From an uncultured Gammaproteobacteria bacterium (GTDB lineage: Bacteria > Patescibacteriota > Microgenomatia > Levybacterales > UBA12049), in the NCBI GenBank assembly GCA_964503265.1, contig CAZCYO010000001.1, positions 290,064 through 354,063 on the forward strand: a stretch of DNA of 64,000 nt. The letters run 5' to 3'. Every line of letters starts with the position of its first letter. Position 1 is the first letter of the stretch. The notes beneath the pieces were generated by a model. The model made no database searches. It was not told the origin of the DNA and saw only the letters and a program-made list of their open reading frames with translations. The translations under genes were made by a program, and so were the position numbers. Positions 1 through 64,000 of the stretch are shown here, one piece after another.

Positions 1-369
1 ATAATCTACGGGTACATGGATGGTAGATATAAGAGAAAAGCACTTCGTTTTCTTTTGTTAAGGCCATAACATTTGAAAAATCAGGAATGTTTCTGGCAAA
101 TGCCGATGTCCCATCAATCGGGTCGACAATCCAGTTAATTTCTTTTCGATCTGCGTTACTTTCTTCACCGATAAATCCGTAGTTTGGATATTCGTTTTCA
201 AACTCACGTCGAATGAATGCTTCAATTTCTATATCGGCTTCTGTAACAGTTGAGTGATCAGGTTTTGTATGAAAGGTTGGGTTATTCTCAAAATAGGAAA
301 GTGCAATTTCGCCAGATTTACGAATTATTGATGTGGCAAAATCGAATTCCCTGGAGAAATCTGTAGTCA
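1..369 (-). CDS. Inositol monophosphatase family protein, N-terminal part (CDS continues beyond window start)
   Basis: Reverse-strand translation from the ATG at 369-367 gives MTTDFSREFDFATSIIRKSGEIALSYF...EADIEIEAFIRREF...WIVDPIDGTSAFAR. The WxVDPIDGT metal-binding motif is typical of IMPase/SuhB. Confidence 0.65.
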
Positions 370-2187
370 TTAGAATACGTCGACTTTTATGGTGGAGAGA
401 ATAGCTTCGAACTTAGCAGCGATGTCTTGTTCGATCTTTTCTGCATCTGCCATAATTTCTTCTTTCGACTGTTTACTGAGATCTCCTTTAACAGCCGTAT
501 AATATTTCATCTTGGGCTCAGTACCAGATGGGCGACCATGGACGACAGTTCTCTCGTCTTCTGTGAAGAAGAATGAGATCATATCACCTTTATCCCACGC
601 TCTGGTCTCGATCAGCTCTCCTGTCTGACCATCTCGAAGTTCACCGGTTAGGCGGTCCAAAACTCGAACTACTTTTCGGCCAGCAATTTCTTTAGGTAGA
701 TCTTCACGAAGTTTCTTCATCGCGAGATTCATTTGATCAAGTGCTCCAAATCCTTCAATTAATTTATAGTAAAGACGTTCTGCATAGAATCCATATTTTT
801 GATAAATCGATTCAAGCAGTTCCATCGCAGTCATATCATTCTTTTTACAAAATGCTGCCATTTCTGCAGCAATGATCGCTGGTGTCTCAGCGCCTTTATC
901 TCGATATGCATTACCAAATAAATAGCCCACACTTTCTTCAGCTGCAAAAATGAAATGCTTTTCTTTCGGCAGATGTTCGATGCGATCTCCAATAAATTTA
1001 AATCCGACAAGTAAATCACCAATTACTTCAGCTCCAAAGCTCTCTCCGATATCTCGGAACAGATCTGTTGTTACTGATGTTTTAACCAGTACTGGATTCT
1101 CAGGCATTTTTCCACTCGTTTTTAATGCTTCCATGAGGAAATATGTCATGATAACCGCACCTTGATTACCATTGAGTGGGGTCCAGTTACCATCTCGATC
1201 AGGAACAGCCATTCCAAGTCTATCAGCATCAGGATCTGATAGAAGCACGATATCTGCATTCGTTTCTTTCGCGAGTGCTATCGCTTTATCATAGACTTTA
1301 GGGAATTCAGGATTTGGGAAATTTCCTGTGACATTAGGGAAGTCGCCATCGAGACTCATTTGGTCCTCAACGAGTACGATGTCATTAAATCCAAGTTCTT
1401 TAAGCACAGGAAGTACTGATTGAGAACCGACACCATGCATAGGGGAGTAGACAATTTTTACATCCCTGTCTCCTGTCACAGATGCAGCTTTTGCAGCTTC
1501 TGCAAATGCTTTATCAACATCTTCGCCGATATAGGTTACCATGCCTTTTTCAACGGCTTCATCAAAACTCATTTTCTTAATGTCTGTAATAGTTTTAAAT
1601 TCTTGCTCGATAAGCATTCCAATGGCTGGAAGAACTTGAACCCCGTTCTCGTCATATACTTTATATCCATTAAATTCTGGAGGATTATGACTAGCTGTAA
1701 GTACTATGCCACCGACACAGTGGAGATGACGCACGGTAAATGAAAGTTCTGGAGTTGCACGGTAGTAATTAAACATATGAACAGGAATACCATTTGCAGC
1801 AAGCACTCTCGCTGTTTCACGAACAAATTCGTCTGAATGATGACGACTATCATATGCGAGAGCAACACCATCTTTCACTCGATCAGCTTTATGTTTGAGT
1901 AAGTATTGTGCATATGCTTGAGATGCCCAGCGGATGATGTAATTATTTAACCGGTTTGTTCCGATATCCATCGTGCCACGAATTCCACCTGTTCCAAAAA
2001 TAACGACACGGTAGAATTTATCCATGAGTGATTCCCAATTCTGTGCTTCAATTTCTTTTGTAAGAGGTTCTATAAATTCTGTGAATTCGTCGTGTGTTAA
2101 CCATTTAACGATTTCATCATATGCGGTCTGATTGAGGTGCTTTTCGTTAAGAGCTGTATCGAGAAGAGAAGTAATATGCTCATTCAT
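370..2187 (-). CDS. Phosphoglucomutase/phosphomannomutase family (alpha-D-phosphohexomutase)
   Basis: 605 aa. Catalytic phosphoserine loop GIVLTASHNPPEFNGYKV (TASHNP) plus the overall four-domain phosphohexomutase layout. Confidence 0.85.
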   Translation of the reverse strand: MNEHITSLLDTALNEKHLNQTAYDEIVKWLTHDEFTEFIEPLTKEIEAQNWESLMDKFYRVVIFGTGGIRGTMDIGTNRLNNYIIRWASQAYAQYLLKHKADRVKDGVALAYDSRHHSDEFVRETARVLAANGIPVHMFNYYRATPELSFTVRHLHCVGGIVLTASHNPPEFNGYKVYDENGVQVLPAIGMLIEQEFKTITDIKKMSFDEAVEKGMVTYIGEDVDKAFAEAAKAASVTGDRDVKIVYSPMHGVGSQSVLPVLKELGFNDIVLVEDQMSLDGDFPNVTGNFPNPEFPKVYDKAIALAKETNADIVLLSDPDADRLGMAVPDRDGNWTPLNGNQGAVIMTYFLMEALKTSGKMPENPVLVKTSVTTDLFRDIGESFGAEVIGDLLVGFKFIGDRIEHLPKEKHFIFAAEESVGYLFGNAYRDKGAETPAIIAAEMAAFCKKNDMTAMELLESIYQKYGFYAERLYYKLIEGFGALDQMNLAMKKLREDLPKEIAGRKVVRVLDRLTGELRDGQTGELIETRAWDKGDMISFFFTEDERTVVHGRPSGTEPKMKYYTAVKGDLSKQSKEEIMADAEKIEQDIAAKFEAILSTIKVDVF

Positions 2188-2204
2188 AATAAACTTTTGT
2201 TAGT

Positions 2205-2894
2205 TTAAACCTCAGTTAAAAAAATGTCAATGGTACTACGCAGTGACAAAGAAAGAGAGCCTGTTTTCATTCCTTTTTCAATTTCAAAAAGCTTTTGATG
2301 AAGTAAGATAAGCTGCTGTTTTGAAAATAAAGACGATTGTTTCTGTACTTTTCCTTTTTGCCATGGAGCAATTCTTTTTGCTTCGTCAATACTTGTTTGA
2401 GACTCGCTAAATGAGAGTAGAAGACGAACTTGTCGAACGAGCATAAAGAATATGAGTTCCTCCTCAGTAACCTCAACCGTTCTATGATAAAGATCAAGTA
2501 ATTGAGAAGTGTTATTGGGGTATAGTGCATCCATAAGTGCAAAAAGAGTTTGGGGAAGTTTATGTACTCTATCTTGAACATGAGAAAAAAGAGCTACTGT
2601 CTTTTTATCAATCTCTTTTGACTCCCAGAGTACTATGGTGCTGTCATTTCCAGTATTGTTAAGTAGTTCAATAAATGCTTCTTTCTCTGATGCTGATTTT
2701 TTCTTCGTGAGTAACTGTTCTAAAAAAACATGTTTTTCCTCAGCAAATAATCCTCCTCCTGCAAGTTCTTGTGTGAGGTCTGTTAGGGTTACAGCATCAC
2801 CATCGAATGTAATCGCATCAGGATGGGTTTTTTTTAATTCTCCATACACTTTTCGAGAATGTGCAGTGTCATCACCGTGTAAAAGTATAACCAT
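2205..2894 (-). CDS. holA: DNA polymerase III delta subunit-like (HolA)
   Basis: 229 aa. N-terminal MVILLHGDD, internal LVRQVRLLL, and the C-terminal EIEKGMKTG motif, which resembles the HolA D..IKTG box. Assignment by motif only. Confidence 0.45.
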   Translation of the reverse strand: MVILLHGDDTAHSRKVYGELKKTHPDAITFDGDAVTLTDLTQELAGGGLFAEEKHVFLEQLLTKKKSASEKEAFIELLNNTGNDSTIVLWESKEIDKKTVALFSHVQDRVHKLPQTLFALMDALYPNNTSQLLDLYHRTVEVTEEELIFFMLVRQVRLLLSFSESQTSIDEAKRIAPWQKGKVQKQSSLFSKQQLILLHQKLFEIEKGMKTGSLSLSLRSTIDIFLTEV

Positions 2895-2979
2895 AGTTTT
2901 GATCGTAAGAGATAAAAGTTATAAGGTAGAGGAAAAATAAAAAAACATCTTCTATCTTCTAACTCCTATCTTCTAGCTG

Positions 2980-4149
2980 TTATTCTAGCTTCATAACCCA
3001 GTGAAAAAGCCCTGCCATGATTTGAGAAGGGGAAAATGCTTTTTCCTTTTTAGTAGGTATGAATTTTTTTACTTCTAAATCGTCTTTGTTAGTTAACCCC
3101 AAGACTTTCGTTGTTGCCTTAGCGATAGTTGGAAGCCCTTTTACTTTAGTTATATTTTTATATGCTTGATATTGTTTTGTTTCTGATTGATCAGGTTTAA
3201 TAAACGTGAATTTTTCAAATGGTCCGCCACTTCCTTGAAGAAGAAATGGAGTGACAGCGACAATATTTGAGTCGTTCCAGACATTCTTAAACGCGTCTTG
3301 GTAGTAACTAGCTCGCATGTCATCAGAAATAGCTTCAGCCGTCCAGCCAGTTTCTGTAATAAAAACAGGCAGCGATTTGTTCGCATATGAGTCAAGGAGT
3401 TGTTTCTCATAAAAAAAACTATAAATACTTTTTGTTGTATTTGTGGTCGGTGGTTGAGAAAATCCTGGATTTGGATAAGAGTGACTGGCAATGCCATCGA
3501 TCTGAGCAAAAATGCCTGGAACTGCTACCTGCATTTGCTGGTAATATGCGTATTCATTCATATACTCTGATCCTTGATTTGGCGCAGCGTTATCCAGTCC
3601 TGCTGCAATCATGAAGAAATCTTCATGTTTTGATTTAAAAATTGTGACTGCATAACTTAATAACTGTGCATATTCTGTCGGGTTTACACTGCCACCCCAT
3701 TCATCAGCTCGATTTACTTCGTTAAAGACCGAAACGTAACGGTTTTTCGTCGGCCAATCAAGTGAGTCTAAAAAGTTTGCGAAATCTAATACATCATCAG
3801 CTGAGGGCTTACGCCACACTTTTGTATTAAAGTAATCGCCATCAGTTGCAAGCCTGATAATAGGAGTTATGTGGAGTAATTTTGCCTGATCAAAAAATGA
3901 CTGCCATTTAAGCATATCCCGATCTGTTGCTTGAATTGGGATGATGACATAGCCCCAATCACCACCGTTTGAATTAACTAACGTAGCAGCCTGTGTGAGT
4001 TCTGTCGGAAAGAGAATATGAATGCCAAATTTATTATTTGGCAGAAGTCGTGGATCCTCAATAGCTAGAGCCTTAGGCATGGTAGTTAGTAGTAAGTAGC
4101 TGGTAGTAAGTAGTAGTAATAGGCTCAAAAATAGTTTTTTCATAGTCAC
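2980..4149 (-). CDS. Secreted clan GH-A (TIM-barrel) glycoside hydrolase, GH5/GH26/Glyco_hydro_cc-like
   Basis: Signal peptide MTMKKLFLSLLLLLTTSYLLLTTMPKALA. A VFNEVN motif (NE acid/base) and an ITETGW motif (nucleophile Glu) in the order expected for clan GH-A. Confidence 0.55.
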   Translation of the reverse strand: MTMKKLFLSLLLLLTTSYLLLTTMPKALAIEDPRLLPNNKFGIHILFPTELTQAATLVNSNGGDWGYVIIPIQATDRDMLKWQSFFDQAKLLHITPIIRLATDGDYFNTKVWRKPSADDVLDFANFLDSLDWPTKNRYVSVFNEVNRADEWGGSVNPTEYAQLLSYAVTIFKSKHEDFFMIAAGLDNAAPNQGSEYMNEYAYYQQMQVAVPGIFAQIDGIASHSYPNPGFSQPPTTNTTKSIYSFFYEKQLLDSYANKSLPVFITETGWTAEAISDDMRASYYQDAFKNVWNDSNIVAVTPFLLQGSGGPFEKFTFIKPDQSETKQYQAYKNITKVKGLPTIAKATTKVLGLTNKDDLEVKKFIPTKKEKAFSPSQIMAGLFHWVMKLE

Positions 4150-4220
4150 TTATTATACCATTCATTGTAGCTAAACCCTAGACGCTATTCCCTAAACGCT
4201 TAATTTGCTACACTTATCTC

Positions 4221-5585
4221 ATGAGTGATGTTGAATCATTTTTTACCCGCAAATCATTACTCCTTATTTTTACATATGCGCCAGTGGGATTTGGGCACCT
4301 TCGTGTTACTGATGCTTTGTATCATGGGCTACCGAAAGATGTTTCACCAATTCTCCTTGGTTCACAAGATCAATCGATAACATTTTTGTATAGACTGCTT
4401 AGTATTCATCCTGTGTTAACACGAATTATGGAACGTACACAAAGAGGTGTGCTTGAAGGACTTTATTCTACAATGGCTCGGAACTTTTATCGCTCAAATG
4501 CAAAACTATTATTTCAACAACTAGAAACAATTGTTGATGAGCGGATTGAAACACCAGAAACAGTACTCGTTGTTTCTACGCATTTTGCTTTGGCGCATCA
4601 AATAGCATCCATTAAAGAAAAATTTAGTCATAAAAGACATGTCAGGATTATTTTAGCCGTTCAGGTTACTGATGATAGTCCGCAGCAAATCTGGTATGTA
4701 TCAGGCGCTGATATCATTTTTGTACCAAGTGAAAAAACGAAAGAAAAATTGGTTGCTTATGGGCGGCGGATGAGATTTCCAGAGGTCAATATTGTCGTTA
4801 ACCCGTATCCAGTCAGTCCGCTTCTTTCAGCACGACTTGTTGAGGATAAAATTGAAAAAAGAAAAAAACAAGGAGATAAGGAAGGAAGATCTACGACACA
4901 CATCGCTATTCCACTATCTGGTGCAGCGGTAGGGTTAGATTTTTTCGAAAAACTGATAGATTCTCTTCATCTTAGTTCTGATCGATATCATTTTCATATT
5001 GTCGGAAAAGATGCCAAATATACAAAAACTTTTTTAGGAACCATCGCTACACGAAATTATGTTCAAATTCATTCAGCCTATACAGATAGAATCGTACTAG
5101 ATATTTATGAGCAAATGTATCAACGAGAAATTATTAGTATTGAAATAACCAAACCAAGTGAGCAGGCATTTAAATCGCTTCTTCATCCGACCCAAATCGG
5201 TGGACCCATCATGCTTTTTACAAAGCCAGTTGGAAGACAAGAATACGATAATTTGGAATTTTTACATCGACACGCATTGATTCCCACACTCCCTGAAAGT
5301 CATAGGCTATGGGAGAAAGCAAAACAAAACGAAACGTTACATACACAAGAAGATGAGGTCTTGATTGAAAAAATGAAACAATGGAGAGGTTTATTACTGC
5401 CTGAAGATGCAGCGTTAAGTGGTATATTTATTCACTGGGCCGTAACTGAGGGAATAATTGAGGAAATGTTATTAAATACACGATATCAATCTCAACATGA
5501 TGCACAAAAAGAAGAGTTACAGGGAAATGGCGTTGAGCAGTTTTGGCAGAAAACAGCGGAATTTCTTAAAGGAATTATTAACTAA
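4221..5585 (+). CDS. GT-B glycosyltransferase, MGDG-synthase/UgtP-like (diacylglycerol glycosyltransferase family)
   Basis: 454 aa. N-terminal YAPVGFGHL (G-x-GH), VVSTHFALAH, and VTDD...WYVSGADIIFVPSE, which resembles the TDf..H..W...D.Y.V.se core of PF06925. Confidence 0.4.
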   Translation: MSDVESFFTRKSLLLIFTYAPVGFGHLRVTDALYHGLPKDVSPILLGSQDQSITFLYRLLSIHPVLTRIMERTQRGVLEGLYSTMARNFYRSNAKLLFQQLETIVDERIETPETVLVVSTHFALAHQIASIKEKFSHKRHVRIILAVQVTDDSPQQIWYVSGADIIFVPSEKTKEKLVAYGRRMRFPEVNIVVNPYPVSPLLSARLVEDKIEKRKKQGDKEGRSTTHIAIPLSGAAVGLDFFEKLIDSLHLSSDRYHFHIVGKDAKYTKTFLGTIATRNYVQIHSAYTDRIVLDIYEQMYQREIISIEITKPSEQAFKSLLHPTQIGGPIMLFTKPVGRQEYDNLEFLHRHALIPTLPESHRLWEKAKQNETLHTQEDEVLIEKMKQWRGLLLPEDAALSGIFIHWAVTEGIIEEMLLNTRYQSQHDAQKEELQGNGVEQFWQKTAEFLKGIIN

Positions 5586-5586
5586 C

Positions 5587-6105
5587 TTAGAGCGTTGCGA
5601 CCACGACAAACCGTTTGGTATCAAATAATCCCGTACATGTATATAAAGTAATTCTCGTATCAGTAGATGGTGCGAGAATACTTTCGTTTGATGGATCGAC
5701 TGTGGCTGTATATACAACAGAAAATGAAGAAGTAGTGTTATTTTCCCCGATTATAGTAATTTTGTCACCAGGTTTAACTTGTGGTAGTTTTCCAAGAAGA
5801 TTCGGCCAATTATGAGCATAGAGGACGCTATTTCCTTTACTACCAGGAAGGGGAGAAGATGTTAAGTAAGAAACTCCTTTATCAGTTGTCGGCCAAGAAT
5901 CACTTAAAATTATCGCAGGAAAAATAGGGAGTGAAACTCCAATTGATGGAATAACAATTCCAATTGGTGCTTCTGCATGCGATGATTGTATATCTGTTTT
6001 GGTATATGCAAAAGCAAGACGTCGTGGAGTTATCCGTTCAAATAATAAATAGGTAGAAAACAGAAGGAGGAGTGTCCCAATGATAAAACAAAGGTTACGT
6101 TTCAT
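5587..6105 (-). CDS. Sortase (class E-like transpeptidase)
   Basis: 172 aa. N-terminal TM anchor, His in VLYAHNW, TLxTC active site in ITLYTCTG, and a downstream Arg in KRFVV. Confidence 0.75.
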   Translation of the reverse strand: MKRNLCFIIGTLLLLFSTYLLFERITPRRLAFAYTKTDIQSSHAEAPIGIVIPSIGVSLPIFPAIILSDSWPTTDKGVSYLTSSPLPGSKGNSVLYAHNWPNLLGKLPQVKPGDKITIIGENNTTSSFSVVYTATVDPSNESILAPSTDTRITLYTCTGLFDTKRFVVVATL

Positions 6106-6117
6106 GGGATGAGTAAA

Positions 6118-6726
6118 TTACTGTACTTTCGATTTAGGAAGAAAAATTCCAGCAATAATTAAACTGATGCCAAGTACGAGTGTTATATAAAAAAGAGCTG
6201 AGTTTCCAGTACTTGCAAGCCCTGTGAGGATGTTCGTTGATGCTCCAAGAACTGATGACTTTGCAGGATCACTTGCTGATGATGAATTACTTGTCCCATT
6301 TGAACTTCCACTTGATCCGTTACTAGATCCTGCACATGAATATGCATTATTCATAGCGAAATACTGTACAGGATCAAGTCCCCAGACTGATCCGTCTGGA
6401 ATTGATGTCCAACCTTGGTTTTTAAGAATTGAAATCTCAGCATCTGAAAATCCGGTATTTTTAAGCCAATTTGTTTGGATTCCCTCATTATTTGTTCCAC
6501 AGAAACATTGCATGGCATTTCCATTTCCAAGTACATAGACTTTGTCACTGCCAGCATATGAACCAGTATTATTTACGATTCCATGTGTGCCGTTATCATA
6601 ACTTGCGATAAGTGTTCCTTGAGGGTTGATACATGCTGAGAAATCAGTATTCGGTGCAGCAAATAATGGCTTAGGTGATAAAGCAAAAAGAAGTGAAGTA
6701 ATTAAAACAAAATGTGTAATTTTCAT
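6118..6726 (-). CDS. Secreted surface protein with Ser/Gly-rich linker and C-terminal LAxTG-type sorting signal (putative sortase substrate)
   Basis: Signal peptide MKITHFVLITSLLFALSPKPLFA. Low-complexity linker SSNGSSGSSNGTSNSSSASDPAKSS. C-terminal GLASTGNSALFYITLVLGISLIIAGIFLPKSKVQ, which reads as LASTG motif, hydrophobic span and basic tail. Lies 12 nt upstream of the sortase gene. Confidence 0.55.
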   Translation of the reverse strand: MKITHFVLITSLLFALSPKPLFAAPNTDFSACINPQGTLIASYDNGTHGIVNNTGSYAGSDKVYVLGNGNAMQCFCGTNNEGIQTNWLKNTGFSDAEISILKNQGWTSIPDGSVWGLDPVQYFAMNNAYSCAGSSNGSSGSSNGTSNSSSASDPAKSSVLGASTNILTGLASTGNSALFYITLVLGISLIIAGIFLPKSKVQ

Positions 6727-6784
6727 GTCTTATAAAGTAATCCTACAGGATTATATCATATCGAATCTTATAGTGCAATATTTG

Positions 6785-7792
6785 TTATTTGGTGTTTGGA
6801 GTGGTGTTTGAGTAATGTGATGAAATAACGGAAACAACCTGTCTAGATTTACCCTTAGAGTCCCATAACTCTGTTGATCCTCCGACATTAACCCAATAAC
6901 TGACACCAATTACTTCAGGTTCTTTAGATAATCTCGTTAACACATCATTCACCCATGATGCTTGTTCTGATTCTGTCATGTCTCCGTGGAGGTCAGGAAT
7001 TGGCGCTCCAAACTCACCGATTACAATTTTTCCACCAGATTTTTTTGCAATTTGTCTAATATCTGAAATCATTTGTGAAGGAGACGCGACATAATGGTCA
7101 ATAGTCACAATTGAATCTAGCGCACTGGTTGTCTGTTTATCCATAACTAATTTTGCTACATCAGCATTCATTGAAAGATAATTTGATGCCACAGCTTTGT
7201 TAAGTTGTTTAAATGTTTGTGTAGTTACTGTATATTCATCGATTAGAAACTGTCTATGTCCACTTACATCGCCTGTTATCCTTGGATCTCCAGGACCACC
7301 GTTTTCACATTCTGGACAAGCAGTGAAAACGTCACCATTTTCAAACAAATCCTTGTGTGACACTATAAACTTTTTAGTCATTTCAATATGCTGGCTACGT
7401 GAAATTGATGAATAACCAAACCACTGTTCCCACCCAGAAAAATTTCCTCGAAACCAAATGCTCAAATGATTTGCTCGAGCTGATGCAACCCACAGTTTTA
7501 GAATTGGAACAAACTCTTCATCATAGGGTGTCGCGATAGCGATATGTGTAGCTCCAGTATCTGCAATTTGTTTTACTTGCTCATTAATGGTTCGAATAAA
7601 AAGTGGATCCGTTAATTTCTCTCGACTCAAATCACGTGAATATTTCATCGTATCAATTGACTGAAATTGCCATTGTTTCATTTCTTTTGTAGGTGATATG
7701 AATTTAACTGTTACGAGAGCGAGACTTACTACTAGTACGATAAGTACGACGATGATAGAAATATATTTATTCATATTATTTTTGTTTTCCAA
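6785..7792 (-). CDS. Membrane-anchored clan GH-A glycoside hydrolase (GH5/GH26-like)
   Basis: 335 aa. N-terminal TM segment, CPECENGGP (NE-type acid/base), and IGEFGAP (nucleophile Glu), in a TIM-barrel GH-A layout. Confidence 0.5.
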   Translation of the reverse strand: MENKNNMNKYISIIVVLIVLVVSLALVTVKFISPTKEMKQWQFQSIDTMKYSRDLSREKLTDPLFIRTINEQVKQIADTGATHIAIATPYDEEFVPILKLWVASARANHLSIWFRGNFSGWEQWFGYSSISRSQHIEMTKKFIVSHKDLFENGDVFTACPECENGGPGDPRITGDVSGHRQFLIDEYTVTTQTFKQLNKAVASNYLSMNADVAKLVMDKQTTSALDSIVTIDHYVASPSQMISDIRQIAKKSGGKIVIGEFGAPIPDLHGDMTESEQASWVNDVLTRLSKEPEVIGVSYWVNVGGSTELWDSKGKSRQVVSVISSHYSNTTPNTK

Positions 7793-9446
7793 GCACTGGT
7801 TTTGTTTGTAATTGAGAAAGATATTCGGGTTTTAATTCATAAATATCAGCAAATGGGAAATGTTTTACTAATGTATAGTCTTTATAGCCTGGCACTTTAC
7901 TGACTGCTTTAAATGTTAAATCGTTATTATCGTTCGTTCTCATGACAATCCATCGTGCCCATCTGTCAGGATTAACTGTCGCTGTTTCCCAGTATGCGCC
8001 AGTTCCTTCATGAATAAATTTAGCCATAGGAAGTCCACTGGAGAAAATAATGGCATCATGTGAAGCTGCTGAAATAAGTATAAATCCTGGTGTGTTTTTT
8101 GTGTGATCACTCAGCCAAGTCGCTACTTCAGAAACGTTTTTTTGACTAGATCCCACTCTCGCGTCGTCAATCGTTACTGCATCCTTATTAAGGAATGTAA
8201 ATATAGATACAAAAAGAATAAGGCCGATGAGAACATATCTAAATGTTTTAAGTTTATAAATAAGGAAGCCGACAAAAATAGCGATACTCGGAGCCATAAG
8301 GAGTCCATAGCGAACGTTAAACCATGTATCTCCTGAAATTCCCTGAACGAAAAGTACAGAAAATCCGAAATAAAGAGCGATTATATTAAATACGAGAGGC
8401 ACCATCAGTGCTGAACACACAACTCTAAGATTTGCTTCTACTTTCTTCTCAAACCACAAAGCAATCGAACCAAAGAATCCAAGCAACAGAATAAATGCAT
8501 TACTATTATATGCGAGAGCATACAAATACACTTTAATAGAAAGAAAAAGATCGTGTTCAGTTGCAAGTACACCTGCAGATGCAAGTTGTTGCTGTTGAGC
8601 GTGAGCTGAGAAAGGACCTAAGATAAAGTACAATGGATCTTTAAAAATTAATAAATTCCATAAAAACCACAGTGCGATTCCAACTCCTGCTAGAGTTGTA
8701 TAGAAAAACGCAGTGCCTTCTGCAACTCGAAATCCTCGTTTTTTAAAACTAAGAAAAAGAATAAGTGCACCTATATATAAAAAGAGGAACCATCCGTCGT
8801 ACCGAATCAGCGTTGAAAGCATAACCCAGAATGATGCTTTTAAAAGATTTAAGAGTGACTCATCTTTCTGCCAAAGAAATAATTCGTATACACTAGCTGT
8901 CATTGTAAAAATAAGTAACAATTCAGTCATCGCAGTGGACTGTAAATAAAGAACATTTATATTCGCAACAAAAATAAATACTCCAACAAGCCTTGATAAC
9001 ATATCTGCTCCAAGTCTTTTTAAGAATAGGTACACAAGCAGACCAGTGCCAACAAAAGAAAACATAGACTGAATTGCGCCTGATAATCCTGTGTGCCACA
9101 TAAAGTCATTCCAGATTGTTGGGACCATAAGTAAATGGGGAAGAGGTAGCCATACACTTCCAATTTGAGCAAGACCAGGTTTTAACCCTTCAACTACACG
9201 TCGTCCGATATCCAAATGAGATCTCGCATCGTTATATGAAAGACCTAAGTGGTTTTGAAGATAAATAACAAATGCACCTATTGAAATAAGAGAAAGAATA
9301 ATAGATAGAATAACTAGCATTCGCTTCTCTATCCAACTACTACAAACAGTTAAGAAACTGGTATTAAATTCGATACTATGCAGGGTAAATTTCATTTCTT
9401 CCTTTCTTTGGATACCATATTGTAGTAAGTCCAACGAGTAATACAA
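7776..9446 (-). CDS. Polytopic membrane protein, GT-C superfamily (PMT_2/ArnT-like) candidate glycosyltransferase
   Basis: 556 aa with more than 10 predicted TM helices. First-loop YNDARSHLDIGRR and WLPLPHLLM are reminiscent of the PMT_2 family. The true start is probably the internal M (MLVILSI...), which avoids the 71-nt overlap with the upstream gene. Confidence 0.35.
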   Translation of the reverse strand: MYYSLDLLQYGIQRKEEMKFTLHSIEFNTSFLTVCSSWIEKRMLVILSIILSLISIGAFVIYLQNHLGLSYNDARSHLDIGRRVVEGLKPGLAQIGSVWLPLPHLLMVPTIWNDFMWHTGLSGAIQSMFSFVGTGLLVYLFLKRLGADMLSRLVGVFIFVANINVLYLQSTAMTELLLIFTMTASVYELFLWQKDESLLNLLKASFWVMLSTLIRYDGWFLFLYIGALILFLSFKKRGFRVAEGTAFFYTTLAGVGIALWFLWNLLIFKDPLYFILGPFSAHAQQQQLASAGVLATEHDLFLSIKVYLYALAYNSNAFILLLGFFGSIALWFEKKVEANLRVVCSALMVPLVFNIIALYFGFSVLFVQGISGDTWFNVRYGLLMAPSIAIFVGFLIYKLKTFRYVLIGLILFVSIFTFLNKDAVTIDDARVGSSQKNVSEVATWLSDHTKNTPGFILISAASHDAIIFSSGLPMAKFIHEGTGAYWETATVNPDRWARWIVMRTNDNNDLTFKAVSKVPGYKDYTLVKHFPFADIYELKPEYLSQLQTKPVLGKQK

Positions 9447-10878
9447 TAAAAAGAACTAGTAAGTAATAGCTAATTCCTGGAATGCTTGTGTGAAGTACAT
9501 AGTTATAGATATAAGAATTAAGCTGGTCTTGCATGATCATTTTCCAATTTGCGAGATAATTTGATACAAGTCCTAGATTTCGTGCTTCAACAAATGGTGG
9601 AATAACATTAGTAGTAAGTGGTGCAAGTAATGATACTGCTGTACTATAGATAAAAACTACACTATAAAGAACTTTCATGAAAATATTAAGTGAGAAGCGT
9701 TGAAGGCCAATTCCTGCTAATATACACAATTCTGGTAAAACAGCAATCATATATCGAGAACCAAAAGCCCATCCACCATACGGATCTCCGAACATGGTAT
9801 AAAGAATTAAACAGGTAAGTGGTACAGCGACTAATCCTATCTCAACAAGCTTTCTTTTTTTATTAAGAATTCCGAGTCCGAGAACAGAAAGTAATACAAT
9901 AGGTGAGTAGACTAGTAGTCCACGATCATTACTAATTAAAAATGAATTAAAACCCTCGAGCATATTTCTTGTATTAAGAGCTTGTCCTGCATTTGCGTGT
10001 TTTTCAGCAACTGACAATGATTTAACTTTTAAATCTTTTACACGTGGAATTGAATTACTCAGCGTCGTCGCTTTACCGAAATTAACATAGTTATAATAAC
10101 CATATCCACACATGAGTGCGACAAACAGAAGTGGAGTAAACACATATGCCCAGTTTATAGAAAGTCTAATTCGTTTTTTTATCGTTTCCCACTGAATTCC
10201 CTGGAATGTAAGTAATACTGCGATTGGCATGAAGATAAATAAATTTGGAAAGTCGACGAATACGCCGGCTGCATAGCATAACCATACGAGGAGACCTTTT
10301 TGAACTGCATGTTTATTCTCCCAAAATAGTGTTAGATAGAGTGCCGAAAGAATAAAAAAAGAAGAAATTAAATGAGCATACAGAGTAACTGAATAACCCC
10401 ATGCATTTGTCGCAAATCCGAATGCTAACGCGCTAAATAGAGATGTTGACCAATGTAAATCTAATTTTTGTGTAAACTTAGCAATTAATAGTACTGTAAA
10501 TAATGCAAAAAGCGTAGAAACAGAGAAGGTAAACAACTGACTCATACCGAGTAATGATCCGAGCAAATAAAACGGAATCGCTAATAACGATGCTCCTATT
10601 GGGAAAAATGAAAAATAATGACCATTAATCTTCCCTATATCAGGTGTTCCCATTGATGCATAATGATCGATATTCACGGTGCGATAATCTACAACCGAAA
10701 GAATGAGTGCCCATCGTGAACGTTCTTGCGATGTTTCAAATGGTTTGCCACTTTTATTAAGCTGATATTCAATTTGTTTCGGAGTTGGATTACCCACGTT
10801 TCCTCGAAGTGTAAGACTGTAGAGAATGAGAGCAATAATCGTCAAAATAATATAAATATATTTATTCATATAACCCAT
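9376..10878 (-). CDS. Polytopic membrane protein, GT-C superfamily (PMT_2/ArnT-like) candidate glycosyltransferase
   Basis: 500 aa, multi-TM. First periplasmic loop with DHYASMG...FFPIGASLLAIPFYLLG in an ArnT/PMT-like arrangement, and a long C-terminal TM bundle. Confidence 0.4.
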   Translation of the reverse strand: MGYMNKYIYIILTIIALILYSLTLRGNVGNPTPKQIEYQLNKSGKPFETSQERSRWALILSVVDYRTVNIDHYASMGTPDIGKINGHYFSFFPIGASLLAIPFYLLGSLLGMSQLFTFSVSTLFALFTVLLIAKFTQKLDLHWSTSLFSALAFGFATNAWGYSVTLYAHLISSFFILSALYLTLFWENKHAVQKGLLVWLCYAAGVFVDFPNLFIFMPIAVLLTFQGIQWETIKKRIRLSINWAYVFTPLLFVALMCGYGYYNYVNFGKATTLSNSIPRVKDLKVKSLSVAEKHANAGQALNTRNMLEGFNSFLISNDRGLLVYSPIVLLSVLGLGILNKKRKLVEIGLVAVPLTCLILYTMFGDPYGGWAFGSRYMIAVLPELCILAGIGLQRFSLNIFMKVLYSVVFIYSTAVSLLAPLTTNVIPPFVEARNLGLVSNYLANWKMIMQDQLNSYIYNYVLHTSIPGISYYLLVLFIVLLVGLTTIWYPKKGRNEIYPA

Positions 10879-10890
10879 AGTATATCAGAT

Positions 10891-12744
10891 TTAGTTCAAT
10901 TTTACTAGTGTTTTCTTGTTTTTGCTATTTATTTTATTTCTATAGAGATCAGATAATAAAATTTTAATTGAAAAAGATACTGACTCTTTTACTATTAATG
11001 ACTTCATGAATAAATGCTCATAGTATGCTCCTATTGGAGATACTAATGTAGCGAATTCTGAGAGTGTTGTACTTCCTTCGATAGAAATTCGATTAATTTT
11101 ATATGGAAATCCATTTTTACTAACTGAACCTCCATTTACAGTAAATGCATGAGAAAAACCTGCTTTTTTAACAAAAGAAATAATTTTTTTTGAATACAGT
11201 CCGCGTGGATAAGCAAAATAGGTAATTTTCTGTCCAAGTTGTTTTTCTAAGTTATTTTTACTTGAAATGATTTCCTTTTCAAGTTCTCGATTTGAGGCTA
11301 AACGCATGTCACTGTGGGTTGCTGTGTGATATCCAATAGTTATATTATTATTAATAAGTTCTTTCATTTCTACTATAGAAACCATAGGTAAATCATTATC
11401 AAGTTGCTGTCTATTTGCATTAGTTGCATCACCTAGGACAAAAAGCGTTGCTGGCATTTTATATTTTTTTAAAATAGAGAATGCATCTGTATAAAAATTT
11501 TTATATCCGTCATCAAAAGTAAGAGCAATTGTATTTTTTTGTTTTGGATTGCTCGTGATTTCATCTAATGAAACAATATTTTTTGTCTTTTTTAGATAAC
11601 GTAATTGTTTTTCAAAATGTGTTGTTTGAATTGAAAATCTCCAAGTACTTTTTCCGACAGAGTGATAACAAAGAATTATAGGAGAGGAAGATATTATATT
11701 ACTTTTATTAAGTATGCCAAGAATTCTCAAACCTACTGCATGAATTCTCTCCACAACACTTATATGAGGAAGTAAATAATCTCTAACATCAGGAAGATAT
11801 CTTGTTAGATAATTTTCACCTGCTATATAGAATTTGTCGTCTTTTGAAGAAATAGCCATGATTTGAAGAGCATAAAAAATGCTTAATCCTATAAATTTTT
11901 TCTTATTTTTAATACCTGGAAGTAACTCATTAAGTAATGTATAAAACTCTTTACCTACGACAGGAAGATATGCCTTAGCGAGAATAGCAAGATCTGTCTC
12001 TTCATCTGCTAATACTGTTACTTCAGTGTCGATTAAATATATATTTTTTCCTGATGTAATAATATTTTCTGAATGAAGATCTCGATGTGCAATTACTAAA
12101 CTCCTTTTAGGTTGATGTACAAAAAGATACATGTTATAAAACGGCAAAATATATGATAAATATTTTTTAACTAAATGTGGTTGTCGAAGAATAAGCCGTA
12201 AAATACTTATATGAAATGAAACAAAAACATGAATCTTAGTTCTCATTGGTAATTGCATTTCCTTTACTTGCTTATTAGTAGATAACGCTCGAAGTTCTAA
12301 AATACATTTTTTCATTATGGAAACCTTATCTTGATTACTATGGCGCGCAATAGTATTGCCCATAAGGTAACTTGTAACAAATGCAGTGATTCCTTTATTT
12401 TCAATGATTCCAATTGGACTAGAAAATGAAAGCACGCTATTTTTATTGTTTTTTGTAATTGCGGAAAGTTTTTTTAAAATGTCATACTCTTTATAAAGTT
12501 GTTTATATGCTGAATTTTTAATTGAGTATCTAACATATTTAATAAATACGGATTCACCTTTTTTATTACTATATATCCCTGTTCCAGCCAAATTATCACT
12601 ATTTTGTTCTTTTATAACGTGCTTTAATTGATATCCTTTAAATGTTGGTACAGACTGAGCAATTTTATTATTAAAAATTTTATCGCTTAAATTAGATAGT
12701 ACCTCTAATAGATTGGAGGTGATAGAAGAAAATATGTTTGTCAT
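10891..12744 (-). CDS. Fusion protein: N-terminal protein-kinase-like/APH-like domain + C-terminal polysaccharide deacetylase (NodB) domain
   Basis: 617 aa. Catalytic-loop-like VIAHRDLHSENII followed by LIDTE (kinase-like fold). C-terminal ALTFDDGYKNFY...ATLFVLGD...GYHTATHSDM is a NodB homology domain with TFDDG and His motifs. Confidence 0.6.
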   Translation of the reverse strand: MTNIFSSITSNLLEVLSNLSDKIFNNKIAQSVPTFKGYQLKHVIKEQNSDNLAGTGIYSNKKGESVFIKYVRYSIKNSAYKQLYKEYDILKKLSAITKNNKNSVLSFSSPIGIIENKGITAFVTSYLMGNTIARHSNQDKVSIMKKCILELRALSTNKQVKEMQLPMRTKIHVFVSFHISILRLILRQPHLVKKYLSYILPFYNMYLFVHQPKRSLVIAHRDLHSENIITSGKNIYLIDTEVTVLADEETDLAILAKAYLPVVGKEFYTLLNELLPGIKNKKKFIGLSIFYALQIMAISSKDDKFYIAGENYLTRYLPDVRDYLLPHISVVERIHAVGLRILGILNKSNIISSSPIILCYHSVGKSTWRFSIQTTHFEKQLRYLKKTKNIVSLDEITSNPKQKNTIALTFDDGYKNFYTDAFSILKKYKMPATLFVLGDATNANRQQLDNDLPMVSIVEMKELINNNITIGYHTATHSDMRLASNRELEKEIISSKNNLEKQLGQKITYFAYPRGLYSKKIISFVKKAGFSHAFTVNGGSVSKNGFPYKINRISIEGSTTLSEFATLVSPIGAYYEHLFMKSLIVKESVSFSIKILLSDLYRNKINSKNKKTLVKLN

Positions 12745-12745
12745 A

Positions 12746-13633
12746 TTATTTAGTTGTCACTGCTGTATGCCAAGAAAGTTTATAATTTGTGGTAATAATT
12801 CGATATAACGGTTTACACAAAAAATTAATTGCTACAATTGTTGTTGTTTCTATGGGAAGGGTAATAAAGGAATGAGCAATAGCAGCAATATAAAAAGTAA
12901 CTGGTCTACTATATTCTTTTTCTACGAGTTCACCAAAATATTTATTTACATTTAAATCAACAGCAGTTGGATTAGATCGAAATAGTTGTTTCAGATAATC
13001 AGACAACTTTGTAGGCAATTTATAATAAACTATCGCGTTTCTGACATGCTTAAAAAGCAGACCTCTTTGAATACATGAGAAATAGATAAAGTCATCATCA
13101 TTAATAATATTTGGAATATGAATTGATTTAGCAAATGCAGTATTAACTAACACACATCCACCATTACACCCGAAGATGTTATTTCCTTGTTTAATCTTTT
13201 TTCGCGATTCATCAAATACTAAAAAAGTACTATATACTGCTCTTTGAAAAAATGAAATTGGTTTAATAGGACGAACATTTCCACCTATTACTGTATATTT
13301 ACCAACATATTTTATAAGGTTAGTAACTACGTTGTTACTTCCAAGTGTTATATCAGCATCGAGGAAAACTATGTTCTCACCAGTTGCATCTTTTATAATC
13401 TTATTGAGACCAAAACATTTTCCTTTTTGCTTTTTACCTTCAATAATAATTATTTTTTTATTACGAATTCTCTTAATTTCAGAAATTGTATTATCTACAC
13501 ACCCATCACAATAAATAACTATTTGTGATAGTGTCCATGATGTTTGTGATTGTTTTAATAGATCAGACAAAAGAGAATAAATATTCTTCCCTTCATTGTG
13601 GGCTGCAATGCCGATAGTTACTGTTTGTTTCAT
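12746..13633 (-). CDS. Glycosyltransferase family 2 (GT-A fold)
   Basis: 295 aa. N-terminal TIGIAAHNEG, IVIYCDGCVDNT, and an LDADI DxD motif. Confidence 0.7.
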   Translation of the reverse strand: MKQTVTIGIAAHNEGKNIYSLLSDLLKQSQTSWTLSQIVIYCDGCVDNTISEIKRIRNKKIIIIEGKKQKGKCFGLNKIIKDATGENIVFLDADITLGSNNVVTNLIKYVGKYTVIGGNVRPIKPISFFQRAVYSTFLVFDESRKKIKQGNNIFGCNGGCVLVNTAFAKSIHIPNIINDDDFIYFSCIQRGLLFKHVRNAIVYYKLPTKLSDYLKQLFRSNPTAVDLNVNKYFGELVEKEYSRPVTFYIAAIAHSFITLPIETTTIVAINFLCKPLYRIITTNYKLSWHTAVTTK

Positions 13634-13635
13634 AC

Positions 13636-14898
13636 TTATCGTGAAAATTGGATAAATGGAGTGTTTGTGCGTGAATACTTTACTGAAAAAGGCATATATG
13701 GAATAGTAATTTTTTTGAACTTTTTCTCTTGCTTTGTAATATCTTTTTTCATGATAAGAGCCATTGCATCTTGTACAGTAGTTGAAATGTACTGCATTTC
13801 TTTTTTAGTCATACCTGCATATAGCGGGAAACGAAGAAGTCTACTACTAGCGCTCTCTGTTACTTCTAAGTCAGATTTTTTATATCCTAGTTTTCGTCCC
13901 TGAGGAGCTGAATGAAGGGGAATATAATGGAAACTTGCAGCTACACCGTGAGAACGGCAGTAATCCATAACTTTATTTCGATCATCAGTATTATTAAATA
14001 ACACGAAGAAAATATGTCCGTTTCCACTAGCGAATTTTGGAAGTGATGGAATAGTAACTAATCCTTTTTTTGCAAAAGGCACCATGAGATTCTTATAAAA
14101 CGAGAAAATGGAAAGTCTCATTTTTGTTATCTCATCAACTTTCTCAAGTTGTGCATAGAGATATGCTGCTAGTAGATCTGATGGAAGATAACTAGATCCG
14201 ATATTTACCCATGTATATTTATCGACAACCCCACGAATGAAGTTGGTTCTGTTCGTTCCTTTTTCACGAATGATTTCTGCATCTTCAATGATCTTTTTAT
14301 TATTTCGATTAATAAGAAGTGCTCCACCCTCACCACAGGTAATATTTTTTGTATCATGGAATGAAAGACACCCGAAGTCGCCTATTGTTCCTAAATATTT
14401 CCCTTTATATTTAGATTCAATTGCTTGTGCTGCATCTTCAATCACAAATAATTTGTGTTTCTTCGCTAACTCCATAATAGGATCCATATCACATGCAACA
14501 CCAGCATAATGAACTACGATAATCGCTTTTGTTTTCTTCGTAATTTTTCGTCGGATATCTTCAGGATCGATATTTAATGTATCGGGTGTTACTTCAGAGA
14601 ACACTACTTTCAGTCCTTCTGAGAGTAAAATAGCATTAACGGTTGATGAAAATGTAAACGATGGAACGATGACTTCATCACCTGGTTTTAAATCACAGAG
14701 TCTTACTGCAAATTCAAGTGCCGTAGTACACGATGTTGTTAAAAAAACCTTTTCAACGTTGTATCGTTTTTCTAAGAATTCATGAACGAGTTTTGTATAT
14801 TTCCCATCTCCAGCTCCATCCATATTATTATCAATAATATCTTTAATATATGTAAGTTCTTTTCCAGTATGATAAGGTTTTGAGAATCGAATATTCAT
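13636..14898 (-). CDS. DegT/DnrJ/EryC1/StrS-family PLP-dependent sugar aminotransferase
   Basis: 420 aa. VIVPSFTFSSTVNAILL, DAAQA, and LSFHDTKNITCGEGGALL (PLP-lysine region), all characteristic of the DegT family. Confidence 0.85.
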   Translation of the reverse strand: MNIRFSKPYHTGKELTYIKDIIDNNMDGAGDGKYTKLVHEFLEKRYNVEKVFLTTSCTTALEFAVRLCDLKPGDEVIVPSFTFSSTVNAILLSEGLKVVFSEVTPDTLNIDPEDIRRKITKKTKAIIVVHYAGVACDMDPIMELAKKHKLFVIEDAAQAIESKYKGKYLGTIGDFGCLSFHDTKNITCGEGGALLINRNNKKIIEDAEIIREKGTNRTNFIRGVVDKYTWVNIGSSYLPSDLLAAYLYAQLEKVDEITKMRLSIFSFYKNLMVPFAKKGLVTIPSLPKFASGNGHIFFVLFNNTDDRNKVMDYCRSHGVAASFHYIPLHSAPQGRKLGYKKSDLEVTESASSRLLRFPLYAGMTKKEMQYISTTVQDAMALIMKKDITKQEKKFKKITIPYMPFSVKYSRTNTPFIQFSR

Positions 14899-14899
14899 G

Positions 14900-16006
14900 T
14901 TATTTTTGCTCCTTTTCTAAAATTTCTTTAAAGAATGTAATAAAGTCTTTTGCAACACTATCCCATGTGTATTGTTTTGCAAATTCTCGAGCATGTTGAC
15001 CAAGTGACTTAGCAACCACTGGATTTGCTGCTTTTACCATAAGTTTTGCGTATTCAGTTACGTTATATGGTTTTGCCTTTAATACACTTTTTGGATCTGT
15101 CCATGCTAATCCAGGGATCGTAAACCCAACCATGCCATTTCCAGATGCTAATGCTTCTAGTGAGAAAAGAGAAAATCCTTCATGTCGTGAAGGGAAAGTG
15201 ACAAATAATGCTTTACTGAGTACTTTTGCTTTTACATCTCCATATGTCGGCCCAATGAGTCTTACACTATCCGTTAATGAAAGTTTAGAAATTAATGTAG
15301 TAATTTTTTCTTTATCAGGACCATTTCCAGCGATTACTAATGGATAATTAATTTTGTTCTTAATTTGTTTATATGCCTGTAATAGTAAATCGATACCTTT
15401 TTGTCCCATATCTAATCGTCCTAGGTATAAAATATATTCAGGGGTACTTTTTTTAATGGTAAAGAATTCTTCTCCAACACCTTGAGGAACGATTTTTGCT
15501 GTAACAGTTTTATTTACCTTTTTCATCTTCTTTAGATTATCGATAGTAAAAGGAAGGAAATATTTATAAAATCGTAGTCCAAATTTTTCAATTCGATCTG
15601 TAGGTAAGTGATACAATGTCGCGAAACGCTCTGCTTCAAATGAGGTAGGGAGACCAACGACAGGGATTTTCGTGAATAATGGTGAGAAGAGGGTCGAAAT
15701 TGGAGCTGTAAAACACTCAACAATAATATCTCCTTGTAGTCGTAAAACGGCAAACGGAAGTGCAAGGATATAGGCAATATTATTAATTCTAATATTCGTT
15801 GTGCCAAGTCCTATATGTCGATAATTCATCCCATTTTCTTTACGGTCTTTATATCCCGGATATCTACTTGAGATAACATCGACTTTATGTCCTATTTTTG
15901 CAATTCGTTTTCCTACCTCAAGTGTAGCCCGAGCTTGTCCTGCCGCAAGAAGCGGATTTTTTATGTCATCAAAATCTAAAAATGTGATATGTAATTTCTT
16001 ATTCAT
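14900..16006 (-). CDS. Glycosyltransferase family 4 (GT-B)
   Basis: 368 aa. C-terminal PSRHEGFSLFSLEALASGNGMVG matches the GT4 E-x7-E region. Confidence 0.8.
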   Translation of the reverse strand: MNKKLHITFLDFDDIKNPLLAAGQARATLEVGKRIAKIGHKVDVISSRYPGYKDRKENGMNYRHIGLGTTNIRINNIAYILALPFAVLRLQGDIIVECFTAPISTLFSPLFTKIPVVGLPTSFEAERFATLYHLPTDRIEKFGLRFYKYFLPFTIDNLKKMKKVNKTVTAKIVPQGVGEEFFTIKKSTPEYILYLGRLDMGQKGIDLLLQAYKQIKNKINYPLVIAGNGPDKEKITTLISKLSLTDSVRLIGPTYGDVKAKVLSKALFVTFPSRHEGFSLFSLEALASGNGMVGFTIPGLAWTDPKSVLKAKPYNVTEYAKLMVKAANPVVAKSLGQHAREFAKQYTWDSVAKDFITFFKEILEKEQK

Positions 16007-16008
16007 AG

Positions 16009-19000
16009 TTATTTACTCGCAAGTGAAATAGCGCCTGTACTATTTGTGATTGTTTTGTCAATAATAAGTCGGTAGAACATATCTGCACTTGTTCCCCAAT
16101 TGAAATTTTGTGACCAGAAATACGCATTTTCAGATAATTGATTTCTGTATGCTTTATTTTTAATAACTTTCGTTAGCGCTACTTCAAGTTCAGAAATATC
16201 TCGAACTTTAACCAGTATTCCTGTTTCGTTATGAATGACTGAATCTTTAAGCCCACTGACGTTTGATGCAATAACAGGTGTGCCAGCAGCGTTCGCTTCA
16301 ATAACTGTAATACCCCAACCTTCAGCCATTGATGGCTGTACAACAACCCAACTTGTAGCAAGTAGTGTTGCTTTATTTTTTTCGGTTACTTTTCCATAAA
16401 ATGTGATTGCTGTTGTAAGACCTAATTTTTTAGTTAGTTTCATAAGTTTTTTCTTACTTTCTCCCTCTCCTATAATCGAGAACGTTGATTCTGGGAATTT
16501 AGCATGTATTTTTTGAAAAGCTTTAATGGCAACATCAATATTTTTATATGGCTTTAATCGTCCAATATATGTAATAGTTGGGTTTTTCGTTTTTTTCTTT
16601 CGAGTAAAAGTTGCATGATTAATTCCGTTATGGACGACTTGAATATCAGATGCTTTAGTAATTCCTAGTTTTGTTAATGCAGATTTTGAAGATTCAGAAA
16701 CTGTAATAACAGATTGGTTTCGATAAACGAATGGCATCACTGTTCCTTCTAAGAATCGAGCAATTGTAGAGAGAGGGAACATCAGATGTTCTCGGAACAC
16801 TTCCTGATGCACATGATGAACAAGGAGAAACGTCTTTTTACTCGTATAAAGAGGAGTAAAGAATGGAATTCCATTTTCACAATCAATGATAACGTCATAT
16901 TTGCCACGGAATTTTAAGACATAGTAAAGAAACGCCCACAGGTAAACCAGATACGCTCCACCTCTTCGAATAACTTCTACTCCATCAACCGTTTGTGTGC
17001 GTGAACTATGACCATCGTTTCCACAAAATAGTGTCACAGCGACATCATTTTTTACCCATCTTTTTGCAAGTTCTTGAATATATGTTTCAGCTCCGCCAGA
17101 CCATTTATGATGGGTATCTCTCCAATTAAAAATAAGAATGTGCGTTTTTCCTGATTCTGGTTGAATAGTAGATGTTCTTATAAATAATCCGAAAAAATCC
17201 GCAATAGCTCGTTCTATGTTTCTTACAAAATCAATATTAAGATGGAGAAGAATTGCTATAAAAAGATTAAGTCCTCCAACTACATACATTGCGAATACTA
17301 GAGAAAATACCGAAGAGTGATTAATGTAAACTAATCCGAATTGTAATAATGTCAGAAGAAAGCCTAGCGCCGAAAACATGTAAACTTTTTTTACAAGATA
17401 ATATGATGTATAAACTCTTGAGATAGTGAAACAGAACATAGCAAAAGCATAAAAGAGAATAAATGGAATAATAGCTTGAGATTTAGAACCTAATAAAAAT
17501 GGTAATGTAAATGGTGCTAAGACTCCAAAAAATAGAAAGCCAGCAAAAGCAAGAAGGATTGTTCCGAGAAGGATAAGTTGAAATGTTTTCTTTGGATTTG
17601 TATTTGCACCCTCATGACGACTTACGAGTGGTGTCACAAATTGTGTCGCTAAATTCCCTAAGAAATATATCATTTTTCCAGCTAACGCGAGCAGTGAGTA
17701 AATACCTGCATCAGTTTTAGTTAAAAAATGATTCGCGAGAATAATATCAAGACTTAAGAAGCTCATTGTGGAAAGTCCTGAAATTGCTGATGCAGTAAAA
17801 AATCGTCTTGAAATGTATGATATTTCTCTTTTTGTGGCTGTATGTTTTTTTGTTTCTTGATTACGCTTCACATAAATCCAAGCTATAAAGAACGAGCCGA
17901 CAGTCGAAAAAGGAATTGCAATATATGCATATTGTGAAAGATTGAAAGTAACTGCAGCAATAGCAATTGCAAGTTTAAGTATTGGTTCACTAATTGTAAC
18001 GATTGCCAAGGCGCTAAATAATAGCTTTCCTGATAAATATCCTGTATCAACGGCCGTAATGAATGAAGCAATAATATATGGAGCAAAGAGTAAGAAGGGA
18101 AGGATACTAGACGTGTGAAAATAATTACTTAAGAAAATAGATGAGGCACTCCATAATCCGGCAGTTACTAATCCTGCAATTAATGTCTTTTGTCGAAATT
18201 CTTTCCAAAAAGAAAAAGCAGCAGAGATGCCATATTTTCCGGCAAGAAATCCACTTCGATATTTCACAGTTGAACTTAATGCTGAAACAGGGATATTAAC
18301 GATATACAGAAAACTTCCGACTAAACTTACTTCTGCAAAATATTGGATATCAATGACACGTCCTAAATAAGCATTAAAAATGAAGTTAAGGATGTTACTA
18401 AATACGGCTGCTGCTATTAGTGCACCACCACTGACGTATGCGATTTTTATACGGCCAAATAATTCAGCAATTCTCGATGGTTTGGCAGGAACAAAAGGTG
18501 TTTCAACTTCCTCAACCACTTCTTCTTCAGTATCAGCTTTTTTCAAATGAAGTCCGTGAACTGTTTTTTCCCAATAGTGAGGTTTAAAAATGAGCTGTTG
18601 GAGTGCCATAAGCCCAGCGACACTGATGAGTAACCAGTAAAGTGGAATAAAAAACACATATTTTACGAGTTCGTAGTGTCCTCGTTTAATACAACCGATC
18701 ATATAATAATAAAGAAACAGGAAGTTACCAACGATAAGTGAGAACGCAGCCATATAAAAGATATATGAAGGATACAGTGATTCAATGGTCGGACCGACGA
18801 TTGCATAGAGTGTAAAGTACGAAATAGTAGCAAGCCAAAGTAATGGATTAATGAGAATAAAGGCAATTTTCCCACCAATAGTGAGATGGAAAAATAAATT
18901 ATGAATTTTCTGGTTTTTTATATCTTTGATAATTTCTCTGTTATGGACGAGGTAGGTTTGCATATATCCTTTGATCCATCGTGAACGCTGACGAATCCAG

Positions 19001-20685
19001 TTTTTAACTTTACTATTTGCTTCCTCAAGAGTTGTCGAATCGATAATGGCAGTTTTATATCCAGCTTTAAACAGTCTCATACCTAAATCTGCATCTTCAG
19101 TCACATTAAACGGATCCCAGCCTTGAAGTGTTAATAAATCTTTGGTTCTAAAATGATTACTTGTTCCACCAAGTGGGATTGTCGTCTGGAGAGATTGAAG
19201 ACCTGTTAACGTCACGTCAAACCACAGTGAATATTCAGCAGTAAAGAATCGAGTTAACAAATTTTGATTTGGATTAAAGTAATTTAATTTAGCTTGTAGA
19301 CATAACACATCGTTTGGCGCTGATTGGAATGCTAGGTATGCTTTTTTAAGCTGCAGTGGATCTGGAATATCTTCAGCATCATAAATGACGAGGTATTCAC
19401 CAGTTGCGAGTGATAATCCATAATTACATGCTTTCGGTTTGGTCTTAGGGAAAGAATGTGGTACGACGACGACTTTTACGTATGCAGGAAGAGACATTTT
19501 CTTAACAGCTGCGATTGACCCTGTATCGTCTTCCTCTAAAAGAAGCATCACTTCGAGCTTATCTTTCGGCCAATCAAGCAGACTAATTGATTGTAAAAAT
19601 TGTGGAATAATATGTGACTCTTTATAGAGTGGACAAAGAATAGTATAGACAGGAAGTCGTCGTTCATTTAATGCAGCGAGTGCTAGTTGAGAAACGGTTA
19701 TTTCCTGAGGAAACTGGAGACTTTTTAGTACGATAAAAAGATTGAATAGTACGTCAGTAAAGTAGAGTGTACTCAAAAATGCGATAAGAACACCAAGTGT
19801 TACAAATGGGAAGAACGCGAGACCTGCAATAAGAGCCGCGAGTATCGAGAAAATGAAGAGCTTTTGTCGAAGTTCAAAGGTAATAATCGCTGATTTATGA
19901 TAGGGAAGTGTCGTATGTGTAATATATTTCGTTTTCTTATATCCAAGTCCTGCATTACGCATAGAAAGTGAATCAGCTGATGCTAAATGTTGTGGCTTGA
20001 TGCGTTTTGTGCGAAGAGAAAGTGCATTGAGACCTATCTCAAAGATAGATTTAAAATTAACATTAGATGTACCATTTTCACGTTCATGAAATGTAATGTC
20101 ATGATTTTCAATTCGAAACCCTGATTGTGCAGCACGGTGTAAAAATTCTAAATCAAACGTCCATCCAGTTTTAGGGAGAACTGAAATTGTATCAATTACT
20201 TCTTTTGTAAATACTTTTAGTCCTGATTGGATATCCACATGGAGGTTGAAGAGAAAACGACCAAAGATCTTTCTAAACCCAGTTGTTTTAATTTTTCTGG
20301 TGAATCCTGCTTTATATTCTTTTCGGTTTGCGACGATAATATCAGCTGAATCAAGCTTATCTACCATAGCGATGATTTCCTCTGGAGGATACTGGAGATC
20401 TGCATCTATCATCACGATTGCATCACCTTTGGCATAAGAAAATCCTTCAACAAGTGAGAAGGCTTTGCCTTTTTTGCCTAATTTTCTTTCTACGCGTACA
20501 TTAGATAGGGATAACTCTTGAATGTATTCATACGTTCCATCCGGAGATGTGTCATCCACACAGATAATCTCATAAGAATATTTAGAATTACGAAAAGTAG
20601 CAGAAATACGAGACAGAAGTTCTTTGATATTCTTTTTCTCATTATAGACTGGAATGATGATGCTTACGAGTTGTTTTTTATACAT
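16009..20685 (-). CDS. 1558-aa multidomain glycan-assembly mega-protein: GT2 (Dpm1/polyprenyl-phosphate-sugar-synthase-like) + GT2 (processive, QxxRW) + MOP/Wzx-like polytopic transporter region + GT4
   Basis: Four regions by amino-acid position. aa 5-230: IIPVYNEKKNI, CVDDTSPDGT, DADLQYP. aa 340-600: ILCPLYKE, YDAEDIPD, QRSRW. aa 740-1190: about 12 TM helices, flippase-like. aa 1195-1558: PSMAEGWGITVIEANAAGTPVIAS, a GT4 domain. Roughly nt 20673-19996, 19668-18888, 18468-17118 and 17103-16009. Confidence 0.75.
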   Translation of the reverse strand: MYKKQLVSIIIPVYNEKKNIKELLSRISATFRNSKYSYEIICVDDTSPDGTYEYIQELSLSNVRVERKLGKKGKAFSLVEGFSYAKGDAIVMIDADLQYPPEEIIAMVDKLDSADIIVANRKEYKAGFTRKIKTTGFRKIFGRFLFNLHVDIQSGLKVFTKEVIDTISVLPKTGWTFDLEFLHRAAQSGFRIENHDITFHERENGTSNVNFKSIFEIGLNALSLRTKRIKPQHLASADSLSMRNAGLGYKKTKYITHTTLPYHKSAIITFELRQKLFIFSILAALIAGLAFFPFVTLGVLIAFLSTLYFTDVLFNLFIVLKSLQFPQEITVSQLALAALNERRLPVYTILCPLYKESHIIPQFLQSISLLDWPKDKLEVMLLLEEDDTGSIAAVKKMSLPAYVKVVVVPHSFPKTKPKACNYGLSLATGEYLVIYDAEDIPDPLQLKKAYLAFQSAPNDVLCLQAKLNYFNPNQNLLTRFFTAEYSLWFDVTLTGLQSLQTTIPLGGTSNHFRTKDLLTLQGWDPFNVTEDADLGMRLFKAGYKTAIIDSTTLEEANSKVKNWIRQRSRWIKGYMQTYLVHNREIIKDIKNQKIHNLFFHLTIGGKIAFILINPLLWLATISYFTLYAIVGPTIESLYPSYIFYMAAFSLIVGNFLFLYYYMIGCIKRGHYELVKYVFFIPLYWLLISVAGLMALQQLIFKPHYWEKTVHGLHLKKADTEEEVVEEVETPFVPAKPSRIAELFGRIKIAYVSGGALIAAAVFSNILNFIFNAYLGRVIDIQYFAEVSLVGSFLYIVNIPVSALSSTVKYRSGFLAGKYGISAAFSFWKEFRQKTLIAGLVTAGLWSASSIFLSNYFHTSSILPFLLFAPYIIASFITAVDTGYLSGKLLFSALAIVTISEPILKLAIAIAAVTFNLSQYAYIAIPFSTVGSFFIAWIYVKRNQETKKHTATKREISYISRRFFTASAISGLSTMSFLSLDIILANHFLTKTDAGIYSLLALAGKMIYFLGNLATQFVTPLVSRHEGANTNPKKTFQLILLGTILLAFAGFLFFGVLAPFTLPFLLGSKSQAIIPFILFYAFAMFCFTISRVYTSYYLVKKVYMFSALGFLLTLLQFGLVYINHSSVFSLVFAMYVVGGLNLFIAILLHLNIDFVRNIERAIADFFGLFIRTSTIQPESGKTHILIFNWRDTHHKWSGGAETYIQELAKRWVKNDVAVTLFCGNDGHSSRTQTVDGVEVIRRGGAYLVYLWAFLYYVLKFRGKYDVIIDCENGIPFFTPLYTSKKTFLLVHHVHQEVFREHLMFPLSTIARFLEGTVMPFVYRNQSVITVSESSKSALTKLGITKASDIQVVHNGINHATFTRKKKTKNPTITYIGRLKPYKNIDVAIKAFQKIHAKFPESTFSIIGEGESKKKLMKLTKKLGLTTAITFYGKVTEKNKATLLATSWVVVQPSMAEGWGITVIEANAAGTPVIASNVSGLKDSVIHNETGILVKVRDISELEVALTKVIKNKAYRNQLSENAYFWSQNFNWGTSADMFYRLIIDKTITNSTGAISLASK

Positions 20686-20889
20686 TATTATAAACTTATA
20701 GTGTTATTCTATAGGGATTATGTATATCATAAATTAGTCTTATAGTCAAGTGTTTTATGTAAGAAAATAAAGAAGGTTTCTGATAAAAATAATGGGAATT
20801 ATGAACTTTTACAGAGGGAAATAGAGGAAAATTGCTAATTATTCCTTTTCAGAGAGCCATTTATTAGCTGGCGCTAAATAGGTATAGTG

Positions 20890-20963
20890 TGACCCCAATG
20901 GGATTCGAACCCATGATTTCCGGGATGAAAGCCCGGCGTCCAAGGCCGCTAGACGATGGGGCC
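20890..20963 (-). tRNA. tRNA-Glu (anticodon UUC)
   Basis: Reverse complement GGCCCCATCGTCTAGCGGCCTTGGACGCCGGGCTTTCATCCCGGAAATCATGGGTTCGAATCCCATTGGGGTCA. Cloverleaf folds with anticodon loop CTTTCAT and a GGTTCGAATCC T-arm. Confidence 0.85.
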
Positions 20964-21012
20964 ATGGTAGCTAATGGCAGGTAGCTTATGGCGTATGATT
21001 GCCTTGATTATT

Positions 21013-21048
21013 AAAAAATCAGACCATCCCCGAGAGAATAGTCTGATT
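21013..21048 (-). terminator. Rho-independent terminator candidate downstream of 21084..21746
   Basis: The minus strand reads AATCAGACTATTCTCTCGGGGATGGTCTGATTTTTTAA, with stem ATCAGAC/GTCTGAT followed by a U-tract. Confidence 0.5.
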
Positions 21049-21083
21049 AATTATAGCTGAAAAGCGTACTTTTCACAAATTAC

Positions 21084-21746
21084 TTATTTAAGACGCTTTC
21101 TAAGATACTCTAGAACGAGTCGCGCACTCTCCTGTCCACCCAGTCCAAACGCAATTCCGCCAGCCAGTGCGATCATCGCGACGAAGCCAGTAAAGAGAAT
21201 TCGGACGAGATCTTGTGCTACACCAAGTTGATTAAGAATAGCCAGTAACACAAAAATAATAATTGCCCATCTCGCACTTGAAGCAATAGCACGGGACACT
21301 TCTGGTGATATTTCACGAGTCGATGCGAGCACCACATCATAGACGAGTTTCGCAAATACGAGTCCGACGACAGCCATAATCGCAGCGACGAATACATTTG
21401 GAAGATAGAGAAGGAATGTATTAAGAAGTGCTGTGATTTGTGGGAGTTTCCAAATATCTGCTGCAGTCATCAGAAATACGAGAATAATAAACCACCGTAC
21501 AATTTCAGCGATCAAATTCGCCCAGGTGAAGTCTTTCTTCGCTTCTGGAACACCATACTTTTTAAGATATGCTTCTATTCTGAGTACCCGGAAAAGTTCC
21601 TGAATAAGTTTCTTTGCGATCGATCCAAGTATGACTCCGATTAAAACAACCACTATGCCAGTAATGATATTTGGGAGGAATTCAAATGTCGCAATGTAGC
21701 TTCGATTAAGTGAATTAAATAAAGAATCTCCAATAGTAGTGTACAT
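21084..21746 (-). CDS. Small polytopic membrane protein, MscS-like TM-helix repeat family (function uncertain)
   Basis: 220 aa with repeated hydrophobic helices and a basic C-terminus. No catalytic motif recognised. Confidence 0.35.
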   Translation of the reverse strand: MYTTIGDSLFNSLNRSYIATFEFLPNIITGIVVVLIGVILGSIAKKLIQELFRVLRIEAYLKKYGVPEAKKDFTWANLIAEIVRWFIILVFLMTAADIWKLPQITALLNTFLLYLPNVFVAAIMAVVGLVFAKLVYDVVLASTREISPEVSRAIASSARWAIIIFVLLAILNQLGVAQDLVRILFTGFVAMIALAGGIAFGLGGQESARLVLEYLRKRLK

Positions 21747-21903
21747 AAAAATTCAACTCCTTTCCTAGATTAGTTATCTATAAATCTACCGTCATTGTAA
21801 TCCGAAATCATATGTGTGTAAATGAGGAAATAGCCCAAGCTTGTCAAAGCAATCCCAAGCTTGATATAATCAAATCTACGAAATTGTTGTCATGCAACTT
21901 TTC

Positions 21904-21975
21904 GGGCCGGTAGCTCAGTGGTAGAGCAGGAGCCTTTTAAGCTCTTGGTCGCGGGTTCGACCCCCGCCCGGCTCA
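21904..21975 (+). tRNA. tRNA-Lys (anticodon UUU)
   Basis: GGGCCGGTAGCTCAGTGGTAGAGCAGGAGCCTTTTAAGCTCTTGGTCGCGGGTTCGACCCCCGCCCGGCTCA. Anticodon loop CTTTTAA with a canonical D and T arm. Confidence 0.85.
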
Positions 21976-22282
21976 CACTGTAAAACTTTTAATAATAGTC
22001 CTATAATATTGACTTTTAGCCTCTTTTTTGTTATACTTCTCTTCTACATTTGAAGCCTGGATAGGCTCTCGTCCTGAGTTAACGGAAGGACATTTTTCTG
22101 CCTATTCCTAGCCTCATTTGTACTCGTCCCGCGAAGCTTTTTGCGAAGTGGGATTCATTTGCTCTTTCATAAATTTGTGTTTCTAATGCCAAGAAGATTA
22201 GGTATAAGAGAAGATAATTTCTATCTTTTGTTATTCCTAATCTTCGCGTGGCTGACGCTGGGATGTTCCTGGCATTAGCTAC

Positions 22283-22999
22283 ATGGCAAGCGAAGAAATG
22301 TTGAGGAGGTATCCCGTGAACATCGATCAGCAGGCTGTAGAGTCTTTCGTTCGCTTCGTCAACGACCAGAACCTGGTCATACGTGTTCCTGATCTGACAA
22401 CGAACAAACTGGAGGGTGAGCTCGAAACGTTTATCTTCGGCGTATCTAAGCCGACAGGTGAAACATTCCAAATCGACTTTCAGCTGAAGACAGGCAGGGT
22501 TAGCCCTAGTGCCCGTCTCCAGTGGGTCAATGTCGTTCTCTCAGGGTCAGTCACTCGGACTAGTTCTGTGAGCGGCTATCATGGACGTCTGACGTTTCAG
22601 GACTTGCCAGCTGGCGAGTACCGCATGTCGCTCTCTGTAGACTTCAGCCGCAAGGCTGTTGGTCGCTATGAGATCGACGTGGAAGGCGTCAATGCCGAAA
22701 CCACTGCACATGGGATCTATGCCATGCAGAAGTCCATGCTCCATCAGGGATCTCGGATCATACTTGACGTAGTCTCGGCGAATAGCCGAAGCTGCAAGGT
22801 CGTGATCAAAGGCTACCATATGGAGAACCCCGGACTTCACGTCCGCGCTTTGTTGCTGCTCAGGGGTAAAGACCCCATCATTCAGGCTACTCAGAAGGTC
22901 CACCGCGACCAAGCCATTTTCCAACGTCTGCCGAAAGGCAACTACCGGTTCGAGTTCTTCGTACCGAATGCCGATGAAACACAAGAAGGAGTAATCTAA
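22283..22999 (+). CDS. Hypothetical protein, GC-rich, two PEGA/Ig-like repeats
   Basis: 238 aa, about 50% GC against a background of about 35%. Repeated LPAGEYRMSL and LPKGNYRFEF beta-sandwich-like motifs. Antisense ORFs here are treated as GC artefacts. Confidence 0.4.
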   Translation: MASEEMLRRYPVNIDQQAVESFVRFVNDQNLVIRVPDLTTNKLEGELETFIFGVSKPTGETFQIDFQLKTGRVSPSARLQWVNVVLSGSVTRTSSVSGYHGRLTFQDLPAGEYRMSLSVDFSRKAVGRYEIDVEGVNAETTAHGIYAMQKSMLHQGSRIILDVVSANSRSCKVVIKGYHMENPGLHVRALLLLRGKDPIIQATQKVHRDQAIFQRLPKGNYRFEFFVPNADETQEGVI

Positions 23000-23194
23000 C
23001 CAACACCGCAACGGTGCTGTTCTACGCATGTATCAATTCCAGACTTAGAGTCTGGCGGAGAGCATTGCTCAGAATCGCTTCAAACCTGAGCGGTGTTTTT
23101 CGTTTAAAAACGAATTGTCTCAGAAGAAAATTCTTTATTATCATCTCATTTGCATTGAGTTCCATTCTTTTATCATTATTAGTATACTTACTCT

Positions 23195-23893
23195 ATGGAA
23201 AGTGACGGTCGTCGATTACATGCTCTTGCAGCTAAGGCCAGGGAAAAAGGGGAGTTCATAGAGTCACTTCAGTATAGTGATCAGGCACTTCTCGCGTATG
23301 ATAACGATGGTGACGCTCTCGGATTTGCTGAGGGGATTTCCTGTCGATGTATTACTCTTCGGGTATATGCAAATCTTCATGGAAGCACTCGACTTCTTTT
23401 ACTTGCGAAACAGGAAATGATAGGTTCTGTCGAGATTTCTCGTGAGAATAGTGATCGATCCAGCCTATCACTTCCTCTTTTTAACCTCGCGCAAATCCAT
23501 GAAGATCTTTTAGCATTTGATGAAGCGATAGCGACGTATAAAGAAGCAATTTCGATGATGGAACTATATCCATCAGAAAGACATCATCGACCATCAGTTC
23601 TAGCAAATATGAAAGTTCATATGACTATTTGTGACTATAAGGCAGGAAATAAAAACGCATTAGAAGACGCTCTGACTGCTATTTCAGAACTTGAAAAAGC
23701 TGAAGAACCAGATGCGTATAGTAAACATGTGTGGGTGAGTGGGGGATATATGCGCTTAGCAGATGCACTGAGAACTGATCATCCAAGTGAGGCGAAGAAA
23801 TATTTAGATATGGCGAAAAGTATTATTGATGCGAATCCAGAGTTGATCGTTCGAAAGAAACAGTTCGAAAAACTCTCAGCGAAATTTGTGTAA
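23195..23893 (+). CDS. Hypothetical helical (TPR-like) protein
   Basis: 232 aa, all-alpha, no recognised catalytic motif. Confidence 0.35.
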   Translation: MESDGRRLHALAAKAREKGEFIESLQYSDQALLAYDNDGDALGFAEGISCRCITLRVYANLHGSTRLLLLAKQEMIGSVEISRENSDRSSLSLPLFNLAQIHEDLLAFDEAIATYKEAISMMELYPSERHHRPSVLANMKVHMTICDYKAGNKNALEDALTAISELEKAEEPDAYSKHVWVSGGYMRLADALRTDHPSEAKKYLDMAKSIIDANPELIVRKKQFEKLSAKFV

Positions 23894-24036
23894 CTTCTAT
23901 TTCCTCTGTAACTAGTTTTCATTTATATAACAGATCTTTTCTGTAGGAAAAATGGGGAAGAGTGATTGAGTGGGGCTGGTTGTTACACCAGCCCCACAGT
24001 TTCAGTGTTGTGTGGAGTGAGGCCACACGTGTTGAA

Positions 24037-24528
24037 TCAGTCATCAGCGTACTGGAAAAAGCTTTCCTTGACACGGTATCCCGTCCGGCTCGCTAGAGTG
24101 CGAGCTTCTTCAAAAGACCGGGTCTCGGCCATGACTTTATCCATGCCTACAAGGATATAATTGCCATCGGAAGTTTTTTCGGCCTTCCGGCTGTCAAGAT
24201 ATGCCTGGTAAACACTGTTAGCTCGCGCAACCAAAACGGGATTTACCGCAGTGTAGGTTGCGCGTACTTTCTCAGGGGTATCTGGATAAGGGAACCCGAA
24301 AACCACTGGGAAGTTCTTGATGTCTGCAGCTTTTTGCGCCTTCTGCCTGGCAGCGTGGCGTCGGTTCATTATGACTAGCCAGAGGAAAATTCCTCCAACC
24401 ACCAGTATGAACAGTGCAAGTGCTGCAATTCCCTGGTTCGACATGTTAACGTTCCTTTCCGGTAAACCGGATATCCGCGTGATGCGGAAATGGGAAACCT
24501 CTCGGTGCAACCGAAAGGGACGAGACAT
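24037..24528 (-). CDS. Hypothetical membrane-anchored protein (GC-rich)
   Basis: One TM segment IAALALFILVVGGIFLWLVI. Likely start at the internal M (MSNQG...). About 50% GC. Confidence 0.35.
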   Translation of the reverse strand: MSRPFRLHREVSHFRITRISGLPERNVNMSNQGIAALALFILVVGGIFLWLVIMNRRHAARQKAQKAADIKNFPVVFGFPYPDTPEKVRATYTAVNPVLVARANSVYQAYLDSRKAEKTSDGNYILVGMDKVMAETRSFEEARTLASRTGYRVKESFFQYADD

Positions 24529-24634
24529 CTCGTCTACTGTGCAGATCTCACTCTCTGCAAAGTGAGGCTATTATAGTGAAAAATAAATACAGAGTCAAAC
24601 TATGGGATTCTGGATATCTCAAAACGATACATTT

Positions 24635-25315
24635 TTACTGAAGAGCTATTGAAAAGACCTTATATCCATCTTCAAAAAATACTTTTACACAGTCTCCTAT
24701 CTTAAATGTATTGCTATTTGCTAATCCTTCAAACCAGAATGAGGGGATGAGCAGCCCCTGGCCGTTTGGATCTACACTGAAATTAATGTGCCAGGACACA
24801 GAATTTTTATCTGAAAGTTTGCCATATACCTGTTTTAGGTTCCCACTGGACTTAGAGACTGATGGAGGAGGCAAATAGACTGTAGAACCCACGACGAGCT
24901 GTCCTATGCCATTTAACTGGGTAATTTCATTTACTCGAGTCGCATCTTGTAATTCACGAGTTGCGATGCTCTGAAAGGAATCATTTTCTTTAATAATATA
25001 AGGAGTTAAATATTCCCATTTTTGTGCAAACCCAGCTTTTTTACAAAACGCAGTACTAGTAGGAGTGATGTTAGTCGGTGCAGAAGGGAGGATGTTTTCG
25101 ACACTTTCAGTTGGAGTCGCAGCTATCTCACTAGTACTTCCGAGTACTGTATTTTTTTCGACTGGGAGCTGAGCTACTTGGGTATTTCGTCCATAGCTAA
25201 ATCCTACTACAGCCGAGATAACTGTCGTGAATACCCAAAAAATACCGACGAGTATTTTCATATTTAAAGAATCGTTCGTGGCAAGCGGCGAAGGAGTGGC
25301 AGTATTTATTTCCAT
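24635..25315 (-). CDS. Membrane-anchored LysM domain protein
   Basis: 226 aa. TM near the N-terminus. LysM-like YIIKENDSFQSIATREL...VNEITQLNGI...VVGSTVYLP. Confidence 0.5.
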   Translation of the reverse strand: MEINTATPSPLATNDSLNMKILVGIFWVFTTVISAVVGFSYGRNTQVAQLPVEKNTVLGSTSEIAATPTESVENILPSAPTNITPTSTAFCKKAGFAQKWEYLTPYIIKENDSFQSIATRELQDATRVNEITQLNGIGQLVVGSTVYLPPPSVSKSSGNLKQVYGKLSDKNSVSWHINFSVDPNGQGLLIPSFWFEGLANSNTFKIGDCVKVFFEDGYKVFSIALQ

Positions 25316-25408
25316 ACCTTAGTATTTATAATACGGGAAAATTTGTCAATTAACTACAGTTTTCTGCATAAAAATACGCACTAAATCGATATCAGCTATA
25401 ATACACAC

Positions 25409-26464
25409 ATGAACTTTATAGCATTTACCGTTAAAGGACTTGAAAAACTAGCTGCAGAAGAGGTCAGAGAAGTCATTTATGACGCACAGATTATCGAAAT
25501 TCAGGATAAACGTGTCGTTTTTTCTTCATCTACCACCTATGAAAAAATGGCACTGCTTCGTACTGTTGATGACATAGGAATTCTAACAGTGAAACAAAAA
25601 ATTTCGACACTCGATGATGTGCTTTCTGTTTTAAAAGAAATTGATTTTTATGCAGTTCAGAAAAACTTCGAGGGATTTCGAAAAATTTCTGTTGGCACAT
25701 TCTCTGTCACAGTCAGTATGGCGAATGTAAAAGCGATTACTGCTAGTGATCTTGAAGAAAGTACTATTAGTCTGATTTCTCAAAAATATGGCTGGAAAAC
25801 GATTGAAAAAGATCATACGAATTTCGATATCAGACTTTTTATCGATACAGATACACTTTACGTTTCAGTTCGTCTAGGAACACAAAGTCTTCATCACCGA
25901 TCATACAAAGTAGAAAGTCAGGAAGGATCTCTTCGTCCGACAGTCGCAGCAGCTATGGTTAGACTCGCGACGAAAGATGAGTCAAATCTTAAAATTGTCG
26001 ATACGTTTTGTGGCAGTGGAACGATTCTTTGTGAAGCACTGCTCATGGGGAACGACATTTATGGAGGAGATATCGATCCAGATGCAGTCGGCATTACGAA
26101 TCTCAATCTAAAACAAATCGCTCCTGTGTCACTCGAACATATCAGAATTCAAAGCGCGACGAACACGAAATGGCCAAATAATTTTTTCGACGTTGCTGTT
26201 TCTAACCTTCCATGGGATAAACAAATCGCCGTAAACAGTATCACCGATCTCTACATCGGAGCCTTAGCAGAATATAAAAGAATCATGAAAGAGAACAGTA
26301 CTATCTGTGTCCTCGTGACCAAACCTGAATTATTCATTAAACACGCCAAATCAATTTTTCCAAGAGCGCACATAGATTCCCTAAAAATCAGCTTCACCGG
26401 CCAAAGCCCTACCATCATCATAGTAACGAATACCGGCTATAACGATAGCTACGACCTTCTCTAA
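25409..26464 (+). CDS. THUMP-domain RNA methyltransferase (Trm14/RlmL-like, class I SAM MTase)
   Basis: 351 aa. VDTFCGSGTIL (SAM motif I) and SNLPWDKQ, a (D/N/S)PP(Y/F/W)-type motif IV. N-terminal THUMP-like region. Confidence 0.6.
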   Translation: MNFIAFTVKGLEKLAAEEVREVIYDAQIIEIQDKRVVFSSSTTYEKMALLRTVDDIGILTVKQKISTLDDVLSVLKEIDFYAVQKNFEGFRKISVGTFSVTVSMANVKAITASDLEESTISLISQKYGWKTIEKDHTNFDIRLFIDTDTLYVSVRLGTQSLHHRSYKVESQEGSLRPTVAAAMVRLATKDESNLKIVDTFCGSGTILCEALLMGNDIYGGDIDPDAVGITNLNLKQIAPVSLEHIRIQSATNTKWPNNFFDVAVSNLPWDKQIAVNSITDLYIGALAEYKRIMKENSTICVLVTKPELFIKHAKSIFPRAHIDSLKISFTGQSPTIIIVTNTGYNDSYDLL

Positions 26465-26685
26465 CGGTTTCCCCATCAAATAAAACCTATAGTCTTTTTT
26501 ATTTGTGTTAATTTTGTTATAATCCCACTAGATTGTGAATCTAATAAATCATTTGCGATTTATTACTATTCACTTTTCATTTTTATTCGCACATTTACTT
26601 GATAATGTCAGTGACATCTATGTGTCTCTTTACAGAGATAGATAGGTGTCACTGATTGATTGATTCCTCGAGAAAGGAGACGTCC

Positions 26686-27738
26686 GTGGAGTATGGTGCC
26701 GTACGTGAAATGCAGTGGGACTGCCAGGTATGTGGCCACAAGGGAATTCTAGGGAGGCATGAGCAGTGTTCTCAGTGCGGTGCATCACAGCCCGCCAATG
26801 TACACTTCTATCCGATCGAGAATGCTCCCGAAGTCACTGATAGCTCTCTCATAAAGGAGGCCAATGCTGGGGCAGACAAGGTTTGCCCCTACTGTGGAGG
26901 TTCTTACGATGGACTACATTCCAGTTGTCCTCTCTGTGGAGCCTCGCTAACAGAAGCTGTAGATGTCAACTCACAGCCGTCCAAGACTAGGCGAGCGGAG
27001 GCTACTCAAACTGGCTCGGAATACGCAAACTACACTCCACAACGAGAAATCCCGTGGGGAATTGTTGGGATTGTAGTTGGATCTCTGATGGCTCTGATCT
27101 TGGTTGTCTTTCTTATCTCCCAAGCAGTGCGGACAGACGATTATCCAGCTAATGTAAGCGGCTTCTCATGGTCCCAATCCGTCCAGACAGAGTACCTCGT
27201 TACTCATACTGGCTCGGCTTGGGAAGGAGAAGTTCCTGCTGGAGTCCGCATAATCTCGTCATCACGTCAACTCTACGCTCAACCAACCAAGGTTGTAGGT
27301 TCTCAGAAGAAGGCGAGTGGCTCAGAACCAAATCCGAACGGGAAGCCCTATGTTTGTGGGATAGCAACCAAAAACAATGGCTTCAGCGCGGATAAGCTCT
27401 GCCAACCTACTCAGATAGCCTACATTAACGTTCCTGTAACAGCTCTGGCAGACCCTATCTATAAGCTCAAGTATCAGTACGAATATGATACTTGGGACGC
27501 GGGAAGGACAGTCTCTGAGTCTCATGCTGGCCGGGAAACGTTCTGGCCTATTGTTACGTTCGCGTATAACGAACGAGAGCGAAGCAGGTCAGGGACCTAT
27601 ACTGTTCAATTCCACTTGAAGAAAGGAGGAGACAAACAGTGGTCAACTAACTCACAAGCCGAATGGGAGAAGTATCAGAATGGCCAACAGGTCACTCTGG
27701 TGATCAACAAGTTCGGCGCAGTCGTCGGAATCAAGTAA
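26686..27738 (+). CDS. Zinc-ribbon membrane protein (hypothetical), GC-rich; GTG start
   Basis: Two CxxC...CxxC pairs (CQVCGHKG..CSQCG and CPYCGG..CPLCG), one TM (IVGIVVGSLMALILVVFLI), and a C-terminal extracytoplasmic domain. AAAGGAG sits 6 nt before GTG 26686. The track ORF begins at 26656. Confidence 0.45.
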   Translation: MEYGAVREMQWDCQVCGHKGILGRHEQCSQCGASQPANVHFYPIENAPEVTDSSLIKEANAGADKVCPYCGGSYDGLHSSCPLCGASLTEAVDVNSQPSKTRRAEATQTGSEYANYTPQREIPWGIVGIVVGSLMALILVVFLISQAVRTDDYPANVSGFSWSQSVQTEYLVTHTGSAWEGEVPAGVRIISSSRQLYAQPTKVVGSQKKASGSEPNPNGKPYVCGIATKNNGFSADKLCQPTQIAYINVPVTALADPIYKLKYQYEYDTWDAGRTVSESHAGRETFWPIVTFAYNERERSRSGTYTVQFHLKKGGDKQWSTNSQAEWEKYQNGQQVTLVINKFGAVVGIK

Positions 27739-27740
27739 GT

Positions 27741-27780
27741 GCTATAGGGCCGCGAAGGGAGAAATCCTGACGCGGCCCTT
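27741..27780 (+). terminator. GC-rich hairpin (terminator candidate) after 26686..27738
   Basis: AGGGCCGCG...CGCGGCCCT, a perfect 9-bp stem, directly after the stop codon. The U-tract is weak. Confidence 0.35.
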
Positions 27781-27781
27781 C

Positions 27782-28129
27782 GTGTATAATGCACATATGA
27801 TTTCGTATGCTGATTTTGAGCAGGTTGATATTCGAGTGGGGAAGATTATTGAAGTTTCAGATTTTCCAGAAGCTCGAAAACCTGCGTATAAGCTTTTGAT
27901 CGATTTTGGACCTGAAATAGGTACAAAGAAATCGAGTGCGCAGATTATAGAGAATTATTCTAAAGAAGAGCTTATGAATACCTACGTCCTTGGTGTCGTT
28001 AATTTTCCTCCGAAACAAATTGGTCCATTTATTTCAGAAGCACTCACCCTTGGTGTGAAAGATGAAAAGGGAAATGTCGTACTCGTTCGGCCAGATAAAG
28101 AGGCAGTGATCGGAGAGAAATTGTTTTAA
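27782..28129 (+). CDS. tRNA-binding domain protein (CsaA/YgjH-like)
   Basis: FEQVDIRVGKIIEV...LGVVNFPPKQIGPFISEALTLGV matches the Myf/EMAP tRNA-binding fold. TGTATAAT overlaps the first ATG, so the real start may be the second M. Confidence 0.7.
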   Translation: MYNAHMISYADFEQVDIRVGKIIEVSDFPEARKPAYKLLIDFGPEIGTKKSSAQIIENYSKEELMNTYVLGVVNFPPKQIGPFISEALTLGVKDEKGNVVLVRPDKEAVIGEKLF

Positions 28130-28131
28130 AT

Positions 28132-28644
28132 ATGAGTACTCCAGAATCACTTCAATCCCCACCCGAAGGATCCCCAATTGTAAGCCCATTTGACACGTTA
28201 ACATATACAGATAGAAAAAAGCTCTCCTTTACTACTCCTAATAAAATGATTGGAGATCTTGGAGTCGTTCATTTATCAGGGGATAAAGATTCTTTTTGGT
28301 GGACAGATGAAGAAGGATTTGCAGTTAGTAAAACAGGTATTATTACAGGTAAGGCGAGTGAGCTTGAGGAAGCAGGATATTTTGCAGCTGGATTCTCGAT
28401 CAAAGGTGCCAGATCTCCACTTCTTGTGACGACACGTCTTCATGGAACAGATTTCTCATGGAGTACTCTTGCTGACCCTCTGGAAGATAATCAAGCAGAG
28501 GGGTATCTCAATAAATACAATCTTGGAGCATTCTCATGGGTGTTAAACGGTGAAGAGAGAGAACGAACATTATTTATCCCAGATGACGTGAATACCCTTC
28601 ATTTACTTCGTTTTTCTTATGCTCCAGAACCTCAAAAAGAGTAA
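28132..28644 (+). CDS. Hypothetical protein
   Basis: 170 aa ORF with no recognised motif. Confidence 0.35.
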   Translation: MSTPESLQSPPEGSPIVSPFDTLTYTDRKKLSFTTPNKMIGDLGVVHLSGDKDSFWWTDEEGFAVSKTGIITGKASELEEAGYFAAGFSIKGARSPLLVTTRLHGTDFSWSTLADPLEDNQAEGYLNKYNLGAFSWVLNGEERERTLFIPDDVNTLHLLRFSYAPEPQKE

Positions 28645-28662
28645 GAGTGTATAATTACCTAT

Positions 28663-29223
28663 ATGAATACTGAATTTGCCAGTCGTGCAGGGGAGAAATT
28701 AGCATTTGCGTTAGAACAATTTGGGATAGAGCTTACTGGGAAAATTTGTGCAGACTTTGGCTGTAGTACCGGTGGGTTTACTGATGTCATGCTCCATAAT
28801 AGTGCGCAGAAAGTGTATGCAGTCGATACAGCCTATGGAGAACTTGCCTGGAAACTCCGTCAGGATCCACGTGTGGTCGTTAAAGAGAAGTCCAATGCGA
28901 TGCATATTGCACTCCCTGAGAAAGTAGATTTTCTGACAGTCGACACGAGCTGGACGAAGCAGTCATTCGTCCTTCCAAATGCGATCGCAAATACGAAGCC
29001 AGATGCACAAATAATTTCCCTGATCAAACCTCACTATGAAGCTGATAAACGCTTACTCCATAAAGGAAAACTCCTTGAAGAAGACGCTTTCCAAGTTACA
29101 GAAAATCTCATTCTCCAGATCGAAGAAATCCTCCCACTTAAATCCCTAGGTGTAATCAAATCCCCAATCACCGGCAAAAAAGGCGATAATGCCGAATACC
29201 TAGTGTTATGGAAGAAAACTTGA
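28663..29223 (+). CDS. tlyA: TlyA-like rRNA 2'-O-methyltransferase (FtsJ fold, no S4 domain)
   Basis: SRAGEKLAFALEQFGIELTGKICADFGCSTGGFTDVML...KVYAVDTAYGELAWKLRQDPRVVV matches the TlyA consensus SRGglKL...DiGaSTGGFTD. Confidence 0.7.
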   Translation: MNTEFASRAGEKLAFALEQFGIELTGKICADFGCSTGGFTDVMLHNSAQKVYAVDTAYGELAWKLRQDPRVVVKEKSNAMHIALPEKVDFLTVDTSWTKQSFVLPNAIANTKPDAQIISLIKPHYEADKRLLHKGKLLEEDAFQVTENLILQIEEILPLKSLGVIKSPITGKKGDNAEYLVLWKKT

Positions 29224-29233
29224 AATATTAATT

Positions 29234-29263
29234 GTCATCCTGGAGCGAAGCGATAGGATCTCA
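29234..29263 (+). repeat. Hairpin repeat copy (TGTCATCCTGGAGCGAAGCGATAGGATCTCA), left inverted end of GIY-YIG unit
   Basis: Member of the TGTCATYC...GRATCTCA family, ending 3 nt before the GIY-YIG ATG. Confidence 0.6.
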
Positions 29264-29265
29264 TA

Positions 29266-29502
29266 ATGAAACAGTACTACGTCTATATTGTTACCAATAC
29301 ATATAATACAACTTTTTATATTGGAATTACACATGACTTAATCAGAAGAATCTATGAACATAAGAGTAAATTACTAGATGGTTTCACAAAAAAATATAAT
29401 TTGACGAAATTAGTTTATTATGAAATCTACTCAGATCCTTTTTCCGCAATAACAAGAGAGAAATTTCTTAAAAATTTATTAAGAGTTAAGAAAATAGAAT
29501 GA
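29266..29502 (+). CDS. GIY-YIG nuclease family protein (UPF0213/COG2827-like, 78 aa)
   Basis: YYVYIVTN...YIGITHDLIRRIYEHK matches the GIY-YIG motifs. Confidence 0.85.
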   Translation: MKQYYVYIVTNTYNTTFYIGITHDLIRRIYEHKSKLLDGFTKKYNLTKLVYYEIYSDPFSAITREKFLKNLLRVKKIE

Positions 29503-29542
29503 ATAAAAGAAACGAATCCACTATTTAAAGAAATTGAGGTAT

Positions 29543-29581
29543 GAGATTCTATCAGCCACTACGAGGCTTCCAGAATGACAA
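29543..29581 (-). repeat. Hairpin repeat copy in inverted orientation (right end of GIY-YIG unit)
   Basis: Reverse complement TGTCATTCTGGAAGCCTCGTAGTGGCTGATAGAATCTCA. Confidence 0.6.
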
Positions 29582-29617
29582 TATATACTTATAATAAATC
29601 TACTATAAATTGTCATC

Positions 29618-29646
29618 TTGACACCTCCTTCTTTTCCTTTTATAGT
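29618..29646 (+). promoter_or_regulatory. Sigma70-like promoter candidate (TTGACA-17-TATAGT) for serine-biosynthesis leader
   Basis: TTGACA at 29618-29623, a 17-nt spacer, and TATAGT at 29641-29646. Confidence 0.45.
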
Positions 29647-29788
29647 GTTTGTACAGACGTTATATTCTGGACATTCCCCCAGAAGAGTCGCATACGGAAG
29701 CGTTAAGTTAGAAACGTATAAGTATAGCCGGAAGTCTCCGTTACAAGACAAGTAAAGTTCTTTCCAAGGCTAATTGGAGAGATAAAGT

Positions 29789-29838
29789 AAGGTGGCACCA
29801 CGAGTTAGCTCGTCCTTATATAAGGAGGAGCTTTTTTT
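29789..29838 (+). promoter_or_regulatory. T-box-like motif + intrinsic terminator in leader of serA::serB
   Basis: AAGGTGGCACCACG matches 12 of 14 positions of the T-box consensus AGGGTGGNACCGCG. It is followed by hairpin GCTCGTCC-TTATATAA-GGAGGAGC and TTTTTTT immediately before GTG 29839. The SD AAGGAGG lies in the 3' half of the terminator stem. Confidence 0.35.
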
Positions 29839-31656
29839 GTGAAAAAACCAACAATATTACTCACTAACCCAATTCACCCTGATGCAATTGCTCTATTAAA
29901 AGAGCATGCGGCGGTTACCGAAAAGTTCGGCATTTCTCACGATGATCTCGCTAAACATATTTCTCGTTTCGGTGCAGTCATTACTCGCTCAGATAACGCT
30001 ATTACACCCGCGATCATTGATGCAGCCACACATCTAAAAGTTATAGGCAGAGCAGCGATCGGTGTCGATACGATTGATATTCCTTATGCCACCAAAAAGA
30101 AAATAGCAGTCGTAAATGCACCTACAGGAAACTGTAACGCAGCTGCTGAACATACCATAGGTCTTATCTTCGCACTCGCTCGACACATACCAAATGCTCA
30201 CACAGATTTGACGAATGGTGTTTGGGGGAAACATAGATATATCGGCATGCAACTTGAAGGAAAAACACTTGGCATCATAGGACTTGGAAGAGTAGGCAAA
30301 CATGTCATGCGCATAGCAAAGAGCATAGGGCTTAGGGTCATTTATTACGATCCATTTGTTCGTTATGCTGACGCCAAACAAGTAGATCTTCACGAACTAC
30401 TCAAAATATCGGATTTCGTTACACTTCACACTCCACATACGAAACTGACAGATCAGCTCATAAACGAGCATACGTTAACACTCATGAAAAAATCAGCGTA
30501 TCTTATTAACTGTGCACGAGGAAAAGTCGTTAATGAAAGTGCTCTGATTACTGCACTTAAGAACAAACAAATTGCTGGAGCAGCACTAGATGTATATGAA
30601 CATGAACCGCTTATAGATAGTGAGTTGTCGAAACTTACGAATGTGGTTCTTACTCCTCATATTGGTGGCTCGACTGTGGAAGCACAACGCGCGACAGGGA
30701 TGGAAGTCGCGCAGGGAGTACTTAGTATTCTTCATGACGAAAAGCCAGAAAACTTACTAAATCCGGAGATCTATGCCCCACAAATAACATACTTCGACAA
30801 TGTCTCAACCATTATCTTTGACTGTGACAGTACACTTGTGACAATTGAAGGAATTGATGAATTAGCCCGGAATAAAGGTGTTGAAGCACAAATTATTCCA
30901 CTCACTGAGAAAGCGATGAATGGGGAGATAGACCCAGAAGATGTATTTAAAAAACGTCTTGAAATTATTAAGCCTACCAAAAAAGAACTTCTCGAATTGG
31001 GAAATCGCTATATTACCCATCTTCTACCTGGAACAAAAGAAATTATCAGAATGTTAAAAAAACAAGGAATTAACATATATATCGTGTCGGGAGGGTATGA
31101 TTTGCCCCTGCATATTCTGGCAGATTACTTGCATATACCGCGAAGAAATGTTCATGCAAATAAACTATTATTTACGAAAGATGGTGAATATAAAGCGATT
31201 GATAAATCAATTCCACTTTGGAAAAAAGGTGGGAAAAAGGAAGTTATCAATAATATATGTCATTCTGGAAAGCGAAGACTTTCCCAGAATCAAACTCTGG
31301 ACAAGAGAGGTCGAAGGCTCCCCCTGGGAGATGACAAAGAGGAAAATGGCAAAACAATCCTTGTGGGGGATGGTGTTACTGATGCACAGGCGAAAAGTGC
31401 TGTCGATATTTTTATCGGATTTGGTGGAGTTAAAAAACGTGAAGCGGTTAAAAAAGAAGCACATATTTACCTAGAATCACCCACACTTGCACCTCTTTTA
31501 CATATTGCAAATGAAAGTTTATGCAGGCATAATCGTATGAATATTGTTGAGCGAGAGTATTTTATTTCAGGACTAGATTACCTTCTCAATCCCGAAATGA
31601 CGACATTTGCAAGTCATCATCACAAAGAAGAAATTGTCCAACAATTATTACAATAA
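29839..31656 (+). CDS. Fusion: D-3-phosphoglycerate dehydrogenase (SerA-like) + HAD phosphoserine phosphatase (SerB-like)
   Basis: N-terminal half has GLGRVGKHVMRIAKSIGLRVIYYDP (NAD Rossmann) and a 2-hydroxyacid dehydrogenase layout. C-terminal half has IIFDCDSTLV (HAD motif I) and ILVGDGVTDAQAK (motif IV). GTG start with SD. Confidence 0.75.
   Translation: MKKPTILLTNPIHPDAIALLKEHAAVTEKFGISHDDLAKHISRFGAVITRSDNAITPAIIDAATHLKVIGRAAIGVDTIDIPYATKKKIAVVNAPTGNCNAAAEHTIGLIFALARHIPNAHTDLTNGVWGKHRYIGMQLEGKTLGIIGLGRVGKHVMRIAKSIGLRVIYYDPFVRYADAKQVDLHELLKISDFVTLHTPHTKLTDQLINEHTLTLMKKSAYLINCARGKVVNESALITALKNKQIAGAALDVYEHEPLIDSELSKLTNVVLTPHIGGSTVEAQRATGMEVAQGVLSILHDEKPENLLNPEIYAPQITYFDNVSTIIFDCDSTLVTIEGIDELARNKGVEAQIIPLTEKAMNGEIDPEDVFKKRLEIIKPTKKELLELGNRYITHLLPGTKEIIRMLKKQGINIYIVSGGYDLPLHILADYLHIPRRNVHANKLLFTKDGEYKAIDKSIPLWKKGGKKEVINNICHSGKRRLSQNQTLDKRGRRLPLGDDKEENGKTILVGDGVTDAQAKSAVDIFIGFGGVKKREAVKKEAHIYLESPTLAPLLHIANESLCRHNRMNIVEREYFISGLDYLLNPEMTTFASHHHKEEIVQQLLQ
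31258..31338 (+). repeat. 81-nt hairpin-repeat copy inserted in-frame in the SerB domain
   Basis: TGTCATTCTGGAAAGCGAAGACTTTCCCAGAATCA...GGGAGATGACAAA. Encodes about 27 extra residues (CHSGKRRLSQNQTLDKRGRRLPLGDDK) between HAD motifs III and IV. Confidence 0.55.
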
Positions 31657-31660
31657 TATA

Positions 31661-31740
31661 GTCATCCTGGAGCCCCGATGAACATCGGGACGATAGGATC
31701 TCACCAAGTGGGATTCTATCACTTCGTTCCAGAATGACAA
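31661..31740 (+). repeat. ORF-less inverted pair of hairpin repeats (MITE-like)
   Basis: GTCATCCTGGAGCCCCGATGAACATCGGGACGATAGGATCTCA at 31661-31703 and inverted TGTCATTCTGGAACGAAGTGATAGAATCC at 31711-31740, separated by 7 bp. Confidence 0.55.
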
Positions 31741-31749
31741 TAACTATAT

Positions 31750-32820
31750 ATGAACATTAACTTACGCATACCAGGACCAACCCCCATTCCACCACAAGTT
31801 CGTGAGGCACTCTCAGGTCAAATGATAAATCACCGTGGACCAGAATTTGCTGAAATTCTCTCTCGTGTTACCGCAAATCTTCAGACAGTATTTCAGACGA
31901 CAAATGACGTGCTCATCTATCCAAGTGCTGGAACAGGCATGATGGAAGCGACAGTTATCAATACCTGTAGTGCTGGAGATACAGTTATTGTGATTTCAAT
32001 CGGCACATTTGGAGAGCGATATGCAAATATTGCTAAGATTTTTGGACTGAATGTTATTACCGTTATTCATGATTCTGGACACGGTGCACATTTAGATGAA
32101 ATTAAAAAAGCACTTGATGCGAACCCAAATACGAAAGCCGTGTTTGTAACACATAACGAAACATCGACAGGTGTCACGAATGATCTTGAAAAAATTGCTA
32201 AGCTTATTAAAACATATGATGTACTCCTAATCGTGGATGCAGAATCATCACTTGGCTCAATTCCCGTTAAGATAGATGACTGGGGCATAGACGTAGCTCT
32301 CACAGCTTCACAAAAAGGCTTTATGTGTCCTCCCGGACTTTCTATGGTCAGTATCAGTAAAAAAGGGTGGGAAGCAGTTGAAAAATCGACACTTCCGAAA
32401 TTTTATTTTAACTTTCTCGATGCAAAACGATCTCTCCTTAAAGGACAAACTCCGTATACTCCCGCAGTCTCACTCTTTTTTGGAATTGACGTAGCGCTCA
32501 CTATGATGCTTGAGGAGGGACTTGAAAATATCTTCACTCGTCACAAAAGAATAGGAGAATTTACAAGAAACGAAATTAAGAAACTAGGATTATCACTTTT
32601 CCCATATGAAGAATTTGCATCAAATACTGTAACCGCGGTAAAAGTCCCAGAAGGAGTCGATGGAAAGAAGTTTTTAGACACTGCTCGAGTTGAACACGGA
32701 TTAGTACTTGGTGGTGGACAGGGAGATCTAAATGGTAAAATATTTCGCATTGGACATATGGGGTGGGTAAACGAAAAAGAAATTAGTGATGCGATAGCAA
32801 CTATTAAAATCATTTTGTAG
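31750..32820 (+). CDS. Class V aminotransferase (AGXT/SerC-like; probable phosphoserine aminotransferase)
   Basis: 356 aa. IPGPTPIPPQV...HRGPEF at the N-terminus and the PLP-lysine region LTASQKGFMCPPGL. The serC role is inferred from context. Confidence 0.65.
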   Translation: MNINLRIPGPTPIPPQVREALSGQMINHRGPEFAEILSRVTANLQTVFQTTNDVLIYPSAGTGMMEATVINTCSAGDTVIVISIGTFGERYANIAKIFGLNVITVIHDSGHGAHLDEIKKALDANPNTKAVFVTHNETSTGVTNDLEKIAKLIKTYDVLLIVDAESSLGSIPVKIDDWGIDVALTASQKGFMCPPGLSMVSISKKGWEAVEKSTLPKFYFNFLDAKRSLLKGQTPYTPAVSLFFGIDVALTMMLEEGLENIFTRHKRIGEFTRNEIKKLGLSLFPYEEFASNTVTAVKVPEGVDGKKFLDTARVEHGLVLGGGQGDLNGKIFRIGHMGWVNEKEISDAIATIKIIL

Positions 32821-32823
32821 CGT

Positions 32824-33678
32824 ATGGCTTTGGCAGAACTTCCCCCTACAGCGTTTTCCCATCAGATTGATCAAATCTCCTTCGGAGCTGTTCATGAAAG
32901 ATATGCAAAAAGCCCGTATGGTCAAAAACTTGAACAAGATGTTCGATTTCGTTGGTTTAAAGCAGAAAGTGTGTCAAATTCAGATTGGGAAGATCTTCTA
33001 GGATCAGACGTAAATAACTTGCGACATTTAAATCAATCATACGGATTAGCTAGACGATTTATTATGCGAAATCATAATCCAGGAATTAGTGATCGTGGCT
33101 CTGTATCACCAGATGCACTATTTACTCCTAAAGAACAGCAACTATTCTTATTTACAGCCATAGCGCATGACTGGGCAGAAGCGGAAGTCGGAGATATACA
33201 GTTTGGTACCAAAAGTGAAACGGATGCAGAGAGTGAGAACATGATTTTGCGCAGAATTATTGGTGAGATGCTGCCAGATGTTGATCCAACAGAAAGTCAA
33301 CTGCTTGGAGATCAAGTAGTAGGAATTTTGGACGATACGAGTTCAAAACTAGGAAAAGCATTTCATGTCGTTGAACGCCTTGGATACTTGCGAACAGGAC
33401 TTACCGCATGGAAAAAAAGTCAAGAAATGGCTGGTGATGAACAACACGGATTACAATTATTAACATTAAATGTAACTGGGAGACACGTGCCACATCTTCT
33501 TTCGTATAAAGAGACATATCCAGCAGTAGGTTCATTTTTTACTTCTCTTGCTCCACGTTTAGAAGAAGTTTTTGAAACAGGTAATCACATTGCTATGACG
33601 GACCACCCACAAAATACACAAGTAGTTCGAGATATGTTTCAATTTGCTCATACTGTATGGAGAACGCATACTCCATAA
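32824..33678 (+). CDS. HD-domain hydrolase candidate (YfbR-like 5'-deoxynucleotidase)
   Basis: AIAHDWAEAEVGDIQFGTK resembles the HDxxE...GD motif of YfbR. An upstream His sits in FGAVHERY. Confidence 0.35.
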   Translation: MALAELPPTAFSHQIDQISFGAVHERYAKSPYGQKLEQDVRFRWFKAESVSNSDWEDLLGSDVNNLRHLNQSYGLARRFIMRNHNPGISDRGSVSPDALFTPKEQQLFLFTAIAHDWAEAEVGDIQFGTKSETDAESENMILRRIIGEMLPDVDPTESQLLGDQVVGILDDTSSKLGKAFHVVERLGYLRTGLTAWKKSQEMAGDEQHGLQLLTLNVTGRHVPHLLSYKETYPAVGSFFTSLAPRLEEVFETGNHIAMTDHPQNTQVVRDMFQFAHTVWRTHTP

Positions 33679-33813
33679 CCAAGTCCCTATACTTGCTTTG
33701 TATTGACAGAACCATTATACTTGATGCGCCTTCAAACTAGCTTCATAGATGTAACATTTCAAAGTTTCAGATACATACTTTGCATTTGTAAAACTATGCG
33801 GTTTTGAAACAGT

Positions 33814-36735
33814 ATGAATACAGACAAAATTATTATTAAAGGTGCTCGTGAGCACAACTTAAAAAATATTGACATGGAGATCCCGAAGAACAAGTTAATT
33901 GTTTTGACAGGGCTTTCTGGAAGTGGAAAATCATCACTTGCGTTCGATACTATTTATGCAGAGGGACAACGACGATACGTTGAATCCCTTTCTTCATATG
34001 CGAGACAGTTCTTAGGAACGATGAAAAAGCCTGATGTAGATCTCATTGAGGGGTTGTCCCCAGCTATTTCTATCGACCAGAAGTCTACGTCACACAATCC
34101 ACGCTCAACTGTCGGGACAGTAACAGAGATTTATGATTATATGCGTTTACTTTTTGCACGCGTTGGTCATCCACACTGTCCTAATTGCGGTCGTGAAATT
34201 GCACAACAATCAAAAGAGCAAATCACTAATGCAATTATAGGACTTCCTGAACGGTTCCCACAGGAAGGAAAGAAACCACTGCGTGTTATGATTCTAGGTC
34301 CGCTCGTTAAGGATCGAAAGGGAGAATACACAGAACTTTTTAACAGTCTTCGCAAAAGAGGATACCAAAAGGTCAGAATTGATGGCACAGTCTATCCACT
34401 TGATGATGTGCCGGTTCTTATTAAGACAAATAAACATACAATTGAACTTATCCTCGATTCATTGTCAATCACAAAAGAAACAGAACGAACGAGACTCGCC
34501 ACTGACGTCGAGCAAGCGCTCCAATTTGGAAATGGTGAAATGATTGTCTCGATTATTAATGATGCATCATTTGATATTCCAGAACGGCCAACTGATATGG
34601 ATGATCAGTTATTCTCTGAAAAATTTGCTTGTCCGTTTTGTAATATTTCAATTAATGAAATTGAACCACGTATTTTTTCTTTTAATACTCCACATGGTGC
34701 GTGTCCGACGTGTTCTGGTCTTGGAAATATTTTAGGTGTTGATGAAGAATTAGTATTTAATCCAAATTTATCAATAAATGAAGGCGGTATTATGCCATTC
34801 TTCAACCTCGCAGAAAATGATACGTGGTTTTCTCGAACCTTTAAAACATTCTGTCGAGAAAATGATATTTCTCTAACCCAACAACTCTCAGAAATGCCTT
34901 CTGAAAAAAAACAATTACTCTTAAACGGAACAGGGGATAAAGAATATTATGTCGAAGGAGAAAATAGACTTGGTAGATCGACAGTTATTTCTGAGCCGTT
35001 TCGAGGAATCGGATTTGAACTTCGAAAACGATTTAATGAATCTGATTCTCAATTCATGAAAACCCAAATTGAGAAATTCATGAAACATGATACATGCCCT
35101 GACTGTCATGGGGCACGACTAAGAAAAGAAGCACTTTCAGTAACCATAGGTGGCAAATCAATCGTTCATGTGAGTGATTTACCGATCGGAAAAGCTCTCG
35201 CATTTGCAAATAGTTTGGATGGCATCCTTTCAGATAGAGAAAAAGAAATTGCGAAGTTAATTTTACGTGAAGTGAGACAGCGACTTGGATTTTTAGTCGA
35301 TGTCGGACTAGATTACTTAACTCTTGCTCGAACAGCAGCGACACTTGCTGGTGGAGAGGCACAGCGTATTCGATTAGCATCTCAAATTGGAAGTGGACTA
35401 ACAGGCGTGCTTTATGTACTTGATGAACCTTCGATTGGACTGCATCAACGTGATAATACGAGACTTATTGAAACATTAAAGCGACTACGAGATATTGGAA
35501 ATAGTGTAGTTGTCGTTGAACACGATGAAGATACGATGTACGCAGCTGATTATATTTTTGACTTTGGGCCTGGTGCCGGATTAAACGGAGGCTCAATTAT
35601 TGCTCAGGGAACAGCCGTAGAACTTGAAAAAAATCCGAATTCTATCACTGGCCAATATTTATCTGGCAAAAAGAAAATCCGAATAAATAAAAGTGCACCT
35701 CAAAATATTGTCGGTACGACAGAATATAAAGAAATTAACATTGTTGGTGCGTCAGAACATAATCTGAAAGATATTACTGTTTCAATTCCTATGAATAAAT
35801 TAGTCGTCGTTACAGGAGTATCAGGAAGTGGCAAATCGACTCTCATTAACGATATTCTCTTTCATGGCCTCATGCAAATGAAGAATTCATACCACAAAGA
35901 AAGACCTGGAAAAGTTATTGCGATCCAAGGACATGAACATATTCGTAATATTTTCGCAATTGATCAATCACCAATCGGCCGTACACCACGAAGTAATGCA
36001 GTTACTTATACCGGTGCATTTTCATATATCAGAGATATCTTTGCCAGTACGAAAGAAGCAAAAATAAGAGGATATGGACCTGGACGATTCTCTTTTAACG
36101 TCAAAGGTGGACGATGTGAAGCATGTGAAGGTGAAGGACAAATTAAAATTGAAATGCAATTTTTACCAGATGTATATATTCAATGTGAAATTTGTCATGG
36201 CAAACAATATAACAACGAAGCACTTGAAATTCTCTTTAATGGTAAATCAATTGCAGATGTCCTCGATATGAGTGTTAAAGAAGCACTCGAATTTTTTTCG
36301 TTTATGCCAGGACTTGCTCATCGACTCCAAACGCTTAATGATGTTGGACTTGGATATATTGGTATTGGACAGCCAGCACCAACGCTTTCTGGTGGAGAAG
36401 CACAGCGCATTAAACTGGCGACAGAACTTTCAAAGCGAGGACGAGATGCGATGTATATCTTAGATGAACCAACAACTGGACTTCATTTCGCAGATTTAGA
36501 AAAACTGTTACAGGTACTTCGCCAACTCGTAGACAAGGGTAACTCTGTCGTCGTTATCGAACATAATTTAGATGTAATTAAAAACGCAGATCATATTATT
36601 GATTTGGGACCTGAAGGTGGAGATGGTGGAGGAGAGATCGTGGCAACAGGTACACCTGAAGAGATAGCTGAAAATCCTGATTCCTGGACAGGAAAATTTC
36701 TTAAAGTGCTTCTGGAGAAAGAAAAAACGCGCTAA
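33814..36735 (+). CDS. uvrA: Excinuclease ABC subunit A
   Basis: 973 aa. Two ABC modules (GLSGSGKSS and [17 protein letters not shown] twice) and the zinc-finger cysteines CPNCGREI and CEACEGEG. Confidence 0.95.
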
Positions 36736-36829
36736 ACACAAGAAAATTCATCGGAAATCAATTACAATTAATAATATTGCTCTATTGTTACAGTCCTTCA
36801 TCGCTAAAAAACAATAGAATAATAGAACA

Positions 36830-38701
36830 ATGAAAAAATTTATTAACACTTTTGTCATTTTCTTTTCCTCTTTCATTCTTTATTCATTAGTTCTTATTCC
36901 AATCTCTCACGCTGCATCAAAGAATTTTTCGACAAATCTTGCTGGTACGTATACTGTTAATGAAAACGCAGTAACTCATGCTGACCTAACCGTTTCTTTA
37001 AAAAATACAACATCACAGTGGTATGCTTCATCCTATTCATTTCAGGTCGGATTTAAAAGTGTTTCAAATGTATCAGCGTATGACTCTGGAGGCGCTATTA
37101 CTCCTACAGTAACACGAACAGATGTTGGAACAGTTGTTTCTGTGGTTTTTAACGATAAGGTTGTGGGACTGGATAAACAAAATGTATTTCACGTATCATT
37201 TGACACTATCGATATTGCTCAAAAAAATGGGCAGATATGGGAAATTAATATACCAGGAGTAGCAAATCAGGAAGATTTTACTGATTTTAATGTTGAAGTA
37301 AAAGTTCCTAAAAATTTTGGTAAACCTACCTATATCAAGCCTGACCAGGGGAATAGTAGTCTTGTCTTTAATAAAGAACAATTAGGAAAATCAGGTATTT
37401 CAATCTCTTTTGGTGAAGCACAGTATTATGCATATGATTTAACATATCATTTAAAAAATAGTAACGTATTTCCAATTCCCGCAACCATAACACTTCCGCC
37501 TACGACTAACTATCAAGAAGTTATTTTAGATTCATTACATCCAAAACCACGCACTGTTACCAAAGATGCTGATGGTAACTGGATTGCGTCATACCAACTG
37601 CTTCCATCTCAAAAGTTAAACGTAGTAGCCAAAGGACGAATTGCAGTTTCACTTACCCCTAAGAGTGAACCCTTAACTCAAAAAGATAAAGCAGTCTATT
37701 TAGCAGAGCAGCCGTACTGGACTATTTCAAATGCTCGAATTAAAAAACTTGCAGCTGATTTAAAAACACCTGAAGCAATTTATGAATATGTTGTTAAGAC
37801 ATTGTCTTATGATTTTTCCAGAGTCACAGATAACAAGCCTCGTCTGGGTGGAGTGAATGTTCTATCGACTCCAAATTCTGCTGTTTGCCTGGAGTTTACT
37901 GATCTTTTTGTGACGCTTGCACGTGCAGCGGGAATACCTGCCCGTGAAATGGATGGATTTGCATTTACAGAAAATACGAGACAGCGTCCACTTTCAAAAG
38001 TCCAAGATATTCTTCACGCATGGCCAGAATACTACGACGACACGAAACGTGCATGGATCATGGTTGATCCCACATGGGGAAATACAACAGGTGGTATTGA
38101 TTATTTTCATACACTTGATTATGACCATGTCGTTTTTGCTATAAAAGGAGCAGATAGTACGTCTCCTCGTCCAGCTGGAGGATATAAATATGCTGGTGAC
38201 GAAAATAAAAAAGATGTTATTATCACTTTTGCTGATAGTATTACACCCGCAGACCCTGTACTACAAGTACAGCCAATTCTCCCAAGCCGTGCATCGACAG
38301 GGTTTGATATCATGGGAAGCGTGCTCATTCAAAATAATGGTGATCGCGAATCTCCCAAAAAAGAAATAACCATCACCGCATCAAATCTTAGTCCATATAC
38401 CCAAACCATCACAGTTCCGCAGCTTCCACCATTTGGAAAAATAGATCTTCCTGTTTCGTTTTATAAGGAGAAACTTTTGACAAACAAAACATCCACAATT
38501 ACAATACAGTTTGCTGACACTGTTTTTACGAGAGAAATTGCCATTAGCCCACTTGGATTAACACGAAATCAGCTACTTGGAGGAATTATTTTTGGTATTT
38601 CAACGATCATCTTACTTATCACTGCCTACAAAGCCAGGAGTCTATATGTTCTTCGACGAACACGGGAAAATTCTTTACGTGGGGAAAGCGAAGGATCTTA
38701 A
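36830..38701 (+). CDS. Secreted transglutaminase-like superfamily protein with C-terminal TM anchor
   Basis: Signal peptide. The Cys-His-Asp core appears as NSAVCLEFTDLFVTLARAAGIPAR...HAWPEYY...MVDPTWG. Confidence 0.6.
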   Translation: MKKFINTFVIFFSSFILYSLVLIPISHAASKNFSTNLAGTYTVNENAVTHADLTVSLKNTTSQWYASSYSFQVGFKSVSNVSAYDSGGAITPTVTRTDVGTVVSVVFNDKVVGLDKQNVFHVSFDTIDIAQKNGQIWEINIPGVANQEDFTDFNVEVKVPKNFGKPTYIKPDQGNSSLVFNKEQLGKSGISISFGEAQYYAYDLTYHLKNSNVFPIPATITLPPTTNYQEVILDSLHPKPRTVTKDADGNWIASYQLLPSQKLNVVAKGRIAVSLTPKSEPLTQKDKAVYLAEQPYWTISNARIKKLAADLKTPEAIYEYVVKTLSYDFSRVTDNKPRLGGVNVLSTPNSAVCLEFTDLFVTLARAAGIPAREMDGFAFTENTRQRPLSKVQDILHAWPEYYDDTKRAWIMVDPTWGNTTGGIDYFHTLDYDHVVFAIKGADSTSPRPAGGYKYAGDENKKDVIITFADSITPADPVLQVQPILPSRASTGFDIMGSVLIQNNGDRESPKKEITITASNLSPYTQTITVPQLPPFGKIDLPVSFYKEKLLTNKTSTITIQFADTVFTREIAISPLGLTRNQLLGGIIFGISTIILLITAYKARSLYVLRRTRENSLRGESEGS

Positions 38702-40004
38702 GTCTCGCGTTTCGTCGTATTTTACCAGTCCTCACGAATTCGAACCGAAAACACAGCAACTTGTCACCCACATTCAGAAAATTAAAATAACGATCGTCGA
38801 ATCTGAACTTGAATCATTACTACTTGAAGCGTTTTATATTAAAAAATTTACTCCTAAATATAATATTCGTCTGGTAGATAACAAAACATATCCGATGATT
38901 AAAATTACTGCAAAAGATACATATCCTGCTGTTTTTATGACTCGAAAAATAACTGATAGTAAATCAATATACTTTGGGCCATATCCTAGCTCTAGTAGTG
39001 TAAAACTCGTTCTAAAAACGATTCGTCGAGCGTTTCCCTATATGTCGACGACCAATCATCCAAAGAGAACGTGTTTATATAACCATATCGGGCTTTGTCC
39101 ATGCCTTCCAGTCAATAATTCACCAGAGGTAAAACGTGAATATAAAAAAAATATTAAACAAATTATTCGAATATTGGAAGGCGAATCGCCTAAAATTATA
39201 AAAGAATTAGAACGAGAACGAGATAAGATGAGTAAAGAAGAGAAATATGAAGAAGCAGCACTTCTCCAAAAACGGATTGCAGCTATGAATTTTATCACCA
39301 GTCCATTCCATCGACCAGGTGAATATGACATCAATCCAAACCTACGTGAAGATATTAGAGTAAACGAACTGAATGATTTAAAGAATGTATTAAATAGCGC
39401 CGGTTACCGAATTGAAAAATTAGACAAAATAGAGTGTTATGACATCTCACATATCCAAGGTACTAACACGACGGCTTCTCTCGTGGTATTTGTTAAAGGA
39501 GAGAAAGAATCTTCACTCTATCGAAAATTTAAAATACAATTAGAAAAAACTCCTGATGATTTCGCTTCAATGCAAGAAGTGCTCAGGCGTCGTCTAAAAC
39601 ACACAGAATGGGAATATCCTGACTTAGTGATAGTCGATGGAGGAAAAGGTCAGGTATCATCAGCACTGGAACTGTTTAATGAACTAAATATCACAATTCC
39701 ACTAATCGGACTCGCTAAACGTGAAGAAACCATCGTAGTGCCACTTACACATCCACAAATATCTAACAATCTGTCATTCCCGCGAAGACGGGAATCCAGT
39801 CATATAAATGAAGATCCAATAAATTCCCGTCTCCTTTCGCAGGTTCGTGACCTTCGCGGAAATGATAAAGAAAACTTCCAAGAAATTGTTATCCCTCATT
39901 CATCGAAGGCGCTTCACCTTATGATGAGAATTCGGGATGAAGCGCATCGGTTTGCGGTAACGTATCACCGCAAGCTTCGCTCAAAAGCTTTTATCGAGAA
40001 ATAG
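38577..40004 (+). CDS. uvrC: Excinuclease ABC subunit C
   Basis: N-terminal GIY-YIG PGVYMFFDEHGKILYVGKAKDLKSRVSSYF, a central UvrC/RNaseH-like region, and the C-terminal IRDEAHRFAVTYHRKLR. Carries a 32-codon repeat insertion at 39772-39867. Confidence 0.9.
   Translation: MEELFLVFQRSSYLSLPTKPGVYMFFDEHGKILYVGKAKDLKSRVSSYFTSPHEFEPKTQQLVTHIQKIKITIVESELESLLLEAFYIKKFTPKYNIRLVDNKTYPMIKITAKDTYPAVFMTRKITDSKSIYFGPYPSSSSVKLVLKTIRRAFPYMSTTNHPKRTCLYNHIGLCPCLPVNNSPEVKREYKKNIKQIIRILEGESPKIIKELERERDKMSKEEKYEEAALLQKRIAAMNFITSPFHRPGEYDINPNLREDIRVNELNDLKNVLNSAGYRIEKLDKIECYDISHIQGTNTTASLVVFVKGEKESSLYRKFKIQLEKTPDDFASMQEVLRRRLKHTEWEYPDLVIVDGGKGQVSSALELFNELNITIPLIGLAKREETIVVPLTHPQISNNLSFPRRRESSHINEDPINSRLLSQVRDLRGNDKENFQEIVIPHSSKALHLMMRIRDEAHRFAVTYHRKLRSKAFIEK
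39772..39867 (+). repeat. 96-nt nested-palindrome repeat inserted in-frame in uvrC
   Basis: Terminal inverted repeats TGTCATTCCCGCGAAG and CTTCGCGGAAATGATA (14 of 16 positions complementary). Internal hairpins ATTCCCG/CGGGAAT. The length is a multiple of 3 and it adds about 32 aa relative to the E. coli UvrC C-terminal region. Confidence 0.6.
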
Positions 40005-41346
40005 CGTAGCTATACGGAAAATAGAGAAATGCTGCGGGAGAATCATCTTGGAGATATTTTTGGAAATCAGAATAGAGCTGCTGACGTTCTTCTATGTTAA
40101 GTGATTTTCTTGCATCCTCAAGCAATTTATCAATTCTTTTACTATCGTATTTTGTAATATTTGTTTGTTGCTTTGAATGCCAAAGAGAGTATTGATCTGG
40201 ATCTTTTGGCAAACTAAATTCTCCAAGATATAATTGGAATGTGTCAGGCACACTGTCTACAATTAATACTTTAGAACGCACTCCTGCTTTTCTCCATTCT
40301 TTACTTATTTCTTCAGCTGAATCCTTATATTTCTCAAGTACTTTAATTGTTACTTCGGGAATCTTTCCACTATTTGCATCTTTTACTGCTGTCAGAAGTA
40401 AATTTGCATGAGCCAGATCTTGTTTTTTATCTGGAAGCTTGGTATCAAAATAAATGGATTTAGGAGAAAAAGGAAGGTATGCTCTCTCGCCAAGAGAAAA
40501 CGTATCTGGAATACTATACGCAAGTCCATTTCTAAATTTTTTATCTGAGAGTGATGGATCCTGCGTGTTAAAAAATAATGTTACAAGTCTCGAATAATCA
40601 GTACTTACTGTTACTGAGGTTGAAGGGAATGTTGAGAATTTCTTTCCTCGAAATTCTTGATTAGTTAATCCGTATGTTTCAGATACTTCACCAAGCAAGA
40701 ATGCAGTTTTAAGGGTATCTTCAGTTTGATAGAAAATATAATTTTGGGTATCAAGTTTATTTTTTAAATCCGTAATTCTAATTGATTGAATAAAATCTCC
40801 ATTTGTTTTCGCATTCTCAACTCGATACTGTCCAAGTCCTACCATTCGATCTTTAAAAATTGGACGGGAAGCTGTAACTAAAAAAGGCGAGTATGTATCT
40901 TGAAGTTCAAATTCAATCGAATATTTGGATGGGTATGTAACTTTTACACCAGAAAAATTATATGAGAGAAGCTCTGAGGTGAGTGGTGTTCCATCTGAGA
41001 ATGTAAGGTTTTTACGAATAGTAAATATATATTTCTTCCCACCCTCATTTACTTCCCATTTCTCAGCTACATCAGGCAAAATAGATCCATCTGGACCGAT
41101 TTTCGTTAATCCACGAGTTAGTTTCTCTGTAATAATTGGTGGAAGTTTACTTGATGTATATGAACCAACAATACCAATTGTTTGTTTTTTCTTACTTGGA
41201 AAAAAACGAACAATATATTTAGATGTAGAAAGAAGAACATAAAAAATAACAAGACCACTAATAAATGAGAGAGCAATAACTTTACCCCACTTTTTTAAAT
41301 AAGCTTTGAAAAGCCAAAAAATGAGACGTTTTCGAAACGTTGCCAT
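39991..41346 (-). CDS. Family-5 solute-binding protein-like (OppA/DppA-type), membrane anchored
   Basis: GLTKIGPDGSILPDVAEKWEV..GGKKYIFTIRKNLTFSDGTPLT matches the SBP_bac_5 signature. N-terminal TM. Confidence 0.5.
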   Translation of the reverse strand: MATFRKRLIFWLFKAYLKKWGKVIALSFISGLVIFYVLLSTSKYIVRFFPSKKKQTIGIVGSYTSSKLPPIITEKLTRGLTKIGPDGSILPDVAEKWEVNEGGKKYIFTIRKNLTFSDGTPLTSELLSYNFSGVKVTYPSKYSIEFELQDTYSPFLVTASRPIFKDRMVGLGQYRVENAKTNGDFIQSIRITDLKNKLDTQNYIFYQTEDTLKTAFLLGEVSETYGLTNQEFRGKKFSTFPSTSVTVSTDYSRLVTLFFNTQDPSLSDKKFRNGLAYSIPDTFSLGERAYLPFSPKSIYFDTKLPDKKQDLAHANLLLTAVKDANSGKIPEVTIKVLEKYKDSAEEISKEWRKAGVRSKVLIVDSVPDTFQLYLGEFSLPKDPDQYSLWHSKQQTNITKYDSKRIDKLLEDARKSLNIEERQQLYSDFQKYLQDDSPAAFLYFPYSYAISR

Positions 41347-41348
41347 AA

Positions 41349-41564
41349 TTATCTATGTGGGAAAAGAAGCGCAAGTGAGATAATTCCAAGAATGACTGCT
41401 AAGATCACTGTAGCTGCTATCAATATTTTTTCAATATTTTGTTTACTTCGATATGCTTCGCCGCCGCCGCCAAATACAGGAGATAATCCTCCACCTTGTG
41501 CTTGAAGAAGAATAGCTCCAATGAGTAACACTGAAACGATTATTTGAATAATGTCTAATATCAT
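41349..41564 (-). CDS. secG: Preprotein translocase subunit SecG
   Basis: 71 aa with two TM helices and LLQAQGGGLSPVFGGGGEAY, the SecG Gly-rich loop. Confidence 0.7.
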   Translation of the reverse strand: MILDIIQIIVSVLLIGAILLQAQGGGLSPVFGGGGEAYRSKQNIEKILIAATVILAVILGIISLALLFPHR

Positions 41565-41663
41565 AAATAAATTAAGATAGGAGTTACTAGTTAGAAGCTA
41601 GCACAAATAAAATTTATTATTTAATCGCTAACTTCTGTATTATATCTCCTAATTTCTATCCTA

Positions 41664-42638
41664 TTATACCGCTTTACTCACTAGCTCTGCAAGTTTATTG
41701 TGATCATGATAGAGCGGGAATGATTCATTTATTAAATCTGACAATACGAGATTATAATCAGTGGTATTTTCCTCTGCAAGTCTCACATATGTATAGTCAA
41801 AATCGAGATCTTCAGGGAGAGGAAATGAGAAATTATTATTTGCTATTACTTTCGTAAACGGAAAATCTCCTAAATGTTTCCGAATTGCTTGAACGAAATC
41901 ATCTACCGTATATCCTTTCGTTTCAAATGGTTTATTTGCCACATTTACCACGAAAATTTTAGGAGACGTACTTGTCAGAAGCGCTTGTTTTATTCCAGGA
42001 ATAATGATTGATGGCAACACTGTCGTATATAAGTCCCCTGGTCCTACGATAATTAAATCTGCTTTTTCGATAGCGGAAATTGCATCAGGGGAGGCGGCAG
42101 CATCAGATGGATTAAGAAATACTGCATCAAGTCTACTGTCTCCATGAAATTTTCCAAGATCAATATTCTCTTCTCCATGAATTTCTTGTCCTTCTGTGGT
42201 TCTCGCATAAATCTCAACAGGTTCAGAAGTTGCTGGAACTATATTTTCTTTAATTTTAAATAACTTTTTCAATAAACTAATTGCTCCAGTAAAGCTACCA
42301 GTAATATCTGTCGCTGCAGCAAGCATGAGATTACCAAGTTTATGTCCAGATAATTCTTCATCTTTTCCATATCTATCACCAGGAAAACGGTATGTCAAAA
42401 GCTTAGAGAGCGTTTCGTTATTATTATCCATCAGAGCAGCCATGCAGGATGCGACATCTCCTGGTGGGAGAATATTATAAAGCCTTCGTAATCTTCCGCC
42501 TGAACCACCATCATCAGCCATAGATACAATAGCCGTAATATCATCAGAATACTCTTTTAGTCCTTTAATGAGATTTACTGTGCCGATACCTCCACCGAGG
42601 CATACAATTTTTTTATGATTAAGGATAGATTCTTTCAT
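41664..42638 (-). CDS. yvcK: YvcK/CofD-family protein (gluconeogenesis factor, UPF0052)
   Basis: IVCLGGGIGTVNLIKGL...AIVSMADDGGSGGRLRR...LPPGDVASCMAAL. Start set at the internal M (MKESIL...), giving an ATGA overlap with the upstream gene. The track ORF extends to 42743. Confidence 0.75.
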   Translation of the reverse strand: MKESILNHKKIVCLGGGIGTVNLIKGLKEYSDDITAIVSMADDGGSGGRLRRLYNILPPGDVASCMAALMDNNNETLSKLLTYRFPGDRYGKDEELSGHKLGNLMLAAATDITGSFTGAISLLKKLFKIKENIVPATSEPVEIYARTTEGQEIHGEENIDLGKFHGDSRLDAVFLNPSDAAASPDAISAIEKADLIIVGPGDLYTTVLPSIIIPGIKQALLTSTSPKIFVVNVANKPFETKGYTVDDFVQAIRKHLGDFPFTKVIANNNFSFPLPEDLDFDYTYVRLAEENTTDYNLVLSDLINESFPLYHDHNKLAELVSKAV

Positions 42639-43036
42639 TCGTTTAACCAGCGGGATATACCCATAAAGACCGTCATTATAGCAGAGCAGAACAAATAGGA
42701 CAAAAGGCGATTTAGCGTGATACTTGTAACAACGACTCCCCAAAGAGAAAATCCATGGAGTGTGGTTTTTGAGATATCAACTTGGGGAAGGAAAATAGTC
42801 ATTAAATAGAGAATTAACGTATTAATTAAAAAAGTAAAAAGGCCAGTAGAAATAATGGTTAACGGGAAGCTAATAATGCCAATTATTGGTTTAATAATAT
42901 AATATAAAATGGTTAAAACAATGCCTGCCAAGAGATATGTTTGAAAACCACCACTAATTGAAATGCCACTCAGAAAGAAGGGGAAAAGTGCTAGGGAAAT
43001 AGCATAGTAAATAACATGACGAAGGACAGATTTCAT
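42635..43036 (-). CDS. Small polytopic membrane protein (DUF360/YvlD-like)
   Basis: 133 aa with 4 TM helices. Family assignment is tentative. Confidence 0.3.
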   Translation of the reverse strand: MKSVLRHVIYYAISLALFPFFLSGISISGGFQTYLLAGIVLTILYYIIKPIIGIISFPLTIISTGLFTFLINTLILYLMTIFLPQVDISKTTLHGFSLWGVVVTSITLNRLLSYLFCSAIMTVFMGISRWLNE

Positions 43037-43151
43037 CGTGAGTTGATCGTATCAATAACGATCAACAGTGTCAAACAAGTGAGGTTGTAAGACTGATTGC
43101 ATTTACCCTCAAATCAACGTATAGTTAAGTACACAAATTTATAAAAATACT

Positions 43152-44309
43152 ATGAATACAATTGTTTGTAATTACTGCGGTAAAGATGTCGAGATATCGA
43201 CTGCTATTACTTCACAAATTCAAAACCAAGTTCTTGAAGAAGAGCGAAAACGTCACCAAGATGAGATGACAAAAATGCTCCGTGATACACAGGAAAAGGC
43301 CGAGAAAAAAATTAAAGAAGAGTTCTCCTTTCAAATCGAAAATTCCAGAAAAGAAGCAACTGAGATGAAAGAGCGTACTGACAAGCTGATGCAGGATTTG
43401 CTTAAAGCAAATGAAGAAGCAAGACTTATGAAACAGCGAGAAGAAGAGCGAGAAATCGAGATGCAAAAAAAGTTAGCAAGTGAGCGCGAACGACTTTCTG
43501 AAGAAATTGGAAAATCTGAACGAGAAAAAGTTAATTTAGAGAAAATGGAGCTCCAGAAGCAGCTTGATGATACGAAAAAAGCACTTGAAGATGCACAGCG
43601 TAAAGCTGCTCAAAAATCACAACAATTACAAGGAGAAGTACTCGAACTTGAAATTGAAACCATGCTTAAAAACACATTTCCGCAGGATGAGATTATTCCA
43701 GTTGGAAAAGGTGTGTCTGGTGCTGATATTTGTCAAATTGTTAAAAGTCCACGAGGGTTTATCTGCGGGAAAATCCTTTGGGAATTTAAGCGAACACAAT
43801 CATGGTCAGATAAATGGATTGCGAAGCTAAAAGAAGACATGCGAGTTGAAAAAGCAGATATTGCAGTGATTGTAAGTCTCGATCTTCCAGATGAAGCCAA
43901 AAATGGTATAGGAAATAAAGAAGGAGTGGTGATTTCAGGGCATGACTTTATTATTCCAGTTGCAATGATGCTTCGAAAAAACTTATTAGATGTCGGATTT
44001 GAAAAAGCAAAATCAATAAATAAAGGTGAAAAAGCTGAAGTGGTTTTTACCTATATAACGAGTCGAGAATTCCAGCAACAAGTTGAAAATATCGTCGATG
44101 CATATCGCGAAATCCACGGCCAAATTTTAAAAGAACGAACTGCTTTTGAAAAGATCTGGAAACAACGTGAAGTTCAAGCTCAGCGAATTATCACCAGTAC
44201 TGCGAATATATTCGGAACACTCCAAGGAACTGCAGGTGCCTCAATGCCACAAATTAAAGGCCTCGATTTGATTGAAGATGGAGAAGAGCAACTTGACTTA
44301 CTCGGATAA
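43152..44309 (+). CDS. DUF2130-like protein: N-terminal CxxC, long coiled coil, C-terminal PD-(D/E)xK-like nuclease motif
   Basis: CNYCGK at the N-terminus, a K/E-rich heptad region, then GADICQIV...GKILWEFK (D...E-x-K). The stop overlaps the rnhB ATG by 1 nt. Confidence 0.4.
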   Translation: MNTIVCNYCGKDVEISTAITSQIQNQVLEEERKRHQDEMTKMLRDTQEKAEKKIKEEFSFQIENSRKEATEMKERTDKLMQDLLKANEEARLMKQREEEREIEMQKKLASERERLSEEIGKSEREKVNLEKMELQKQLDDTKKALEDAQRKAAQKSQQLQGEVLELEIETMLKNTFPQDEIIPVGKGVSGADICQIVKSPRGFICGKILWEFKRTQSWSDKWIAKLKEDMRVEKADIAVIVSLDLPDEAKNGIGNKEGVVISGHDFIIPVAMMLRKNLLDVGFEKAKSINKGEKAEVVFTYITSREFQQQVENIVDAYREIHGQILKERTAFEKIWKQREVQAQRIITSTANIFGTLQGTAGASMPQIKGLDLIEDGEEQLDLLG

Positions 44310-44926
44310 TGAAAATTCCATTCCCTACATTTATTGAAGAACAACACTTCTGGGATATCGGCAAAAAATATATAGCAGGTGTCGATGAAGTCGGAAGAGG
44401 TGCGTTTGCAGGGCCTGTGGTGACCGCTGCTGTCATACTTCCAACAACCTTTCCGCAAACCCTAGGTATTCATGATTCCAAGTTACTAAAAGTTGAACAG
44501 AGAGAAACACTTGCTACTATTATTAAAGAAAAGGCGATAGCATATTCTATAAACGAAGTATGTGTAGAGTGTATTAATAAAGAAGGAATTGGCAAAGCAA
44601 CTCAGAAATCATTTGTAAACTCAATTGTAAATCTAATTGTAAAGCCTGATTTTATTTTTGTCGATGCGTTTTATATCGAACATATGGACAAATCTATCCA
44701 AAAACCTATTATTAAAGGCGATCAACTCTCACTTTCTATTGCTGCTGCGTCAATAATCGCGAAAGTATATCGAGATGCTCTCATGGAGAAATTAGGCAAT
44801 GATCACCCTCAATATGATTTTGGAACACATAAAGGATACGGAACCGCATCTCACAGAGCAGCAATTAAAGCATTCGGCCTCACACCCTTACACCGAACCT
44901 CATTTAGCCTCCAAAAGTATACATAA
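44309..44926 (+). CDS. rnhB: Ribonuclease HII
   Basis: GVDEVGRGAFAGPVVTAAVIL matches the RNase HII DEaGRG motif. Confidence 0.9.
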   Translation: MKIPFPTFIEEQHFWDIGKKYIAGVDEVGRGAFAGPVVTAAVILPTTFPQTLGIHDSKLLKVEQRETLATIIKEKAIAYSINEVCVECINKEGIGKATQKSFVNSIVNLIVKPDFIFVDAFYIEHMDKSIQKPIIKGDQLSLSIAAASIIAKVYRDALMEKLGNDHPQYDFGTHKGYGTASHRAAIKAFGLTPLHRTSFSLQKYT

Positions 44927-44927
44927 C

Positions 44928-44999
44928 TGTCATTCCCGACTTGACGATTTATCCTAAATTTATTCTCTAATCAAATTGTACTGTTGAGTATCGGGAATC
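44928..44999 (+). repeat. Hairpin repeat copy with long loop (TGTCATTCCCGA...TCGGGAATC)
   Basis: Begins 1 nt after the rnhB stop. Arms ATTCCCGA and TCGGGAAT. Confidence 0.4.
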
Positions 45000-45085
45000 T
45001 ACACGATAATCTCCTTATTTGTACCCAGAACTAAATTATCCATAAGTTTTCTGTAATCTTCTTATAAGGTTCCTATCAAGCTCAC

Positions 45086-47224
45086 ATGAGCTTTCCATCG
45101 TATACTGCTGACATAGAAAGGAATAATAAAACTATGACAGCAGCATTTAAATCAGGACAACGTTCACCAATAACCGTAGCACGAGGCGGGGGAGGAAAAG
45201 AAGGATTTTCTTCATCTGTTAAAACATCATTTAGCTCACGAAATGCCTTTACTCCGAAAGAATCAGCTCCAAAGTTCATGAGCACGGGACCTAAAAACCC
45301 ACTACATAGAGAAATCAGTATTGGTAGACCTATGGCTCCAAAAACACCGTTCGCAACTAATTTCTCACATGGTGAGAGATCTACTCCAATGGTACATATA
45401 GACTATAAAAGTGGTCTATTACGTAAAAAAACTCCTAAAGTATCTACTCCAGAAGCCGTTAGTTTCAAAAATACTAAACCTCTAATAGTAGCAAGAGAGC
45501 CAGCAACAGATCGGACCATCGCTAAACCAGAAGCAGTCAAAGCATTCAAAAGTAAAGAATATATAACTCTCTTTGACAGATCTAAGATGAATGGGACACC
45601 TGAAAAAAAAGCTCCTCCTATAATAGGTGCACCTAACCATGGAGTAGAAAAACCTGCTTCTGTAATATCACCACGAACAGCACTACTTAAAGAACGTGCT
45701 GCATTAGCCGCGACATCTATCATTACAGCTCGACCACAGGTAAGTGAAGTAAAACCCACGATCCAAATTCATAAACAGCCTACTGTTCAAGCAGAAAAAC
45801 CACAACAAATACATAAAGCAATTACTCCTGAAAAAACGGGACATGAAATAGTAAAGCCATTCATTCAACCACGACCAGCGATGAGTGAAATTGCAATACA
45901 CATTGTAAAAAATAAAGAGGCTACCCCTGCTAAACAAGTAAGCACTCCACAACTAAAAGCGGCTGAACAAATCACTCTGCAAAGAAACAAATCTCATCTC
46001 AATGAAGAAAAATCACTTACGCAAGTTCGTGAAGCAATAAAACAAGTTACAAAACCAGTTGTACATAGCGAAACAAGAACACCACTCGCTCGACAGCCAG
46101 AAATTACTTTGCAGAAGCCACATAGTCCCTTTTCTGAAAGAACTCAGAAAACTGATACACGAAAAGCAGCACCAGTAGATATTCTTAAAAGACGAGATAT
46201 GCAAAAAATTTCGCAGACTTTAAAACCCACAGTCGCTGTATCCCAAAGTAAACTTCAGGAAATTGAAAGAAGTATCGCTGAACCAAAAGAATTAGATAAA
46301 GCGAAAGAACAAACGCTTCTCACACGATATATCTCAGACTATGTATTACCTAAAATCACTGAACCAAATGGCCAACGCATGCAGAAAGAGTTAGCACATA
46401 AAATGGCCATTCGGATTAAAACGAAATCTCTCATGGATCCAGGAAGTCAAATTGAAGCACAACTTTTAGGTGATGCTAACTCAAACTCTGAACAAGTAAT
46501 GCTTAAAAAAATTGAAGACTTAGTCAGTGAAACCAGAGTTACTGTTCAGTTAGCTAAAATTACAGGAACTGAGCCAGAATTAGCTGAGAAAAAAGCACTC
46601 GTATCTCTCCACAGAAAAATTCAAGAATCTGGTATGACAGACATGTTTGATAAAGTAAAAACGACACTCATGGCAGATCTTATGAAAGACGCGACACAAA
46701 TGCCAGATGTTAAAACAGCTACGAAAGCTGAAGAAGAACTTCCTAATAATAAAATGAAAACCGATGAAGAGGAAGAAGAAAGACATAATCGAACACAGGG
46801 AAGCTTCCAGTCTGTTGAAATTGAACGAGATCCTATCGCAGATAGAGCACGACGTGAATTCTTACGAAATGCTGCTGAACATGCATTTATCGAAGCAGAG
46901 AGTAAAGGCGAACATGAGATTCATGGAGCTGACATCGTCCACGCAGCTGGCAATCCACAAAAAACAGAAATTAAAAGTGAACCAGTAAGATATGATGCGT
47001 TACCTGACTACTCGATAACCGAGACCATGATTGATATTGAGAGAACAAGCAAACCAATTACCTCAATTGAACAAGCTAATGACATTATTAGACGTGAAGT
47101 TGATGATAAAGCGCCAGTTCGACTTCGAAAAAGACCAACGCAAGAAATCCGATATTGGACAGATCTAGTCAGAGTGTTTGGACATCTCTTAACCCCAGCA
47201 GAAATGCATCCGAAAGCTGCATAA
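45086..47224 (+). CDS. Large Lys/Thr/Pro/Glu-rich hypothetical protein (predicted largely disordered)
   Basis: 712 aa with no signal peptide, no TM, low complexity and no catalytic motif. Internal antisense ORFs are treated as artefacts. Confidence 0.4.
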   Translation: MSFPSYTADIERNNKTMTAAFKSGQRSPITVARGGGGKEGFSSSVKTSFSSRNAFTPKESAPKFMSTGPKNPLHREISIGRPMAPKTPFATNFSHGERSTPMVHIDYKSGLLRKKTPKVSTPEAVSFKNTKPLIVAREPATDRTIAKPEAVKAFKSKEYITLFDRSKMNGTPEKKAPPIIGAPNHGVEKPASVISPRTALLKERAALAATSIITARPQVSEVKPTIQIHKQPTVQAEKPQQIHKAITPEKTGHEIVKPFIQPRPAMSEIAIHIVKNKEATPAKQVSTPQLKAAEQITLQRNKSHLNEEKSLTQVREAIKQVTKPVVHSETRTPLARQPEITLQKPHSPFSERTQKTDTRKAAPVDILKRRDMQKISQTLKPTVAVSQSKLQEIERSIAEPKELDKAKEQTLLTRYISDYVLPKITEPNGQRMQKELAHKMAIRIKTKSLMDPGSQIEAQLLGDANSNSEQVMLKKIEDLVSETRVTVQLAKITGTEPELAEKKALVSLHRKIQESGMTDMFDKVKTTLMADLMKDATQMPDVKTATKAEEELPNNKMKTDEEEEERHNRTQGSFQSVEIERDPIADRARREFLRNAAEHAFIEAESKGEHEIHGADIVHAAGNPQKTEIKSEPVRYDALPDYSITETMIDIERTSKPITSIEQANDIIRREVDDKAPVRLRKRPTQEIRYWTDLVRVFGHLLTPAEMHPKAA

Positions 47225-47239
47225 CTAATATCTATTTTC

Positions 47240-47764
47240 CTAGAATAACTCAGGGTGGAGAAAACGAGCGAGTGCAGTAATAACAGCATTTTTATACATA
47301 TCTGAACGAGAAAGAATACCGTTAGTCATAAGACCGAAATGTCCTGTTTTTTGTTTCGAATTCGTTTGATTAAATAACATATCATCCACGATACCTAATT
47401 CATGACCTTTTTGGATTAACTCCATCATTTTTGGGGGAGTTTCCATTTTTATCGTACTTCCAATTCCCTCAATACCTTTTGCGTCTCTGATAACTATCCA
47501 TCCTGAATCAAACCATTTTTCCCCAATTTGTTGTAATCCTCCCTCGAGTCCTACGCCAAAATCTGCTTTAAGAAGTTCACTTGCTTTTCTTGCACGATTT
47601 TTAGCACCGATAATACTTTCTGTATCTGACATCGGTTGATCTGATACTTCAGAACCCACATCATGGCCTTCAACATCCCATACAACATCAGGCCAAACAG
47701 TAGAAAATCCTTCTTTTACTGCGGTTATTTTTACTGGGTTTTTCGAACCGACTGCTACTCTCAT
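47240..47764 (-). CDS. yjjX: Non-canonical purine NTP pyrophosphatase, YjjX family (inosine/xanthosine triphosphatase)
   Basis: VAVGSKNPVKITAV...VEGHDVGSEVSDQPMSDTESIIGAKNRARKA matches the YjjX N-terminal signature. Confidence 0.75.
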   Translation of the reverse strand: MRVAVGSKNPVKITAVKEGFSTVWPDVVWDVEGHDVGSEVSDQPMSDTESIIGAKNRARKASELLKADFGVGLEGGLQQIGEKWFDSGWIVIRDAKGIEGIGSTIKMETPPKMMELIQKGHELGIVDDMLFNQTNSKQKTGHFGLMTNGILSRSDMYKNAVITALARFLHPELF

Positions 47765-47940
47765 TTTCCATCACTTTCTGTATGTAAAGCGTCAATTGCA
47801 TTCATACTTGTTATAAATTCTCTCATTGGCGTACTATGAATACCATCTGACATACATGTTCGTACTATACCAACAATCTATTTTTGAAGAAAGAGGATCT
47901 TACATAACAAATAGAATCAGATCTCAGGTAAAATAGAACT

Positions 47941-48519
47941 ATGAAATGGATAATACAACACCTGACCGCATACTTTCATCGGACTGAAACATATTCAATT
48001 CCAAGAATCATCATCGAGTTTGTCATGTTGGATATTATTGTTACGTTTTTAGCTCAAATAGCTGTGTTTCTTTTTTTAGCTATCGTTATTGTGATCCCCA
48101 CACTAATTTTCAGTCCCCAGACAGATATTAACAGTATGCTGAACTTTCTGAACTTTAGCCAAGACGTTATTACGGAGGCTACCTCTCACTCTCAACTTGC
48201 AACAGCAGCGACGATATTTGCAGTCATCATTGCACCATTTATGGAGACACTTTTCTTTCAAGTTTTGCCAATTACACTTCTTTCACTCGTTACAAAAAAA
48301 AGAGTTTTACTTGTTCTCTTTTCCGCCATTCTCTTTGCACTTGCTCACGTTTATCCATTACTCGTACTCTACATTTTCCCAGGTGGAATTATACTTGCGT
48401 GGTCATATCTGATGCTTATAAAAAGAGTAGGGAAATGGAAAGCATTTCTTGTAACAGTCACAATTCATGCATTATTCAATTTGATTAACTTAATCTGTGC
48501 GATGATCATTGGATATTAA
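47941..48519 (+). CDS. CPBP-family intramembrane metalloprotease (CAAX protease/Abi-like)
   Basis: Motif 1 in FMETLFFQVL (EExxxR-like) and motif 2 in FAILFALAHV (FxxxH). Multi-TM. Confidence 0.7.
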   Translation: MKWIIQHLTAYFHRTETYSIPRIIIEFVMLDIIVTFLAQIAVFLFLAIVIVIPTLIFSPQTDINSMLNFLNFSQDVITEATSHSQLATAATIFAVIIAPFMETLFFQVLPITLLSLVTKKRVLLVLFSAILFALAHVYPLLVLYIFPGGIILAWSYLMLIKRVGKWKAFLVTVTIHALFNLINLICAMIIGY

Positions 48520-49157
48520 GAAGATGAGTACTCTTGAAGCGATTCTATTGCACTTCTCATTTCATCTTTATGAATGACGAATGTAATTTCAGTATAGGTC
48601 GAGACTACCTCAATAATATTTATATGTCTGAGCGCAAGTACACGAACAAGTGAATAAATCGTATTTGGCACTTGAATATATTGATCAGAAAATCGAACTG
48701 ACAGTGCAACAAGATCAGTTAGCGTTACTTTTGGTGACAGATGAATTATTGAGAGAACTTCTTCTTTTAAATACTCAGAACAAATAATAGTAATCTCGTG
48801 CATTCCTTGAGTAATAGTAAAAAATTCAGCTGTTTTTTCAAATCGAGAGGTAACTGATAGGATTTGAGTGAGACTTTCCTGTGTTCGTTCATAGGTTATT
48901 TCACATAATGCAGATGTGACAGAGAACCGATCGATGCGAACAACGGGTGCCAATTCTTTTTTCTGCAGTCCATCGGAAAGCCGAGTTAATGCCACGACGA
49001 TACTTCCCATTTGCACAGGTTTCATACATACATTTTCGACTCGTGTATGGATAGTTTTGGCATACGAAGAAAGATTAATAATTCCTTTTTGGATTCCTTC
49101 AATCACATATCCATCATGGAGAACAATCGTTTTAACAGCATCAGTTATTTTTATCAT
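48516..49157 (-). CDS. Hypothetical protein
   Basis: 213 aa with no recognised motif. Confidence 0.35.
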   Translation of the reverse strand: MIKITDAVKTIVLHDGYVIEGIQKGIINLSSYAKTIHTRVENVCMKPVQMGSIVVALTRLSDGLQKKELAPVVRIDRFSVTSALCEITYERTQESLTQILSVTSRFEKTAEFFTITQGMHEITIICSEYLKEEVLSIIHLSPKVTLTDLVALSVRFSDQYIQVPNTIYSLVRVLALRHINIIEVVSTYTEITFVIHKDEMRSAIESLQEYSSS

Positions 49158-49337
49158 TTGTTTATTTTATTACATTTAGTAATAAATCTGTATAATTATA
49201 GCAAAAATTTTACTTAAAATACTACTTTTGCTTAAATACTCATAAGGAAATGCGCATTTCTTTGCCTAGTAGTCTAATAGGCAAACGCTCTTCACTAGCG
49301 AAGAGATGTGTGATAGACACATAAAGGAGATCAGATC

Positions 49338-49571
49338 ATGGCTGGATTCAAACGAGAGATCGTTTTCACAGGCAATCGAAATATGTCCAAAAAAGACACG
49401 ATTGCGTACGCAAAACAGTGTCTTGTACGAGTCTATAGGGGTGATGTCGCTGCAATGCACGACCTGTGGTTCATTGTGAATGTACTAGGGGTTTTCCCCG
49501 AAGAATTTAATGCGAACCCAGAAAAGATAGCGAACAACCCATATTTTAGGAGCCTTGAAACTCTGGTCTAA
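49338..49571 (+). CDS. Hypothetical small protein
   Basis: 77 aa ORF followed by a GC hairpin GGGGCTGGGAG...CTCCCGGCCCC. Confidence 0.3.
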   Translation: MAGFKREIVFTGNRNMSKKDTIAYAKQCLVRVYRGDVAAMHDLWFIVNVLGVFPEEFNANPEKIANNPYFRSLETLV

Positions 49572-49743
49572 ATCATCGGGGCTGGGAGATTTTCTCCCGG
49601 CCCCACCATTCCGAACAATAAACGCGCAATTCCTTGCCTGCTGTCTTCCAGGCAAGTGCTTCTCAATCGCGAGAAGTGACATACGAGAAGAATGAAAGGC
49701 TTCTCAATGAAGATATTTATGTTTATGAACAAGGAGAAATACT

Positions 49744-50184
49744 ATGCTGACGATGAACGAGCTTGGCAAGCGGCTGGAAGCGTTCTTTGGTGCAGGAGTC
49801 GAAATTGATCTTACAAACCGGAATCAAGTCATTCTCCAGGGAGATGGCTTCTGGATCCGATTTGAAAGGGAAGAAGGATATGCACCACGGTCTGGTTCTG
49901 GGGGTGGGTATTATGCTCATCTTTGGATTCAGCTGCTCCCTGAATCTGGGTATTTTATTCAACCTCACCCAGAAGAATTGAATCGTCTGGTGAAGCGGTA
50001 TAGTTTCAGGTTTGCTGACTACCTCTCGACATGCCTTCAAGGAGGAGGTCTTGGACGTGGGAAGGGACCTGAATGGCCGCTCGCATTTACGGACACTGGG
50101 GATGATAGGTGGTGGCAATTTCCGCCTGATATCTATCGAATTCAGTTAGTTCTTAACACAGCATACCGTCTCCTTCAGGATTAA
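49744..50184 (+). CDS. Hypothetical protein (GC-rich, about 55% GC)
   Basis: 146 aa with a strong composition shift versus its neighbours. Confidence 0.4.
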   Translation: MLTMNELGKRLEAFFGAGVEIDLTNRNQVILQGDGFWIRFEREEGYAPRSGSGGGYYAHLWIQLLPESGYFIQPHPEELNRLVKRYSFRFADYLSTCLQGGGLGRGKGPEWPLAFTDTGDDRWWQFPPDIYRIQLVLNTAYRLLQD

Positions 50185-50223
50185 GACAAGGGCGGGGCAT
50201 AATTGTCCCGCCCAAAATACATG

Positions 50224-50619
50224 TTATTCTTGTCCGACGACTACTGTTTTATATCCTTTAGCACGCCAAGCAAGTAATCCACTTTTCATATCAAACACAT
50301 GTATATAGCCTAACTTCTGTAACTCCTGAACCGCGACGGCACTTCGAGATCCACTAAGACAATAAACAAATAGTCGCTGTTCTTTATCAGATAAGACTGT
50401 TTTATATGTTGCAGCAATATCACTCACAGGAAGATTTATACTTCCTTCTATGTGACCTCTAGCATATTCATCAGGCGTACGAACATCCAAAACAACTAAC
50501 TGCTCCTGCTGATCGATAGCTTTTTTTACTTCTTCTACATCTACTGATGGCACTTGCGTGAATCCAAACATAGATGTATTGTAACTAACTTTCTTTATGA
50601 ATACATTGATTAAAGTCAC
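50224..50619 (-). CDS. Rhodanese-domain sulfurtransferase
   Basis: VLDVRTPDEYARGHIEGSINLP and the active-site loop YCLSGSRS. Confidence 0.85.
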   Translation of the reverse strand: MTLINVFIKKVSYNTSMFGFTQVPSVDVEEVKKAIDQQEQLVVLDVRTPDEYARGHIEGSINLPVSDIAATYKTVLSDKEQRLFVYCLSGSRSAVAVQELQKLGYIHVFDMKSGLLAWRAKGYKTVVVGQE

Positions 50620-50716
50620 ACATACATTAATCAGATTCGGTTAATTTTTTGTTGAAGTAGGAGGAAAAGCTGTTAAAGAAACAACAAAGCTTTTTGGAGA
50701 ATAATCGTATAGTAAA

Positions 50717-50788
50717 GCAAAAAGGCGCTGTGGTGTAGTAATCCTGTTAAAACAGGAGAACTTACTTCTTTCGAAGTACCACAACGCC
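50717..50788 (-). terminator. Complex hairpin + U-tract terminator candidate downstream of 50816..51487
   Basis: Minus strand: GGCGTTGTGGTA ... TACCACAGCGCC with a nested CCTGTT/AACAGG hairpin, followed by TTTTTGCTTT. Confidence 0.45.
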
Positions 50789-50815
50789 TCGTTGCACTAT
50801 TCAGTTGTATCTTTT

Positions 50816-51487
50816 TTATATCCTCCATCCGTACGAGCTCATCTGCGATTTGACCGAACCAATACACTCCGGCGTGATCATTGGGACCATGTGGCCCCAT
50901 ACCTCACCGTAGTGGGGATTTAGTTCGGGACGGGTGAACATCATGCGTTCACCCATGGCGTCCACAGCCGTGGGCTCGTCTTCGTCGATCAACGAGCAGG
51001 CCAGCCAATGGGCCACCAGCGGAAGATTTCCCTCCTGGAGACTGCTCAGCATTTCTGCGATCCACCCCTGCCAGTTGCCAGGAGCTTTTTGCTGATATTC
51101 CAAATCCTGGAGGTACTTTTGGGCCCTCAGCACGAAGTCAAGGACGTCGTAGCTGACCTTCCAGTGGGAGTTTGGCTTGAGCAAATGCTCACGCCAAGTC
51201 TCCTTCTGGAGATAGCTGATGGTTTCATCAAGCGTGCTCCAGACCAGAGTGGTCTGAAACATGCTCATGAAATTTTCGATGTTCTTCTTTCGCTCGAGAA
51301 GCTTCACCCCGAGGGGCTTAGCCTCCACGATAACGAAGGAATACTCCTCTTCCTTCTTCTTTTTGAGGAGAAGGACGGTCGTGCCGTTCGTGAGGTCCTG
51401 CTTCATGAGGATCTGAAAGAAAAGGTAACGGAACAAGTCGAAGACGTTGCTGGCATGGACGATTGCCCACCGGACGTTCGAGTTCAT
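50816..51487 (-). CDS. Hypothetical protein (GC-rich, about 50% GC)
   Basis: Start placed at the M of MNSNVRW, with AAGGAG 6 nt upstream. The track ORF extends to the GTG at 51517. Confidence 0.4.
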   Translation of the reverse strand: MNSNVRWAIVHASNVFDLFRYLFFQILMKQDLTNGTTVLLLKKKKEEEYSFVIVEAKPLGVKLLERKKNIENFMSMFQTTLVWSTLDETISYLQKETWREHLLKPNSHWKVSYDVLDFVLRAQKYLQDLEYQQKAPGNWQGWIAEMLSSLQEGNLPLVAHWLACSLIDEDEPTAVDAMGERMMFTRPELNPHYGEVWGHMVPMITPECIGSVKSQMSSYGWRI

Positions 51488-51519
51488 TTCATACTCCTTT
51501 TCTAATCCTTGCGCCACAA

Positions 51520-51563
51520 ATAGGCAGCTTTCTAGGTACGTCTATACCTAAAAAGCTACCTAT
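51520..51563 (-). promoter_or_regulatory. Imperfect 19-bp-arm palindrome (operator candidate) upstream of 50816..51487
   Basis: ATAGGCAGCTTTCTAGGTA-cgtcta-TACCTAAAAAGCTACCTAT, with 17 of 19 arm positions complementary, located 33-76 nt upstream of the start. Confidence 0.35.
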
Positions 51564-51773
51564 TATGTAACTCTAAAAAGATACTAACTGTAAACGTGCA
51601 AAAAATTACATAGTAAGGAAAAATACTCTTGCAAACAAGAGCCATACCTTTATATGTGGGTATGATTATACTAAAAATAAAGACAAAATACAATACTATA
51701 AGATGTTTAATGCCATTTATGATAACGATGGCCAAATTTTAATTTGGGAATTTACAAATAAAACAGAACTTTG

Positions 51774-51845
51774 TGAGCCAGGGGGGACTCGAACCTCCAA
51801 CCGATTCCTTAAGAGGGAATTGCTCTACCATTGAGCTACTGGCCC
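51774..51845 (-). tRNA. tRNA-Lys (anticodon CUU)
   Basis: Reverse complement GGGCCAGTAGCTCAATGGTAGAGCAATTCCCTCTTAAGGAATCGGTTGGAGGTTCGAGTCCCCCCTGGCTCA. Anticodon loop CTCTTAA. One A.C mismatch in the T stem. Confidence 0.8.
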
Positions 51846-51906
51846 TGTCCGCCATTGTCTGCGACTTCAGGCGCTGACAGGCGGGCCTGAGTAATAATGG
51901 CATTAA

Positions 51907-52143
51907 CTATATTCTAGATTTCAAAAAATTTCTTCCAAATCCAGTTTTGAGATATTTTTCTCTTTTAATCGCTTTATTCTCATCCAAGCAGGCTTCGTAA
52001 TAAATTAATTCTAAAGGTGTCCTACTTTTTGTGGAAATAACTAAGCCTTTATTATGCTCATTCAATCTCTTTTTGAGATCTCCAGTAAAGCCAATATAGA
52101 TGTTATTATCTTTTTTACTTCGTAACACATATGTATAAAACAT
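51907..52143 (-). CDS. GIY-YIG nuclease family protein (UPF0213-like, 78 aa), second copy
   Basis: FYTYVLRS...IYIGFTGDLKKRLNEHN. Lies 61 nt from tRNA-Lys(CUU). Confidence 0.85.
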   Translation of the reverse strand: MFYTYVLRSKKDNNIYIGFTGDLKKRLNEHNKGLVISTKSRTPLELIYYEACLDENKAIKREKYLKTGFGRNFLKSRI

Positions 52144-52373
52144 ATGAATAGAATTACCTTCTGGTGTATTTTACCAAAAATGGGATAAAAATTCATTAGG
52201 AATGAGTAATTTTCTTACTTACCTCGATTAAATCGGGACTTGACAGCTCTGCTGTTCTATTCCACACTAACTATATATCGAATTTATAGACGGAAGATGT
52301 ACTGAGAATTACTATGTAATATCTCAGCATCGCTTGTTATTTATAGATTATTAATCTAGGAAAGCGAGGTGAA

Positions 52374-52589
52374 ATGAATATGAAAATGCTCCATATGGTT
52401 GCTTTTGCGCTCGTAGTTGTAGGCGCTGTAAACTGGGGACTAGTCGGTCTTTTCGACATGAACCTAGTAAATGCACTTCTTGGGTCAATGATGGGTCTTG
52501 AAAAACTCGTCTATGTCCTCGTCGGCGCGTCAGGTGTGTATCTCGCATTTACTCACATGAGTGATTGCAAAACCTGCAAAATGAAGTAA
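52374..52589 (+). CDS. DUF378-family small membrane protein
   Basis: MVAFALVVVGAVNWGLVGLFDMNLV...YVLVGASGVYL matches the DUF378 NWGLVG signature. Confidence 0.55.
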   Translation: MNMKMLHMVAFALVVVGAVNWGLVGLFDMNLVNALLGSMMGLEKLVYVLVGASGVYLAFTHMSDCKTCKMK

Positions 52590-52611
52590 TTATTTATTAC
52601 TCGCTCGTGTC

Positions 52612-52647
52612 AAATCTCGTCCATTTATATGGGCGAGATTTTTTTGT
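52612..52647 (+). terminator. Rho-independent terminator
   Basis: AAATCTCGTCC-ATTTATAT-GGGCGAGATT followed by TTTTTTT. Confidence 0.65.
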
Positions 52648-52654
52648 GAAAGAT

Positions 52655-52683
52655 TTGAATTAGCCTTGTCCCTTTGATACAAT
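52655..52683 (+). promoter_or_regulatory. Sigma70-like promoter TTGAAT-17-TACAAT for tRNA-Arg
   Basis: The -10 ends 7 nt before the mature tRNA 5' end. Confidence 0.45.
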
Positions 52684-52690
52684 ACACATA

Positions 52691-52764
52691 TGCATCCGTA
52701 GCTCAGTGGATTAGAGCATCTCGCTTCGGACGAGAGGGTCGGGGGTTCGAGTCCCTCCGGGTGC
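52691..52764 (+). tRNA. tRNA-Arg (anticodon UCG)
   Basis: GCATCCGTAGCTCAGTGGATTAGAGCATCTCGCTTCGGACGAGAGGGTCGGGGGTTCGAGTCCCTCCGGGTGCA. Anticodon loop CTTCGGA. Confidence 0.85.
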
Positions 52765-52818
52765 ACATCGTTAATTTACCCTCTTTCTTTATCCTTCATT
52801 TTTTTCTACTATAGATGT

Positions 52819-53883
52819 ATGGATTCCATGCATCTTCGATCTCGATTTTCTTCATTTTTTACCTGGGCTCGGAATAATAAAAAAGTTTCTATTCCACTCC
52901 TTATTATCTTCATTGGATTTATTGTTATTTTTCGTCCCAAAAATGCACCAGTTATTGATACTGAGAAAGTGACTCGAGGAGATGTCGTGGTTTCAATTTC
53001 AGGAACAGGAACTGTTAATTCTGATACCGCTGTTAATCTTTCATTTTTAGCCAGTGGAAAAGTAACATATCTCGGTGTAAAACAAGGAGATAAAGTAAAA
53101 CCATTACAAACAATTGCCACACTTGATCAGCGAAGTGTCCAGAAAAACTTAGAAAGTTCACTTCGTGATTACTCAAAAGAAAGAAATGACTTTGAACAAA
53201 CCAAACAAAATAATGGTAACGCCACACCCCAAACAGCAGCTACTGAACAGATAAGACGGATTTTAGAAGATAATCAGTATGATTTAGATAAATCTGTTAT
53301 TTCAGTTGAACTCCAAACGCTCGCTAAAGAAAACTCTGTCTTAACAACACCTATTGGTGGAGTTGTCGTTCGAGCAGATATAAAAAGTGCTGGAGTAAAT
53401 ATCACACCAGCGACTGTATTTACGATCGCAGACCCAGATCATCTATCGTTAGATATCGAAGTTGATGAGGCAGATATAGGAAAAGTTACGTTATCGAACG
53501 TTGTGAAAGCATCCCTTGATGCATTTCCTGATCAACTGTTAACACTCGCAATTTCAGATATCGACTTTGCTAGTCACTCTACAAGTACTGGAGGAACAGT
53601 CTATACAGTTCATGCATCACTTCCAGAAAATACTGATGGAAAATATCGTGCTGGAATGAGTGGGGATGCAGATATTATTCTCCAGGAAAGAAGAAATGTT
53701 CTAAAAATCCCATTATCTGCAGTAATAAATAACGATATTGTGTATATACAAAATGGTAAAACATTTGAAAAAAGACAGGTGACACTTGGACTTAAAAATG
53801 ACACAGATGTTGAAATAATAGACGGACTTAATCTAGGTGATGTTATCGCTATTCAACCTGATCAGGTACAGATAACGAAATAG
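52819..53883 (+). CDS. HlyD/MacA-family periplasmic adaptor (membrane fusion protein)
   Basis: N-terminal TM, a beta-barrel/lipoyl-like GDKVKPLQTIATLDQ, and coiled-coil segments. Precedes an ABC ATPase and an FtsX-like permease. Confidence 0.65.
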   Translation: MDSMHLRSRFSSFFTWARNNKKVSIPLLIIFIGFIVIFRPKNAPVIDTEKVTRGDVVVSISGTGTVNSDTAVNLSFLASGKVTYLGVKQGDKVKPLQTIATLDQRSVQKNLESSLRDYSKERNDFEQTKQNNGNATPQTAATEQIRRILEDNQYDLDKSVISVELQTLAKENSVLTTPIGGVVVRADIKSAGVNITPATVFTIADPDHLSLDIEVDEADIGKVTLSNVVKASLDAFPDQLLTLAISDIDFASHSTSTGGTVYTVHASLPENTDGKYRAGMSGDADIILQERRNVLKIPLSAVINNDIVYIQNGKTFEKRQVTLGLKNDTDVEIIDGLNLGDVIAIQPDQVQITK

Positions 53884-53914
53884 TACGTCTCGCCTCAATC
53901 CATGATAATCCGAT

Positions 53915-54604
53915 ATGGCTAAAAAAATAATTATCTCCCTTAAAGAAATCACTAAAGACTATACATCTGGTGACATCATCACACACGTACTTAACTCAGT
54001 ATCACTTGATATCTATCAAGGTGAATTTATCGCGATTACAGGTCCATCAGGTTCTGGAAAATCTACGTTACTTAATATTTTAGGCTTACTTGATAACGCG
54101 ACAGGAGGAACATATATTCTTAACGGAACTAATGTAACATCTCTTTCAGAAGATGAACAATCATATTTTCGTAATAAAGAAATAGGATTTGTGTTCCAGT
54201 CGTTTAACTTACTACAACGCTCGTCAGCACTTGAGAATGTCGTCCTTCCATCTATTTATGCAGGAGTGAAAAAAGAAGAACGAGAAAAAAGAGGGATAAC
54301 GCTACTCACACAAGTAGGACTTGGAGATCACATATATAAAAAACCAAATCAATTATCTGGTGGACAACAACAACGAGTAGCAATCGCTCGCTCTCTGATG
54401 AATAATCCAAATATTATTTTAGCTGATGAACCGACAGGAAATTTAGATACGAAATCTGGAATTGATGTAATGAATATAGTGAAGTCACTCAACAAAGAAG
54501 GGAAAACAATTATTATGATTACGCATGAAAAGGATATCGCAGAGCAAGCACAAAAAATTGTATTTATTCGAGACGGACAGATCACGAAGGAAGGGAAGAT
54601 CTAA
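53915..54604 (+). CDS. ABC transporter ATP-binding protein (MacB/LolD-like)
   Basis: Walker [10 protein letters not shown], signature [15 protein letters not shown], Walker [13 protein letters not shown]. Confidence 0.9.
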
Positions 54605-54606
54605 TA

Positions 54607-54700
54607 TGTCATTCTGGGAAACAGCGATATCAGTTTTCTTGATTATTTCGTTGCACTGCAAACAAGCTGTCATCCCCGACCTGATCGGGGATCCAGAATT
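54607..54700 (+). repeat. Nested hairpin-repeat copies between ABC ATPase and permease genes
   Basis: Outer TGTCATTCTGGG...CCAGAATTACA. Inner TGTCATCCCCGACCTGATCGGGGATCCAG at 54668-54696. Confidence 0.5.
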
Positions 54701-54737
54701 ACAATAGATCCGCCAACTGGCGGAAGACAAATAAACT

Positions 54738-55928
54738 ATGGATTTTTTTGAATTATTACGATTAGCTATTAGTTCACTCAAAGCAAATAAACTAAGAAGC
54801 GGATTAACAACGTTAGGAATTATTATTGGAGTGTTCGCGGTTATTTTACTGGTCTCAATAGGAAGTGGACTTCAAAGTTATATTACAAATCAAATCTCAA
54901 GTCTCGGTTCAAACCTGATCTATGTTATTCCTGGGAAAATAGGTGGTGCGAGGACACCAGGTGGTGTATCTACGAACCGATTAACAATTAACGATGCGAA
55001 ATTACTTGAGACAAAATTGAAAGATGTCGCAAAAGTTGGCCCGATTATTCAAAAATCATCAACAGTTAAATTCGAAGGAAATTCTGATAAAGGTGTGTCG
55101 ATCCTGGGAACAACAGCAAATTATCCAGATATCGTTAAAACTAGCCTTGAGAAAGGGGTGTATTTTACACCTGGACAGGAAAAGTCTGGTGCTAAAGTAG
55201 GAGTAATTGGAAAAACTGTTGAAAAGACGTTACTTCCAACAGGTAATCCAATTGGAAAACGTATTTCAATTTCTGGTAATAAATATACAGTAGTTGGAGT
55301 TCTTAAAGAACGCGGATCACTATTTGGGATTGATCAAGATAATACAGTTGTTATTCCAATTACATCAGCACAACGAATATTTGGAGTAAATAACGTTAAC
55401 ACTATTTATCTTTCAGCAAATCGAGCTAATCAGGTTTCTTACGTCCAAAAAAAAGCTACTGAAACATTACTCAAACGTTTATCAGAAGATGATTTTAGTG
55501 TACAGAATCAAGCACAAACCCTCTCAACAATTAATAATATAACAAATATTCTAACCATCGCATTGGGTGGTATTGCTGCAATTTCACTTGTGGTGGGTGG
55601 AATTGGCGTAATGAACATCATGCTTGTCTCTGTTACAGAGAGAACTCGAGAAATTGGTCTTCGAAAAGCACTTGGGGCAAAAAGAAAAGATATTTTAACC
55701 CAATTCTTACTCGAAGCAATCATCCTGTCACTCATCGGCGGAATAGCAGGGATTTTACTTGGACTTGGCGCTTCCTATATCGTTTCTAAATTCTTTATTT
55801 CTGATGTGACACCGTGGTCAGTCATACTCGCCTTTATTTTTTCAGTAGTTGTTGGTATAGTCTTTGGAATAGCACCAGCCATCAATGCATCTCGATTATC
55901 GCCAATTGAGGCATTACGTCATGATTAA
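54738..55928 (+). CDS. ABC transporter permease, MacB/FtsX family
   Basis: N-terminal TM, a large periplasmic domain, and a C-terminal FtsX four-TM bundle containing the ERTREIGLRKALGA motif. Confidence 0.85.
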   Translation: MDFFELLRLAISSLKANKLRSGLTTLGIIIGVFAVILLVSIGSGLQSYITNQISSLGSNLIYVIPGKIGGARTPGGVSTNRLTINDAKLLETKLKDVAKVGPIIQKSSTVKFEGNSDKGVSILGTTANYPDIVKTSLEKGVYFTPGQEKSGAKVGVIGKTVEKTLLPTGNPIGKRISISGNKYTVVGVLKERGSLFGIDQDNTVVIPITSAQRIFGVNNVNTIYLSANRANQVSYVQKKATETLLKRLSEDDFSVQNQAQTLSTINNITNILTIALGGIAAISLVVGGIGVMNIMLVSVTERTREIGLRKALGAKRKDILTQFLLEAIILSLIGGIAGILLGLGASYIVSKFFISDVTPWSVILAFIFSVVVGIVFGIAPAINASRLSPIEALRHD

Positions 55929-56901
55929 GAATTACGTAAACAATCCAACAATGAATCAATCAAACAATAAAACAGTAAAAAAATCACTTTTCTCATTTAT
56001 TAAATTTTTTGTCGGTTGGCCGCTTTCTTTGACTGCATTATATTTTATCGGAGCAAAGACAATTACTCAGCTACAGGACCATCCAATTGCTTTTTCTGAG
56101 CTTTCATATAGTTCGCTTTTTCTATCAACTATCTTTTTTCTTCTGTATTTTTTCTCTAGGGGATATATTTGGCAAAAAGAATTATCGTTTTTTGGTTACA
56201 GTCTTACTACCTATGAATCGATTTATCATTGGGCAGCATCTGAGTTAAAGAGATATATTCCAGGAAATATTTGGTCCTTTTTAGGTCGTGGCATTCGATT
56301 TGGAGAAATGGGAGTTACAAAAAAACATATCGTGACTGCGCTCATTCTAGAAGCACAGTTGATCGTACTTGGAGCATTAGTAATTTCACTTCCTGCAATT
56401 ATTTTACTAGTAACACCATACGTGCCGTTTATTCAGCCACAATTACTTATGATTATCATTATTTTCATGACATGTATTATATTGACGCTATTTTTTTATC
56501 AAAACATATTTTATAAATATGTAACATTGTCATTCGTTCCTATGATATTTTCTCCATTATCAGCACAAAAACATATGTCTCTATTATTTTTAAGCAGTCT
56601 TTCATATTTATTCTTTGGACTTGGATTTTATTTTTCAATCGTTTCTTTTATTCATATCCCATCCAACTTCTTTATGATTACCATCAGTGGACTCGTACTC
56701 GCATATTTAGTAGGGTATCTATCACTTATTACACCAAGTGGTCTTGGTGTAAGAGAAGTTGTTGCCGGAATAATTCTGACAACGATTGCCAGTACATCTG
56801 TAGTAAATTTCGCTGTACTTTTCTCTCGTATTTTTTTAACGTTAGTCGAACTTATCTTCGTAGCAATTGCTTTTATGTTTTATAAAAATCATCAAAAATG
56901 A
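55885..56901 (+). CDS. Polytopic membrane protein, LPG_synthase_TM/UPF0104 flippase-like family
   Basis: IPGNIWSFLGRGIRFGEMG and the C-terminal ITPSGLGVREVV motif. The true start is probably an internal Met. Confidence 0.45.
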   Translation: MHLDYRQLRHYVMIKNYVNNPTMNQSNNKTVKKSLFSFIKFFVGWPLSLTALYFIGAKTITQLQDHPIAFSELSYSSLFLSTIFFLLYFFSRGYIWQKELSFFGYSLTTYESIYHWAASELKRYIPGNIWSFLGRGIRFGEMGVTKKHIVTALILEAQLIVLGALVISLPAIILLVTPYVPFIQPQLLMIIIIFMTCIILTLFFYQNIFYKYVTLSFVPMIFSPLSAQKHMSLLFLSSLSYLFFGLGFYFSIVSFIHIPSNFFMITISGLVLAYLVGYLSLITPSGLGVREVVAGIILTTIASTSVVNFAVLFSRIFLTLVELIFVAIAFMFYKNHQK

Positions 56902-58319
56902 AAATCCTTCGCACGTATTGGCGTGAAACCATTTTAGGAGTGAGCATGTTACTGTTTAGTATCTATTTCACAATTGTGAGTTTTCTTAGGTATACAAATT
57001 TCTACGCTGGTAAATTTGACTTAGGAAATATGAGCCAAACCGTCTGGAATACACTTCATGGCAATATATTCGTTCTTACTGATCCAAACGGTACACAGAC
57101 TGTTTCACGGCTTGCGACACATGCAGATTTCATTCTGATTTTACTTGCTCCATTTTATATTTTGTGGGCAGACCCTCGCATGTTACTTCTTATTCAAGTA
57201 GTTATTACTGCACTCGGAGCAATATTTATTTATTTGATAGGAAATGAGGTTATAAAGAATAAAAATCTTTCACTCATTTTTGCACTTTTATATCTCTTAA
57301 ATCCAAGTGTTCAGCGGACAATTATTTACGATTTTCATGCTGTAGTCTTAGCGACTACTCTTATTTTAGGTTCATTTTATTTTCTTATTAAAAAGAAATA
57401 TGTGTGGTTTATTGTTTTTAGCATTCTGGCGGCAATTACAAAGGAACAAGTTTGGTTAATAATTTCTTTCTTTGGTATGTATTTATTCTTCGTGGATAAA
57501 AAAAGAATGTTTGGAAGTGTCGTATTTTTAATTAGTATCAGTATTTTCTATATTCTTTTTACCTATGCAATTCCTCACGCTGCAAAATCACAACACTTTG
57601 CATTATCATATTATTCTGATTATGGTGTAAGTCCGACAGAGATAGCAAAAAATATCCTTAAAGCTCCGATCAAATCATTTCTGACTGTTATAGAACCAGA
57701 TAGACAAACGTTTCTGTGGCAACTATTTTCTCCGTTGGTATTACTTTCTTTTGCAGCACCACAATTTCTTTTGTTTATGTTACCCGAATTATTTCTTTAT
57801 TTACTAAGCAGCAACAATAATCTTCATCAAATATATTATCAATACACAGCGACACTAACACCATTTATTTTTATTGCTGCAATATATGGGTTTGCTAAAC
57901 TTCGACAAAAAAGCATATTTTTTAGAGAAGTAAAATCTCTCATGGGAATGTTTTTACTCGCAGTATTTTTTGCGTATTTTTATAGTCCACTACCATTTTC
58001 AGGTGAGCCAAACACTGCAATGTTTACGAAAGTTCAAGAAAACAAAAAAGAAATTAATGATTACCTCGCCTCAGTCCCATCTCATTACAGCGTTGCTGCA
58101 AGTAACAGCTTAGGTTCTCATCTGACAAACCGAAAGGATATTTATACAATTCCAAATGGTCTTGATAAAGCAGATTTAGTACTTTTTCTCCTGAATGATA
58201 CAACTGCATACCCATCTCCTCAAGCACATAAAGATCTCGAACAACGTCTTGAAAAAAGTGGTAAATTTACACTCGATTATCAAATAGGAGACTTTGTGGT
58301 ACTTAAAAGAATAAAATAA
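56898..58319 (+). CDS. Polytopic membrane protein, DUF2079-like (GT-C-like candidate)
   Basis: FDLGNMSQTVWNTLHG in the first loop, about 11 TM helices, then a soluble C-terminal domain. Confidence 0.35.
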   Translation: MKILRTYWRETILGVSMLLFSIYFTIVSFLRYTNFYAGKFDLGNMSQTVWNTLHGNIFVLTDPNGTQTVSRLATHADFILILLAPFYILWADPRMLLLIQVVITALGAIFIYLIGNEVIKNKNLSLIFALLYLLNPSVQRTIIYDFHAVVLATTLILGSFYFLIKKKYVWFIVFSILAAITKEQVWLIISFFGMYLFFVDKKRMFGSVVFLISISIFYILFTYAIPHAAKSQHFALSYYSDYGVSPTEIAKNILKAPIKSFLTVIEPDRQTFLWQLFSPLVLLSFAAPQFLLFMLPELFLYLLSSNNNLHQIYYQYTATLTPFIFIAAIYGFAKLRQKSIFFREVKSLMGMFLLAVFFAYFYSPLPFSGEPNTAMFTKVQENKKEINDYLASVPSHYSVAASNSLGSHLTNRKDIYTIPNGLDKADLVLFLLNDTTAYPSPQAHKDLEQRLEKSGKFTLDYQIGDFVVLKRIK

Positions 58320-58363
58320 TTGTTACATTACTAAATTATTCTATTGTTCTTATTAAAAATTCT

Positions 58364-58456
58364 TGTCATTCTCAGCTGGACTGAGAATCTCTTTGATATT
58401 TTCTTATAAATAAAATAGGTATTTCTTTTAGATTCTCATTTTCATAAGAATGACAA
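58364..58456 (+). repeat. ORF-less inverted pair of hairpin repeats (MITE-like)
   Basis: TGTCATTCTCAGCTGGACTGAGAATCTC at 58364-58391 and inverted CTTTTGTCATTCTTATGAAAATGAGAATC at 58431-58456, flanking 39 bp. Confidence 0.55.
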
Positions 58457-58535
58457 AAGTAAGATAAGTAGTATTATCCAACAACGAAACATTATAGCAA
58501 TCGAACAATGTACCATCTATACTAACTATACTGCC

Positions 58536-59345
58536 ATGATTACTGTCATAAAAGCCAACGGTGAAAGAGAACCATTTAGTGAAGAAAAAGTACTTCGTTC
58601 CATTGAGCGAGCTGGCATTCCTGAAGATTTACGCAATACAGTTTTGGCACATGTCAAAGAAAAATTAGTTGAAAATATTACAACCACAGAAATTTATCGA
58701 CATATTCTTGATTGTTTTGATGAAACAAATAATTTATACAGTAAAGCAAAGTATAGTCTTAAGCAAGCACTTATGTTACTCGGGCCTACTGGATATCCAT
58801 TTGAAGACTATGTTGCACGAATTCTTGAAGCATTAGGATATAAAACTGAAGTTCGACAACTGCTTATGGGAGGATGTGTGGGACATGAAGTCGACGTCAT
58901 ATCTGAAAAAAATCATAAACGTTCAATGATTGAGGCAAAATTTCATAATAATCCAGGTGTTAGATCAGATGTTCAAGTTGCACTTTATACAAAGGCTCGT
59001 TTTGAAGATCTAAAACTCAAGCATCACCTCGATGAAGCGTGGATAGTCACAAATACTAAAGCTACAACAGATGCTATAGCCTATGCGAACTGCGTAGGAA
59101 TGAAGGTAGTTAGTTGGAGTTATCCTGAGAACCAAGGATTACGAGAGCTTATCGAAGAGACCAAAATGCACCCAGTAACTGTACTCACGTCACTTTCTCT
59201 CGCACAAAAAAGAACTCTCCTTAAAAACCATATCGTAACCTGTTTAGAAATCAAACAAAAACCATCTCTTCTTCATGTGCTTTTCTTAGGTGATAAAGAA
59301 CGAAAAGAAGTCATGGAGGAAGTACGATTTATTTGTGAAACATAA
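58536..59345 (+). CDS. ATP-cone domain fused to Mrr-like restriction-endonuclease-fold (PD-(D/E)xK) domain
   Basis: N-terminal VIKANGEREPFSEEKVLRSIERAG (ATP-cone). C-terminal FEDYVARILEALGY...GHEVDVISEK...IEAKF (D...E-x-K). Confidence 0.5.
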   Translation: MITVIKANGEREPFSEEKVLRSIERAGIPEDLRNTVLAHVKEKLVENITTTEIYRHILDCFDETNNLYSKAKYSLKQALMLLGPTGYPFEDYVARILEALGYKTEVRQLLMGGCVGHEVDVISEKNHKRSMIEAKFHNNPGVRSDVQVALYTKARFEDLKLKHHLDEAWIVTNTKATTDAIAYANCVGMKVVSWSYPENQGLRELIEETKMHPVTVLTSLSLAQKRTLLKNHIVTCLEIKQKPSLLHVLFLGDKERKEVMEEVRFICET

Positions 59346-59385
59346 TCCTCACGCCTCTATTACTCTGCAGTAGCACAAATCAGTG

Positions 59386-60672
59386 CTATAGTCCAAATCT
59401 AACCAATTTTTCTCTCTCATAGGCATCGGGGCCAAAGCCGTTTGGGACTGTAGTTAATTTATCTGAATCAAGTAGAAATCCATTTCTGATTGTATGATCA
59501 CCAAATCGGTCATTAATTGTATCTATTACATGTGCGATTTTATTTTTGCGAAGTACATCACTAAATAAATCGAGAGGAATTGAGGAAGAAGGGGAGAGAA
59601 AGCTTACATAAACTCCGATTCTTCGTACATACCGAATTTCTTCTGGTAGCGTACGAAATCCCGACGAAGGATCTGAAAGCAAACGATAAACGATGTCATA
59701 CATTTCTTGTCCCGTATCAAAGTATGAGCTAAAGGTTTTATGAACAGATATATACGATCCACCACCTAGTGATATTCCCATATGCCGTGCTTTCATCTTA
59801 ATTCGACGAAGCTTAATTCCTAACTCTTCACACAGTTCATACACATTCTGAAGGATAGTACGCTCATCATATTCATTTTCTGGAAGACAGTATTGCCTCC
59901 CAATAGATTTAGCGGGTTCTGTTTCTGTATACGGATTTACTTCTGAAAAATCAATTCCTTGACCTACATTCCAGAGAAAAGTTCCTTCAACTACTCCAAA
60001 TTCAGCCATGAGAGAAGACTTAGTAGTAAGAGAAAGTTTGGGCAACGTATATATACCCATTCTATGTAAACGTCTGCAAATTCGAGATCCAATGCCACAA
60101 ATTTCAGTTAGTTCAGTATGTGCATATATTTCCGAAAGATTGTGAGGTGTAATAGTGACAATACCATTGGGCTTTTTAAGACCTGAACCCAATTTAGCCA
60201 GTAATTTATTATGAGAAACACCAACTGATACAGTAATATACGGTCCAATTTCATTTTCGATTCGTTTTTTCAATTTCGAAATTAGTCCATAAACACCACC
60301 AAACAAATGTTCGGTTTTAGTAATATCCATGAACAATTCGTCAATCGAGAACACTTCGACAGAGGGAGAAAAATCTTTGCAGATATTTATAAATTTTTTA
60401 CTAACTTCCCAATACCTCACAAAATTAGCAGGTGTTAGAAGAAGATCGGGACAAAGCGTTTCGGCTTTATAGACATTCATTGCCGTTTTAACACCAAAAC
60501 GCTTTGCCTCACGACTAGCTGCGATTATGCACGTTCTTCCATTTGTTGCAGTTACTCCAAGCGGTTTACCCCTAAACACTGGATTATACTGTTGTTCAAC
60601 GCTTGCAAAGAATGAATCAAAATCGATATGAAGAATCTTCCTGCCTGAGGACTGTTCACTCATATCATGCAT
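59386..60672 (-). CDS. dinB: Y-family DNA polymerase (DinB/Pol IV-like)
   Basis: ILHIDFDSFFASVEQQYNPVFRGKPLGVTA...IIAASREAKRFGVKTAM matches the canonical Y-family N-terminus. Confidence 0.85.
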   Translation of the reverse strand: MHDMSEQSSGRKILHIDFDSFFASVEQQYNPVFRGKPLGVTATNGRTCIIAASREAKRFGVKTAMNVYKAETLCPDLLLTPANFVRYWEVSKKFINICKDFSPSVEVFSIDELFMDITKTEHLFGGVYGLISKLKKRIENEIGPYITVSVGVSHNKLLAKLGSGLKKPNGIVTITPHNLSEIYAHTELTEICGIGSRICRRLHRMGIYTLPKLSLTTKSSLMAEFGVVEGTFLWNVGQGIDFSEVNPYTETEPAKSIGRQYCLPENEYDERTILQNVYELCEELGIKLRRIKMKARHMGISLGGGSYISVHKTFSSYFDTGQEMYDIVYRLLSDPSSGFRTLPEEIRYVRRIGVYVSFLSPSSSIPLDLFSDVLRKNKIAHVIDTINDRFGDHTIRNGFLLDSDKLTTVPNGFGPDAYEREKLVRFGL

Positions 60673-60744
60673 ACGTAAAATATACTAGAAAAATACACGA
60701 AATGAAATAGCTCAAAGAATATCGATTACGGTCAATGTCCTGCG

Positions 60745-60975
60745 TTAGTTTTTTTTGTAGGCTGAGTAGGGGTTACACGAAAGAACACGGATGAATGAAA
60801 GTCGCACCGCTTTAAAAAAAGGGTATGTATTGAAACAATGAATTGCATATTCAGAACAAGAGACTTTATAAATACACTGCGCCCCTAAAGCCGCAAAAAA
60901 AGGAGATAAAATCACCTGATACCCCCGAATAAAAATAATTGCAATCTTCTTCATAAAATCACGTGTCATTCTCAT
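60745..60975 (-). CDS. yidD: Membrane protein insertion efficiency factor YidD
   Basis: IRGYQVILSPFF...CIYKVSCSEYAIHCF...RVLSCNP matches the YidD signature. The first four codons are supplied by a hairpin repeat, so the real start may be the MKK at codon 8. Confidence 0.8.
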   Translation of the reverse strand: MRMTRDFMKKIAIIFIRGYQVILSPFFAALGAQCIYKVSCSEYAIHCFNTYPFFKAVRLSFIRVLSCNPYSAYKKN

Positions 60976-61043
60976 GAAAATGAGAATCTACTAGATACTT
61001 CTCTAGTCATCCTGGAGCGAACGAAGTGAGTGATAGGATCTCA
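60964..61043 (+). repeat. Two tandem hairpin-repeat copies
   Basis: TGTCATTCTCATGAAAATGAGAATCTAC at 60964-60989 and GTCATCCTGGAGCGAACGAAGTGAGTGATAGGATCTCAC at 61006-61043. Confidence 0.55.
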
Positions 61044-61078
61044 CATATAATTCTATATACTTCTTCACTCACCGCTTA

Positions 61079-62149
61079 CTACAGTCCATAGGTTGAAAGT
61101 GGTGCATTCCCTACATGATCTCGTTTTAATTTCATAAGATAGGAGTCACACTGCACACGTCCTGCTTCTGTCGTTACCGCTGCTGTAAATCCATGAGATA
61201 GTAATTCTTTAATCGCTTGATCGCTATAAGAACCGTAAGGGTATGCAAAAACAGTACTCATATACCCGATATGCTGTACAAAATCCTGAGTCGACATCGT
61301 CAATTCAAAATCTATTCTTTCTTTATCACTTTGTCCAAGGGCATTATGAGACCACGTGTGATTATACAGTGAGACATGTGGGTCATGAGACATTTCTATC
61401 ACATTCTTCCATGTCATGTAATCTTTATTTTCAAGCAGGCCTGTCGGTATCATAAAGTTTCCTATCACATTATATTTTTTAAGCAGCGGCCACACATAGG
61501 TATACATATCGATATACCCGTCATCAAATGTTAAAACAATACTGCGATCTGGAACTGACGTGTGTTCTCGCAGTGCCTTAACCAAACTATCAAGAGTAAT
61601 AGGTGTATATGTTTGGTCAATCAAATACTGGAGCTGCTTTTCGAAGATATCACGATCGACAGTGAGTTGAGCATGGCCGAGTTTCGTTGCTTCTGAAAGA
61701 GGTTGGACATGGTGATACATAAGAATAGGCACTGTTAGACAGTATCCTGCAGACACAGGGGTAGCAGTCACGGCTATTCCTTCTGCTTGTGCTTTTTTAA
61801 TGATCTTACTTTCATATGAATTAATTTCTTGTGTTTTATGATTAGGCGAAAAAGCATATTTGGTCCCACTATTTTGGAAGGAAGAGAAAATAAGAACTCC
61901 AATTAAAAAAAGAAAAAAACTTAACGAAATAACTATAAGAAGTGGGAGAGGAAGGCGATAAGAGGATGAGGGAGGAAGAAAATGAATTTTCTTTTTCGAC
62001 AGAGTCTTTCTCTTAAGTGATTTAGCACGAGCCATGCTTGAATTGTAATAAAAGTAGCCATAAATTACAACATCGCTCTCCTCTGTATCCATTTTTTTGA
62101 CATGAATCATTGGTATGTAGTGGGCGTCCGTCTGTTGACGAACGCCCAC
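61079..62149 (-). CDS. Polysaccharide deacetylase (NodB family), membrane anchored
   Basis: IVLTFDDGYIDMYTYVWPLL and YNHTWSHNALG. N-terminal TM. Confidence 0.8.
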   Translation of the reverse strand: MGVRQQTDAHYIPMIHVKKMDTEESDVVIYGYFYYNSSMARAKSLKRKTLSKKKIHFLPPSSSYRLPLPLLIVISLSFFLFLIGVLIFSSFQNSGTKYAFSPNHKTQEINSYESKIIKKAQAEGIAVTATPVSAGYCLTVPILMYHHVQPLSEATKLGHAQLTVDRDIFEKQLQYLIDQTYTPITLDSLVKALREHTSVPDRSIVLTFDDGYIDMYTYVWPLLKKYNVIGNFMIPTGLLENKDYMTWKNVIEMSHDPHVSLYNHTWSHNALGQSDKERIDFELTMSTQDFVQHIGYMSTVFAYPYGSYSDQAIKELLSHGFTAAVTTEAGRVQCDSYLMKLKRDHVGNAPLSTYGL

Positions 62150-62166
62150 CAGAAATTCTGTGATTG

Positions 62167-62766
62167 TTACTCCTGGGGAGTAATCTGGCTGATTAAACGA
62201 GCACTCAAAAGAGTGAGTAGCTCGCTATCTTCCTTGATCTTTTCCCACAACTCAGGATCGTGCTTACGAATCCAGAGCTCGAGGAGAGTAAGTGAACTAG
62301 CGTGAGTCACAAGAGCATATGCACGCTCTTTAGCGTCCTCAGCATAGTACTCAAGGACAGCTTGGCTGGCAATATCTAGTGTAATTCCAGCCGCTTCCAG
62401 AAAGCCCGCACCCATTCCTTCACCTTCACGGAGAAGACCAAGGAGCAGGTGCATTGAGCTGATATAGTGATGACCAAGCAAACGTGATTCATGGATAGCT
62501 AGCCTGATCACAGTGATCAAACGGGGAGTCATTTGTATCCTTTCCGTTACAGGAGACTCTCCCTTAGTACAGACAAACTCGACGTTCGAACGGAGCTTAG
62601 CGGAATCGATCTGCAATTGAGCTAGAATAGGCGATTCTCCTTTAACAAGACCGAGCAACAAGTGCTCAGTCCCAATATAGTGGTGATTAAGACGCCATGC
62701 TTCAGTTTGTGCATCTACGAATGCTTGACGAGCATCCTCGGTAAATCGACCAAACTTGTCTGTCAC
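62167..62766 (-). CDS. Stand-alone Clp N-terminal (double Clp_N repeat) domain protein
   Basis: Two repeats: FTEDARQAFVDAQTEAWRLNHHYIGTEHLLLGLV and RLAIHESRLLGHHYISSMHLLLGLL. GC is somewhat elevated. Confidence 0.6.
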   Translation of the reverse strand: MTDKFGRFTEDARQAFVDAQTEAWRLNHHYIGTEHLLLGLVKGESPILAQLQIDSAKLRSNVEFVCTKGESPVTERIQMTPRLITVIRLAIHESRLLGHHYISSMHLLLGLLREGEGMGAGFLEAAGITLDIASQAVLEYYAEDAKERAYALVTHASSLTLLELWIRKHDPELWEKIKEDSELLTLLSARLISQITPQE

Positions 62767-63027
62767 TTGAGAACTCCTTACTATTCCTCCATTCCCACTG
62801 AATAGAGAATTGCCAAAGAAAAGGAGAACGAATTCTCATCTTTTTAAGCAATCCTCTTAGTAAGAGAATAAAACTAATCACAGAATATTAATGTGCTAAT
62901 TAAGGCTAAGAACGCAATTTGTTCTCGCTTGGGAAGTATTATACCAAACTATAAGTTTATTTATCATGAGTCAACTCCACTCGACTAGTAATTTCTTCTC
63001 TTTGCAGTACAATACATTTAATATCAT

Positions 63028-63124
63028 TGTCATTCCCTTGAAAAAGGGAATCTATTAAATATACCTTTTTAACTAGATATAAAGGGAAATTTAACAGATT
63101 CTCAGTCAAGCTGAGAATGACAGC
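63028..63124 (+). repeat. ORF-less inverted pair of hairpin repeats (MITE-like)
   Basis: TGTCATTCCCTTGAAAAAGGGAATCT at 63028-63053 and inverted TGTCATTCTCAGCTTGACTGAGAATC at 63098-63124, flanking 44 bp. Confidence 0.55.
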
Positions 63125-63132
63125 AGGAAATT

Positions 63133-63843
63133 ATGAAACAAGTACATACTATTCAACTCCAAATTCTTAAAAAACTACTATTCTCTACAGGGCTTCGATA
63201 TAGTCAAATAAAACCATCTTCTGAAATGGAAAATAATCAGTTCGATTTTCATTTAGATAAACTTATCGTTCAGGGCCATATCGAAAAGAAATTGCACCTC
63301 TACCACTTAACGCTTACAGGAAAAGATTTTGCAAATCGAATTGACGCTGATAACACGATGATCCAAAAACAAGCAAAAATTGGCACGTATTTCGCGTGTA
63401 TACGTAAAAAAGAAGGACAAATACAATTTCTTATCTATACACGACTTAAACAACCGTTTTACGGCTGTCAGGGTTTTCCATCAGGAAAAGTTCAGTATGG
63501 TGAAAAAATTACAGAAACTGCGAAGAGAGAACTGAAAGAAGAAACGAACTTAGATGGAGAACCTGAAGTCGTTCTTATTAAACATTTTCTCGTCCATGAT
63601 AAAAAAACTCGTCAACTGATCGAAGATAAATTTATGTTTCTTTGTATCATTTCAGAACCTACAGGAGAACTCATTCCCTGCGATGAAGGTACATATGAAT
63701 GGGTGAATGAAAGCGATCTATTACACTATGTAACAAATCATTTTGAAAATGTGGAAGAGTTCATAAAGGAAGTTATGTATATAAAAAATTTTAACGGAAC
63801 TATCTCTTTTACCGAAATTCACCAAGAAAGTGAAAAATTCTAA
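63133..63843 (+). CDS. Nudix hydrolase with N-terminal winged-helix-like domain
   Basis: Nudix box GFPSGKVQYGEKITETAKRELKEETNL. Confidence 0.6.
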   Translation: MKQVHTIQLQILKKLLFSTGLRYSQIKPSSEMENNQFDFHLDKLIVQGHIEKKLHLYHLTLTGKDFANRIDADNTMIQKQAKIGTYFACIRKKEGQIQFLIYTRLKQPFYGCQGFPSGKVQYGEKITETAKRELKEETNLDGEPEVVLIKHFLVHDKKTRQLIEDKFMFLCIISEPTGELIPCDEGTYEWVNESDLLHYVTNHFENVEEFIKEVMYIKNFNGTISFTEIHQESEKF

Positions 63844-63913
63844 ACTATCTCTTCTTTCTGCATATTCCCAATCATTATTGGGATCTTTTTAGTTTTTTTG
63901 GTACAATACCCGA

Positions 63914-64000
63914 ATGACTATTCTCTTTTTAACAAATAATCCAGAAGGATATCAACATATTTCATCAGATCATATAGAGGAAATAAAACGAGCGAATCCG
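63914..64000 (+). CDS. Start of an ORF running off the window (unknown)
   Basis: ATG at 63914 opens a frame to the window end (MTILFLTNNPEGYQHISSDHIEEIKRANP). Confidence 0.2.
   Translation, partial: MTILFLTNNPEGYQHISSDHIEEIKRANP

Follow-up and report, generated by a model that had tools for sequence, protein, structure and literature searches.

GT-C enzymes use polyprenyl-(di)phosphate sugars as donors. The CE4 deacetylases NodB and HfsH work in the cytoplasm on a GT2-made biosynthetic intermediate before its export, and WaaP and WaaY (LPS core), POMK and FAM20B are PKL-fold kinases that phosphorylate a sugar hydroxyl while the glycan is being built, which serves for tailoring or as a checkpoint. 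Patescibacteria (CPR), which are ultra-small, account for a large share of bacterial diversity; to our knowledge, all cultivated members live attached to host cells. In Gram-positives, pairs of GT2/GT-A and GT-C proteins decorate Ser/Thr-rich regions of sortase-anchored surface proteins or wall polymers (PMC5856776, PMC12041528). The CotS/YtaA spore kinases share gene clusters with GT4 glycosyltransferases and genes for nucleotide sugars and offer a precedent for CAK kinases in glycan settings (PMC2860764), and ArnD is described as a NodB-like, membrane-associated esterase (PMC10967932).

The window analysed here, a 64,000-nucleotide stretch of an uncultured CPR bacterium, carries a gene in which a kinase-like domain is joined to a NodB deacetylase domain (Table 1). 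We consider it reasonably probable that its product is a soluble, cytoplasmic, bifunctional glycan-tailoring enzyme belonging to a CPR cell-surface glycan/glycoprotein cassette.

Table 1 Features of the fusion gene and its cassette (positions in the window)
Feature	Position	Strand	Basis
Kinase-like::NodB fusion gene	10891..12744	minus	Uninterrupted 617-aa ORF; AF2 pLDDT 89.6, pTM 0.79
CAK/APH-type protein-kinase-like domain, aa ~30-345	11710..12657	minus	Pfam APH in relatives; Foldseek
K69, putative beta3 ATP-binding lysine	12538..12540	minus	Conservation; AF2 strand 65-72
E86, putative alphaC glutamate	12487..12489	minus	Conservation; AF2 helix 78-99
HRDLHSEN catalytic loop, aa 220-227 (Brenner motif HxDxxxxN)	12064..12087	minus	Conservation; alignment to known kinases
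IDTE, aa 238-241 (predicted DFG-equivalent metal-binding D239, and E241)	12022..12033	minus	Conservation
D251-L-A, CAK-family motif after IDxE	11986..11994	minus	D in 36/37 fusions; APH(9) alignment
NodB (CE4) de-N-acetylase domain, PgaB/IcaB/PplD/BA0330 subtype, aa ~352-570	11035..11691	minus	PF01522; PDB; Foldseek
LCYH, His361	11662..11673	minus	H361 invariant 37/37; PgaB/IcaB similarity
TFDDG, aa 409-413 (MT1: predicted catalytic base D411, metal ligand D412)	11506..11520	minus	F410, D411, D412 invariant 37/37
HTATH, aa 473-477 (MT2: predicted metal-binding His473, His477)	11314..11328	minus	Both His invariant 37/37
AYPRG (MT3-like)	11200..11214	minus	A511, Y512, P513, G515 invariant 37/37
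Long basic C-terminal helix, aa 570-616	10897..11037	minus	AF2 helix; 9 K/R versus 3 D/E
1558-aa GT2-GT2(synthase-like)-polytopic membrane-GT4, first cassette gene	16009..20685	minus	Pfam; TM segments
GT4 glycosyltransferase	14900..16006	minus	PF00534 E=2e-20
WecE-type sugar aminotransferase (dTDP-4-amino-4,6-dideoxyhexose)	13636..14898	minus	NF008687, 527 bits versus cut-off 375
GT2 glycosyltransferase, upstream, 1 nt from fusion gene start	12746..13633	minus	PF00535 E=5e-17
m500, downstream GT-C fold glycosyltransferase, ArnT/PMT-like	9376..10878	minus	AF2 pLDDT 91.5, pTM 0.93; Foldseek
m556, second polytopic membrane protein	7776..9446	minus	56-65% identity across loci; weak NCBIfam LA_3751/LA_3752
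Distal genes p335, p202 and sortase	5587..7792	minus	Synteny in L001, L008, L010, L011, L016

The initial annotation had read the gene as a single protein with a kinase-like/APH fold followed by a NodB deacetylase, and this reading held: the motifs HRDLHSEN and IDTE, TFDDG and the His motifs were all present, no gene boundary separated the halves and the same fusion recurred in relatives. The AlphaFold (AF2) model of the whole protein was confident, and Foldseek recovered both folds from it. A search of the 617-aa protein for a signal peptide or transmembrane (TM) segment found none; having neither, the fusion is predicted to be cytoplasmic. In three relatives in which a GT-C domain follows (P0040, P0076 and L011), a helix matching aa 570-616 precedes TM1 of that domain, and the C-terminal helix may contact the membrane or a GT-C protein.

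In the AF2 model, the N-terminal half adopted a bilobal fold with a helical CAK-type C-lobe, helices 137-207 and 250-345 flanking the catalytic strands. Foldseek matched this half to APH(3')-IIIa (2bkk, 6e-10, TM-score 0.62 on the target) and further to HSK2 (2ppq), APH(9) (3i1a), FN3K (3jr1) and YtaA (2q83), with E values of about 1e-9 for APH(3')-IIIa, homoserine kinase II, APH(9) and fructosamine-3-kinase. The N-terminal half of the window protein alone gave APH and choline-kinase matches of 18.7-20.1 bits against a Pfam gathering score of 23.2, and no curated Pfam or NCBIfam family reached threshold for it. Its family was better resolved: PF01636 was matched by six of six aligned members (best E=1.7e-10) and is on record as a precomputed match for the relatives P0002 and P0003, and the family profile matched solved kinases among PDB sequences. 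Conservation was scored in 37 fusion proteins and 63 stand-alone kinases. The ATP-binding lysine and HRD aspartate expected of such a fold were conserved, with lysine at residue 69 in 35 of 37 fusions (arginine in the other 2) and in 56 of 63 stand-alone kinases; E86, H220, D222, N227, D239 and E241 were invariant in all 37 fusions, and D239 also in 63/63 stand-alone kinases. K69 and E86 are equated with the beta3 Lys and alphaC Glu by their position in the AF2 model rather than by an inspected superposition. The HRDLHSEN loop aligned with its counterparts in APH(9), choline kinases and Ser/Thr kinases, with D222 as predicted catalytic base and N227 as predicted Mg binder, and D251-L-A, judged also from the APH(9) alignment, probably corresponds to the 'D-I-A' motif known from APH and choline kinases. 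The N-terminal domain is thus predicted, from sequence and model, to be a CAK-branch ATP-dependent phosphotransferase with an intact active site.

For the C-terminal half, PF01522 matched aa 399-531 with E=4e-29 (101 bits versus a threshold of 23.1), the PDB sequence matches 4v33 and 4hd5 reached 1e-15, and Foldseek returned BA0330, PplD, PgaB and IcaB (4v33, 6dq3, 4f9j, 4wcj) at 1e-12 to 2e-15, upholding the NodB assignment with its (beta/alpha)-barrel fold. PgaB and IcaB belong to the CE4 enzymes with circular permutation (Nishiyama 2013, cited by PMC10967932), and since they are among the best structural matches, His361 is, by analogy, the probable catalytic-acid His, that is, the permuted MT5 His of a circularly permuted PgaB-type CE4 motif set. 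Membership of the PgaB or IcaB families themselves was rejected at 75 versus 322 bits and 69 versus 248 bits, respectively, and because enzymes of these families lie outside the cytoplasm and act on secreted PNAG, whereas this domain has no signal peptide or TM segment and follows a cytoplasmic kinase. The domain is predicted to be a metal-dependent NodB de-N-acetylase of PgaB/IcaB type, its active site intact.

An exhaustive HMMER search retrieved 363 family representatives at E<=1e-30. The initial annotation had called the architecture uncommon, but among the ~150 best representatives alone it was carried by at least 40 clusters at 50% identity, 38 with the order kinase-NodB and 2 with the order reversed, and one relative bears the automatic IMG name 'deacetylase/thiamine kinase-like enzyme'. 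In 18 cassette loci, kinase and NodB were fused in 10, encoded by adjacent split genes in 2 (L013, L018) and separate yet within the cassette in 2 (L014, L017). Because both domain orders, adjacent-gene forms and at least 40 clusters exist, the fusion is no assembly artefact; fusion in either order, neighbouring genes and a shared operon all tie the two domains together. Other cassettes had NodB without kinase (L015, L019), kinase without NodB (L086) or, in L087, a kinase together with a PIG-L/LmbE deacetylase, which stands in for NodB immediately before the m500 homologue; this replacement points to cytoplasmic de-N-acetylation as the selected function. As cassettes without kinase or without NodB exist, the two steps need not share one molecule: de-N-acetylation and phosphorylation are probably separable, not chemically obligate. 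Of the coupling between the two activities that had been proposed for the protein, what survives is membership of one glycan pathway, evident from conserved synteny and from fusions of the kinase with every neighbouring enzyme type, whereas L015, L019, L086 and L087 make an obligate chemical coupling unlikely.

The ~320-aa kinase domain also occurred as a stand-alone gene inside the biosynthetic operon and was fused to GT4 (P0065, P0073), GT2 (P0087), GrpB-GT2 (P0095) or GNAT (P0170), was placed between DegT and GT2 (P0121) or formed part of kinase-NodB-GT-C triple fusions (P0040, P0076, L011). Such fusions serve as a Rosetta-stone map of enzymes that work together, and the kinase clade appears restricted to the CPR glycan cassette. 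The fusion was the least conserved enzyme of the cassette, with 34% identity in the closest cassette (L010) versus 58-64% for GT4, DegT, m500, m556 and p335, suggesting a tailoring rather than a core role.

The cassette itself spans ~15 kb and is common to many Patescibacteria, being present in Microgenomates, Parcubacteria and Saccharibacteria MAGs, with a kept order of multi-GT, GT4, [DegT], several GT2s, kinase/NodB, m500, m556, p335, p202 and sortase. The 1558-aa multi-GT shared 46-54% identity with its counterparts in the related loci that have it, and 37-40%, partly aligned, in L016/L019. Orthologues of the GT2 that precedes the fusion (41-50% identity) lay directly upstream of it in L001, L002, L007, L009, L010 and L012; in the window this GT2 had no clear TM segment, non-specific PDB and NCBIfam matches and a weak match to PgfS (E=3e-5). 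Downstream, the m500 model was matched by Foldseek first to ArnT (5f15/5ezm, 7e-5) and then to Pmt4, ALG3, STT3, Emb/Aft and PglB, and m500 shared 32% identity (E=3e-61) with the C-terminal portion of the triple fusion P0076. The most conserved gene of the cassette, m556, probably encodes another GT-C protein and weakly matched the NCBIfam putative glycosyltransferases LA_3751/LA_3752; its annotated TTG start, which makes it overlap m500, is probably too far upstream. At the operon end, p335 had an N-terminal TM segment and a weak glycosyl-hydrolase-like match, p202 is a sortase substrate (signal peptide, Ser/Gly/Asn-rich linker, LASTG, TM segment and KSK tail), and the sortase matched PF04203 (E=3e-20).

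By analogy with ArnC/ArnD/ArnT, the fusion probably acts on a lipid-linked sugar, a logic that draws on the GT-C fold of m500 with ArnT as its top match, on the donor type of GT-C enzymes and on the ArnD precedent. In such a route, the cassette GT2 and GT4 enzymes would first assemble an intermediate with a HexNAc at the cytoplasmic side of the membrane, probably with polyprenyl phosphate as its carrier, as ArnC, GtrB and PgfS do. The NodB domain would then strip the N-acetyl group to leave a free amine, taking the place that ArnD has between ArnC and ArnT, and the kinase domain would phosphorylate a hydroxyl group on that intermediate or on a neighbouring one. Once flipped, the tailored unit would be passed by the ArnT/PMT-like GT-C enzymes encoded downstream to a wall polymer or to the Ser-rich sortase-anchored protein from the operon end. 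Against a lipid-linked role, the NodB half was closest by sequence to PgaB, IcaB, PplD and BA0330, which are extracytoplasmic and act on polymers, and was not close to ArnD or HfsH; the cassette GT2s are candidate polyprenyl-phosphate sugar synthases at most, the window GT2 having no clear TM segment and non-specific matches. A cytoplasmic intermediate, probably a lipid-linked one, is a more likely substrate than free chitooligosaccharide or GlcNAc, because signal peptide and TM segments are missing from the protein and relatives carry it fused to an ArnT-like GT-C. A bolder version of this route, which we regard as rather unlikely, is that the kinase domains form a hitherto uncharacterised, CPR-specific glycan-kinase clade acting at the cytoplasmic face on a polyprenyl-phosphate-linked amino sugar, with phosphorylation directly coupled to de-N-acetylation and the GT-C adding a zwitterionic phospho-hexosamine to a wall polymer or sortase-anchored glycoprotein.

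The fusion might instead supply precursors by salvage. The kinase would then be a sugar or amino-alcohol kinase whose small-molecule product, for example an anomeric HexNAc/HexN-1-phosphate such as NahK/AmgK make or a phospho-alcohol such as the choline kinase LicA makes, is nucleotide-activated and passed to the cassette glycosyltransferases, with NodB working on a free sugar or oligosaccharide. NodB enzymes, however, seldom use monosaccharides. The P0095 fusion, which joins the kinase to GT2 and to GrpB, which has a nucleotidyltransferase fold, would suit salvage, as would P0121, in which the kinase sits between GT2 and a WecE-type aminotransferase, an enzyme that uses nucleotide sugars. Salvage also agrees with the occurrence of kinase and deacetylase each without the other, with choline/ethanolamine kinase as the best Pfam matches after APH, and with small molecules being the usual substrates of CAK kinases (PMC2860764). 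Yet in the window cassette Pfam recognised no sugar-1-phosphate nucleotidyltransferase or LicC/LicD-type gene, NahK and AmgK were absent from the top sequence and fold matches, and the kinase-NodB-GT-C fusions fit membrane action on a GT-C donor more easily, so that we hold salvage to be a minority possibility. A regulatory protein kinase that phosphorylates itself or its partners (GTs, GT-C, NodB) and controls cassette output, as Hanks/BY-kinases do in wall and capsule synthesis, seems improbable. Its catalytic loop does read H-R-D-L-x-x-x-N-I-L as in Hanks kinases, and, against a small-molecule or glycan role, the family profile scored Hanks-type Ser/Thr kinases as well as APH/choline kinases: its best PDB E values were to bacterial/eukaryotic Ser/Thr kinases (2.6e-8 for 4eqm/9ymt), it matched MARK2 over the N-lobe, and Pfam Pkinase was found in 4/6 members (best E=4e-6). 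The window protein, however, scored only 13.6 bits against Pkinase (PF00069; gathering score 31.7), no activation segment or APE motif followed IDTE, the CAK-type 'IDxE...D-L-A' motif was kept, and the all-helical C-lobe superposed on APH, HSK2 and FN3K over 270-350 columns. A stand-alone operon gene combined with fusions to five enzyme types is, moreover, a pattern typical of pathway enzymes.

We give hardly any credence to an antibiotic-modifying role, in which an aminoglycoside/aminocyclitol phosphotransferase and a deacetylase would together give resistance, although an aminoglycoside-like substrate had been suggested initially and the top folds were APH(3')-IIIa, APH(3')-Ia, APH(3')-IIa and APH(9), with a weak NCBIfam APH(3') match. 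That match reached 19.4 bits versus a cut-off of 205 (NF033068, APH_3p), and 14.3 versus 530 for APH(3')-IIIa; the PDB set of CAK folds is dominated by APH structures, which biases the match list. Unlike a mobile or accessory resistance gene, the gene is a fixed part of the conserved glycan cassette throughout many CPR lineages, its context is purely one of glycan assembly and its fusion partners are all glycan-assembly enzymes. It is also very doubtful that the protein is a catalytically dead scaffold, a pseudokinase and/or pseudo-deacetylase merely organising a membrane glycosylation complex: CAK families do give rise to pseudokinases (PMC2860764) and a few stand-alone family members are substituted at D222 or N227, but the catalytic residues of both domains are invariant or nearly so in the 37 fusions despite overall identities of ~30-35%.

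In this cassette a giant multi-GT, ArnT/PMT-like GT-Cs and a sortase with its substrate are joined with two tailoring activities that were repeatedly fused in evolution. If the kinase acts on a glycan intermediate, the short list of protein-kinase-fold glycan kinases (WaaP, POMK, FAM20B) would gain a new bacterial clade, and an ArnD-like step of unmasking the amine before flipping would operate in a Gram-positive-type envelope. Should the rather unlikely glycan-kinase-clade reading be true, the route from GT2 through NodB and kinase to GT-C would be without described equivalent and could be a conserved determinant of the CPR surface and of host attachment. Saccharibacteria, in which the cassette is present, include genetically tractable cultivated strains.

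Set against known systems, the kinase half shares with the CAK kinases (APH(3'), APH(9), LicA, homoserine kinase II, fructosamine-3-kinase, CotS/YtaA) the bilobal fold, the Brenner motif, IDxE, D-L-A and a helical substrate-binding C-lobe; unlike them, it forms a separate clade with an HRD-type catalytic loop, as in Hanks kinases, and its clade is joined to NodB, GT2, GT4, DegT and GT-C. WaaP/WaaY, POMK and FAM20B are not fused to deacetylases, POMK and FAM20B work in the secretory lumen, and no specific sequence or fold relationship of the kinase half to any of these was detected. PgaB, IcaB, PplD and BA0330 are the closest relatives of the NodB half in sequence and structure and have in common with it the N-terminal 'xxYH' His, DD and HxxxH motifs, but those enzymes are exported, to the periplasm or outside the cell, and work on completed polymers; without an export signal and fused to an ATP-dependent kinase, the NodB half must work in the cytoplasm. 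NodB and HfsH follow the same cellular logic and were matched in NCBIfam at E=7e-12 and E=0.039, respectively, although at 45 versus 240 bits and 13.6 versus 400 bits (equivalog cut-offs), and neither has a fused kinase. The Gram-positive PgfS/PgfM1/PgfM2, GtrB/PgtC2 and CsbB/YfhO systems resemble the window cassette, which has a GT2, two GT-C-like proteins, a Ser-rich LASTG protein and a sortase, but they lack a kinase, a deacetylase and a 1558-aa multi-GT. The Arn pathway, which modifies lipid A with aminoarabinose, differs in that it contains no kinase, the bacterium here is a CPR member of Gram-positive-like type that has a sortase but lacks a lipid A context, and a lipid-linked monosaccharide as substrate of the fusion is proposed by analogy; an ArnD model was absent from the 20 NCBIfam matches of the window protein at E<=1, and an ArnD structure from the top PDB matches by sequence and Foldseek. 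Its likenesses to the locus are an aminotransferase (ArnB, comparable to the DegT/WecE type) together with a GT2, amine unmasking by a NodB fold that would occur on the cytoplasmic face, a GT-C acting outside the membrane, and ArnT as the best structural match of m500. An ArnC/ArnT-type partnership can be seen in the arrangement itself, with a GT2 upstream of the fusion, an ArnT-like GT-C downstream and, in relatives, a GT-C fused to kinase-NodB.

The 617-amino-acid fusion of a kinase-like half with a NodB deacetylase half is encoded by one uninterrupted reading frame, in which all four motifs named in the initial annotation were located: HRDLHSEN at residues 220–227, IDTE at 238–241, TFDDG at 409–413 and HTATH at 473–477. 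The C-terminal half matched Polysacc_deac_1 (PF01522; residues 399–531, E=4e-29), and a PDB sequence search with the fusion returned the NodB enzymes BA0330 (4v33, 1.6e-15), PplD (6dq3), IcaB (4wcj) and PgaB, along with a weak match to APH(3')-IIIa. For the single protein, Pfam and NCBIfam matches of the N-terminal half were sub-threshold and all fell around residues 203–280; they comprised APH (18.7 bits versus a gathering score of 23.2), choline kinase, the LanM kinase-like DUF4135, Bud32 and fructosamine kinase. Alignment of six kinase halves revealed invariant K69, E86, H220, D222, N227, D239, E241 and D251. The profile of this alignment matched spectinomycin phosphotransferase (1e-5), choline kinases and bacterial and eukaryotic Ser/Thr kinases in the PDB, and all six members matched Pfam APH (best E=1.7e-10). 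An AlphaFold2 model, built with a 37-sequence alignment of fusion proteins (mean pLDDT 89.6, pTM 0.79), was compared with the PDB using Foldseek: the C-terminal half matched BA0330, BC0361, PplD, PgaB and IcaB (E 2e-15 to 1e-12), and the N-terminal half matched APH(3')-IIIa (6e-10), homoserine kinase II, APH(9), fructosamine-3-kinase and the YtaA spore kinase over 270–350 columns. The modelled N-terminal half is of the choline/aminoglycoside-kinase (CAK) type, with a beta-rich N-lobe that bears a single long alphaC helix, with hinge and catalytic strands separated by a helical insert and, past the metal-binding Asp, with an all-helical lobe that has no activation segment. Thus, both earlier fold assignments, kinase-like/APH and NodB, hold.

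Across the 37 fusion proteins, whose pairwise identity is only ~30–35%, the kinase half retains invariant E86, H220, D222, N227, D239 and E241; the ATP-binding Lys (K69) is present in 35 and replaced by Arg in two. Invariant residues of the NodB half are H361, D411, D412, H473, H477, E491, A511-Y-P-x-G515 and R552. Because catalytic residues are kept in such diverged proteins, both domains look, on sequence grounds, capable of catalysis and maintained by purifying selection. The fusion studied here is itself a divergent member, with its closest database relative just 38% identical. A chimeric assembly or two-gene read-through was ruled out: the frame contains no stop, frameshift or gene boundary between the halves in this genome, the order is collinear in 37 homologues, the model is confident across the linker helix, and split versions part exactly at the domain boundary.

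Kinases require ATP, and since neither a transmembrane (TM) segment nor a signal peptide is predicted in the fusion, both of its activities must, on this prediction, be cytoplasmic, whereas PgaB, IcaB and PplD, the nearest relatives of its NodB domain, act outside the cell. Two intact active sites reside within one cytoplasmic polypeptide. In the model and the sequence, the protein ends in a basic helix of 47 residues (9 K/R versus 3 D/E), which in triple fusions with a GT-C domain lies immediately before the first GT-C TM helix; it might touch the membrane or the GT-C.

An initial word-indexed homologue search yielded five proteins with both halves. The near-uniqueness that this count implied was rejected as a sensitivity artefact: run exhaustively with HMMER against 1.84 billion cluster representatives, the kinase profile retrieved 363 of them at E<=1e-30 and 1,804 at E<=1e-3. 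Local HMMs for each half, applied to the best ~150 representatives, distinguished 106 kinase-only proteins (most ~320 aa), 38 kinase–NodB fusions, 8 tandem kinases and 2 NodB–kinase proteins; the reversed order, NodB first, is seen in the homologue P0005. Pfam analysis of long 'kinase-only' proteins uncovered further partners: GT4–kinase (P0065, P0073), kinase–GT2 (P0087), kinase–GrpB–GT2 (P0095), WecE-type aminotransferase–kinase–GT2 (P0121, by its IMG name), kinase–GNAT/Acetyltransf_6 (P0170) and kinase–NodB–PMT_2-like membrane domain (P0040, P0076). In P0076, the membrane portion at the C-terminus shares 32% identity (E=3e-61) with m500, the product of the gene immediately 3' of the fusion, so that each type of enzyme surrounding the kinase here is covalently linked to it in at least one relative. 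Triple fusions of kinase, NodB and GT-C span 1,089–1,117 aa (P0040, P0076 and positions 13415–16684 of the related locus L011), and L011 carries a plain 567-aa fusion within the same cassette. The architecture has already been met by annotation pipelines, as one fusion bears the IMG product name 'peptidoglycan/xylan/chitin deacetylase/thiamine kinase-like enzyme'; literature searches for the fusion or for a Patescibacteria (CPR) cassette found no paper.

The fusion is part of a conserved surface-glycan cassette with GT2, GT4 and GT-C enzymes, whose order is kept on contigs of Patescibacteria, Parcubacteria, Saccharibacteria and Levybacteria MAGs (taxa by contig names, which include Microgenomates and Woesebacteria).

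Features of the glycan cassette and its surroundings in the window
Feature	Position	Strand	Remarks
Cassette operon	20685 to 5587	-	~15 kb
1, GT2-GT2(synthase-like)-polytopic-GT4 protein	16009-20685	-	1558 aa
2, GT4			
3, WecE-type aminotransferase			NF008687, 527 bits vs cut-off 375
4, GT2			1 nt from fusion start
5, kinase-NodB fusion	10891-12744	-	617 aa
6, m500			polytopic membrane protein, 500 aa
7, m556	7776-9446	-	polytopic membrane protein, 556 aa
8, p335			TM-anchored, 335 aa
9, p202	6118-6726	-	202 aa; signal peptide, Ser/Gly/Asn-rich linker, LASTG, TM segment, KSK tail
10, sortase	5587-6105		
tRNA genes (four)	20890-20963, 21904-21975, 51774-51845, 52692-52765		
Serine-type genes	29839-32820	+	605-aa D-2-hydroxyacid dehydrogenase (SerA-like)-HAD phosphatase (SerB-like) fusion, then class-V aminotransferase (SerC-like)
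Lowest G+C in the window	12001-14000		29.5-31.8% vs ~37-45% elsewhere; covers fusion, GT2, DegT

The 1558-aa protein comprises a GT2, a second, synthase-like GT2 (Glyco_trans_2_3) and a C-terminal GT4, with ~12 or more TM segments in overlapping predictions from residues ~270 to ~1150. Its homologue in L087, another cassette locus, has a weak Polysacc_synt (flippase-like) match in the membrane part, suggesting that the protein may both polymerise and translocate. At the distal end, p202 is a sortase substrate adjoining the sortase gene; it has a Cys-containing globular part, its linker contains GSSNGSSGSSNGTSNSSSAS, and it is a plausible O-glycosylation acceptor of the cassette GT-C enzymes. 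The best-conserved cassette gene is m556 (56–65% identity across phylum-level relatives), which, like m500, encodes a GT-C-like protein; it falls in no Pfam family and shows a weak LA_3751/LA_3752 putative-GT match alone. The TTG start listed for m556 gives a 71-nt overlap with the upstream gene, and for that reason translation probably begins at a later codon. A tRNA gene directly 5' of the first cassette gene marks the operon boundary. Upstream, the annotated 21–33 kb region holds unrelated housekeeping genes, and neither RmlA/RmlB nor a flippase was found there; the SerA-, SerB- and SerC-like genes within it look like a compact serine-biosynthesis module. The two least conserved cassette enzymes, the fusion and the GT2, both lie in the low-G+C part of the window, as does the well-conserved DegT; this pattern would fit a quicker turnover or exchange of the tailoring genes. 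TPA MAG contigs of seven cassette loci (L007, L010–L013, L015 and L018) are titled 'uncultured Gammaproteobacteria/Pseudomonadales bacterium'; given their sortase and CPR cassette content, these titles are probably a labelling artefact, reflecting placeholder or erroneous taxonomy.

Modelled by AlphaFold2 with database homologues (pLDDT 91.5, pTM 0.93), m500 matched by Foldseek, in order, ArnT bound to undecaprenyl phosphate (5f15, 6.6e-5), Pmt4, ALG3, STT3, EmbA/B, AftA/B and PglB, all of them GT-C enzymes. GT-C enzymes draw sugars from polyprenyl-(di)phosphate carriers at the outer face of the membrane. PDB sequence searches with m500 and m556 gave no match, and the GT-C relationship was seen through the fold search alone. 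The fusion is linked to a GT-C both physically, in its relatives, and genetically. Bacterial pairs of GT-A and GT-C enzymes have been described (PMC12041528, PMC5856776); neither the PDB search nor NCBIfam supported the cassette GT2 as a polyprenyl-phosphate sugar (Und-P-sugar) synthase.

Domain arrangement was scored at 18 cassette loci. Kinase and NodB are fused at ten, including L011 with its two copies, the triple fusion there being 1,089 aa. They are adjacent separate genes at two (L013, 322 + 276 aa; L018, 299 + 267 aa) and lie apart within the cassette at another two (L014, L017). NodB occurs without the kinase at L015 and L019, and the kinase without NodB at L086. At L087, a kinase–Acetyltransf_6 (FemAB-like GNAT) fusion (10001–12031) is accompanied by a PIG-L/LmbE deacetylase (14043–14846) at the NodB position, a non-orthologous replacement which argues that the selected function is cytoplasmic de-N-acetylation of a GlcNAc-type glycoside; the arrangement at L087 also hints at possible re-acylation of the freed amine in certain lineages. 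The fusion is also the cassette's least conserved enzyme, at 34% identity to its counterpart in the closest cassette (L010), compared with 58–64% for GT4, DegT, m500, m556 and p335, which fits a tailoring rather than a core role.

We consider it very probable that both domains are active and serve this glycan pathway in tailoring. The GT2 and GT4 enzymes would build an intermediate containing HexNAc, with polyprenyl phosphate as the probable carrier, and the NodB domain would unmask an amine, the step that falls to ArnD, a membrane-associated NodB-like esterase (PMC10967932), in the sequence from ArnC to ArnT. The kinase would phosphorylate a hydroxyl of the same or a neighbouring intermediate, and the GT-C proteins would pass the tailored unit, once flipped, to one of two acceptors, a wall polymer or the Ser-rich LASTG protein. 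That the substrate is lipid-linked is a tentative assignment, close to an even call, and that the kinase targets the very sugar deacetylated by NodB is rather doubtful. Cassettes with just one of the two activities suggest independent decorations that gain from co-localisation, and the loci with NodB or kinase alone argue against a chemically coupled pair; the coupling of phosphorylation and deacetylation proposed initially is thus unlikely to be chemically obligate.

Should the kinase instead supply precursors, as a sugar-1-kinase or a LicA-like amino-alcohol kinase, its choline-kinase matches and its GrpB and DegT fusions would be explained, and small molecules are the general substrates of CAK enzymes (PMC2860764). 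The cassette, however, has no recognisable nucleotidyltransferase, and a GT-C fusion fits poorly, making this role unlikely. Among NCBIfam, Foldseek and PDB profile matches, nothing specifically supported an anomeric kinase of the NahK/AmgK type, which we rejected. Regulatory protein phosphorylation would accord with the HRD-type loop and the Ser/Thr-kinase matches of the family profile, but the C-lobe is of CAK type and the fusion pattern is that of a pathway enzyme, and we regard this role as improbable. Invariant catalytic residues make a pseudoenzyme scaffold more improbable still. The aminoglycoside-like substrate suggested initially found no specific support, and aminoglycoside resistance is scarcely credible: PDB-biased fold matches and nothing else speak for it, against an NCBIfam score of 19 versus 205 bits.

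Under tailoring by both domains, the reading we favour, three elements are not known to have been described: the kinase clade itself, its systematic fusion to cytoplasmic PgaB-type NodB and to GT2, GT4, DegT and GT-C, and the CPR-wide cassette. The NodB domain belongs to the known CE4/NodB superfamily and the kinase domain to the CAK branch of the protein-kinase-like superfamily, for which CotS/YtaA provide a precedent among GT4 genes (PMC2860764). The pathway logic of the cassette resembles that of the Arn system and of Gram-positive GT2 + GT-C glycosylation systems.

What the first reader, a model, noticed from the sequence alone, without database searches (positions are those of the whole stretch)
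16009..20685. 1558-aa four-module glycan assembly mega-protein (Dpm1-like GT2 + processive GT2 + Wzx/MOP-like transporter + GT4)
A single uninterrupted ORF combines four things. The first is a polyprenyl-phosphate-sugar-synthase-like GT2 with DxD motifs DDT and DAD. The second is a QRSRW-containing processive GT2 with flanking TM helices. The third is an about 450-aa 12-TM flippase-like block. The fourth is a canonical GT4 with an EGWG..E motif. Such a donor-synthase, polymerase, exporter and decorating-GT assembly line in one polypeptide is highly unusual. It suggests a self-contained system for making and exporting a lipid-linked or surface glycan.
Basis: seen in the sequence. Interest (0 to 1): 0.7.

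Follow-up and report, generated by a model that had tools for sequence, protein, structure and literature searches.

The report
Four-module glycan synthase–flippase fusion protein
This is a real, conserved 1558-residue membrane protein of Microgenomates (candidate phyla radiation) bacteria that joins three sugar-transferring enzymes and a lipid-sugar flippase in one chain, and it heads a ten-gene operon that probably builds an uncharacterised cell-surface glycan.

Summary
The ORF at 16009..20685 (-) is intact, and an independent assembly encodes the identical protein. More than 120 full-length relatives (49-80% identity) exist in Levy-, Woese-, Gottesman- and Amesbacteria and related groups.

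All four modules are confirmed:
- A DPMS/GtrB/ArnC-type polyprenyl-phosphate sugar synthase (GT2a).
- A BcsA/HAS/NfrB-like membrane GT2 with DxD, TED and QRSRW motifs (GT2b).
- A GT4 with an EX7E motif.

It is neither self-contained nor unique.
- It is the first gene of an operon that also encodes two more GTs, an aminotransferase, a deacetylase fusion, two paralogous GT-C-like membrane proteins, a GH5-like hydrolase, a Ser-rich sortase substrate and a sortase.
- The same modules occur split or fused in many other combinations.
- GT2b is 47-54% identical to MshEN (c-di-GMP)-GT2 proteins of Clostridia, Actinomycetota and Chloroflexota. Those are likewise linked to a GtrB-like GT2 and the same GT-C protein.

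Best model: a synthase-made glycan that is decorated or extended outside the cell from lipid-linked sugars. The product is unknown. Verdict: a new variant of known kinds, of moderate interest.

The parts
19996..20685 (-). Module 1 (aa 1-230), GT2a: a GT-A glycosyltransferase of the polyprenyl-phosphate sugar synthase type (DPMS/GtrB/ArnC-like). Motifs VDDT (aa 43) and DADLQ (aa 94).
   Evidence: Pfam PF00535, E 1.7e-41. PDB matches: Pyrococcus Dol-P-Man synthase 5mlz 1e-27, GtrB 5ekp 2e-22, ArnC 9hwj 3e-19. NCBIfam hits below cut-off to PgfS, ArnC and AglJ. D44, D45, D94, D96 and Q98 are invariant in 35 orthologues.
19711..19995 (-). aa 231-325: a conserved juxtamembrane segment (SMxGAGxGYKKKKYITHTTLPH) followed by a two-helix transmembrane hairpin (about aa 277-320). 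The hairpin sits where GtrB has its C-terminal TM pair and where NfrB/HAS-type synthases have their N-terminal TM pair.
   Evidence: Hydropathy. AlphaFold2 helices at aa 272-291 and 293-324. Invariant M242, G246, T256 and H257. The NfrB alignment starts in this hairpin.
18916..19710 (-). Module 2 catalytic domain (aa 326-590), GT2b: a cellulose-synthase-like GT-A with EEDD, KTKPKACN, YDAED (DxD), VTEDAD (TED) and QRSRW.
18544..18915 (-). Module 2 membrane part (aa 591-714): three or four TM/interface helices, then the invariant cytoplasmic motif PHYWEKTVHG.
   Evidence: Hydropathy. AlphaFold2 helices at aa 585-637, 640-668 and 671-700. 360-369 residues align with BcsA/HAS, including their membrane helices. 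The WxKTxH motif is shared with NfrB and with the Actinomycetota homologue.
18445..18543 (-). Variable acidic/basic linker (aa 715-747).
   Evidence: Mean pairwise identity 0.18 and length 27-111 aa among orthologues. pLDDT 27-43.
17182..18444 (-). Module 3 (aa 748-1168): a 12-helix MOP-superfamily (Wzx/PST-like) transporter.
17128..17181 (-). Short variable linker (aa 1169-1186).
   Evidence: Identity 0.30, length 16-51 aa. pLDDT 44-58.
16012..17127 (-). Module 4 (aa 1187-1558): a GT4 retaining GT-B glycosyltransferase with EX7E (E1455...E1463).
   Evidence: Pfam PF13439 plus PF00534, E 1.8e-44. PDB relatives: MshA, BshA, PimA, TarM, GlgA. EX7E kept in 35 of 35 orthologues.
14900..16006 (-). 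Downstream operon gene: a stand-alone GT4 (368 aa). It starts 3 nt after the stop of the mega-ORF.
   Evidence: A homologue is present in 31 of 40 related CPR-type loci.
13636..14898 (-). DegT/DnrJ/EryC1 sugar aminotransferase (420 aa). This gene belongs to the variable part of the locus.
   Evidence: Pfam PF01041, 1.3e-85. A homologue is present in only 4 of 40 related loci.
12746..13633 (-). Stand-alone GT2 (295 aa).
   Evidence: Pfam PF00535, 4.9e-17. A homologue is present in 26 of 40 loci.
10891..12744 (-). Fusion of a kinase-like (APH/choline-kinase-like, weak) domain and a polysaccharide deacetylase (617 aa).
   Evidence: Pfam PF01522, 4.4e-29, plus weak PF01636 and PF01633. It is fused to the Mem500 homologue in L031.
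9376..10878 (-). Mem500: a polytopic membrane protein, probably GT-C fold, and a paralogue of Mem556. Its presence tracks the GT4 module.
   Evidence: 2 of 14 family members hit PMT_2, best 4.9e-5. hhalign against the Mem556 family: probability 93.6%, E 2e-7. Present in 29 of 30 loci that have the GT4 module, in 2 of 9 CPR-type loci without it, and in 0 of 18 loci from other phyla.
7776..9446 (-). Mem556: a polytopic membrane protein, probably a GT-C (PMT_2/ArnT-like) glycosyltransferase. Its N-terminal loop motif YNDAxSHLNIARR contains an invariant Asp. It is the conserved partner of GT2b across phyla.
   Evidence: 7 of 15 family members hit PMT_2, best 2.6e-8. Present in 36 of 40 CPR-type loci and 13 of 31 loci of other phyla. 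Fused to GT2b in Chloroflexota loci L054-L057, and to GT2a plus GH5 in L063.
6785..7792 (-). n335: a membrane-anchored glycoside-hydrolase-like (clan GH-A / GH5-like) protein.
   Evidence: N-terminal TM helix. Weak PF11790 hit, 4e-3. Homologous regions fused to Mem556-like proteins score as PF00150 Cellulase in L049 and L063. Present in 27 of 40 loci.
6118..6726 (-). n202: a secreted protein with a signal peptide, a Ser/Gly/Asn-rich stalk, an LASTG sorting motif, a TM helix and a basic tail. Likely a sortase substrate and a candidate glycan acceptor.
   Evidence: Read directly from the translation. Conserved next to the sortase in 14 of 40 loci.
5587..6105 (-). Sortase (172 aa), the last gene of the operon.
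   Evidence: Pfam PF04203, 3e-20.

Best explanation
Shown: the ORF encodes a genuine, conserved four-module inner-membrane enzyme of a Microgenomates (Levybacteria-like) CPR bacterium. It is the first gene of a 10-gene surface-glycan operon.

Inferred mechanism:
- The N-terminal GT2a transfers a sugar from a nucleotide sugar to polyprenyl phosphate on the cytoplasmic face, as DPMS, GtrB and ArnC do.
- GT2b is a BcsA/HAS/NfrB-type membrane-embedded GT2. It makes a beta-linked glycan backbone and probably threads it through its own membrane helices.
- The MOP module flips lipid-linked sugar to the outer face. The cargo is either the polyprenyl-P-sugar from GT2a or a short lipid-linked oligosaccharide extended by the GT4 module and the accessory GT2/GT4 enzymes.
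- Outside the cell, the two GT-C-like paralogues encoded downstream use these lipid-linked donors. Mem556 is paired with GT2b and Mem500 is paired with the GT4 module. They branch or extend the emerging polymer and/or glycosylate the Ser-rich sortase-anchored protein.
- The GH5-like protein trims or releases the polymer.

The fusion therefore joins a synthase-type route and a GtrB-flippase-GT-C-type route in one polypeptide. In Clostridia, Actinomycetota and Chloroflexota the same core (GT2b, GtrB-like GT2, Mem556-type GT-C, with or without GH5) is under c-di-GMP control through N-terminal MshEN domains. In this lineage GT2a occupies that N-terminal position.
For: Reality and conservation. All four modules are 77-87% identical to the closest relative. 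Catalytic motifs are kept in 35 of 35 orthologues, and only the linkers are variable.

Module identities.

Operon: neighbouring genes are separated by at most 60 nt or overlap, and their families were assigned.

Functional coupling from fusion and adjacency:
- GT2a is fused to GT2b in CPR-type loci. It lies next to MshEN-GT2b in Clostridium drakei, Sporolactobacillus and Paenibacillus (L081, L076, L072).
- GT2b is fused to a Mem556-like domain in Chloroflexota (L054-L057).
- GT2a is fused to Mem556 and GH5 in L063.
- MOP-GT4 and other MOP fusions are common.

Co-occurrence: Mem556 in 36 of 40 and Mem500 in 32 of 40 CPR-type loci. Mem500 tracks the GT4 module, 29 of 30 against 2 of 9 and 0 of 18.

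GT-C assignment: PMT_2 hits in 7 of 15 and 2 of 14 family members. The two families are homologous.

Precedents:
- GacI (GtrB-type), GacK (Wzx family) and GacL (GT-C) act through GlcNAc-P-undecaprenol (bioRxiv 10.1101/180810).
- NfrB is a c-di-GMP/MshEN-controlled processive GT2 with DxD, TED and QxxRW (PMC8669469). It aligns end to end with GT2b.
Against: - No biochemical data exist. No sugar, lipid carrier, linkage or acceptor is identified.
- Synthase-type GT2s normally export their own product, so the need for a flippase in the same chain is unexplained.
- The GT-C assignment of Mem500 and Mem556 rests on sub-threshold or partial Pfam hits in relatives. The window's own proteins give no hit, and profile searches against PDB sequences found nothing relevant.
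- Five related loci have GT2a+GT2b+GT4 with no MOP within 10 kb, so the flippase is dispensable or is encoded elsewhere.
- Membrane-crossing parity after GT2b is inferred, not shown. Three clear helices are seen, but an even number is needed.
- Co-occurrence counts are not corrected for phylogeny. ORFs in the related loci were called by a simple script.
Confidence: 0.5

Rival explanations
1. Linear lipid-linked assembly line, similar to archaeal Agl pathways or Wzx-dependent pathways. GT2a primes polyprenyl phosphate with the first sugar, as AglJ does. GT2b then acts as a non-processive membrane GT like PcManGT, and together with the GT4 module and the accessory GT2/GT4 enzymes it elongates this lipid-linked glycan in the cytoplasm. 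The MOP module flips the finished unit. The GT-C paralogues act as oligosaccharyl-transferase or polymerase onto the Ser-rich sortase substrate or the cell wall.
For: - No initiating phosphoglycosyltransferase (PF00953/PF02397) is found among the operon genes. A monophosphate primer made by GT2a would fill that gap.
- NCBIfam similarity of GT2a to AglJ and of the GT4 to Agl16, both below cut-off.
- PcManGT is the top structural match of GT2b.
- A Ser-rich LASTG protein and a sortase lie in the operon.
- The accessory GT and sugar-modifying genes vary between relatives, as they do in O-antigen loci.
Against: - The minimal GT2a + GT2b + GT-C sets in Firmicutes, Chloroflexota and some CPR-type loci have no MOP and no GT4 within 10 kb. 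In those sets GT2b must export its own product.
- The MshEN/c-di-GMP control of close GT2b homologues is typical of processive exopolysaccharide synthases.
- GT2b keeps the full TED and QxxRW signature and 360-369 residues that superpose on BcsA/HAS, including their membrane helices.
- GT2b-GT-C fusions suggest that the GT-C acts on a product emerging from GT2b.
Confidence: 0.3
2. Lipoglycan pathway similar to lipomannan/lipoarabinomannan. The GT4 module (PimA-like) glycosylates a membrane lipid in the cytoplasm. The MOP module flips the glycolipid. The GT-C paralogues extend it outside using polyprenyl-P-sugar from GT2a. GT2b makes a separate polymer or the glycolipid headgroup.
For: - The GT4 module matches PimA and PimB' among solved structures, 1e-13 and 5e-10.
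- GT2a is a homologue of Ppm1/DPMS.
- Two GT-C-like proteins lie in the operon, and Mem500 co-varies with the GT4 module.
Against: - The GT4 matches are generic: MshA, BshA, GlgA and TarM score as well or better.
- The model gives GT2b no role, although GT2b is the most conserved module.
- No lipid-anchor genes are seen in the operon.
- CPR bacteria are generally thought to lack de novo lipid synthesis (my own knowledge, not tested here).
Confidence: 0.1
3. Artefact. The long ORF results from an assembly chimera or from sequencing errors that fuse separate neighbouring genes.
For: Some relatives carry the same modules as two or three adjacent ORFs, for example L011, L013, L019, L027 and L036. 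A split state therefore exists in nature or in draft assemblies.
Against: - The identical 1558-aa protein is found on an independently assembled contig.
- At least 120 clusters of full-length relatives come from many samples and sources, including contigs of 0.3-1 Mb.
- All modules are in frame, with conserved order and with linkers that vary in length but not in frame.
Confidence: 0.01
4. The MOP block is not a glycan flippase. It is the cell's MurJ-type lipid II flippase or a MATE-type drug/ion exporter, fused here by chance.
Against: - Orthologous blocks hit the PST/Wzx families PF01943 and PF13440, and no other transporter family appeared in that scan.
- Across 534 representative clusters, this MOP subfamily is repeatedly fused to GT4, GT2, acetyltransferase or kinase-like domains.
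- It always lies inside glycan loci.
Confidence: 0.03

Closest known systems
Polyprenyl-phosphate glycosyltransferases: Pyrococcus Dol-P-Man synthase (PDB 5mlz), GtrB (5ekp), ArnC (9hwj); functionally GacI, CsbB and Ppm1
   Same: Module 1 has the same GT-A catalytic domain with the DADLQ metal site (E 1e-27 to 3e-19). As in GtrB, it is followed by a juxtamembrane segment and a two-helix membrane hairpin.
   Different: It is not a separate protein. It sits at the N-terminus of a synthase-like GT2 and shares the hairpin with it. All NCBIfam equivalog scores are far below cut-off, so the sugar specificity is unknown.
Membrane-integrated processive GT2 synthases: BcsA, hyaluronan synthase and E. 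coli NfrB; also the non-processive PcManGT (6yv7)
   Different: It is only 18-21% identical to these enzymes. It carries no PilZ or MshEN c-di-GMP domain. Its close relatives (47-54% identity) are uncharacterised MshEN-GT2 proteins of Clostridia, Actinomycetota and Chloroflexota, which carry only generic names in the databases. Processivity is not shown.
MOP-superfamily lipid-linked glycan flippases: WzxE (9g95), GacK, AglR, MurJ
   Different: It is covalently fused between a synthase-like GT2 and a GT4. Its own sequence falls below the Pfam models, and profile searches against PDB sequences find nothing. Its substrate is unknown.
Three-component extracytoplasmic glycosylation systems: GtrA/GtrB/GtrV, CsbB/GtcA/YfhO, GacI/GacJ/GacK/GacL, and Ppm1/Pmt protein O-mannosylation
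   Same: The logic of the locus is the same. There is a GtrB-type synthase, a flippase, and GT-C-like membrane transferases encoded in the same operon. A Ser-rich secreted protein is a possible acceptor.
   Different: Here the synthase and the flippase are fused to two further GTs. The GT-C candidates form a divergent family (Pfam PMT_2 hits only in some members). The system is tied to a synthase-type GT2 rather than to an ABC-transporter-dependent or Wzy-dependent polymer.
Synthase-dependent exopolysaccharide systems with a dedicated glycoside hydrolase (Bcs with BcsZ, Nfr, Pga, Pel)
   Same: A synthase-like GT2 occurs together with a GH5-like hydrolase in the locus. Close non-CPR homologues carry a c-di-GMP receptor domain.
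   Different: There are no outer-membrane or periplasmic scaffold components and no co-polymerase. Instead there are a GtrB-like enzyme, a MOP flippase and GT-C proteins, which are hallmarks of lipid-carrier pathways.

Membership tests
GT2 polyprenyl-phosphate sugar synthases (DPMS/GtrB/ArnC type) | GT-A domain with a DxD metal site and significant similarity to solved members | tested here: met
   PF00535 1.7e-41. 5mlz 1e-27, 5ekp 2e-22, 9hwj 3e-19. DADLQ is invariant.
GT2 polyprenyl-phosphate sugar synthases (DPMS/GtrB/ArnC type) | Membrane anchoring by TM helices directly after the catalytic domain | tested here: met
   Hairpin at about aa 277-320, from hydropathy and AlphaFold2 helices.
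GT2 polyprenyl-phosphate sugar synthases (DPMS/GtrB/ArnC type) | Transfer of a single sugar to polyprenyl phosphate | not testable with these tools
   Needs a membrane assay with C55-P and labelled nucleotide sugars.
GT2 polyprenyl-phosphate sugar synthases (DPMS/GtrB/ArnC type) | Score above a curated equivalog cut-off (PgfS, ArnC, AglJ) | tested here: not met
   85, 72 and 64 bits against cut-offs of 500, 529 and 325. It belongs to the broad type, not to any named orthologue group.
Processive membrane-integrated GT2 synthases (BcsA/HAS/NfrB) | D, DxD, TED and Q(R/Q)xRW motifs | tested here: met
   EEDD 384, YDAED 435, VTEDAD 528, QRSRW 566. Kept in 35 of 35 orthologues.
Processive membrane-integrated GT2 synthases (BcsA/HAS/NfrB) | GT domain flanked by TM and interface helices with the synthase fold | tested here: met
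Processive membrane-integrated GT2 synthases (BcsA/HAS/NfrB) | Polymer-conducting channel and processive elongation | not testable with these tools
The best structural match is a non-processive enzyme.
Processive membrane-integrated GT2 synthases (BcsA/HAS/NfrB) | c-di-GMP receptor domain (PilZ or MshEN) | tested here: not met
   No such Pfam hit in the 1558-aa protein. MshEN is present in non-CPR homologues of 47-54% identity.
MOP superfamily, PST/Wzx family flippases | 12-TM MOP fold with two six-helix lobes | tested here: met
MOP superfamily, PST/Wzx family flippases | Match to the Pfam PST models (PF01943/PF13440/PF14667) | tested here: inconclusive
   The query block gives no hit at E<=1. 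Of 18 orthologous blocks, 5 hit PF01943 and 4 hit PF13440, with best E-values of 2.1e-7 and 3.3e-12.
MOP superfamily, PST/Wzx family flippases | Translocation of a polyprenyl-(pyro)phosphate-linked glycan | not testable with these tools
   Needs a flippase assay or genetics.
GT4 retaining GT-B glycosyltransferases | Two Rossmann-like domains (Glyco_transf_4 plus Glycos_transf_1) and an EX7E motif | tested here: met
   PF13439 aa 1197-1357 and PF00534 aa 1363-1522. EGWGITVIE at aa 1455, kept in 35 of 35 orthologues.
Wzx/Wzy-dependent pathway | Initiating phosphoglycosyltransferase (WecA/MraY-like or WbaP-like) in the locus | tested here: not met
   No PF00953 or PF02397 hit in any of the 10 operon proteins or their flanks. 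It could be encoded elsewhere in the genome.
Wzx/Wzy-dependent pathway | Wzy polymerase and chain-length regulator | tested here: not met
   No Wzy_C or Wzz hits. Two GT-C-like paralogues are present instead.
GtrB-flippase-GT-C extracytoplasmic glycosylation | GT-C fold transferase encoded with the polyprenyl-P-sugar synthase | tested here: inconclusive
   Mem556 family: 7 of 15 members hit PMT_2, best 2.6e-8. Mem500 family: 2 of 14, best 4.9e-5. The window's own proteins give no hit.

The most novel reading that the evidence does not exclude
The four-module protein may be the hub of a previously undescribed hybrid glycan pathway. In it, a self-exporting synthase-type GT2 would be obligatorily coupled, in one polypeptide, to a polyprenyl-phosphate sugar synthase and a Wzx-type flippase. 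Dedicated GT-C enzymes would then build branches on the nascent polymer as it leaves the membrane.

The same ancient core (GT2b + GtrB-like GT2 + Mem556-type GT-C + GH5) may be an unrecognised c-di-GMP (MshEN)-controlled matrix or wall polysaccharide system. It is widespread in Clostridia, Actinomycetota, Chloroflexota and Patescibacteria. In Microgenomates it may supply the main wall glycopolymer.
Probability: 0.25. Interest if true: 0.7.

Novelty: new variant of a known kind. Interest (0 to 1): 0.5.

Why it matters
CPR/Patescibacteria are mostly uncultured, and their envelope glycans are essentially unknown. This locus is conserved across Microgenomates and encodes a complete-looking surface-glycan machine.

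The fusions work as a Rosetta stone. They tie together four enzyme types that are normally assigned to different export routes (synthase-dependent, and lipid-carrier with flippase).

They also point to a partner relationship between an uncharacterised, very conserved GT2 family and a divergent GT-C family. That relationship is also present in cultivable, genetically tractable Clostridia and Paenibacillus, where the system appears to be under c-di-GMP control. The hypothesis can therefore be tested outside the CPR.

If the coupling is real, it would add a new mode of exopolysaccharide assembly. It would also assign a function to thousands of proteins now named only 'glycosyltransferase family 2 protein'.

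Tried and rejected
- Pfam on the query's own MOP block gave nothing except a chance holin hit.
- Profile searches against PDB sequences found no hit for the MOP block or for Mem556. For Mem500 they gave only a chance hit to an alginate lyase.
- The AFDB50 fold library was not available, so no annotated AlphaFold relatives of GT2b were obtained.
- Literature searches for CPR/Microgenomates/Levybacteria with glycosyltransferase, flippase, fusion or sortase found nothing relevant. Searches for a GT2 + GT-C + c-di-GMP system in Gram-positives also found nothing specific. This is absence in the searched library, not proof of novelty.
- The names of 120 Clostridial MshEN-GT2b homologues are all generic.
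- The assembly-chimera idea was rejected.
- The MurJ or MATE reading of the MOP block was rejected as unlikely.
- The PF20706 'GT4 in conflict systems' hit was considered and judged to be an overlap of related GT4 models, not evidence of a defence role.
- The sigma-70 scan found no promoter between the ORF and the upstream tRNA. By eye, a TTGACT-17 nt-TATACA element lies about 50 nt upstream of the start codon, which is weak evidence.
- A structure of the whole protein was not attempted.


Full report
**Observation.** The window carries one uninterrupted ORF at 16009..20685 on the minus strand (1558 aa, ATG start). Pfam places the following:
- a Glycos_transf_2 domain at aa 8-163 (E 1.7e-41);
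- Glyco_tranf_2_3 and Glyco_trans_2_3 at aa 347-630 (E 2e-28 and 4e-22);
- a two-lobed GT4 at aa 1197-1522 (PF13439 1e-15, PF00534 1.8e-44).

The ORF is not an assembly artefact.
- An independent Logan assembly of run SRR12487046 encodes the identical protein.
- A protein search returned at least 120 clusters of full-length relatives. They are about 1540-1640 aa long, 49-80% identical and cover 98-100% of the query. Sources name them only 'glycosyltransferase' from Candidatus Levybacteria, Curtissbacteria or the Patescibacteria group.
- In an alignment of 35 orthologues the catalytic motifs are kept in all 35. Mean pairwise identity is 0.52 for GT2a, 0.73 for the GT2b catalytic domain, 0.40 for MOP and 0.54 for GT4. 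The two inter-module linkers are variable in sequence (0.18 and 0.30) and in length.

**Module 1 (aa 1-230, 'GT2a').** Its closest solved relatives are Pyrococcus dolichyl-phosphate mannose synthase (5mlz, 1e-27), GtrB (5ekp, 2e-22) and ArnC (9hwj, 3e-19). The DADLQ metal site aligns exactly. A conserved juxtamembrane segment and a two-helix hairpin (about aa 277-320) follow. This is the architecture of enzymes that load one sugar onto polyprenyl phosphate. All NCBIfam equivalog scores (PgfS, ArnC, AglJ) are far below cut-off, so the sugar is unknown.

**Module 2 (aa 326-714, 'GT2b').** It has the full D / DxD / TED / QxxRW signature of cellulose-synthase-like GT2s and is followed by membrane helices and an invariant PHYWEKTVHG motif.
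- An AlphaFold2 model has moderate confidence (pLDDT 72).
- It aligns end to end with the GT and TM region of E. coli NfrB at 21% identity, including the hairpin, TED, QxSRW and WxKTxH. NfrB is a c-di-GMP-activated processive exopolysaccharide synthase (PMC8669469).
- Whether GT2b is processive cannot be decided here.

**Module 3 (aa 748-1168).** This was the weakest part of the original claim, because the query's own sequence hits no Pfam transporter family. A profile of 18 orthologous blocks also finds no PDB sequence. The flippase reading is nevertheless supported.
- Of the 18 orthologous blocks, 5 hit Polysacc_synt (best 2.1e-7) and 4 hit Polysacc_synt_3 (best 3.3e-12).

**Module 4 (aa 1187-1558).** It is an ordinary retaining GT4 with EX7E. 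Its PDB relatives are generic: MshA, BshA, PimA, TarM, GlgA.

**Context in the window.** The mega-ORF is the first gene of a compact minus-strand operon (5587-20685). Gaps between genes are at most about 60 nt, or the genes overlap. In order, the genes are:
1. a GT4 (368 aa);
2. a DegT aminotransferase;
3. a GT2 (295 aa);
4. a kinase-like/polysaccharide-deacetylase fusion (617 aa);
5. a polytopic membrane protein of 500 aa ('Mem500');
6. a polytopic membrane protein of 556 aa ('Mem556');
7. a membrane-anchored GH-A/GH5-like protein (335 aa);
8. a secreted protein (202 aa) with a signal peptide, a Ser/Gly/Asn-rich stalk, an LASTG motif, a TM helix and a basic tail;
9. a sortase.

None of the operon proteins is an initiating phosphoglycosyltransferase. 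In the Mem556 family, 7 of 15 members hit Pfam PMT_2 (best 2.6e-8). In the Mem500 family, 2 of 14 do (best 4.9e-5). The two families are homologous (hhalign probability 93.6%). I read both as divergent GT-C-fold glycosyltransferases.

**Comparative genomics.** A scan of GTDB species representatives for the most conserved GT2b peptides found more than 594 loci, and I analysed the best 80. BLAST of the window's modules and neighbours against all ORFs of these loci shows four things.

(i) The locus is conserved in Woese-, Gottesman-, Ames-, Davies-, Roizman-, Levy- and Dojkabacteria. Among CPR-type loci with at least 8 kb downstream, Mem556 is present in 36 of 40, Mem500 in 32, the GH-like gene in 27, and the sortase pair in 12-14. 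The small GTs and sugar-modifying genes vary, as they do in O-antigen loci.

(ii) The fusion state varies. I found:
- all four modules in one chain;
- GT2a+GT2b+GT4 without MOP;
- GT2a+GT2b next to MOP+GT4;
- GT2b next to MOP+GT4;
- MOP+GT4+GT2;
- a deacetylase-Mem500 fusion.

A search of 1.84 billion representative proteins with the MOP profile found 534 clusters at E<=1e-30. Their lengths fall into classes of about 420-520 aa (stand-alone), 720-960 aa and 1530-1611 aa. Pfam confirms MOP-GT4, MOP-GT2, GT2-MOP, GT2b-MOP-GT4, MOP-GT4-GT2, MOP-GT4-acetyltransferase and MOP-kinase-like fusions. The four-module protein is the largest member of a fusion series. This is good evidence that the modules work in one pathway, and it means the single-chain state is not unique.

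(iii) GT2b is remarkably conserved outside the CPR. It shows 47-54% identity to proteins of Chloroflexota, Actinomycetota (Paraconexibacter, Nocardioides, Solirubrobacterales) and Bacillota.
- Those proteins carry N-terminal MshEN c-di-GMP-binding domains: 5.9e-30 in Paraconexibacter, and six repeats in a Dehalococcoidia protein.
- In Clostridium drakei, Sporolactobacillus and Paenibacillus foliorum the MshEN-GT2b gene lies next to a GtrB-like GT2. In C. drakei and P. foliorum a Mem556-like PMT_2 protein lies in the same locus.
- In four Chloroflexota loci GT2b is fused to a Mem556-like domain.
- In Candidatus Nephthysia, GT2a, Mem556 and a GH5 cellulase domain form one protein next to GT2b.
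- 120 Clostridial homologues carry only generic names, and I found no paper on this system.

(iv) Mem500 follows the GT4 module. It is present in 29 of 30 loci that have the module, in 2 of 9 CPR-type loci without it, and in 0 of 18 loci from other phyla. These counts are not corrected for phylogeny.

**Mechanism.** Shown: the four module identities, their conservation, the operon and the fusion and adjacency patterns. Everything below is inferred.

The pairwise fusions GT2a-GT2b, GT2b-GT-C and GT2a-GT-C-GH5 are most simply explained as follows. The GT-C protein takes its donor (polyprenyl-P-sugar) from GT2a. It takes its acceptor from GT2b, which would be a polymer emerging from a synthase-type GT2. 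This is the logic of GtrABV, CsbB/GtcA/YfhO and especially GacI/GacK/GacL, in which a Wzx-family protein is proposed to flip GlcNAc-P-undecaprenol for a GT-C enzyme (bioRxiv 10.1101/180810). Here that logic is applied to a synthase-dependent polymer, with a GH5-like enzyme as the usual hydrolase partner.

The CPR-specific additions would form a second lipid-linked branch delivered outside. These additions are MOP, the GT4 module, Mem500 and the accessory GTs. The Ser-rich sortase substrate is a possible acceptor. For the GT4 module to be cytoplasmic, the MOP N-terminus must be cytoplasmic too. This needs an even number of membrane crossings after GT2b, whereas hydropathy and the model show three clear helices. 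A hairpin at the invariant N613-P614 is assumed, consistent with the cytoplasmic MshEN domain that follows the same region in NfrB.

I give this model 0.5. The main rival (0.3) is a linear, Agl-like lipid-linked assembly line primed by GT2a on polyprenyl phosphate, with GT2b acting non-processively like PcManGT. A lipomannan-like lipoglycan route (0.1), a MurJ/MATE reading of the MOP block (0.03) and an artefact (0.01) are less likely.

**Comparison with what is known, and novelty.** Each module belongs to a known superfamily, and none reaches a curated orthologue threshold. I found no description of the four-module architecture or of the GT2b/GtrB-like/GT-C/GH5 core. This is absence in the searched library, not proof that it is undescribed. 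The proteins are already in public databases under generic names. I therefore rate it a new variant of known kinds.

Its interest is moderate (0.5). It is a conserved hub of CPR surface-glycan synthesis, and its fusions predict a testable coupling between a synthase-type GT2, a lipid-carrier branch and GT-C enzymes. That coupling is also present, apparently under c-di-GMP control, in cultivable Gram-positive bacteria.

**Caveats.**
- The alignments used for structure prediction contain only 17-18 fairly close orthologues.
- ORFs in related loci were called by a simple longest-ORF script, and N-termini may be over-extended.
- Some split states may be frameshift errors in draft MAGs.
- Many of the TPA_asm MAG contigs are labelled 'uncultured Gammaproteobacteria' or 'Bdellovibrionales', yet they carry the CPR-type locus. 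The thirteen I checked have 32-49% GC. The labels are probably wrong.

Noticed in passing
L053:9065-11326, L060:6934-10947, L076:9092-11413, L081:8415-13402, L072:13282-18502, L054:4256-7243: There is a widespread and apparently uncharacterised gene set in Clostridia, Paenibacillus, Actinomycetota and Chloroflexota. It combines a GT2 with N-terminal MshEN (c-di-GMP-binding) domains, 47-54% identical to module 2, with a GtrB-like GT2 and a PMT_2-like GT-C membrane protein. The GT-C protein is sometimes fused to GT2b or to a GH5 cellulase domain. All database names are generic.
   Followed up: partly
window 5587-6726 (-): A small secreted protein with a Ser/Gly/Asn-rich stalk and an LASTG-TM-KSK sorting signal sits directly upstream of a sortase at the 3' end of the glycan operon. 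The pair recurs in 12-14 of 40 related loci. It may be the glycan's protein acceptor or a wall-anchored adhesin.
   Followed up: partly
window 10891-12744 (-); L031:8324-11713: A 617-aa fusion joins a kinase-like region (weak APH/choline-kinase hits around aa 205-255) to a polysaccharide deacetylase. In most relatives only the deacetylase part (about 270 aa) is present. In L031 the whole protein is further fused to the Mem500 GT-C-like protein.
   Followed up: no
window 55885-58319 (+): A second membrane glycan-related gene pair lies elsewhere in the window: a 338-aa protein with a weak LPG_synthase_TM match, followed by a DUF2079 membrane protein (E 2e-66).
   Followed up: no
L004-L006, L009, L018, L022, L025-L027, L033-L036 and others: MAG contigs from 'TPA_asm' records are labelled uncultured Gammaproteobacteria, Bdellovibrionales, Pseudomonadales, Verrucomicrobiia or Sulfotelmatobacter. 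They nevertheless carry the Microgenomates-type locus (43-63% identity over the whole protein). The fifteen checked have 31-49% GC. The taxonomic labels look wrong.
   Followed up: partly
window 4221-5585 (+): A 454-aa protein with a weak MGDG_synth (GT28-like) match is encoded convergently right after the sortase. It is conserved at the same position in the closest relative (77% identity, L002).
   Followed up: no
window 19858-19995 (aa 231-276 of the ORF): A strongly conserved segment (SMxGAGxGYKKKKYITHTTLPH; M242, G246, T256 and H257 invariant) lies between GT2a and the TM hairpin. AlphaFold2 models it with low confidence (pLDDT about 44) and it has no assigned function. It may be the lipid-phosphate-binding juxtamembrane element.
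   Followed up: no
window 20890-20963 (-) and 21904-21975 (+): Two tRNA genes flank the 220-aa MscS-like gene immediately upstream of the operon. The closest relative (L002) has the same MscS-like gene upstream.
   Followed up: no

Follow-up and report, generated by a model that had tools for sequence, protein, structure and literature searches.

Genes and hairpin repeats in the window

The DNA analysed was a single 64-kb stretch, referred to here as the window. Between 29.2 and 63.1 kb it contained at least 14 well-formed copies of a short hairpin repeat, plus four degenerate copies (Table 1). All copies share the same architecture, in which T-GTC is followed by a stem-loop beginning with AT and then by C. 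The copies listed in a first-pass annotation of the same DNA were all present, displaced by 1–2 nt at most, and the pair described as bracketing a GIY-YIG ORF was recovered on opposite strands (29233–29263, plus; 29542–29580, minus). The degenerate minus-strand partners at 31296–31336 and 39815–39867 were additional to that list, while a copy described as nested (54607–54700) more plausibly represents a decayed type-A-like fragment and, after it, a head-out pair (54668–54696/54704–54732). Copies had also been described as overlapping start codons, but none do so, and several stop 2–8 nt short of one.

Table 1. Positions of the repeats and the nuclease gene in the window.
Feature	Position	Strand	Remarks
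A1, type A hairpin, left flank of ssn	29233..29263	+	TGTCATCCTGGAGCGAAGCGATAGGATCTCA; 2 nt short of ssn ATG
ssn-like single-domain GIY-YIG nuclease gene, 78 aa	29266..29502	+	TGA at 29500-29502
A2, type A hairpin, right flank of ssn, head-out	29542..29580	-	overlaps ancestral ssn stop
Head-out doublet within SerA/SerB fusion ORF	31258..31336	.	reads in frame
B1, left member of SerA/SerB doublet	31258-31291	+	
Degenerate partner of B1	31296-31336	-	
Type A head-out doublet without ORF, serAB-serC spacer	31660..31739	.	A3 + A4
A3	31660-31703	+	
A4	31709-31739	-	
Doublet within uvrC	39772..39867	.	net 27-aa in-frame insertion, RNase-H-like domain
B2, near-exact Neisseria NTS/dRS3	39772-39799	+	
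Degenerate partner of B2	39815-39867	-	
B3, lone type B copy, long loop, after rnhB	44928..44999	+	
Decayed type-A-like fragment	54607..54635	+	TGTCATTCTGGGAAACAGCGATATCAG
Head-out doublet, ABC-MacB spacer	54668..54732	.	
Left member, ABC-MacB doublet	54668-54696	+	fits published SRM string
Right member, ABC-MacB doublet, GTCTT variant	54704-54732	-	
Head-out doublet B5/B6	58364..58455	.	homologous through spacer to 63028-63122 doublet
B5	58364-58391	+	
B6	58430-58455	-	
B7, lone type B copy	60964..60989	+	1 mismatch vs B6
A5, lone type A copy, in tandem with B7	61005..61043	+	
Head-out doublet B8/B9	63028..63122	.	ends 10 nt upstream of NUDIX gene start
B8	63028-63053	+	fits dRS3 ATTCCC-N8-GGGAAT
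B9	63097-63122	-	

The number of copies in the window was approximately 3–4 times the chance expectation. The motif TGTCATYC occurred 15 times, compared to 5.3 ± 2.5 in dinucleotide shuffles (maximum 11; 0 of 100 reached 15). Searching with a structural definition (GTC, a stem of at least 5 bp starting with AT, a loop, the complementary stem and C) gave 17 matches against 4.65 ± 2.27 in 200 shuffles (maximum 11), and with a stem of at least 6 bp there were 9 matches against 1.3 ± 1.15. Membership of the family was restricted to the 14 of the 17 structural matches that have TGTCATYC/GRATC ends, all of which lie within 29.2–63.1 kb. The matches at 1651, 12481 and 22376 were set aside as chance occurrences because these ends are missing. 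The excess over shuffles and the shared ends confirm the genuine hairpin-repeat family with TGTCATYC and GRATC flanks reported by the first-pass annotation. A search of Rfam at gathering thresholds gave no match for the repeats.

The division of the family into two sub-types was also upheld. The DNA hairpins of type B, which includes the near-exact NTS copy, had z values of -3 to -4, except for one of -2.0 and one of -0.8, and the stem always starts at the A of GTCAT. In type A copies (GTCATYCTGGA...GATAGRATC) the outer stem is limited to 5 bp, the internal loop (GGA/GAT) is conserved and the inner stem varies; their folding was not significant in a nearest-neighbour model. Despite this, pairing in type A is supported by covariation, the Y..R pair being Watson-Crick in 133 of 138 unique metagenomic copies, with T.G in 3 and C.A in 2. 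Copies usually occur as head-out inverted doublets of 65–97 bp with the termini TGTCATYC...GRATGACA, in agreement with the inverted pairs noted earlier. Variants recur in differing combinations, B5 resembling B9, B6 resembling B7 and B8 resembling the left copy of a doublet in the related stretch L091; homology between doublets B5/B6 and B8/B9 includes the spacers.

The ssn gene and its association with the repeats

Chenal et al. (2025, Nat Commun 16:2388, PMC11893778) described hairpin "Ssn-related motifs" (SRMs) that are linked to a very small GIY-YIG nuclease acting on single-stranded DNA. In that study the NTS is CGTCATTCCCGCGMAVGCGGGAATCYRG, SsnA cleaves only ssDNA and does so upstream of the motif, NTS-ssnA-NTS is described as IS-like, and the top conserved-domain assignment of the Ssn family is cd10448 (GIY-YIG_unchar_3). 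The view that the present family was previously undescribed was mistaken, as the repeats correspond to this SRM/NTS family, with the GIY-YIG gene encoding a homologue of Ssn. The 28-nt NTS consensus matched 39772–39799 with 2 mismatches, the remaining copies being variants, and the dRS3 pattern ATTCCC-N8-GGGAAT matched twice (39776–39795 and 63032–63051) with 0 matches expected. The published SRM string, HGTCWYN(0-2)YYVSBRHN(0-5)WNVSBRGN(0-2)RNCYNB, also matched twice (39772–39799 and 54668–54696; 0.11 expected). It did not match the type A copies, including both that flank ssn, or the AT-rich type B copies; the string was made by hand from 29 genomes (PMC11893778), so these misses reflect its breadth more than family identity. 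Type A is counted as SRM on its shared architecture and gene association and not on the published definition.

In the window, ssn carries a TTA>TGA nonsense mutation that shortens the product to 78 aa, with the frame running on to an ancestral stop at 29542–29544. An intact 92-aa allele is present in a sister strain (P0121/L092), placing it among single-domain GIY-YIG proteins of ~90–100 aa, and the 478 ssn homologues found are mostly 92–98 aa. The only Pfam domain in the product was GIY-YIG (PF01541, E 3e-14, residues 3–75), no NCBIfam model matched the Ssn protein, and a match to UPF0213 (PDB 1zg2) was weak (E 0.2). Homology to SsnA was tested with the 94-aa N. gonorrhoeae orthologue as the reference in place of the N. 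meningitidis protein. Identity to this orthologue was 45–49% and ungapped; for the intact allele it was 45% over 88 of 92 aa without gaps (pairwise E 3e-28), and tblastn in a 7.3-Gb database gave E 1e-13. Against this reference the intact allele lies within the SsnA homology threshold of PMC11893778 (E < 1e-10, coverage ≥75%). Residues Y7, Y18 and E65 align gaplessly with Y6, Y17 and E64 of the gonococcal orthologue, the SsnA residues that were mutated in PMC11893778. Judged on sequence, the bracketed ORF is an SsnA homologue. N84, an Asn invariant in a 20-sequence alignment, is lost from the window allele, and since truncation occurs before this residue the activity of the window protein cannot be assumed.

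The association of gene and repeat extended beyond the window. Among 75 loci of ssn homologues from many phyla, head-out GTCAT hairpins lay on both sides in 46 and on at least one side in 66, while flanking on both sides by SRMs was reported for 42% of ssnA homologues (PMC11893778). The window ssn likewise has hairpins within 500 bp on both sides. A 74% identical homologue (P0005) lies in a different genomic context and is also flanked by type A copies. Type A was found in at least 120 metagenome stretches, with detectable ssn in only 6 of 120. The gap between metagenomic type A head-out pairs was at most 57 bp in 18 cases and 204–391 bp in four or five; the latter gaps are about the size of an ssn gene. 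The nearest NTS copies in N. gonorrhoeae face ssnA head-in, whereas the window copies are head-out, so the geometry is not universal.

Filled and empty sites in related genomes

The first-pass annotation had proposed that the copies are insertions and not native sequence, and had named a comparison with relatives as the means of refuting this. When orthologous positions were compared in two related genomes (stretches L004, L090 and L091), all eight testable sites were empty (cassette, B1, A3/A4, B2, B3, B4, B5/B6 and B7/A5), and the proposal stood. The serAB-serC spacer holds the A3/A4 doublet in the window and is 2 bp in L004. In L091 a different, type B, doublet occupies the same place, which shows a second independent insertion at this site. 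B3 is missing from L004, and the matching spacer in L091 is 85 bp compared to 159 bp in the window. In L090 the ABC-MacB spacer is 1 bp, the spacer at the B5/B6 site is 15 bp, and A5 is missing from the B7/A5 site. The SerA/SerB fusion protein of the window is 27 aa longer than that of L004, and a translated in-frame insertion of the same length occurs in UvrC, confirming that two copies are in-frame intragenic insertions. Copy density also differed, with none in the 22.9 kb of L004, one doublet in the 41.5 kb of L090 and L091 together, and at least 14 copies in 34 kb of the window. As read from these alignments, the comparison shows that copies were inserted recently in this lineage, a likely member of the Microgenomates group of Patescibacteria. 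The SRM family itself was already known; what these data add, from a likely Patescibacteria genome, is direct filled/empty-site evidence of mobility, which PMC11893778 only hypothesised.

Mobilisation of the repeats

The repeats are very probably SRMs that are recognised as ssDNA hairpins by Ssn-family (cd10448) GIY-YIG nucleases. On this reading the window holds one SRM-ssn-SRM cassette (29233–29580), its nuclease gene bearing a recent nonsense mutation, together with recently inserted non-autonomous copies, mostly head-out doublets. If it behaves like the enzymes characterised from Neisseria and Wolbachia, Ssn would bind the hairpin only in single-stranded DNA, during replication, during repair or in incoming transforming DNA, and would nick a few nucleotides 5' of GTCAT. 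In a head-out doublet or cassette this would give one nick just beyond each end, on opposite strands. To our knowledge GIY-YIG enzymes do not ligate or join strands, so host replication or repair would have to finish the insertion event. Type B has no cognate ssn within the window, and these copies presumably depend, or depended, on an ssn paralogue elsewhere in the genome. Ssn is one candidate mover of the repeats, a factor encoded outside the window being another.

More tentatively, and with somewhat more doubt than belief, the SRM-ssn-SRM cassette and head-out doublets may constitute a bona fide class of transposable element, driven by a GIY-YIG ssDNA nuclease, completed by the host without target-site duplication and caught in action here. 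If so, this lineage would display recent bursts, one intergenic site struck more than once, uvrC and serAB colonised in frame and a nuclease gene that decayed later, and the "IS-like" remark of 2025 would be borne out by a documented family of mobile elements in candidate-phyla bacteria.

Target-site duplication was not detected at any of 10 units, with p ≥ 0.10 against shuffles for the top local alignment of left to right flank in every case, and no Y1_Tnp, IS110, DDE or other transposase domain was found in window ORFs of at least 80 aa. Terminal inverted repeats and filled/empty polymorphism, as in classical MITEs, are present, but that label fails on target-site duplication. Without such duplication the repeats are closer to REP/BIME-RAYT and IS200/IS605-type single-strand elements than to cut-and-paste MITEs.

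It is possible but unlikely that a host-level system, of the kind put forward for Neisseria, accounts for the repeats, with Ssn cutting incoming or exposed ssDNA near SRMs, modulating recombination or transformation around particular genes, and copies spreading by recombination and gene conversion without element-encoded transposition. For N. meningitidis, such an effect of Ssn is established (PMC11893778), and the variants recurring in new combinations suggest recombination among copies. However, copies lie within uvrC and serAB as well as between operon genes that overlap, no gene-class pattern being seen, close relatives are nearly free of copies, and the nuclease gene is a pseudogene in this strain, all of which looks like selfish spread and not a conserved host function. 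The two are not mutually exclusive.

Mobilisation in trans by an enzyme encoded outside the window (a RAYT, an IS200/IS605-type Y1 HUH or an IS110/Piv-type recombinase), with Ssn either a passenger or a nuclease, host or selfish, that does no more than recognise the repeats, seems rather improbable. It would suit the REP/BIME-RAYT-like layout of oriented hairpins, inverted doublets and a repeat-flanked gene with no target-site duplication detected, the apparent inability of GIY-YIG nucleases to join strands, and the many copies beside a truncated ssn; in addition, a recombinase is known to target dRS3 in Neisseria (PMC11893778). Against it, the window ORFs of at least 80 aa lack the transposase domains searched for, the gene that co-occurs with the hairpins across phyla is ssn, and type A surrounds both this gene and its 74% identical relative.

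A role in RNA, as terminators, attenuators, or stability or processing sites, is very improbable: many copies directly follow stop codons or precede start codons and two fit a loose terminator pattern (54709–54724 and 58368–58388), but these are the only terminator-scan matches among 18 copies, most copies lack a T-tract, inverted pairing means that transcription covers both orientations, two doublets within ORFs are translated, empty orthologous positions imply no conserved regulatory role, Rfam gave no match, the equal rarity of T.G and C.A at the covarying pair gives no sign of RNA wobble tolerance, and N. meningitidis SsnA does not bind RNA (PMC11893778).

The window repeats and their gene resemble the described Ssn/SRM system in the small single-domain nuclease with equivalent Y/Y/E residues, in oriented hairpins with a GTCAT 5' end and an ATC 3' end on both sides of the gene, and in a near-exact NTS copy and two dRS3 matches with many further copies nearby. 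They differ in the likely Patescibacteria host, a group not named in the main text of PMC11893778, in the AT-rich stems or type A internal loop (CTGGA...GATAG) of most copies, in their head-out orientation, in the two intragenic copies compared to a 2% intragenic share in N. meningitidis (PMC11893778), and in the truncated nuclease.

The analogy to REP/BIME or REPIN with RAYT, drawn also in PMC11893778, extends to short hairpins that are oriented and carry a conserved motif at the 5' end, an inverted doublet as the copied unit, a repeat-flanked gene and probable recognition of single-stranded DNA, as extrapolated from characterised Ssn. The enzyme here is a GIY-YIG nuclease and not a HUH tyrosine transposase, no RAYT was present among the ORFs searched, the conserved motif is GTCAT instead of GTAG, and the hairpins within a doublet are unlike each other, so the doublet does not fold as one long hairpin. 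Classical MITEs, non-autonomous derivatives of DDE-transposase IS elements, are similar in their small size, in insertion polymorphism between relatives and in having terminal inverted repeats that also occur on an element with a gene. In the window, however, the termini are individually folding hairpins and the gene-carrying element encodes a nuclease without known transposase activity. Rickettsia palindromic elements provide a further analogy, being palindromic repeats that lie in frame in protein genes, are translated, and occur in small-genome, symbiont-like bacterial hosts. The window units are set apart by description, being shorter and defined by GTCAT/ATC-flanked hairpins; Rickettsia is itself among the SRM-rich genera (PMC11893778).

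Hairpin repeats of two types

The repeat family noticed in the first-pass annotation was confirmed. The window has 15 occurrences of the octamer TGTCATYC, compared with a mean of 5.3 ± 2.5 in dinucleotide-preserving shuffles (n = 100), none of which reached 15. Every copy listed there was present on reading the sites, with coordinates within 1–2 nt. The copies share a common plan of T and GTC, a stem opening with AT, a loop, the complementary stem and a C (usually C-T/C). A structural detector that scanned for this GTC/AT-stem/loop/complementary stem/C plan gave 17 sites in the window compared with 4.65 ± 2.27 in 200 shuffles (maximum 11), and 9 sites compared with 1.3 when stems of at least 6 bp were required. 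Shared TGTCATYC/GRATC ends defined 14 family members, all within 29.2–63.1 kb, and detector sites 1651, 12481 and 22376 were set aside as chance matches because they lack these ends.

The two sub-types noticed in the first reading were confirmed (see table). The hairpins of type B had z-scores mostly between -3 and -4 in the energy model, and type A folding had no significance in the energy model. The copy at 54607–54700 had been called nested; it was instead interpreted as a decayed fragment with a doublet (an inverted pair of hairpins) after it, and nested insertion was dropped. Rfam searches at gathering thresholds gave no family over the repeats. Near-identical hairpin variants occur in differing combinations, with single-nucleotide differences between B5 and B9, between B6 and B7, and between B8 and the left hairpin of a doublet in the related stretch L091 (L091 7811–7835). 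This reuse of variants suggests recombination or reassortment among copies. A tightly packed envelope-polysaccharide cluster on the minus strand (~1–21 kb, G+C 0.30–0.37) contains no hairpin copies and is headed by a 1558-aa protein (16009–20685) with several GT2 and GT4 glycosyltransferase domains.

Repeat copies in the window and the corresponding loci in related stretches (L004, L090, L091)
Feature	Window positions	Window	Relatives
Type A copies	A1 29233–29263 (+), A2 29542–29580 (-), A3 31660–31703 (+), A4 31709–31739 (-), A5 61005–61043 (+)	TGTCATYCTGGA-variable-GATAGRATCTCA; 5-bp outer stem, conserved GGA/GAT internal loop, variable inner stem-loop	
Type B copies	B1 31258, B2 39772, B3 44928, B4 pair 54668–54732, B5/B6 58364–58455, B7 60964, B8/B9 63028–63122	TGTCATTC-NN...NN-GAATC; clean DNA hairpins	
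Degenerate minus-strand partners (n = 3)	31296–31336, 39815–39867, 54704–54732		
ftsJ-serA spacer (ssn cassette)	29233–29580 (cassette)	615 bp	L004 233 bp, L091 201 bp, both without ssn
SerA/SerB fusion protein		605 aa	L004 27 aa shorter; insert missing at this position in L091
UvrC	38577–40004	27-aa insert, RNase-H-like domain	No insert in either relative
serAB-serC spacer (A3/A4)		93 bp	L004 2 bp
rnhB downstream spacer (B3)		B3 present, 159 bp	L004 without B3 (aligned); L091 85 bp
ABC-MacB spacer (B4 pair)		133 bp	L090 1 bp
DUF2079-Mrr spacer (B5/B6)		216 bp	L090 15 bp
B7 + A5 region		Both present	Neither in L090

The Ssn nuclease and its motifs

The resemblance of type B to the Neisseria repeat dRS3 led to the Ssn family, site-specific ssDNA nucleases of biotechnological promise described in 2025 (Chenal et al., 2025, Nat Commun 16:2388, PMC11893778). 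In that study dRS3 (ATTCCC-N8-GGGAAT) was widened to an oriented 28-nt NTS, CGTCATTCCCGCGMAVGCGGGAATCYRG, and generalised to "Ssn-related motifs" (SRMs), which across bacterial phyla flank genes encoding small proteins with a single GIY-YIG domain (SsnA, cd10448). The hairpin was bound by SsnA of N. meningitidis only as ssDNA and was cut a few nucleotides upstream, and the N. elongata, N. wadsworthii and Wolbachia homologues cut ssDNA near their own motifs. The NTS-ssnA-NTS arrangement was likened to an insertion sequence and compared with REP/RAYT, its mobility not being demonstrated there, and Patescibacteria are not named in the main text (PMC11893778). Literature searches on GIY-YIG transposases, MITEs or cd10448 returned nothing beyond this paper.

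The copy at 39772–39799 matched the NTS with two mismatches, and the window contained 2 dRS3 matches against 0 expected. Only 2 copies matched the published SRM string, neither of them beside ssn, the GIY-YIG gene of the window; the string was too narrow for this genome and the structural detector was used instead. Given the NTS match and the SsnA homology of the GIY-YIG gene, the repeats are SRMs. The family is therefore not undescribed, as had been supposed, and the system itself is of an already known kind. The named Pol IV relatives belonged to Candidatus Levybacteria (57–59% identity), contigs of relatives are up to ~1–1.5 Mb long, and the source is therefore probably a Patescibacteria (Microgenomates-type) bacterium, which adds a likely Patescibacteria host for SRMs.

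The GIY-YIG ORF that an inverted pair had been said to bracket lies at 29266–29502 between A1 and A2, and GIY-YIG was its sole Pfam domain. Nearly all of its 478 database relatives were 92–98 aa long. The gonococcal SsnA orthologue, obtained from two N. gonorrhoeae chromosomes in PLSDB, is 94 aa long, is flanked by NTS copies and has the very residues that were mutated in PMC11893778: Y6, Y17 and E64. Alignment with the intact allele of sister strain L092 gave 45% identity, gapless over 88 residues (E 3e-28), with Y7, Y18 and E65 opposite the gonococcal catalytic residues; the truncated window allele gave 49% identity. The window ssn ends at a TGA (29500–29502); in L092, whose ftsJ-ssn-T-box-serA locus is the same, the codon is TTA and ssn continues to 92 aa. 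Recoding of the TGA was ruled out by this TTA and by the long window ORFs, which read the standard code. The truncation deletes the C-terminal segment and an Asn invariant across a 20-sequence alignment, so the local ssn copy is probably inactive. Searching NCBIfam and PDB with the nuclease sequence gave a weak match to UPF0213/SLX1 and one below threshold to a group I intron endonuclease, both attributable to the shared GIY-YIG fold alone. No ssn cognate to type B was found within the window. The two gonococcal chromosomes (NZ_CP119140.1 and NZ_CP119142.1, 2.17 Mb) are labelled as plasmids in PLSDB, and the ssnA orthologue (within L216, NZ_CP119140.1 1881729–1883141) is unannotated in its table; the nearest NTS copies to gonococcal ssnA are head-in, opposite to the window and most homologue loci.

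Among 185,579 species genomes scanned, ssn relatives occurred in Patescibacteria groups, Cyanobacteria, Zixibacteria, Alphaproteobacteria, Bacteroidota and others. Where both flanks were available, head-out GTCAT hairpins lay on both sides of the gene at 46 of 75 homologue loci and on at least one side at 66. A homologue 74% identical to the window nuclease (P0005) lay in an unrelated context, lysyl-tRNA synthetase-ssn-Ham1, with head-out flanks TGTCATTCTGGAG...CGATAGAATC and TGTCATCCTGGAG...CGATAGGATC. These flanks and the metagenome survey below tie type A to the Ssn subclade of the window nuclease. The pattern GTCATYCTGGA-N(4-34)-GATAGRATC was present in at least 120 metagenome stretches. 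Pairing of the hairpins was apparent among the 138 unique type A copies listed, in which Y/R was Watson-Crick in 133 (74 T-A, 59 C-G; the others 3 T.G and 2 C.A). The variable insert began with G in 112 of these and ended with C in 110, and in 115 copies its two ends could form 2 bp or more, compared with 9 of 138 after shuffling. Among the matches listed there were 26 adjacent head-out type A pairs, 18 with a gap of at most 57 bp and four or five with a gap of 204–391 bp, approximately the size of an ssn gene. The P0005 flanks and the two gap sizes indicate that the cassette with the gene and the doublet without it both recur elsewhere. Type A is a variant outside the reach of the published SRM string, which misses its CTGGA/GATAG internal loop, and string-based SRM counts are thus likely underestimates.

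Filled and empty sites, and the mode of insertion

Related genomes were found through UvrA and Pol IV homologues and both were syntenic with the window. Stretches L003–L009 came from several metagenome samples (L004 from JGI sample 3300063172) with UvrA at least 90% identical, and L090 and L091 from one 57.6-kb Logan contig with Pol IV 79% identical. The relatives were empty at 8 of 8 testable sites (see table), and the repeats were recently inserted in the window lineage, in agreement with the earlier reading of them as insertions and not native sequence. The in-frame intragenic copies reported previously proved to be translated insertions in uvrC (27 aa) and serAB (27 aa relative to L004). 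No hairpin copies were found in the 22.9 kb of L004, and L090 and L091 (41.5 kb) held one doublet. This type B doublet occupies the serAB-serC spacer of L091 where the window holds a type A doublet, so the site was hit twice independently. Doublet 58364–58455, in reverse orientation, is homologous to 63028–63122 with the spacer included, so that a ~95-bp doublet is a copied unit. These comparisons add evidence for SRM mobility from naturally filled and empty sites in close relatives, one site having been hit independently more than once and translated copies lying in genes of DNA repair and serine synthesis, and they favour a reading of the repeats as mobile and largely selfish.

The first-pass annotation had likened the inverted pairs to MITE ends and linked a mobile hairpin family to the GIY-YIG gene. 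Family identity, gene association and recent insertion uphold the latter; a classical MITE is not indicated, as no target-site duplication at ten units was significant relative to shuffled flanks. Candidate duplications, of ~11 nt at serAB-serC (in both window and L091) and one including TGTCAT at the cassette, were likewise no better than shuffled flanks. With hairpin ends and no detectable duplications, the units resemble REP/BIME-RAYT and IS200/IS605 more closely than cut-and-paste MITEs.

By analogy with the characterised enzymes, Ssn would bind the hairpin in ssDNA and nick just 5' of GTCAT, which in a head-out unit would put a nick beyond either end, the two being on opposite strands. 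Since strand joining is not, to our knowledge, an activity of GIY-YIG nucleases, host replication or repair must take part. That SRM units are true GIY-YIG-driven transposable elements is a tentative proposal, to which we give somewhat less than even credence. The hairpins could instead be mobilised by an unseen transposase, a domain of which was not detected by Pfam among window ORFs of at least 80 aa. A second rival gives the repeats a role chiefly at the level of the host, like that in Neisseria, where the Ssn system modulates transformation (PMC11893778). A role at the RNA level is disfavoured, since a loose terminator pattern matched just 2 of 18 copies, both orientations occur, two copies are translated and the copies are missing from relatives; the terminator reading was rejected on the first of these counts.

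Neighbouring loci

A T-box leader (29618–29838) precedes the fusion ORF of SerA (phosphoglycerate dehydrogenase) and SerB (phosphoserine phosphatase) and serC. It matched Rfam RF00230 over 29651–29820 with 51.9 bits, short of the 93 needed for gathering (E 9e-11), and is conserved in L004, L091 and L092. At 29618–29646 there is a strong promoter-like site, TTGACA-17-TATAGT, and the ssn cassette is directly upstream of its -35 box, where relatives have ATTGTCAT|ATTGACA. In an ENA contig of low coverage from the same type of strain (L002 1300–1695, against window 29176–29252), 77 bp are deleted from the ftsJ 3' end into the A1 hairpin loop; this deletion could be real and hairpin-associated, or an assembly artefact.

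The listed uvrC ORF encodes 475 aa compared with 425 aa in relatives, its first 23 residues (TTG start) having no counterpart there. UvrC is short in this lineage, with GIY-YIG, UVR and RNase-H-like domains and no helix-hairpin-helix domain match. The gene of a Clp_N-domain protein (62167–62766) is missing in syntenic L090, where the deacetylase-NUDIX gap is 108 bp. A variable island at 22000–25400, between tRNA-Lys (21904–21976) and a UPF0020 methyltransferase gene (25409), contains ORFs without a Pfam match and a raised G+C of 0.41–0.45 in the window, an ArsB/CitMHS transporter in L004, and SMODS, S_4TM, HTH and PLD genes in L091 that look like a CBASS-type defence set.
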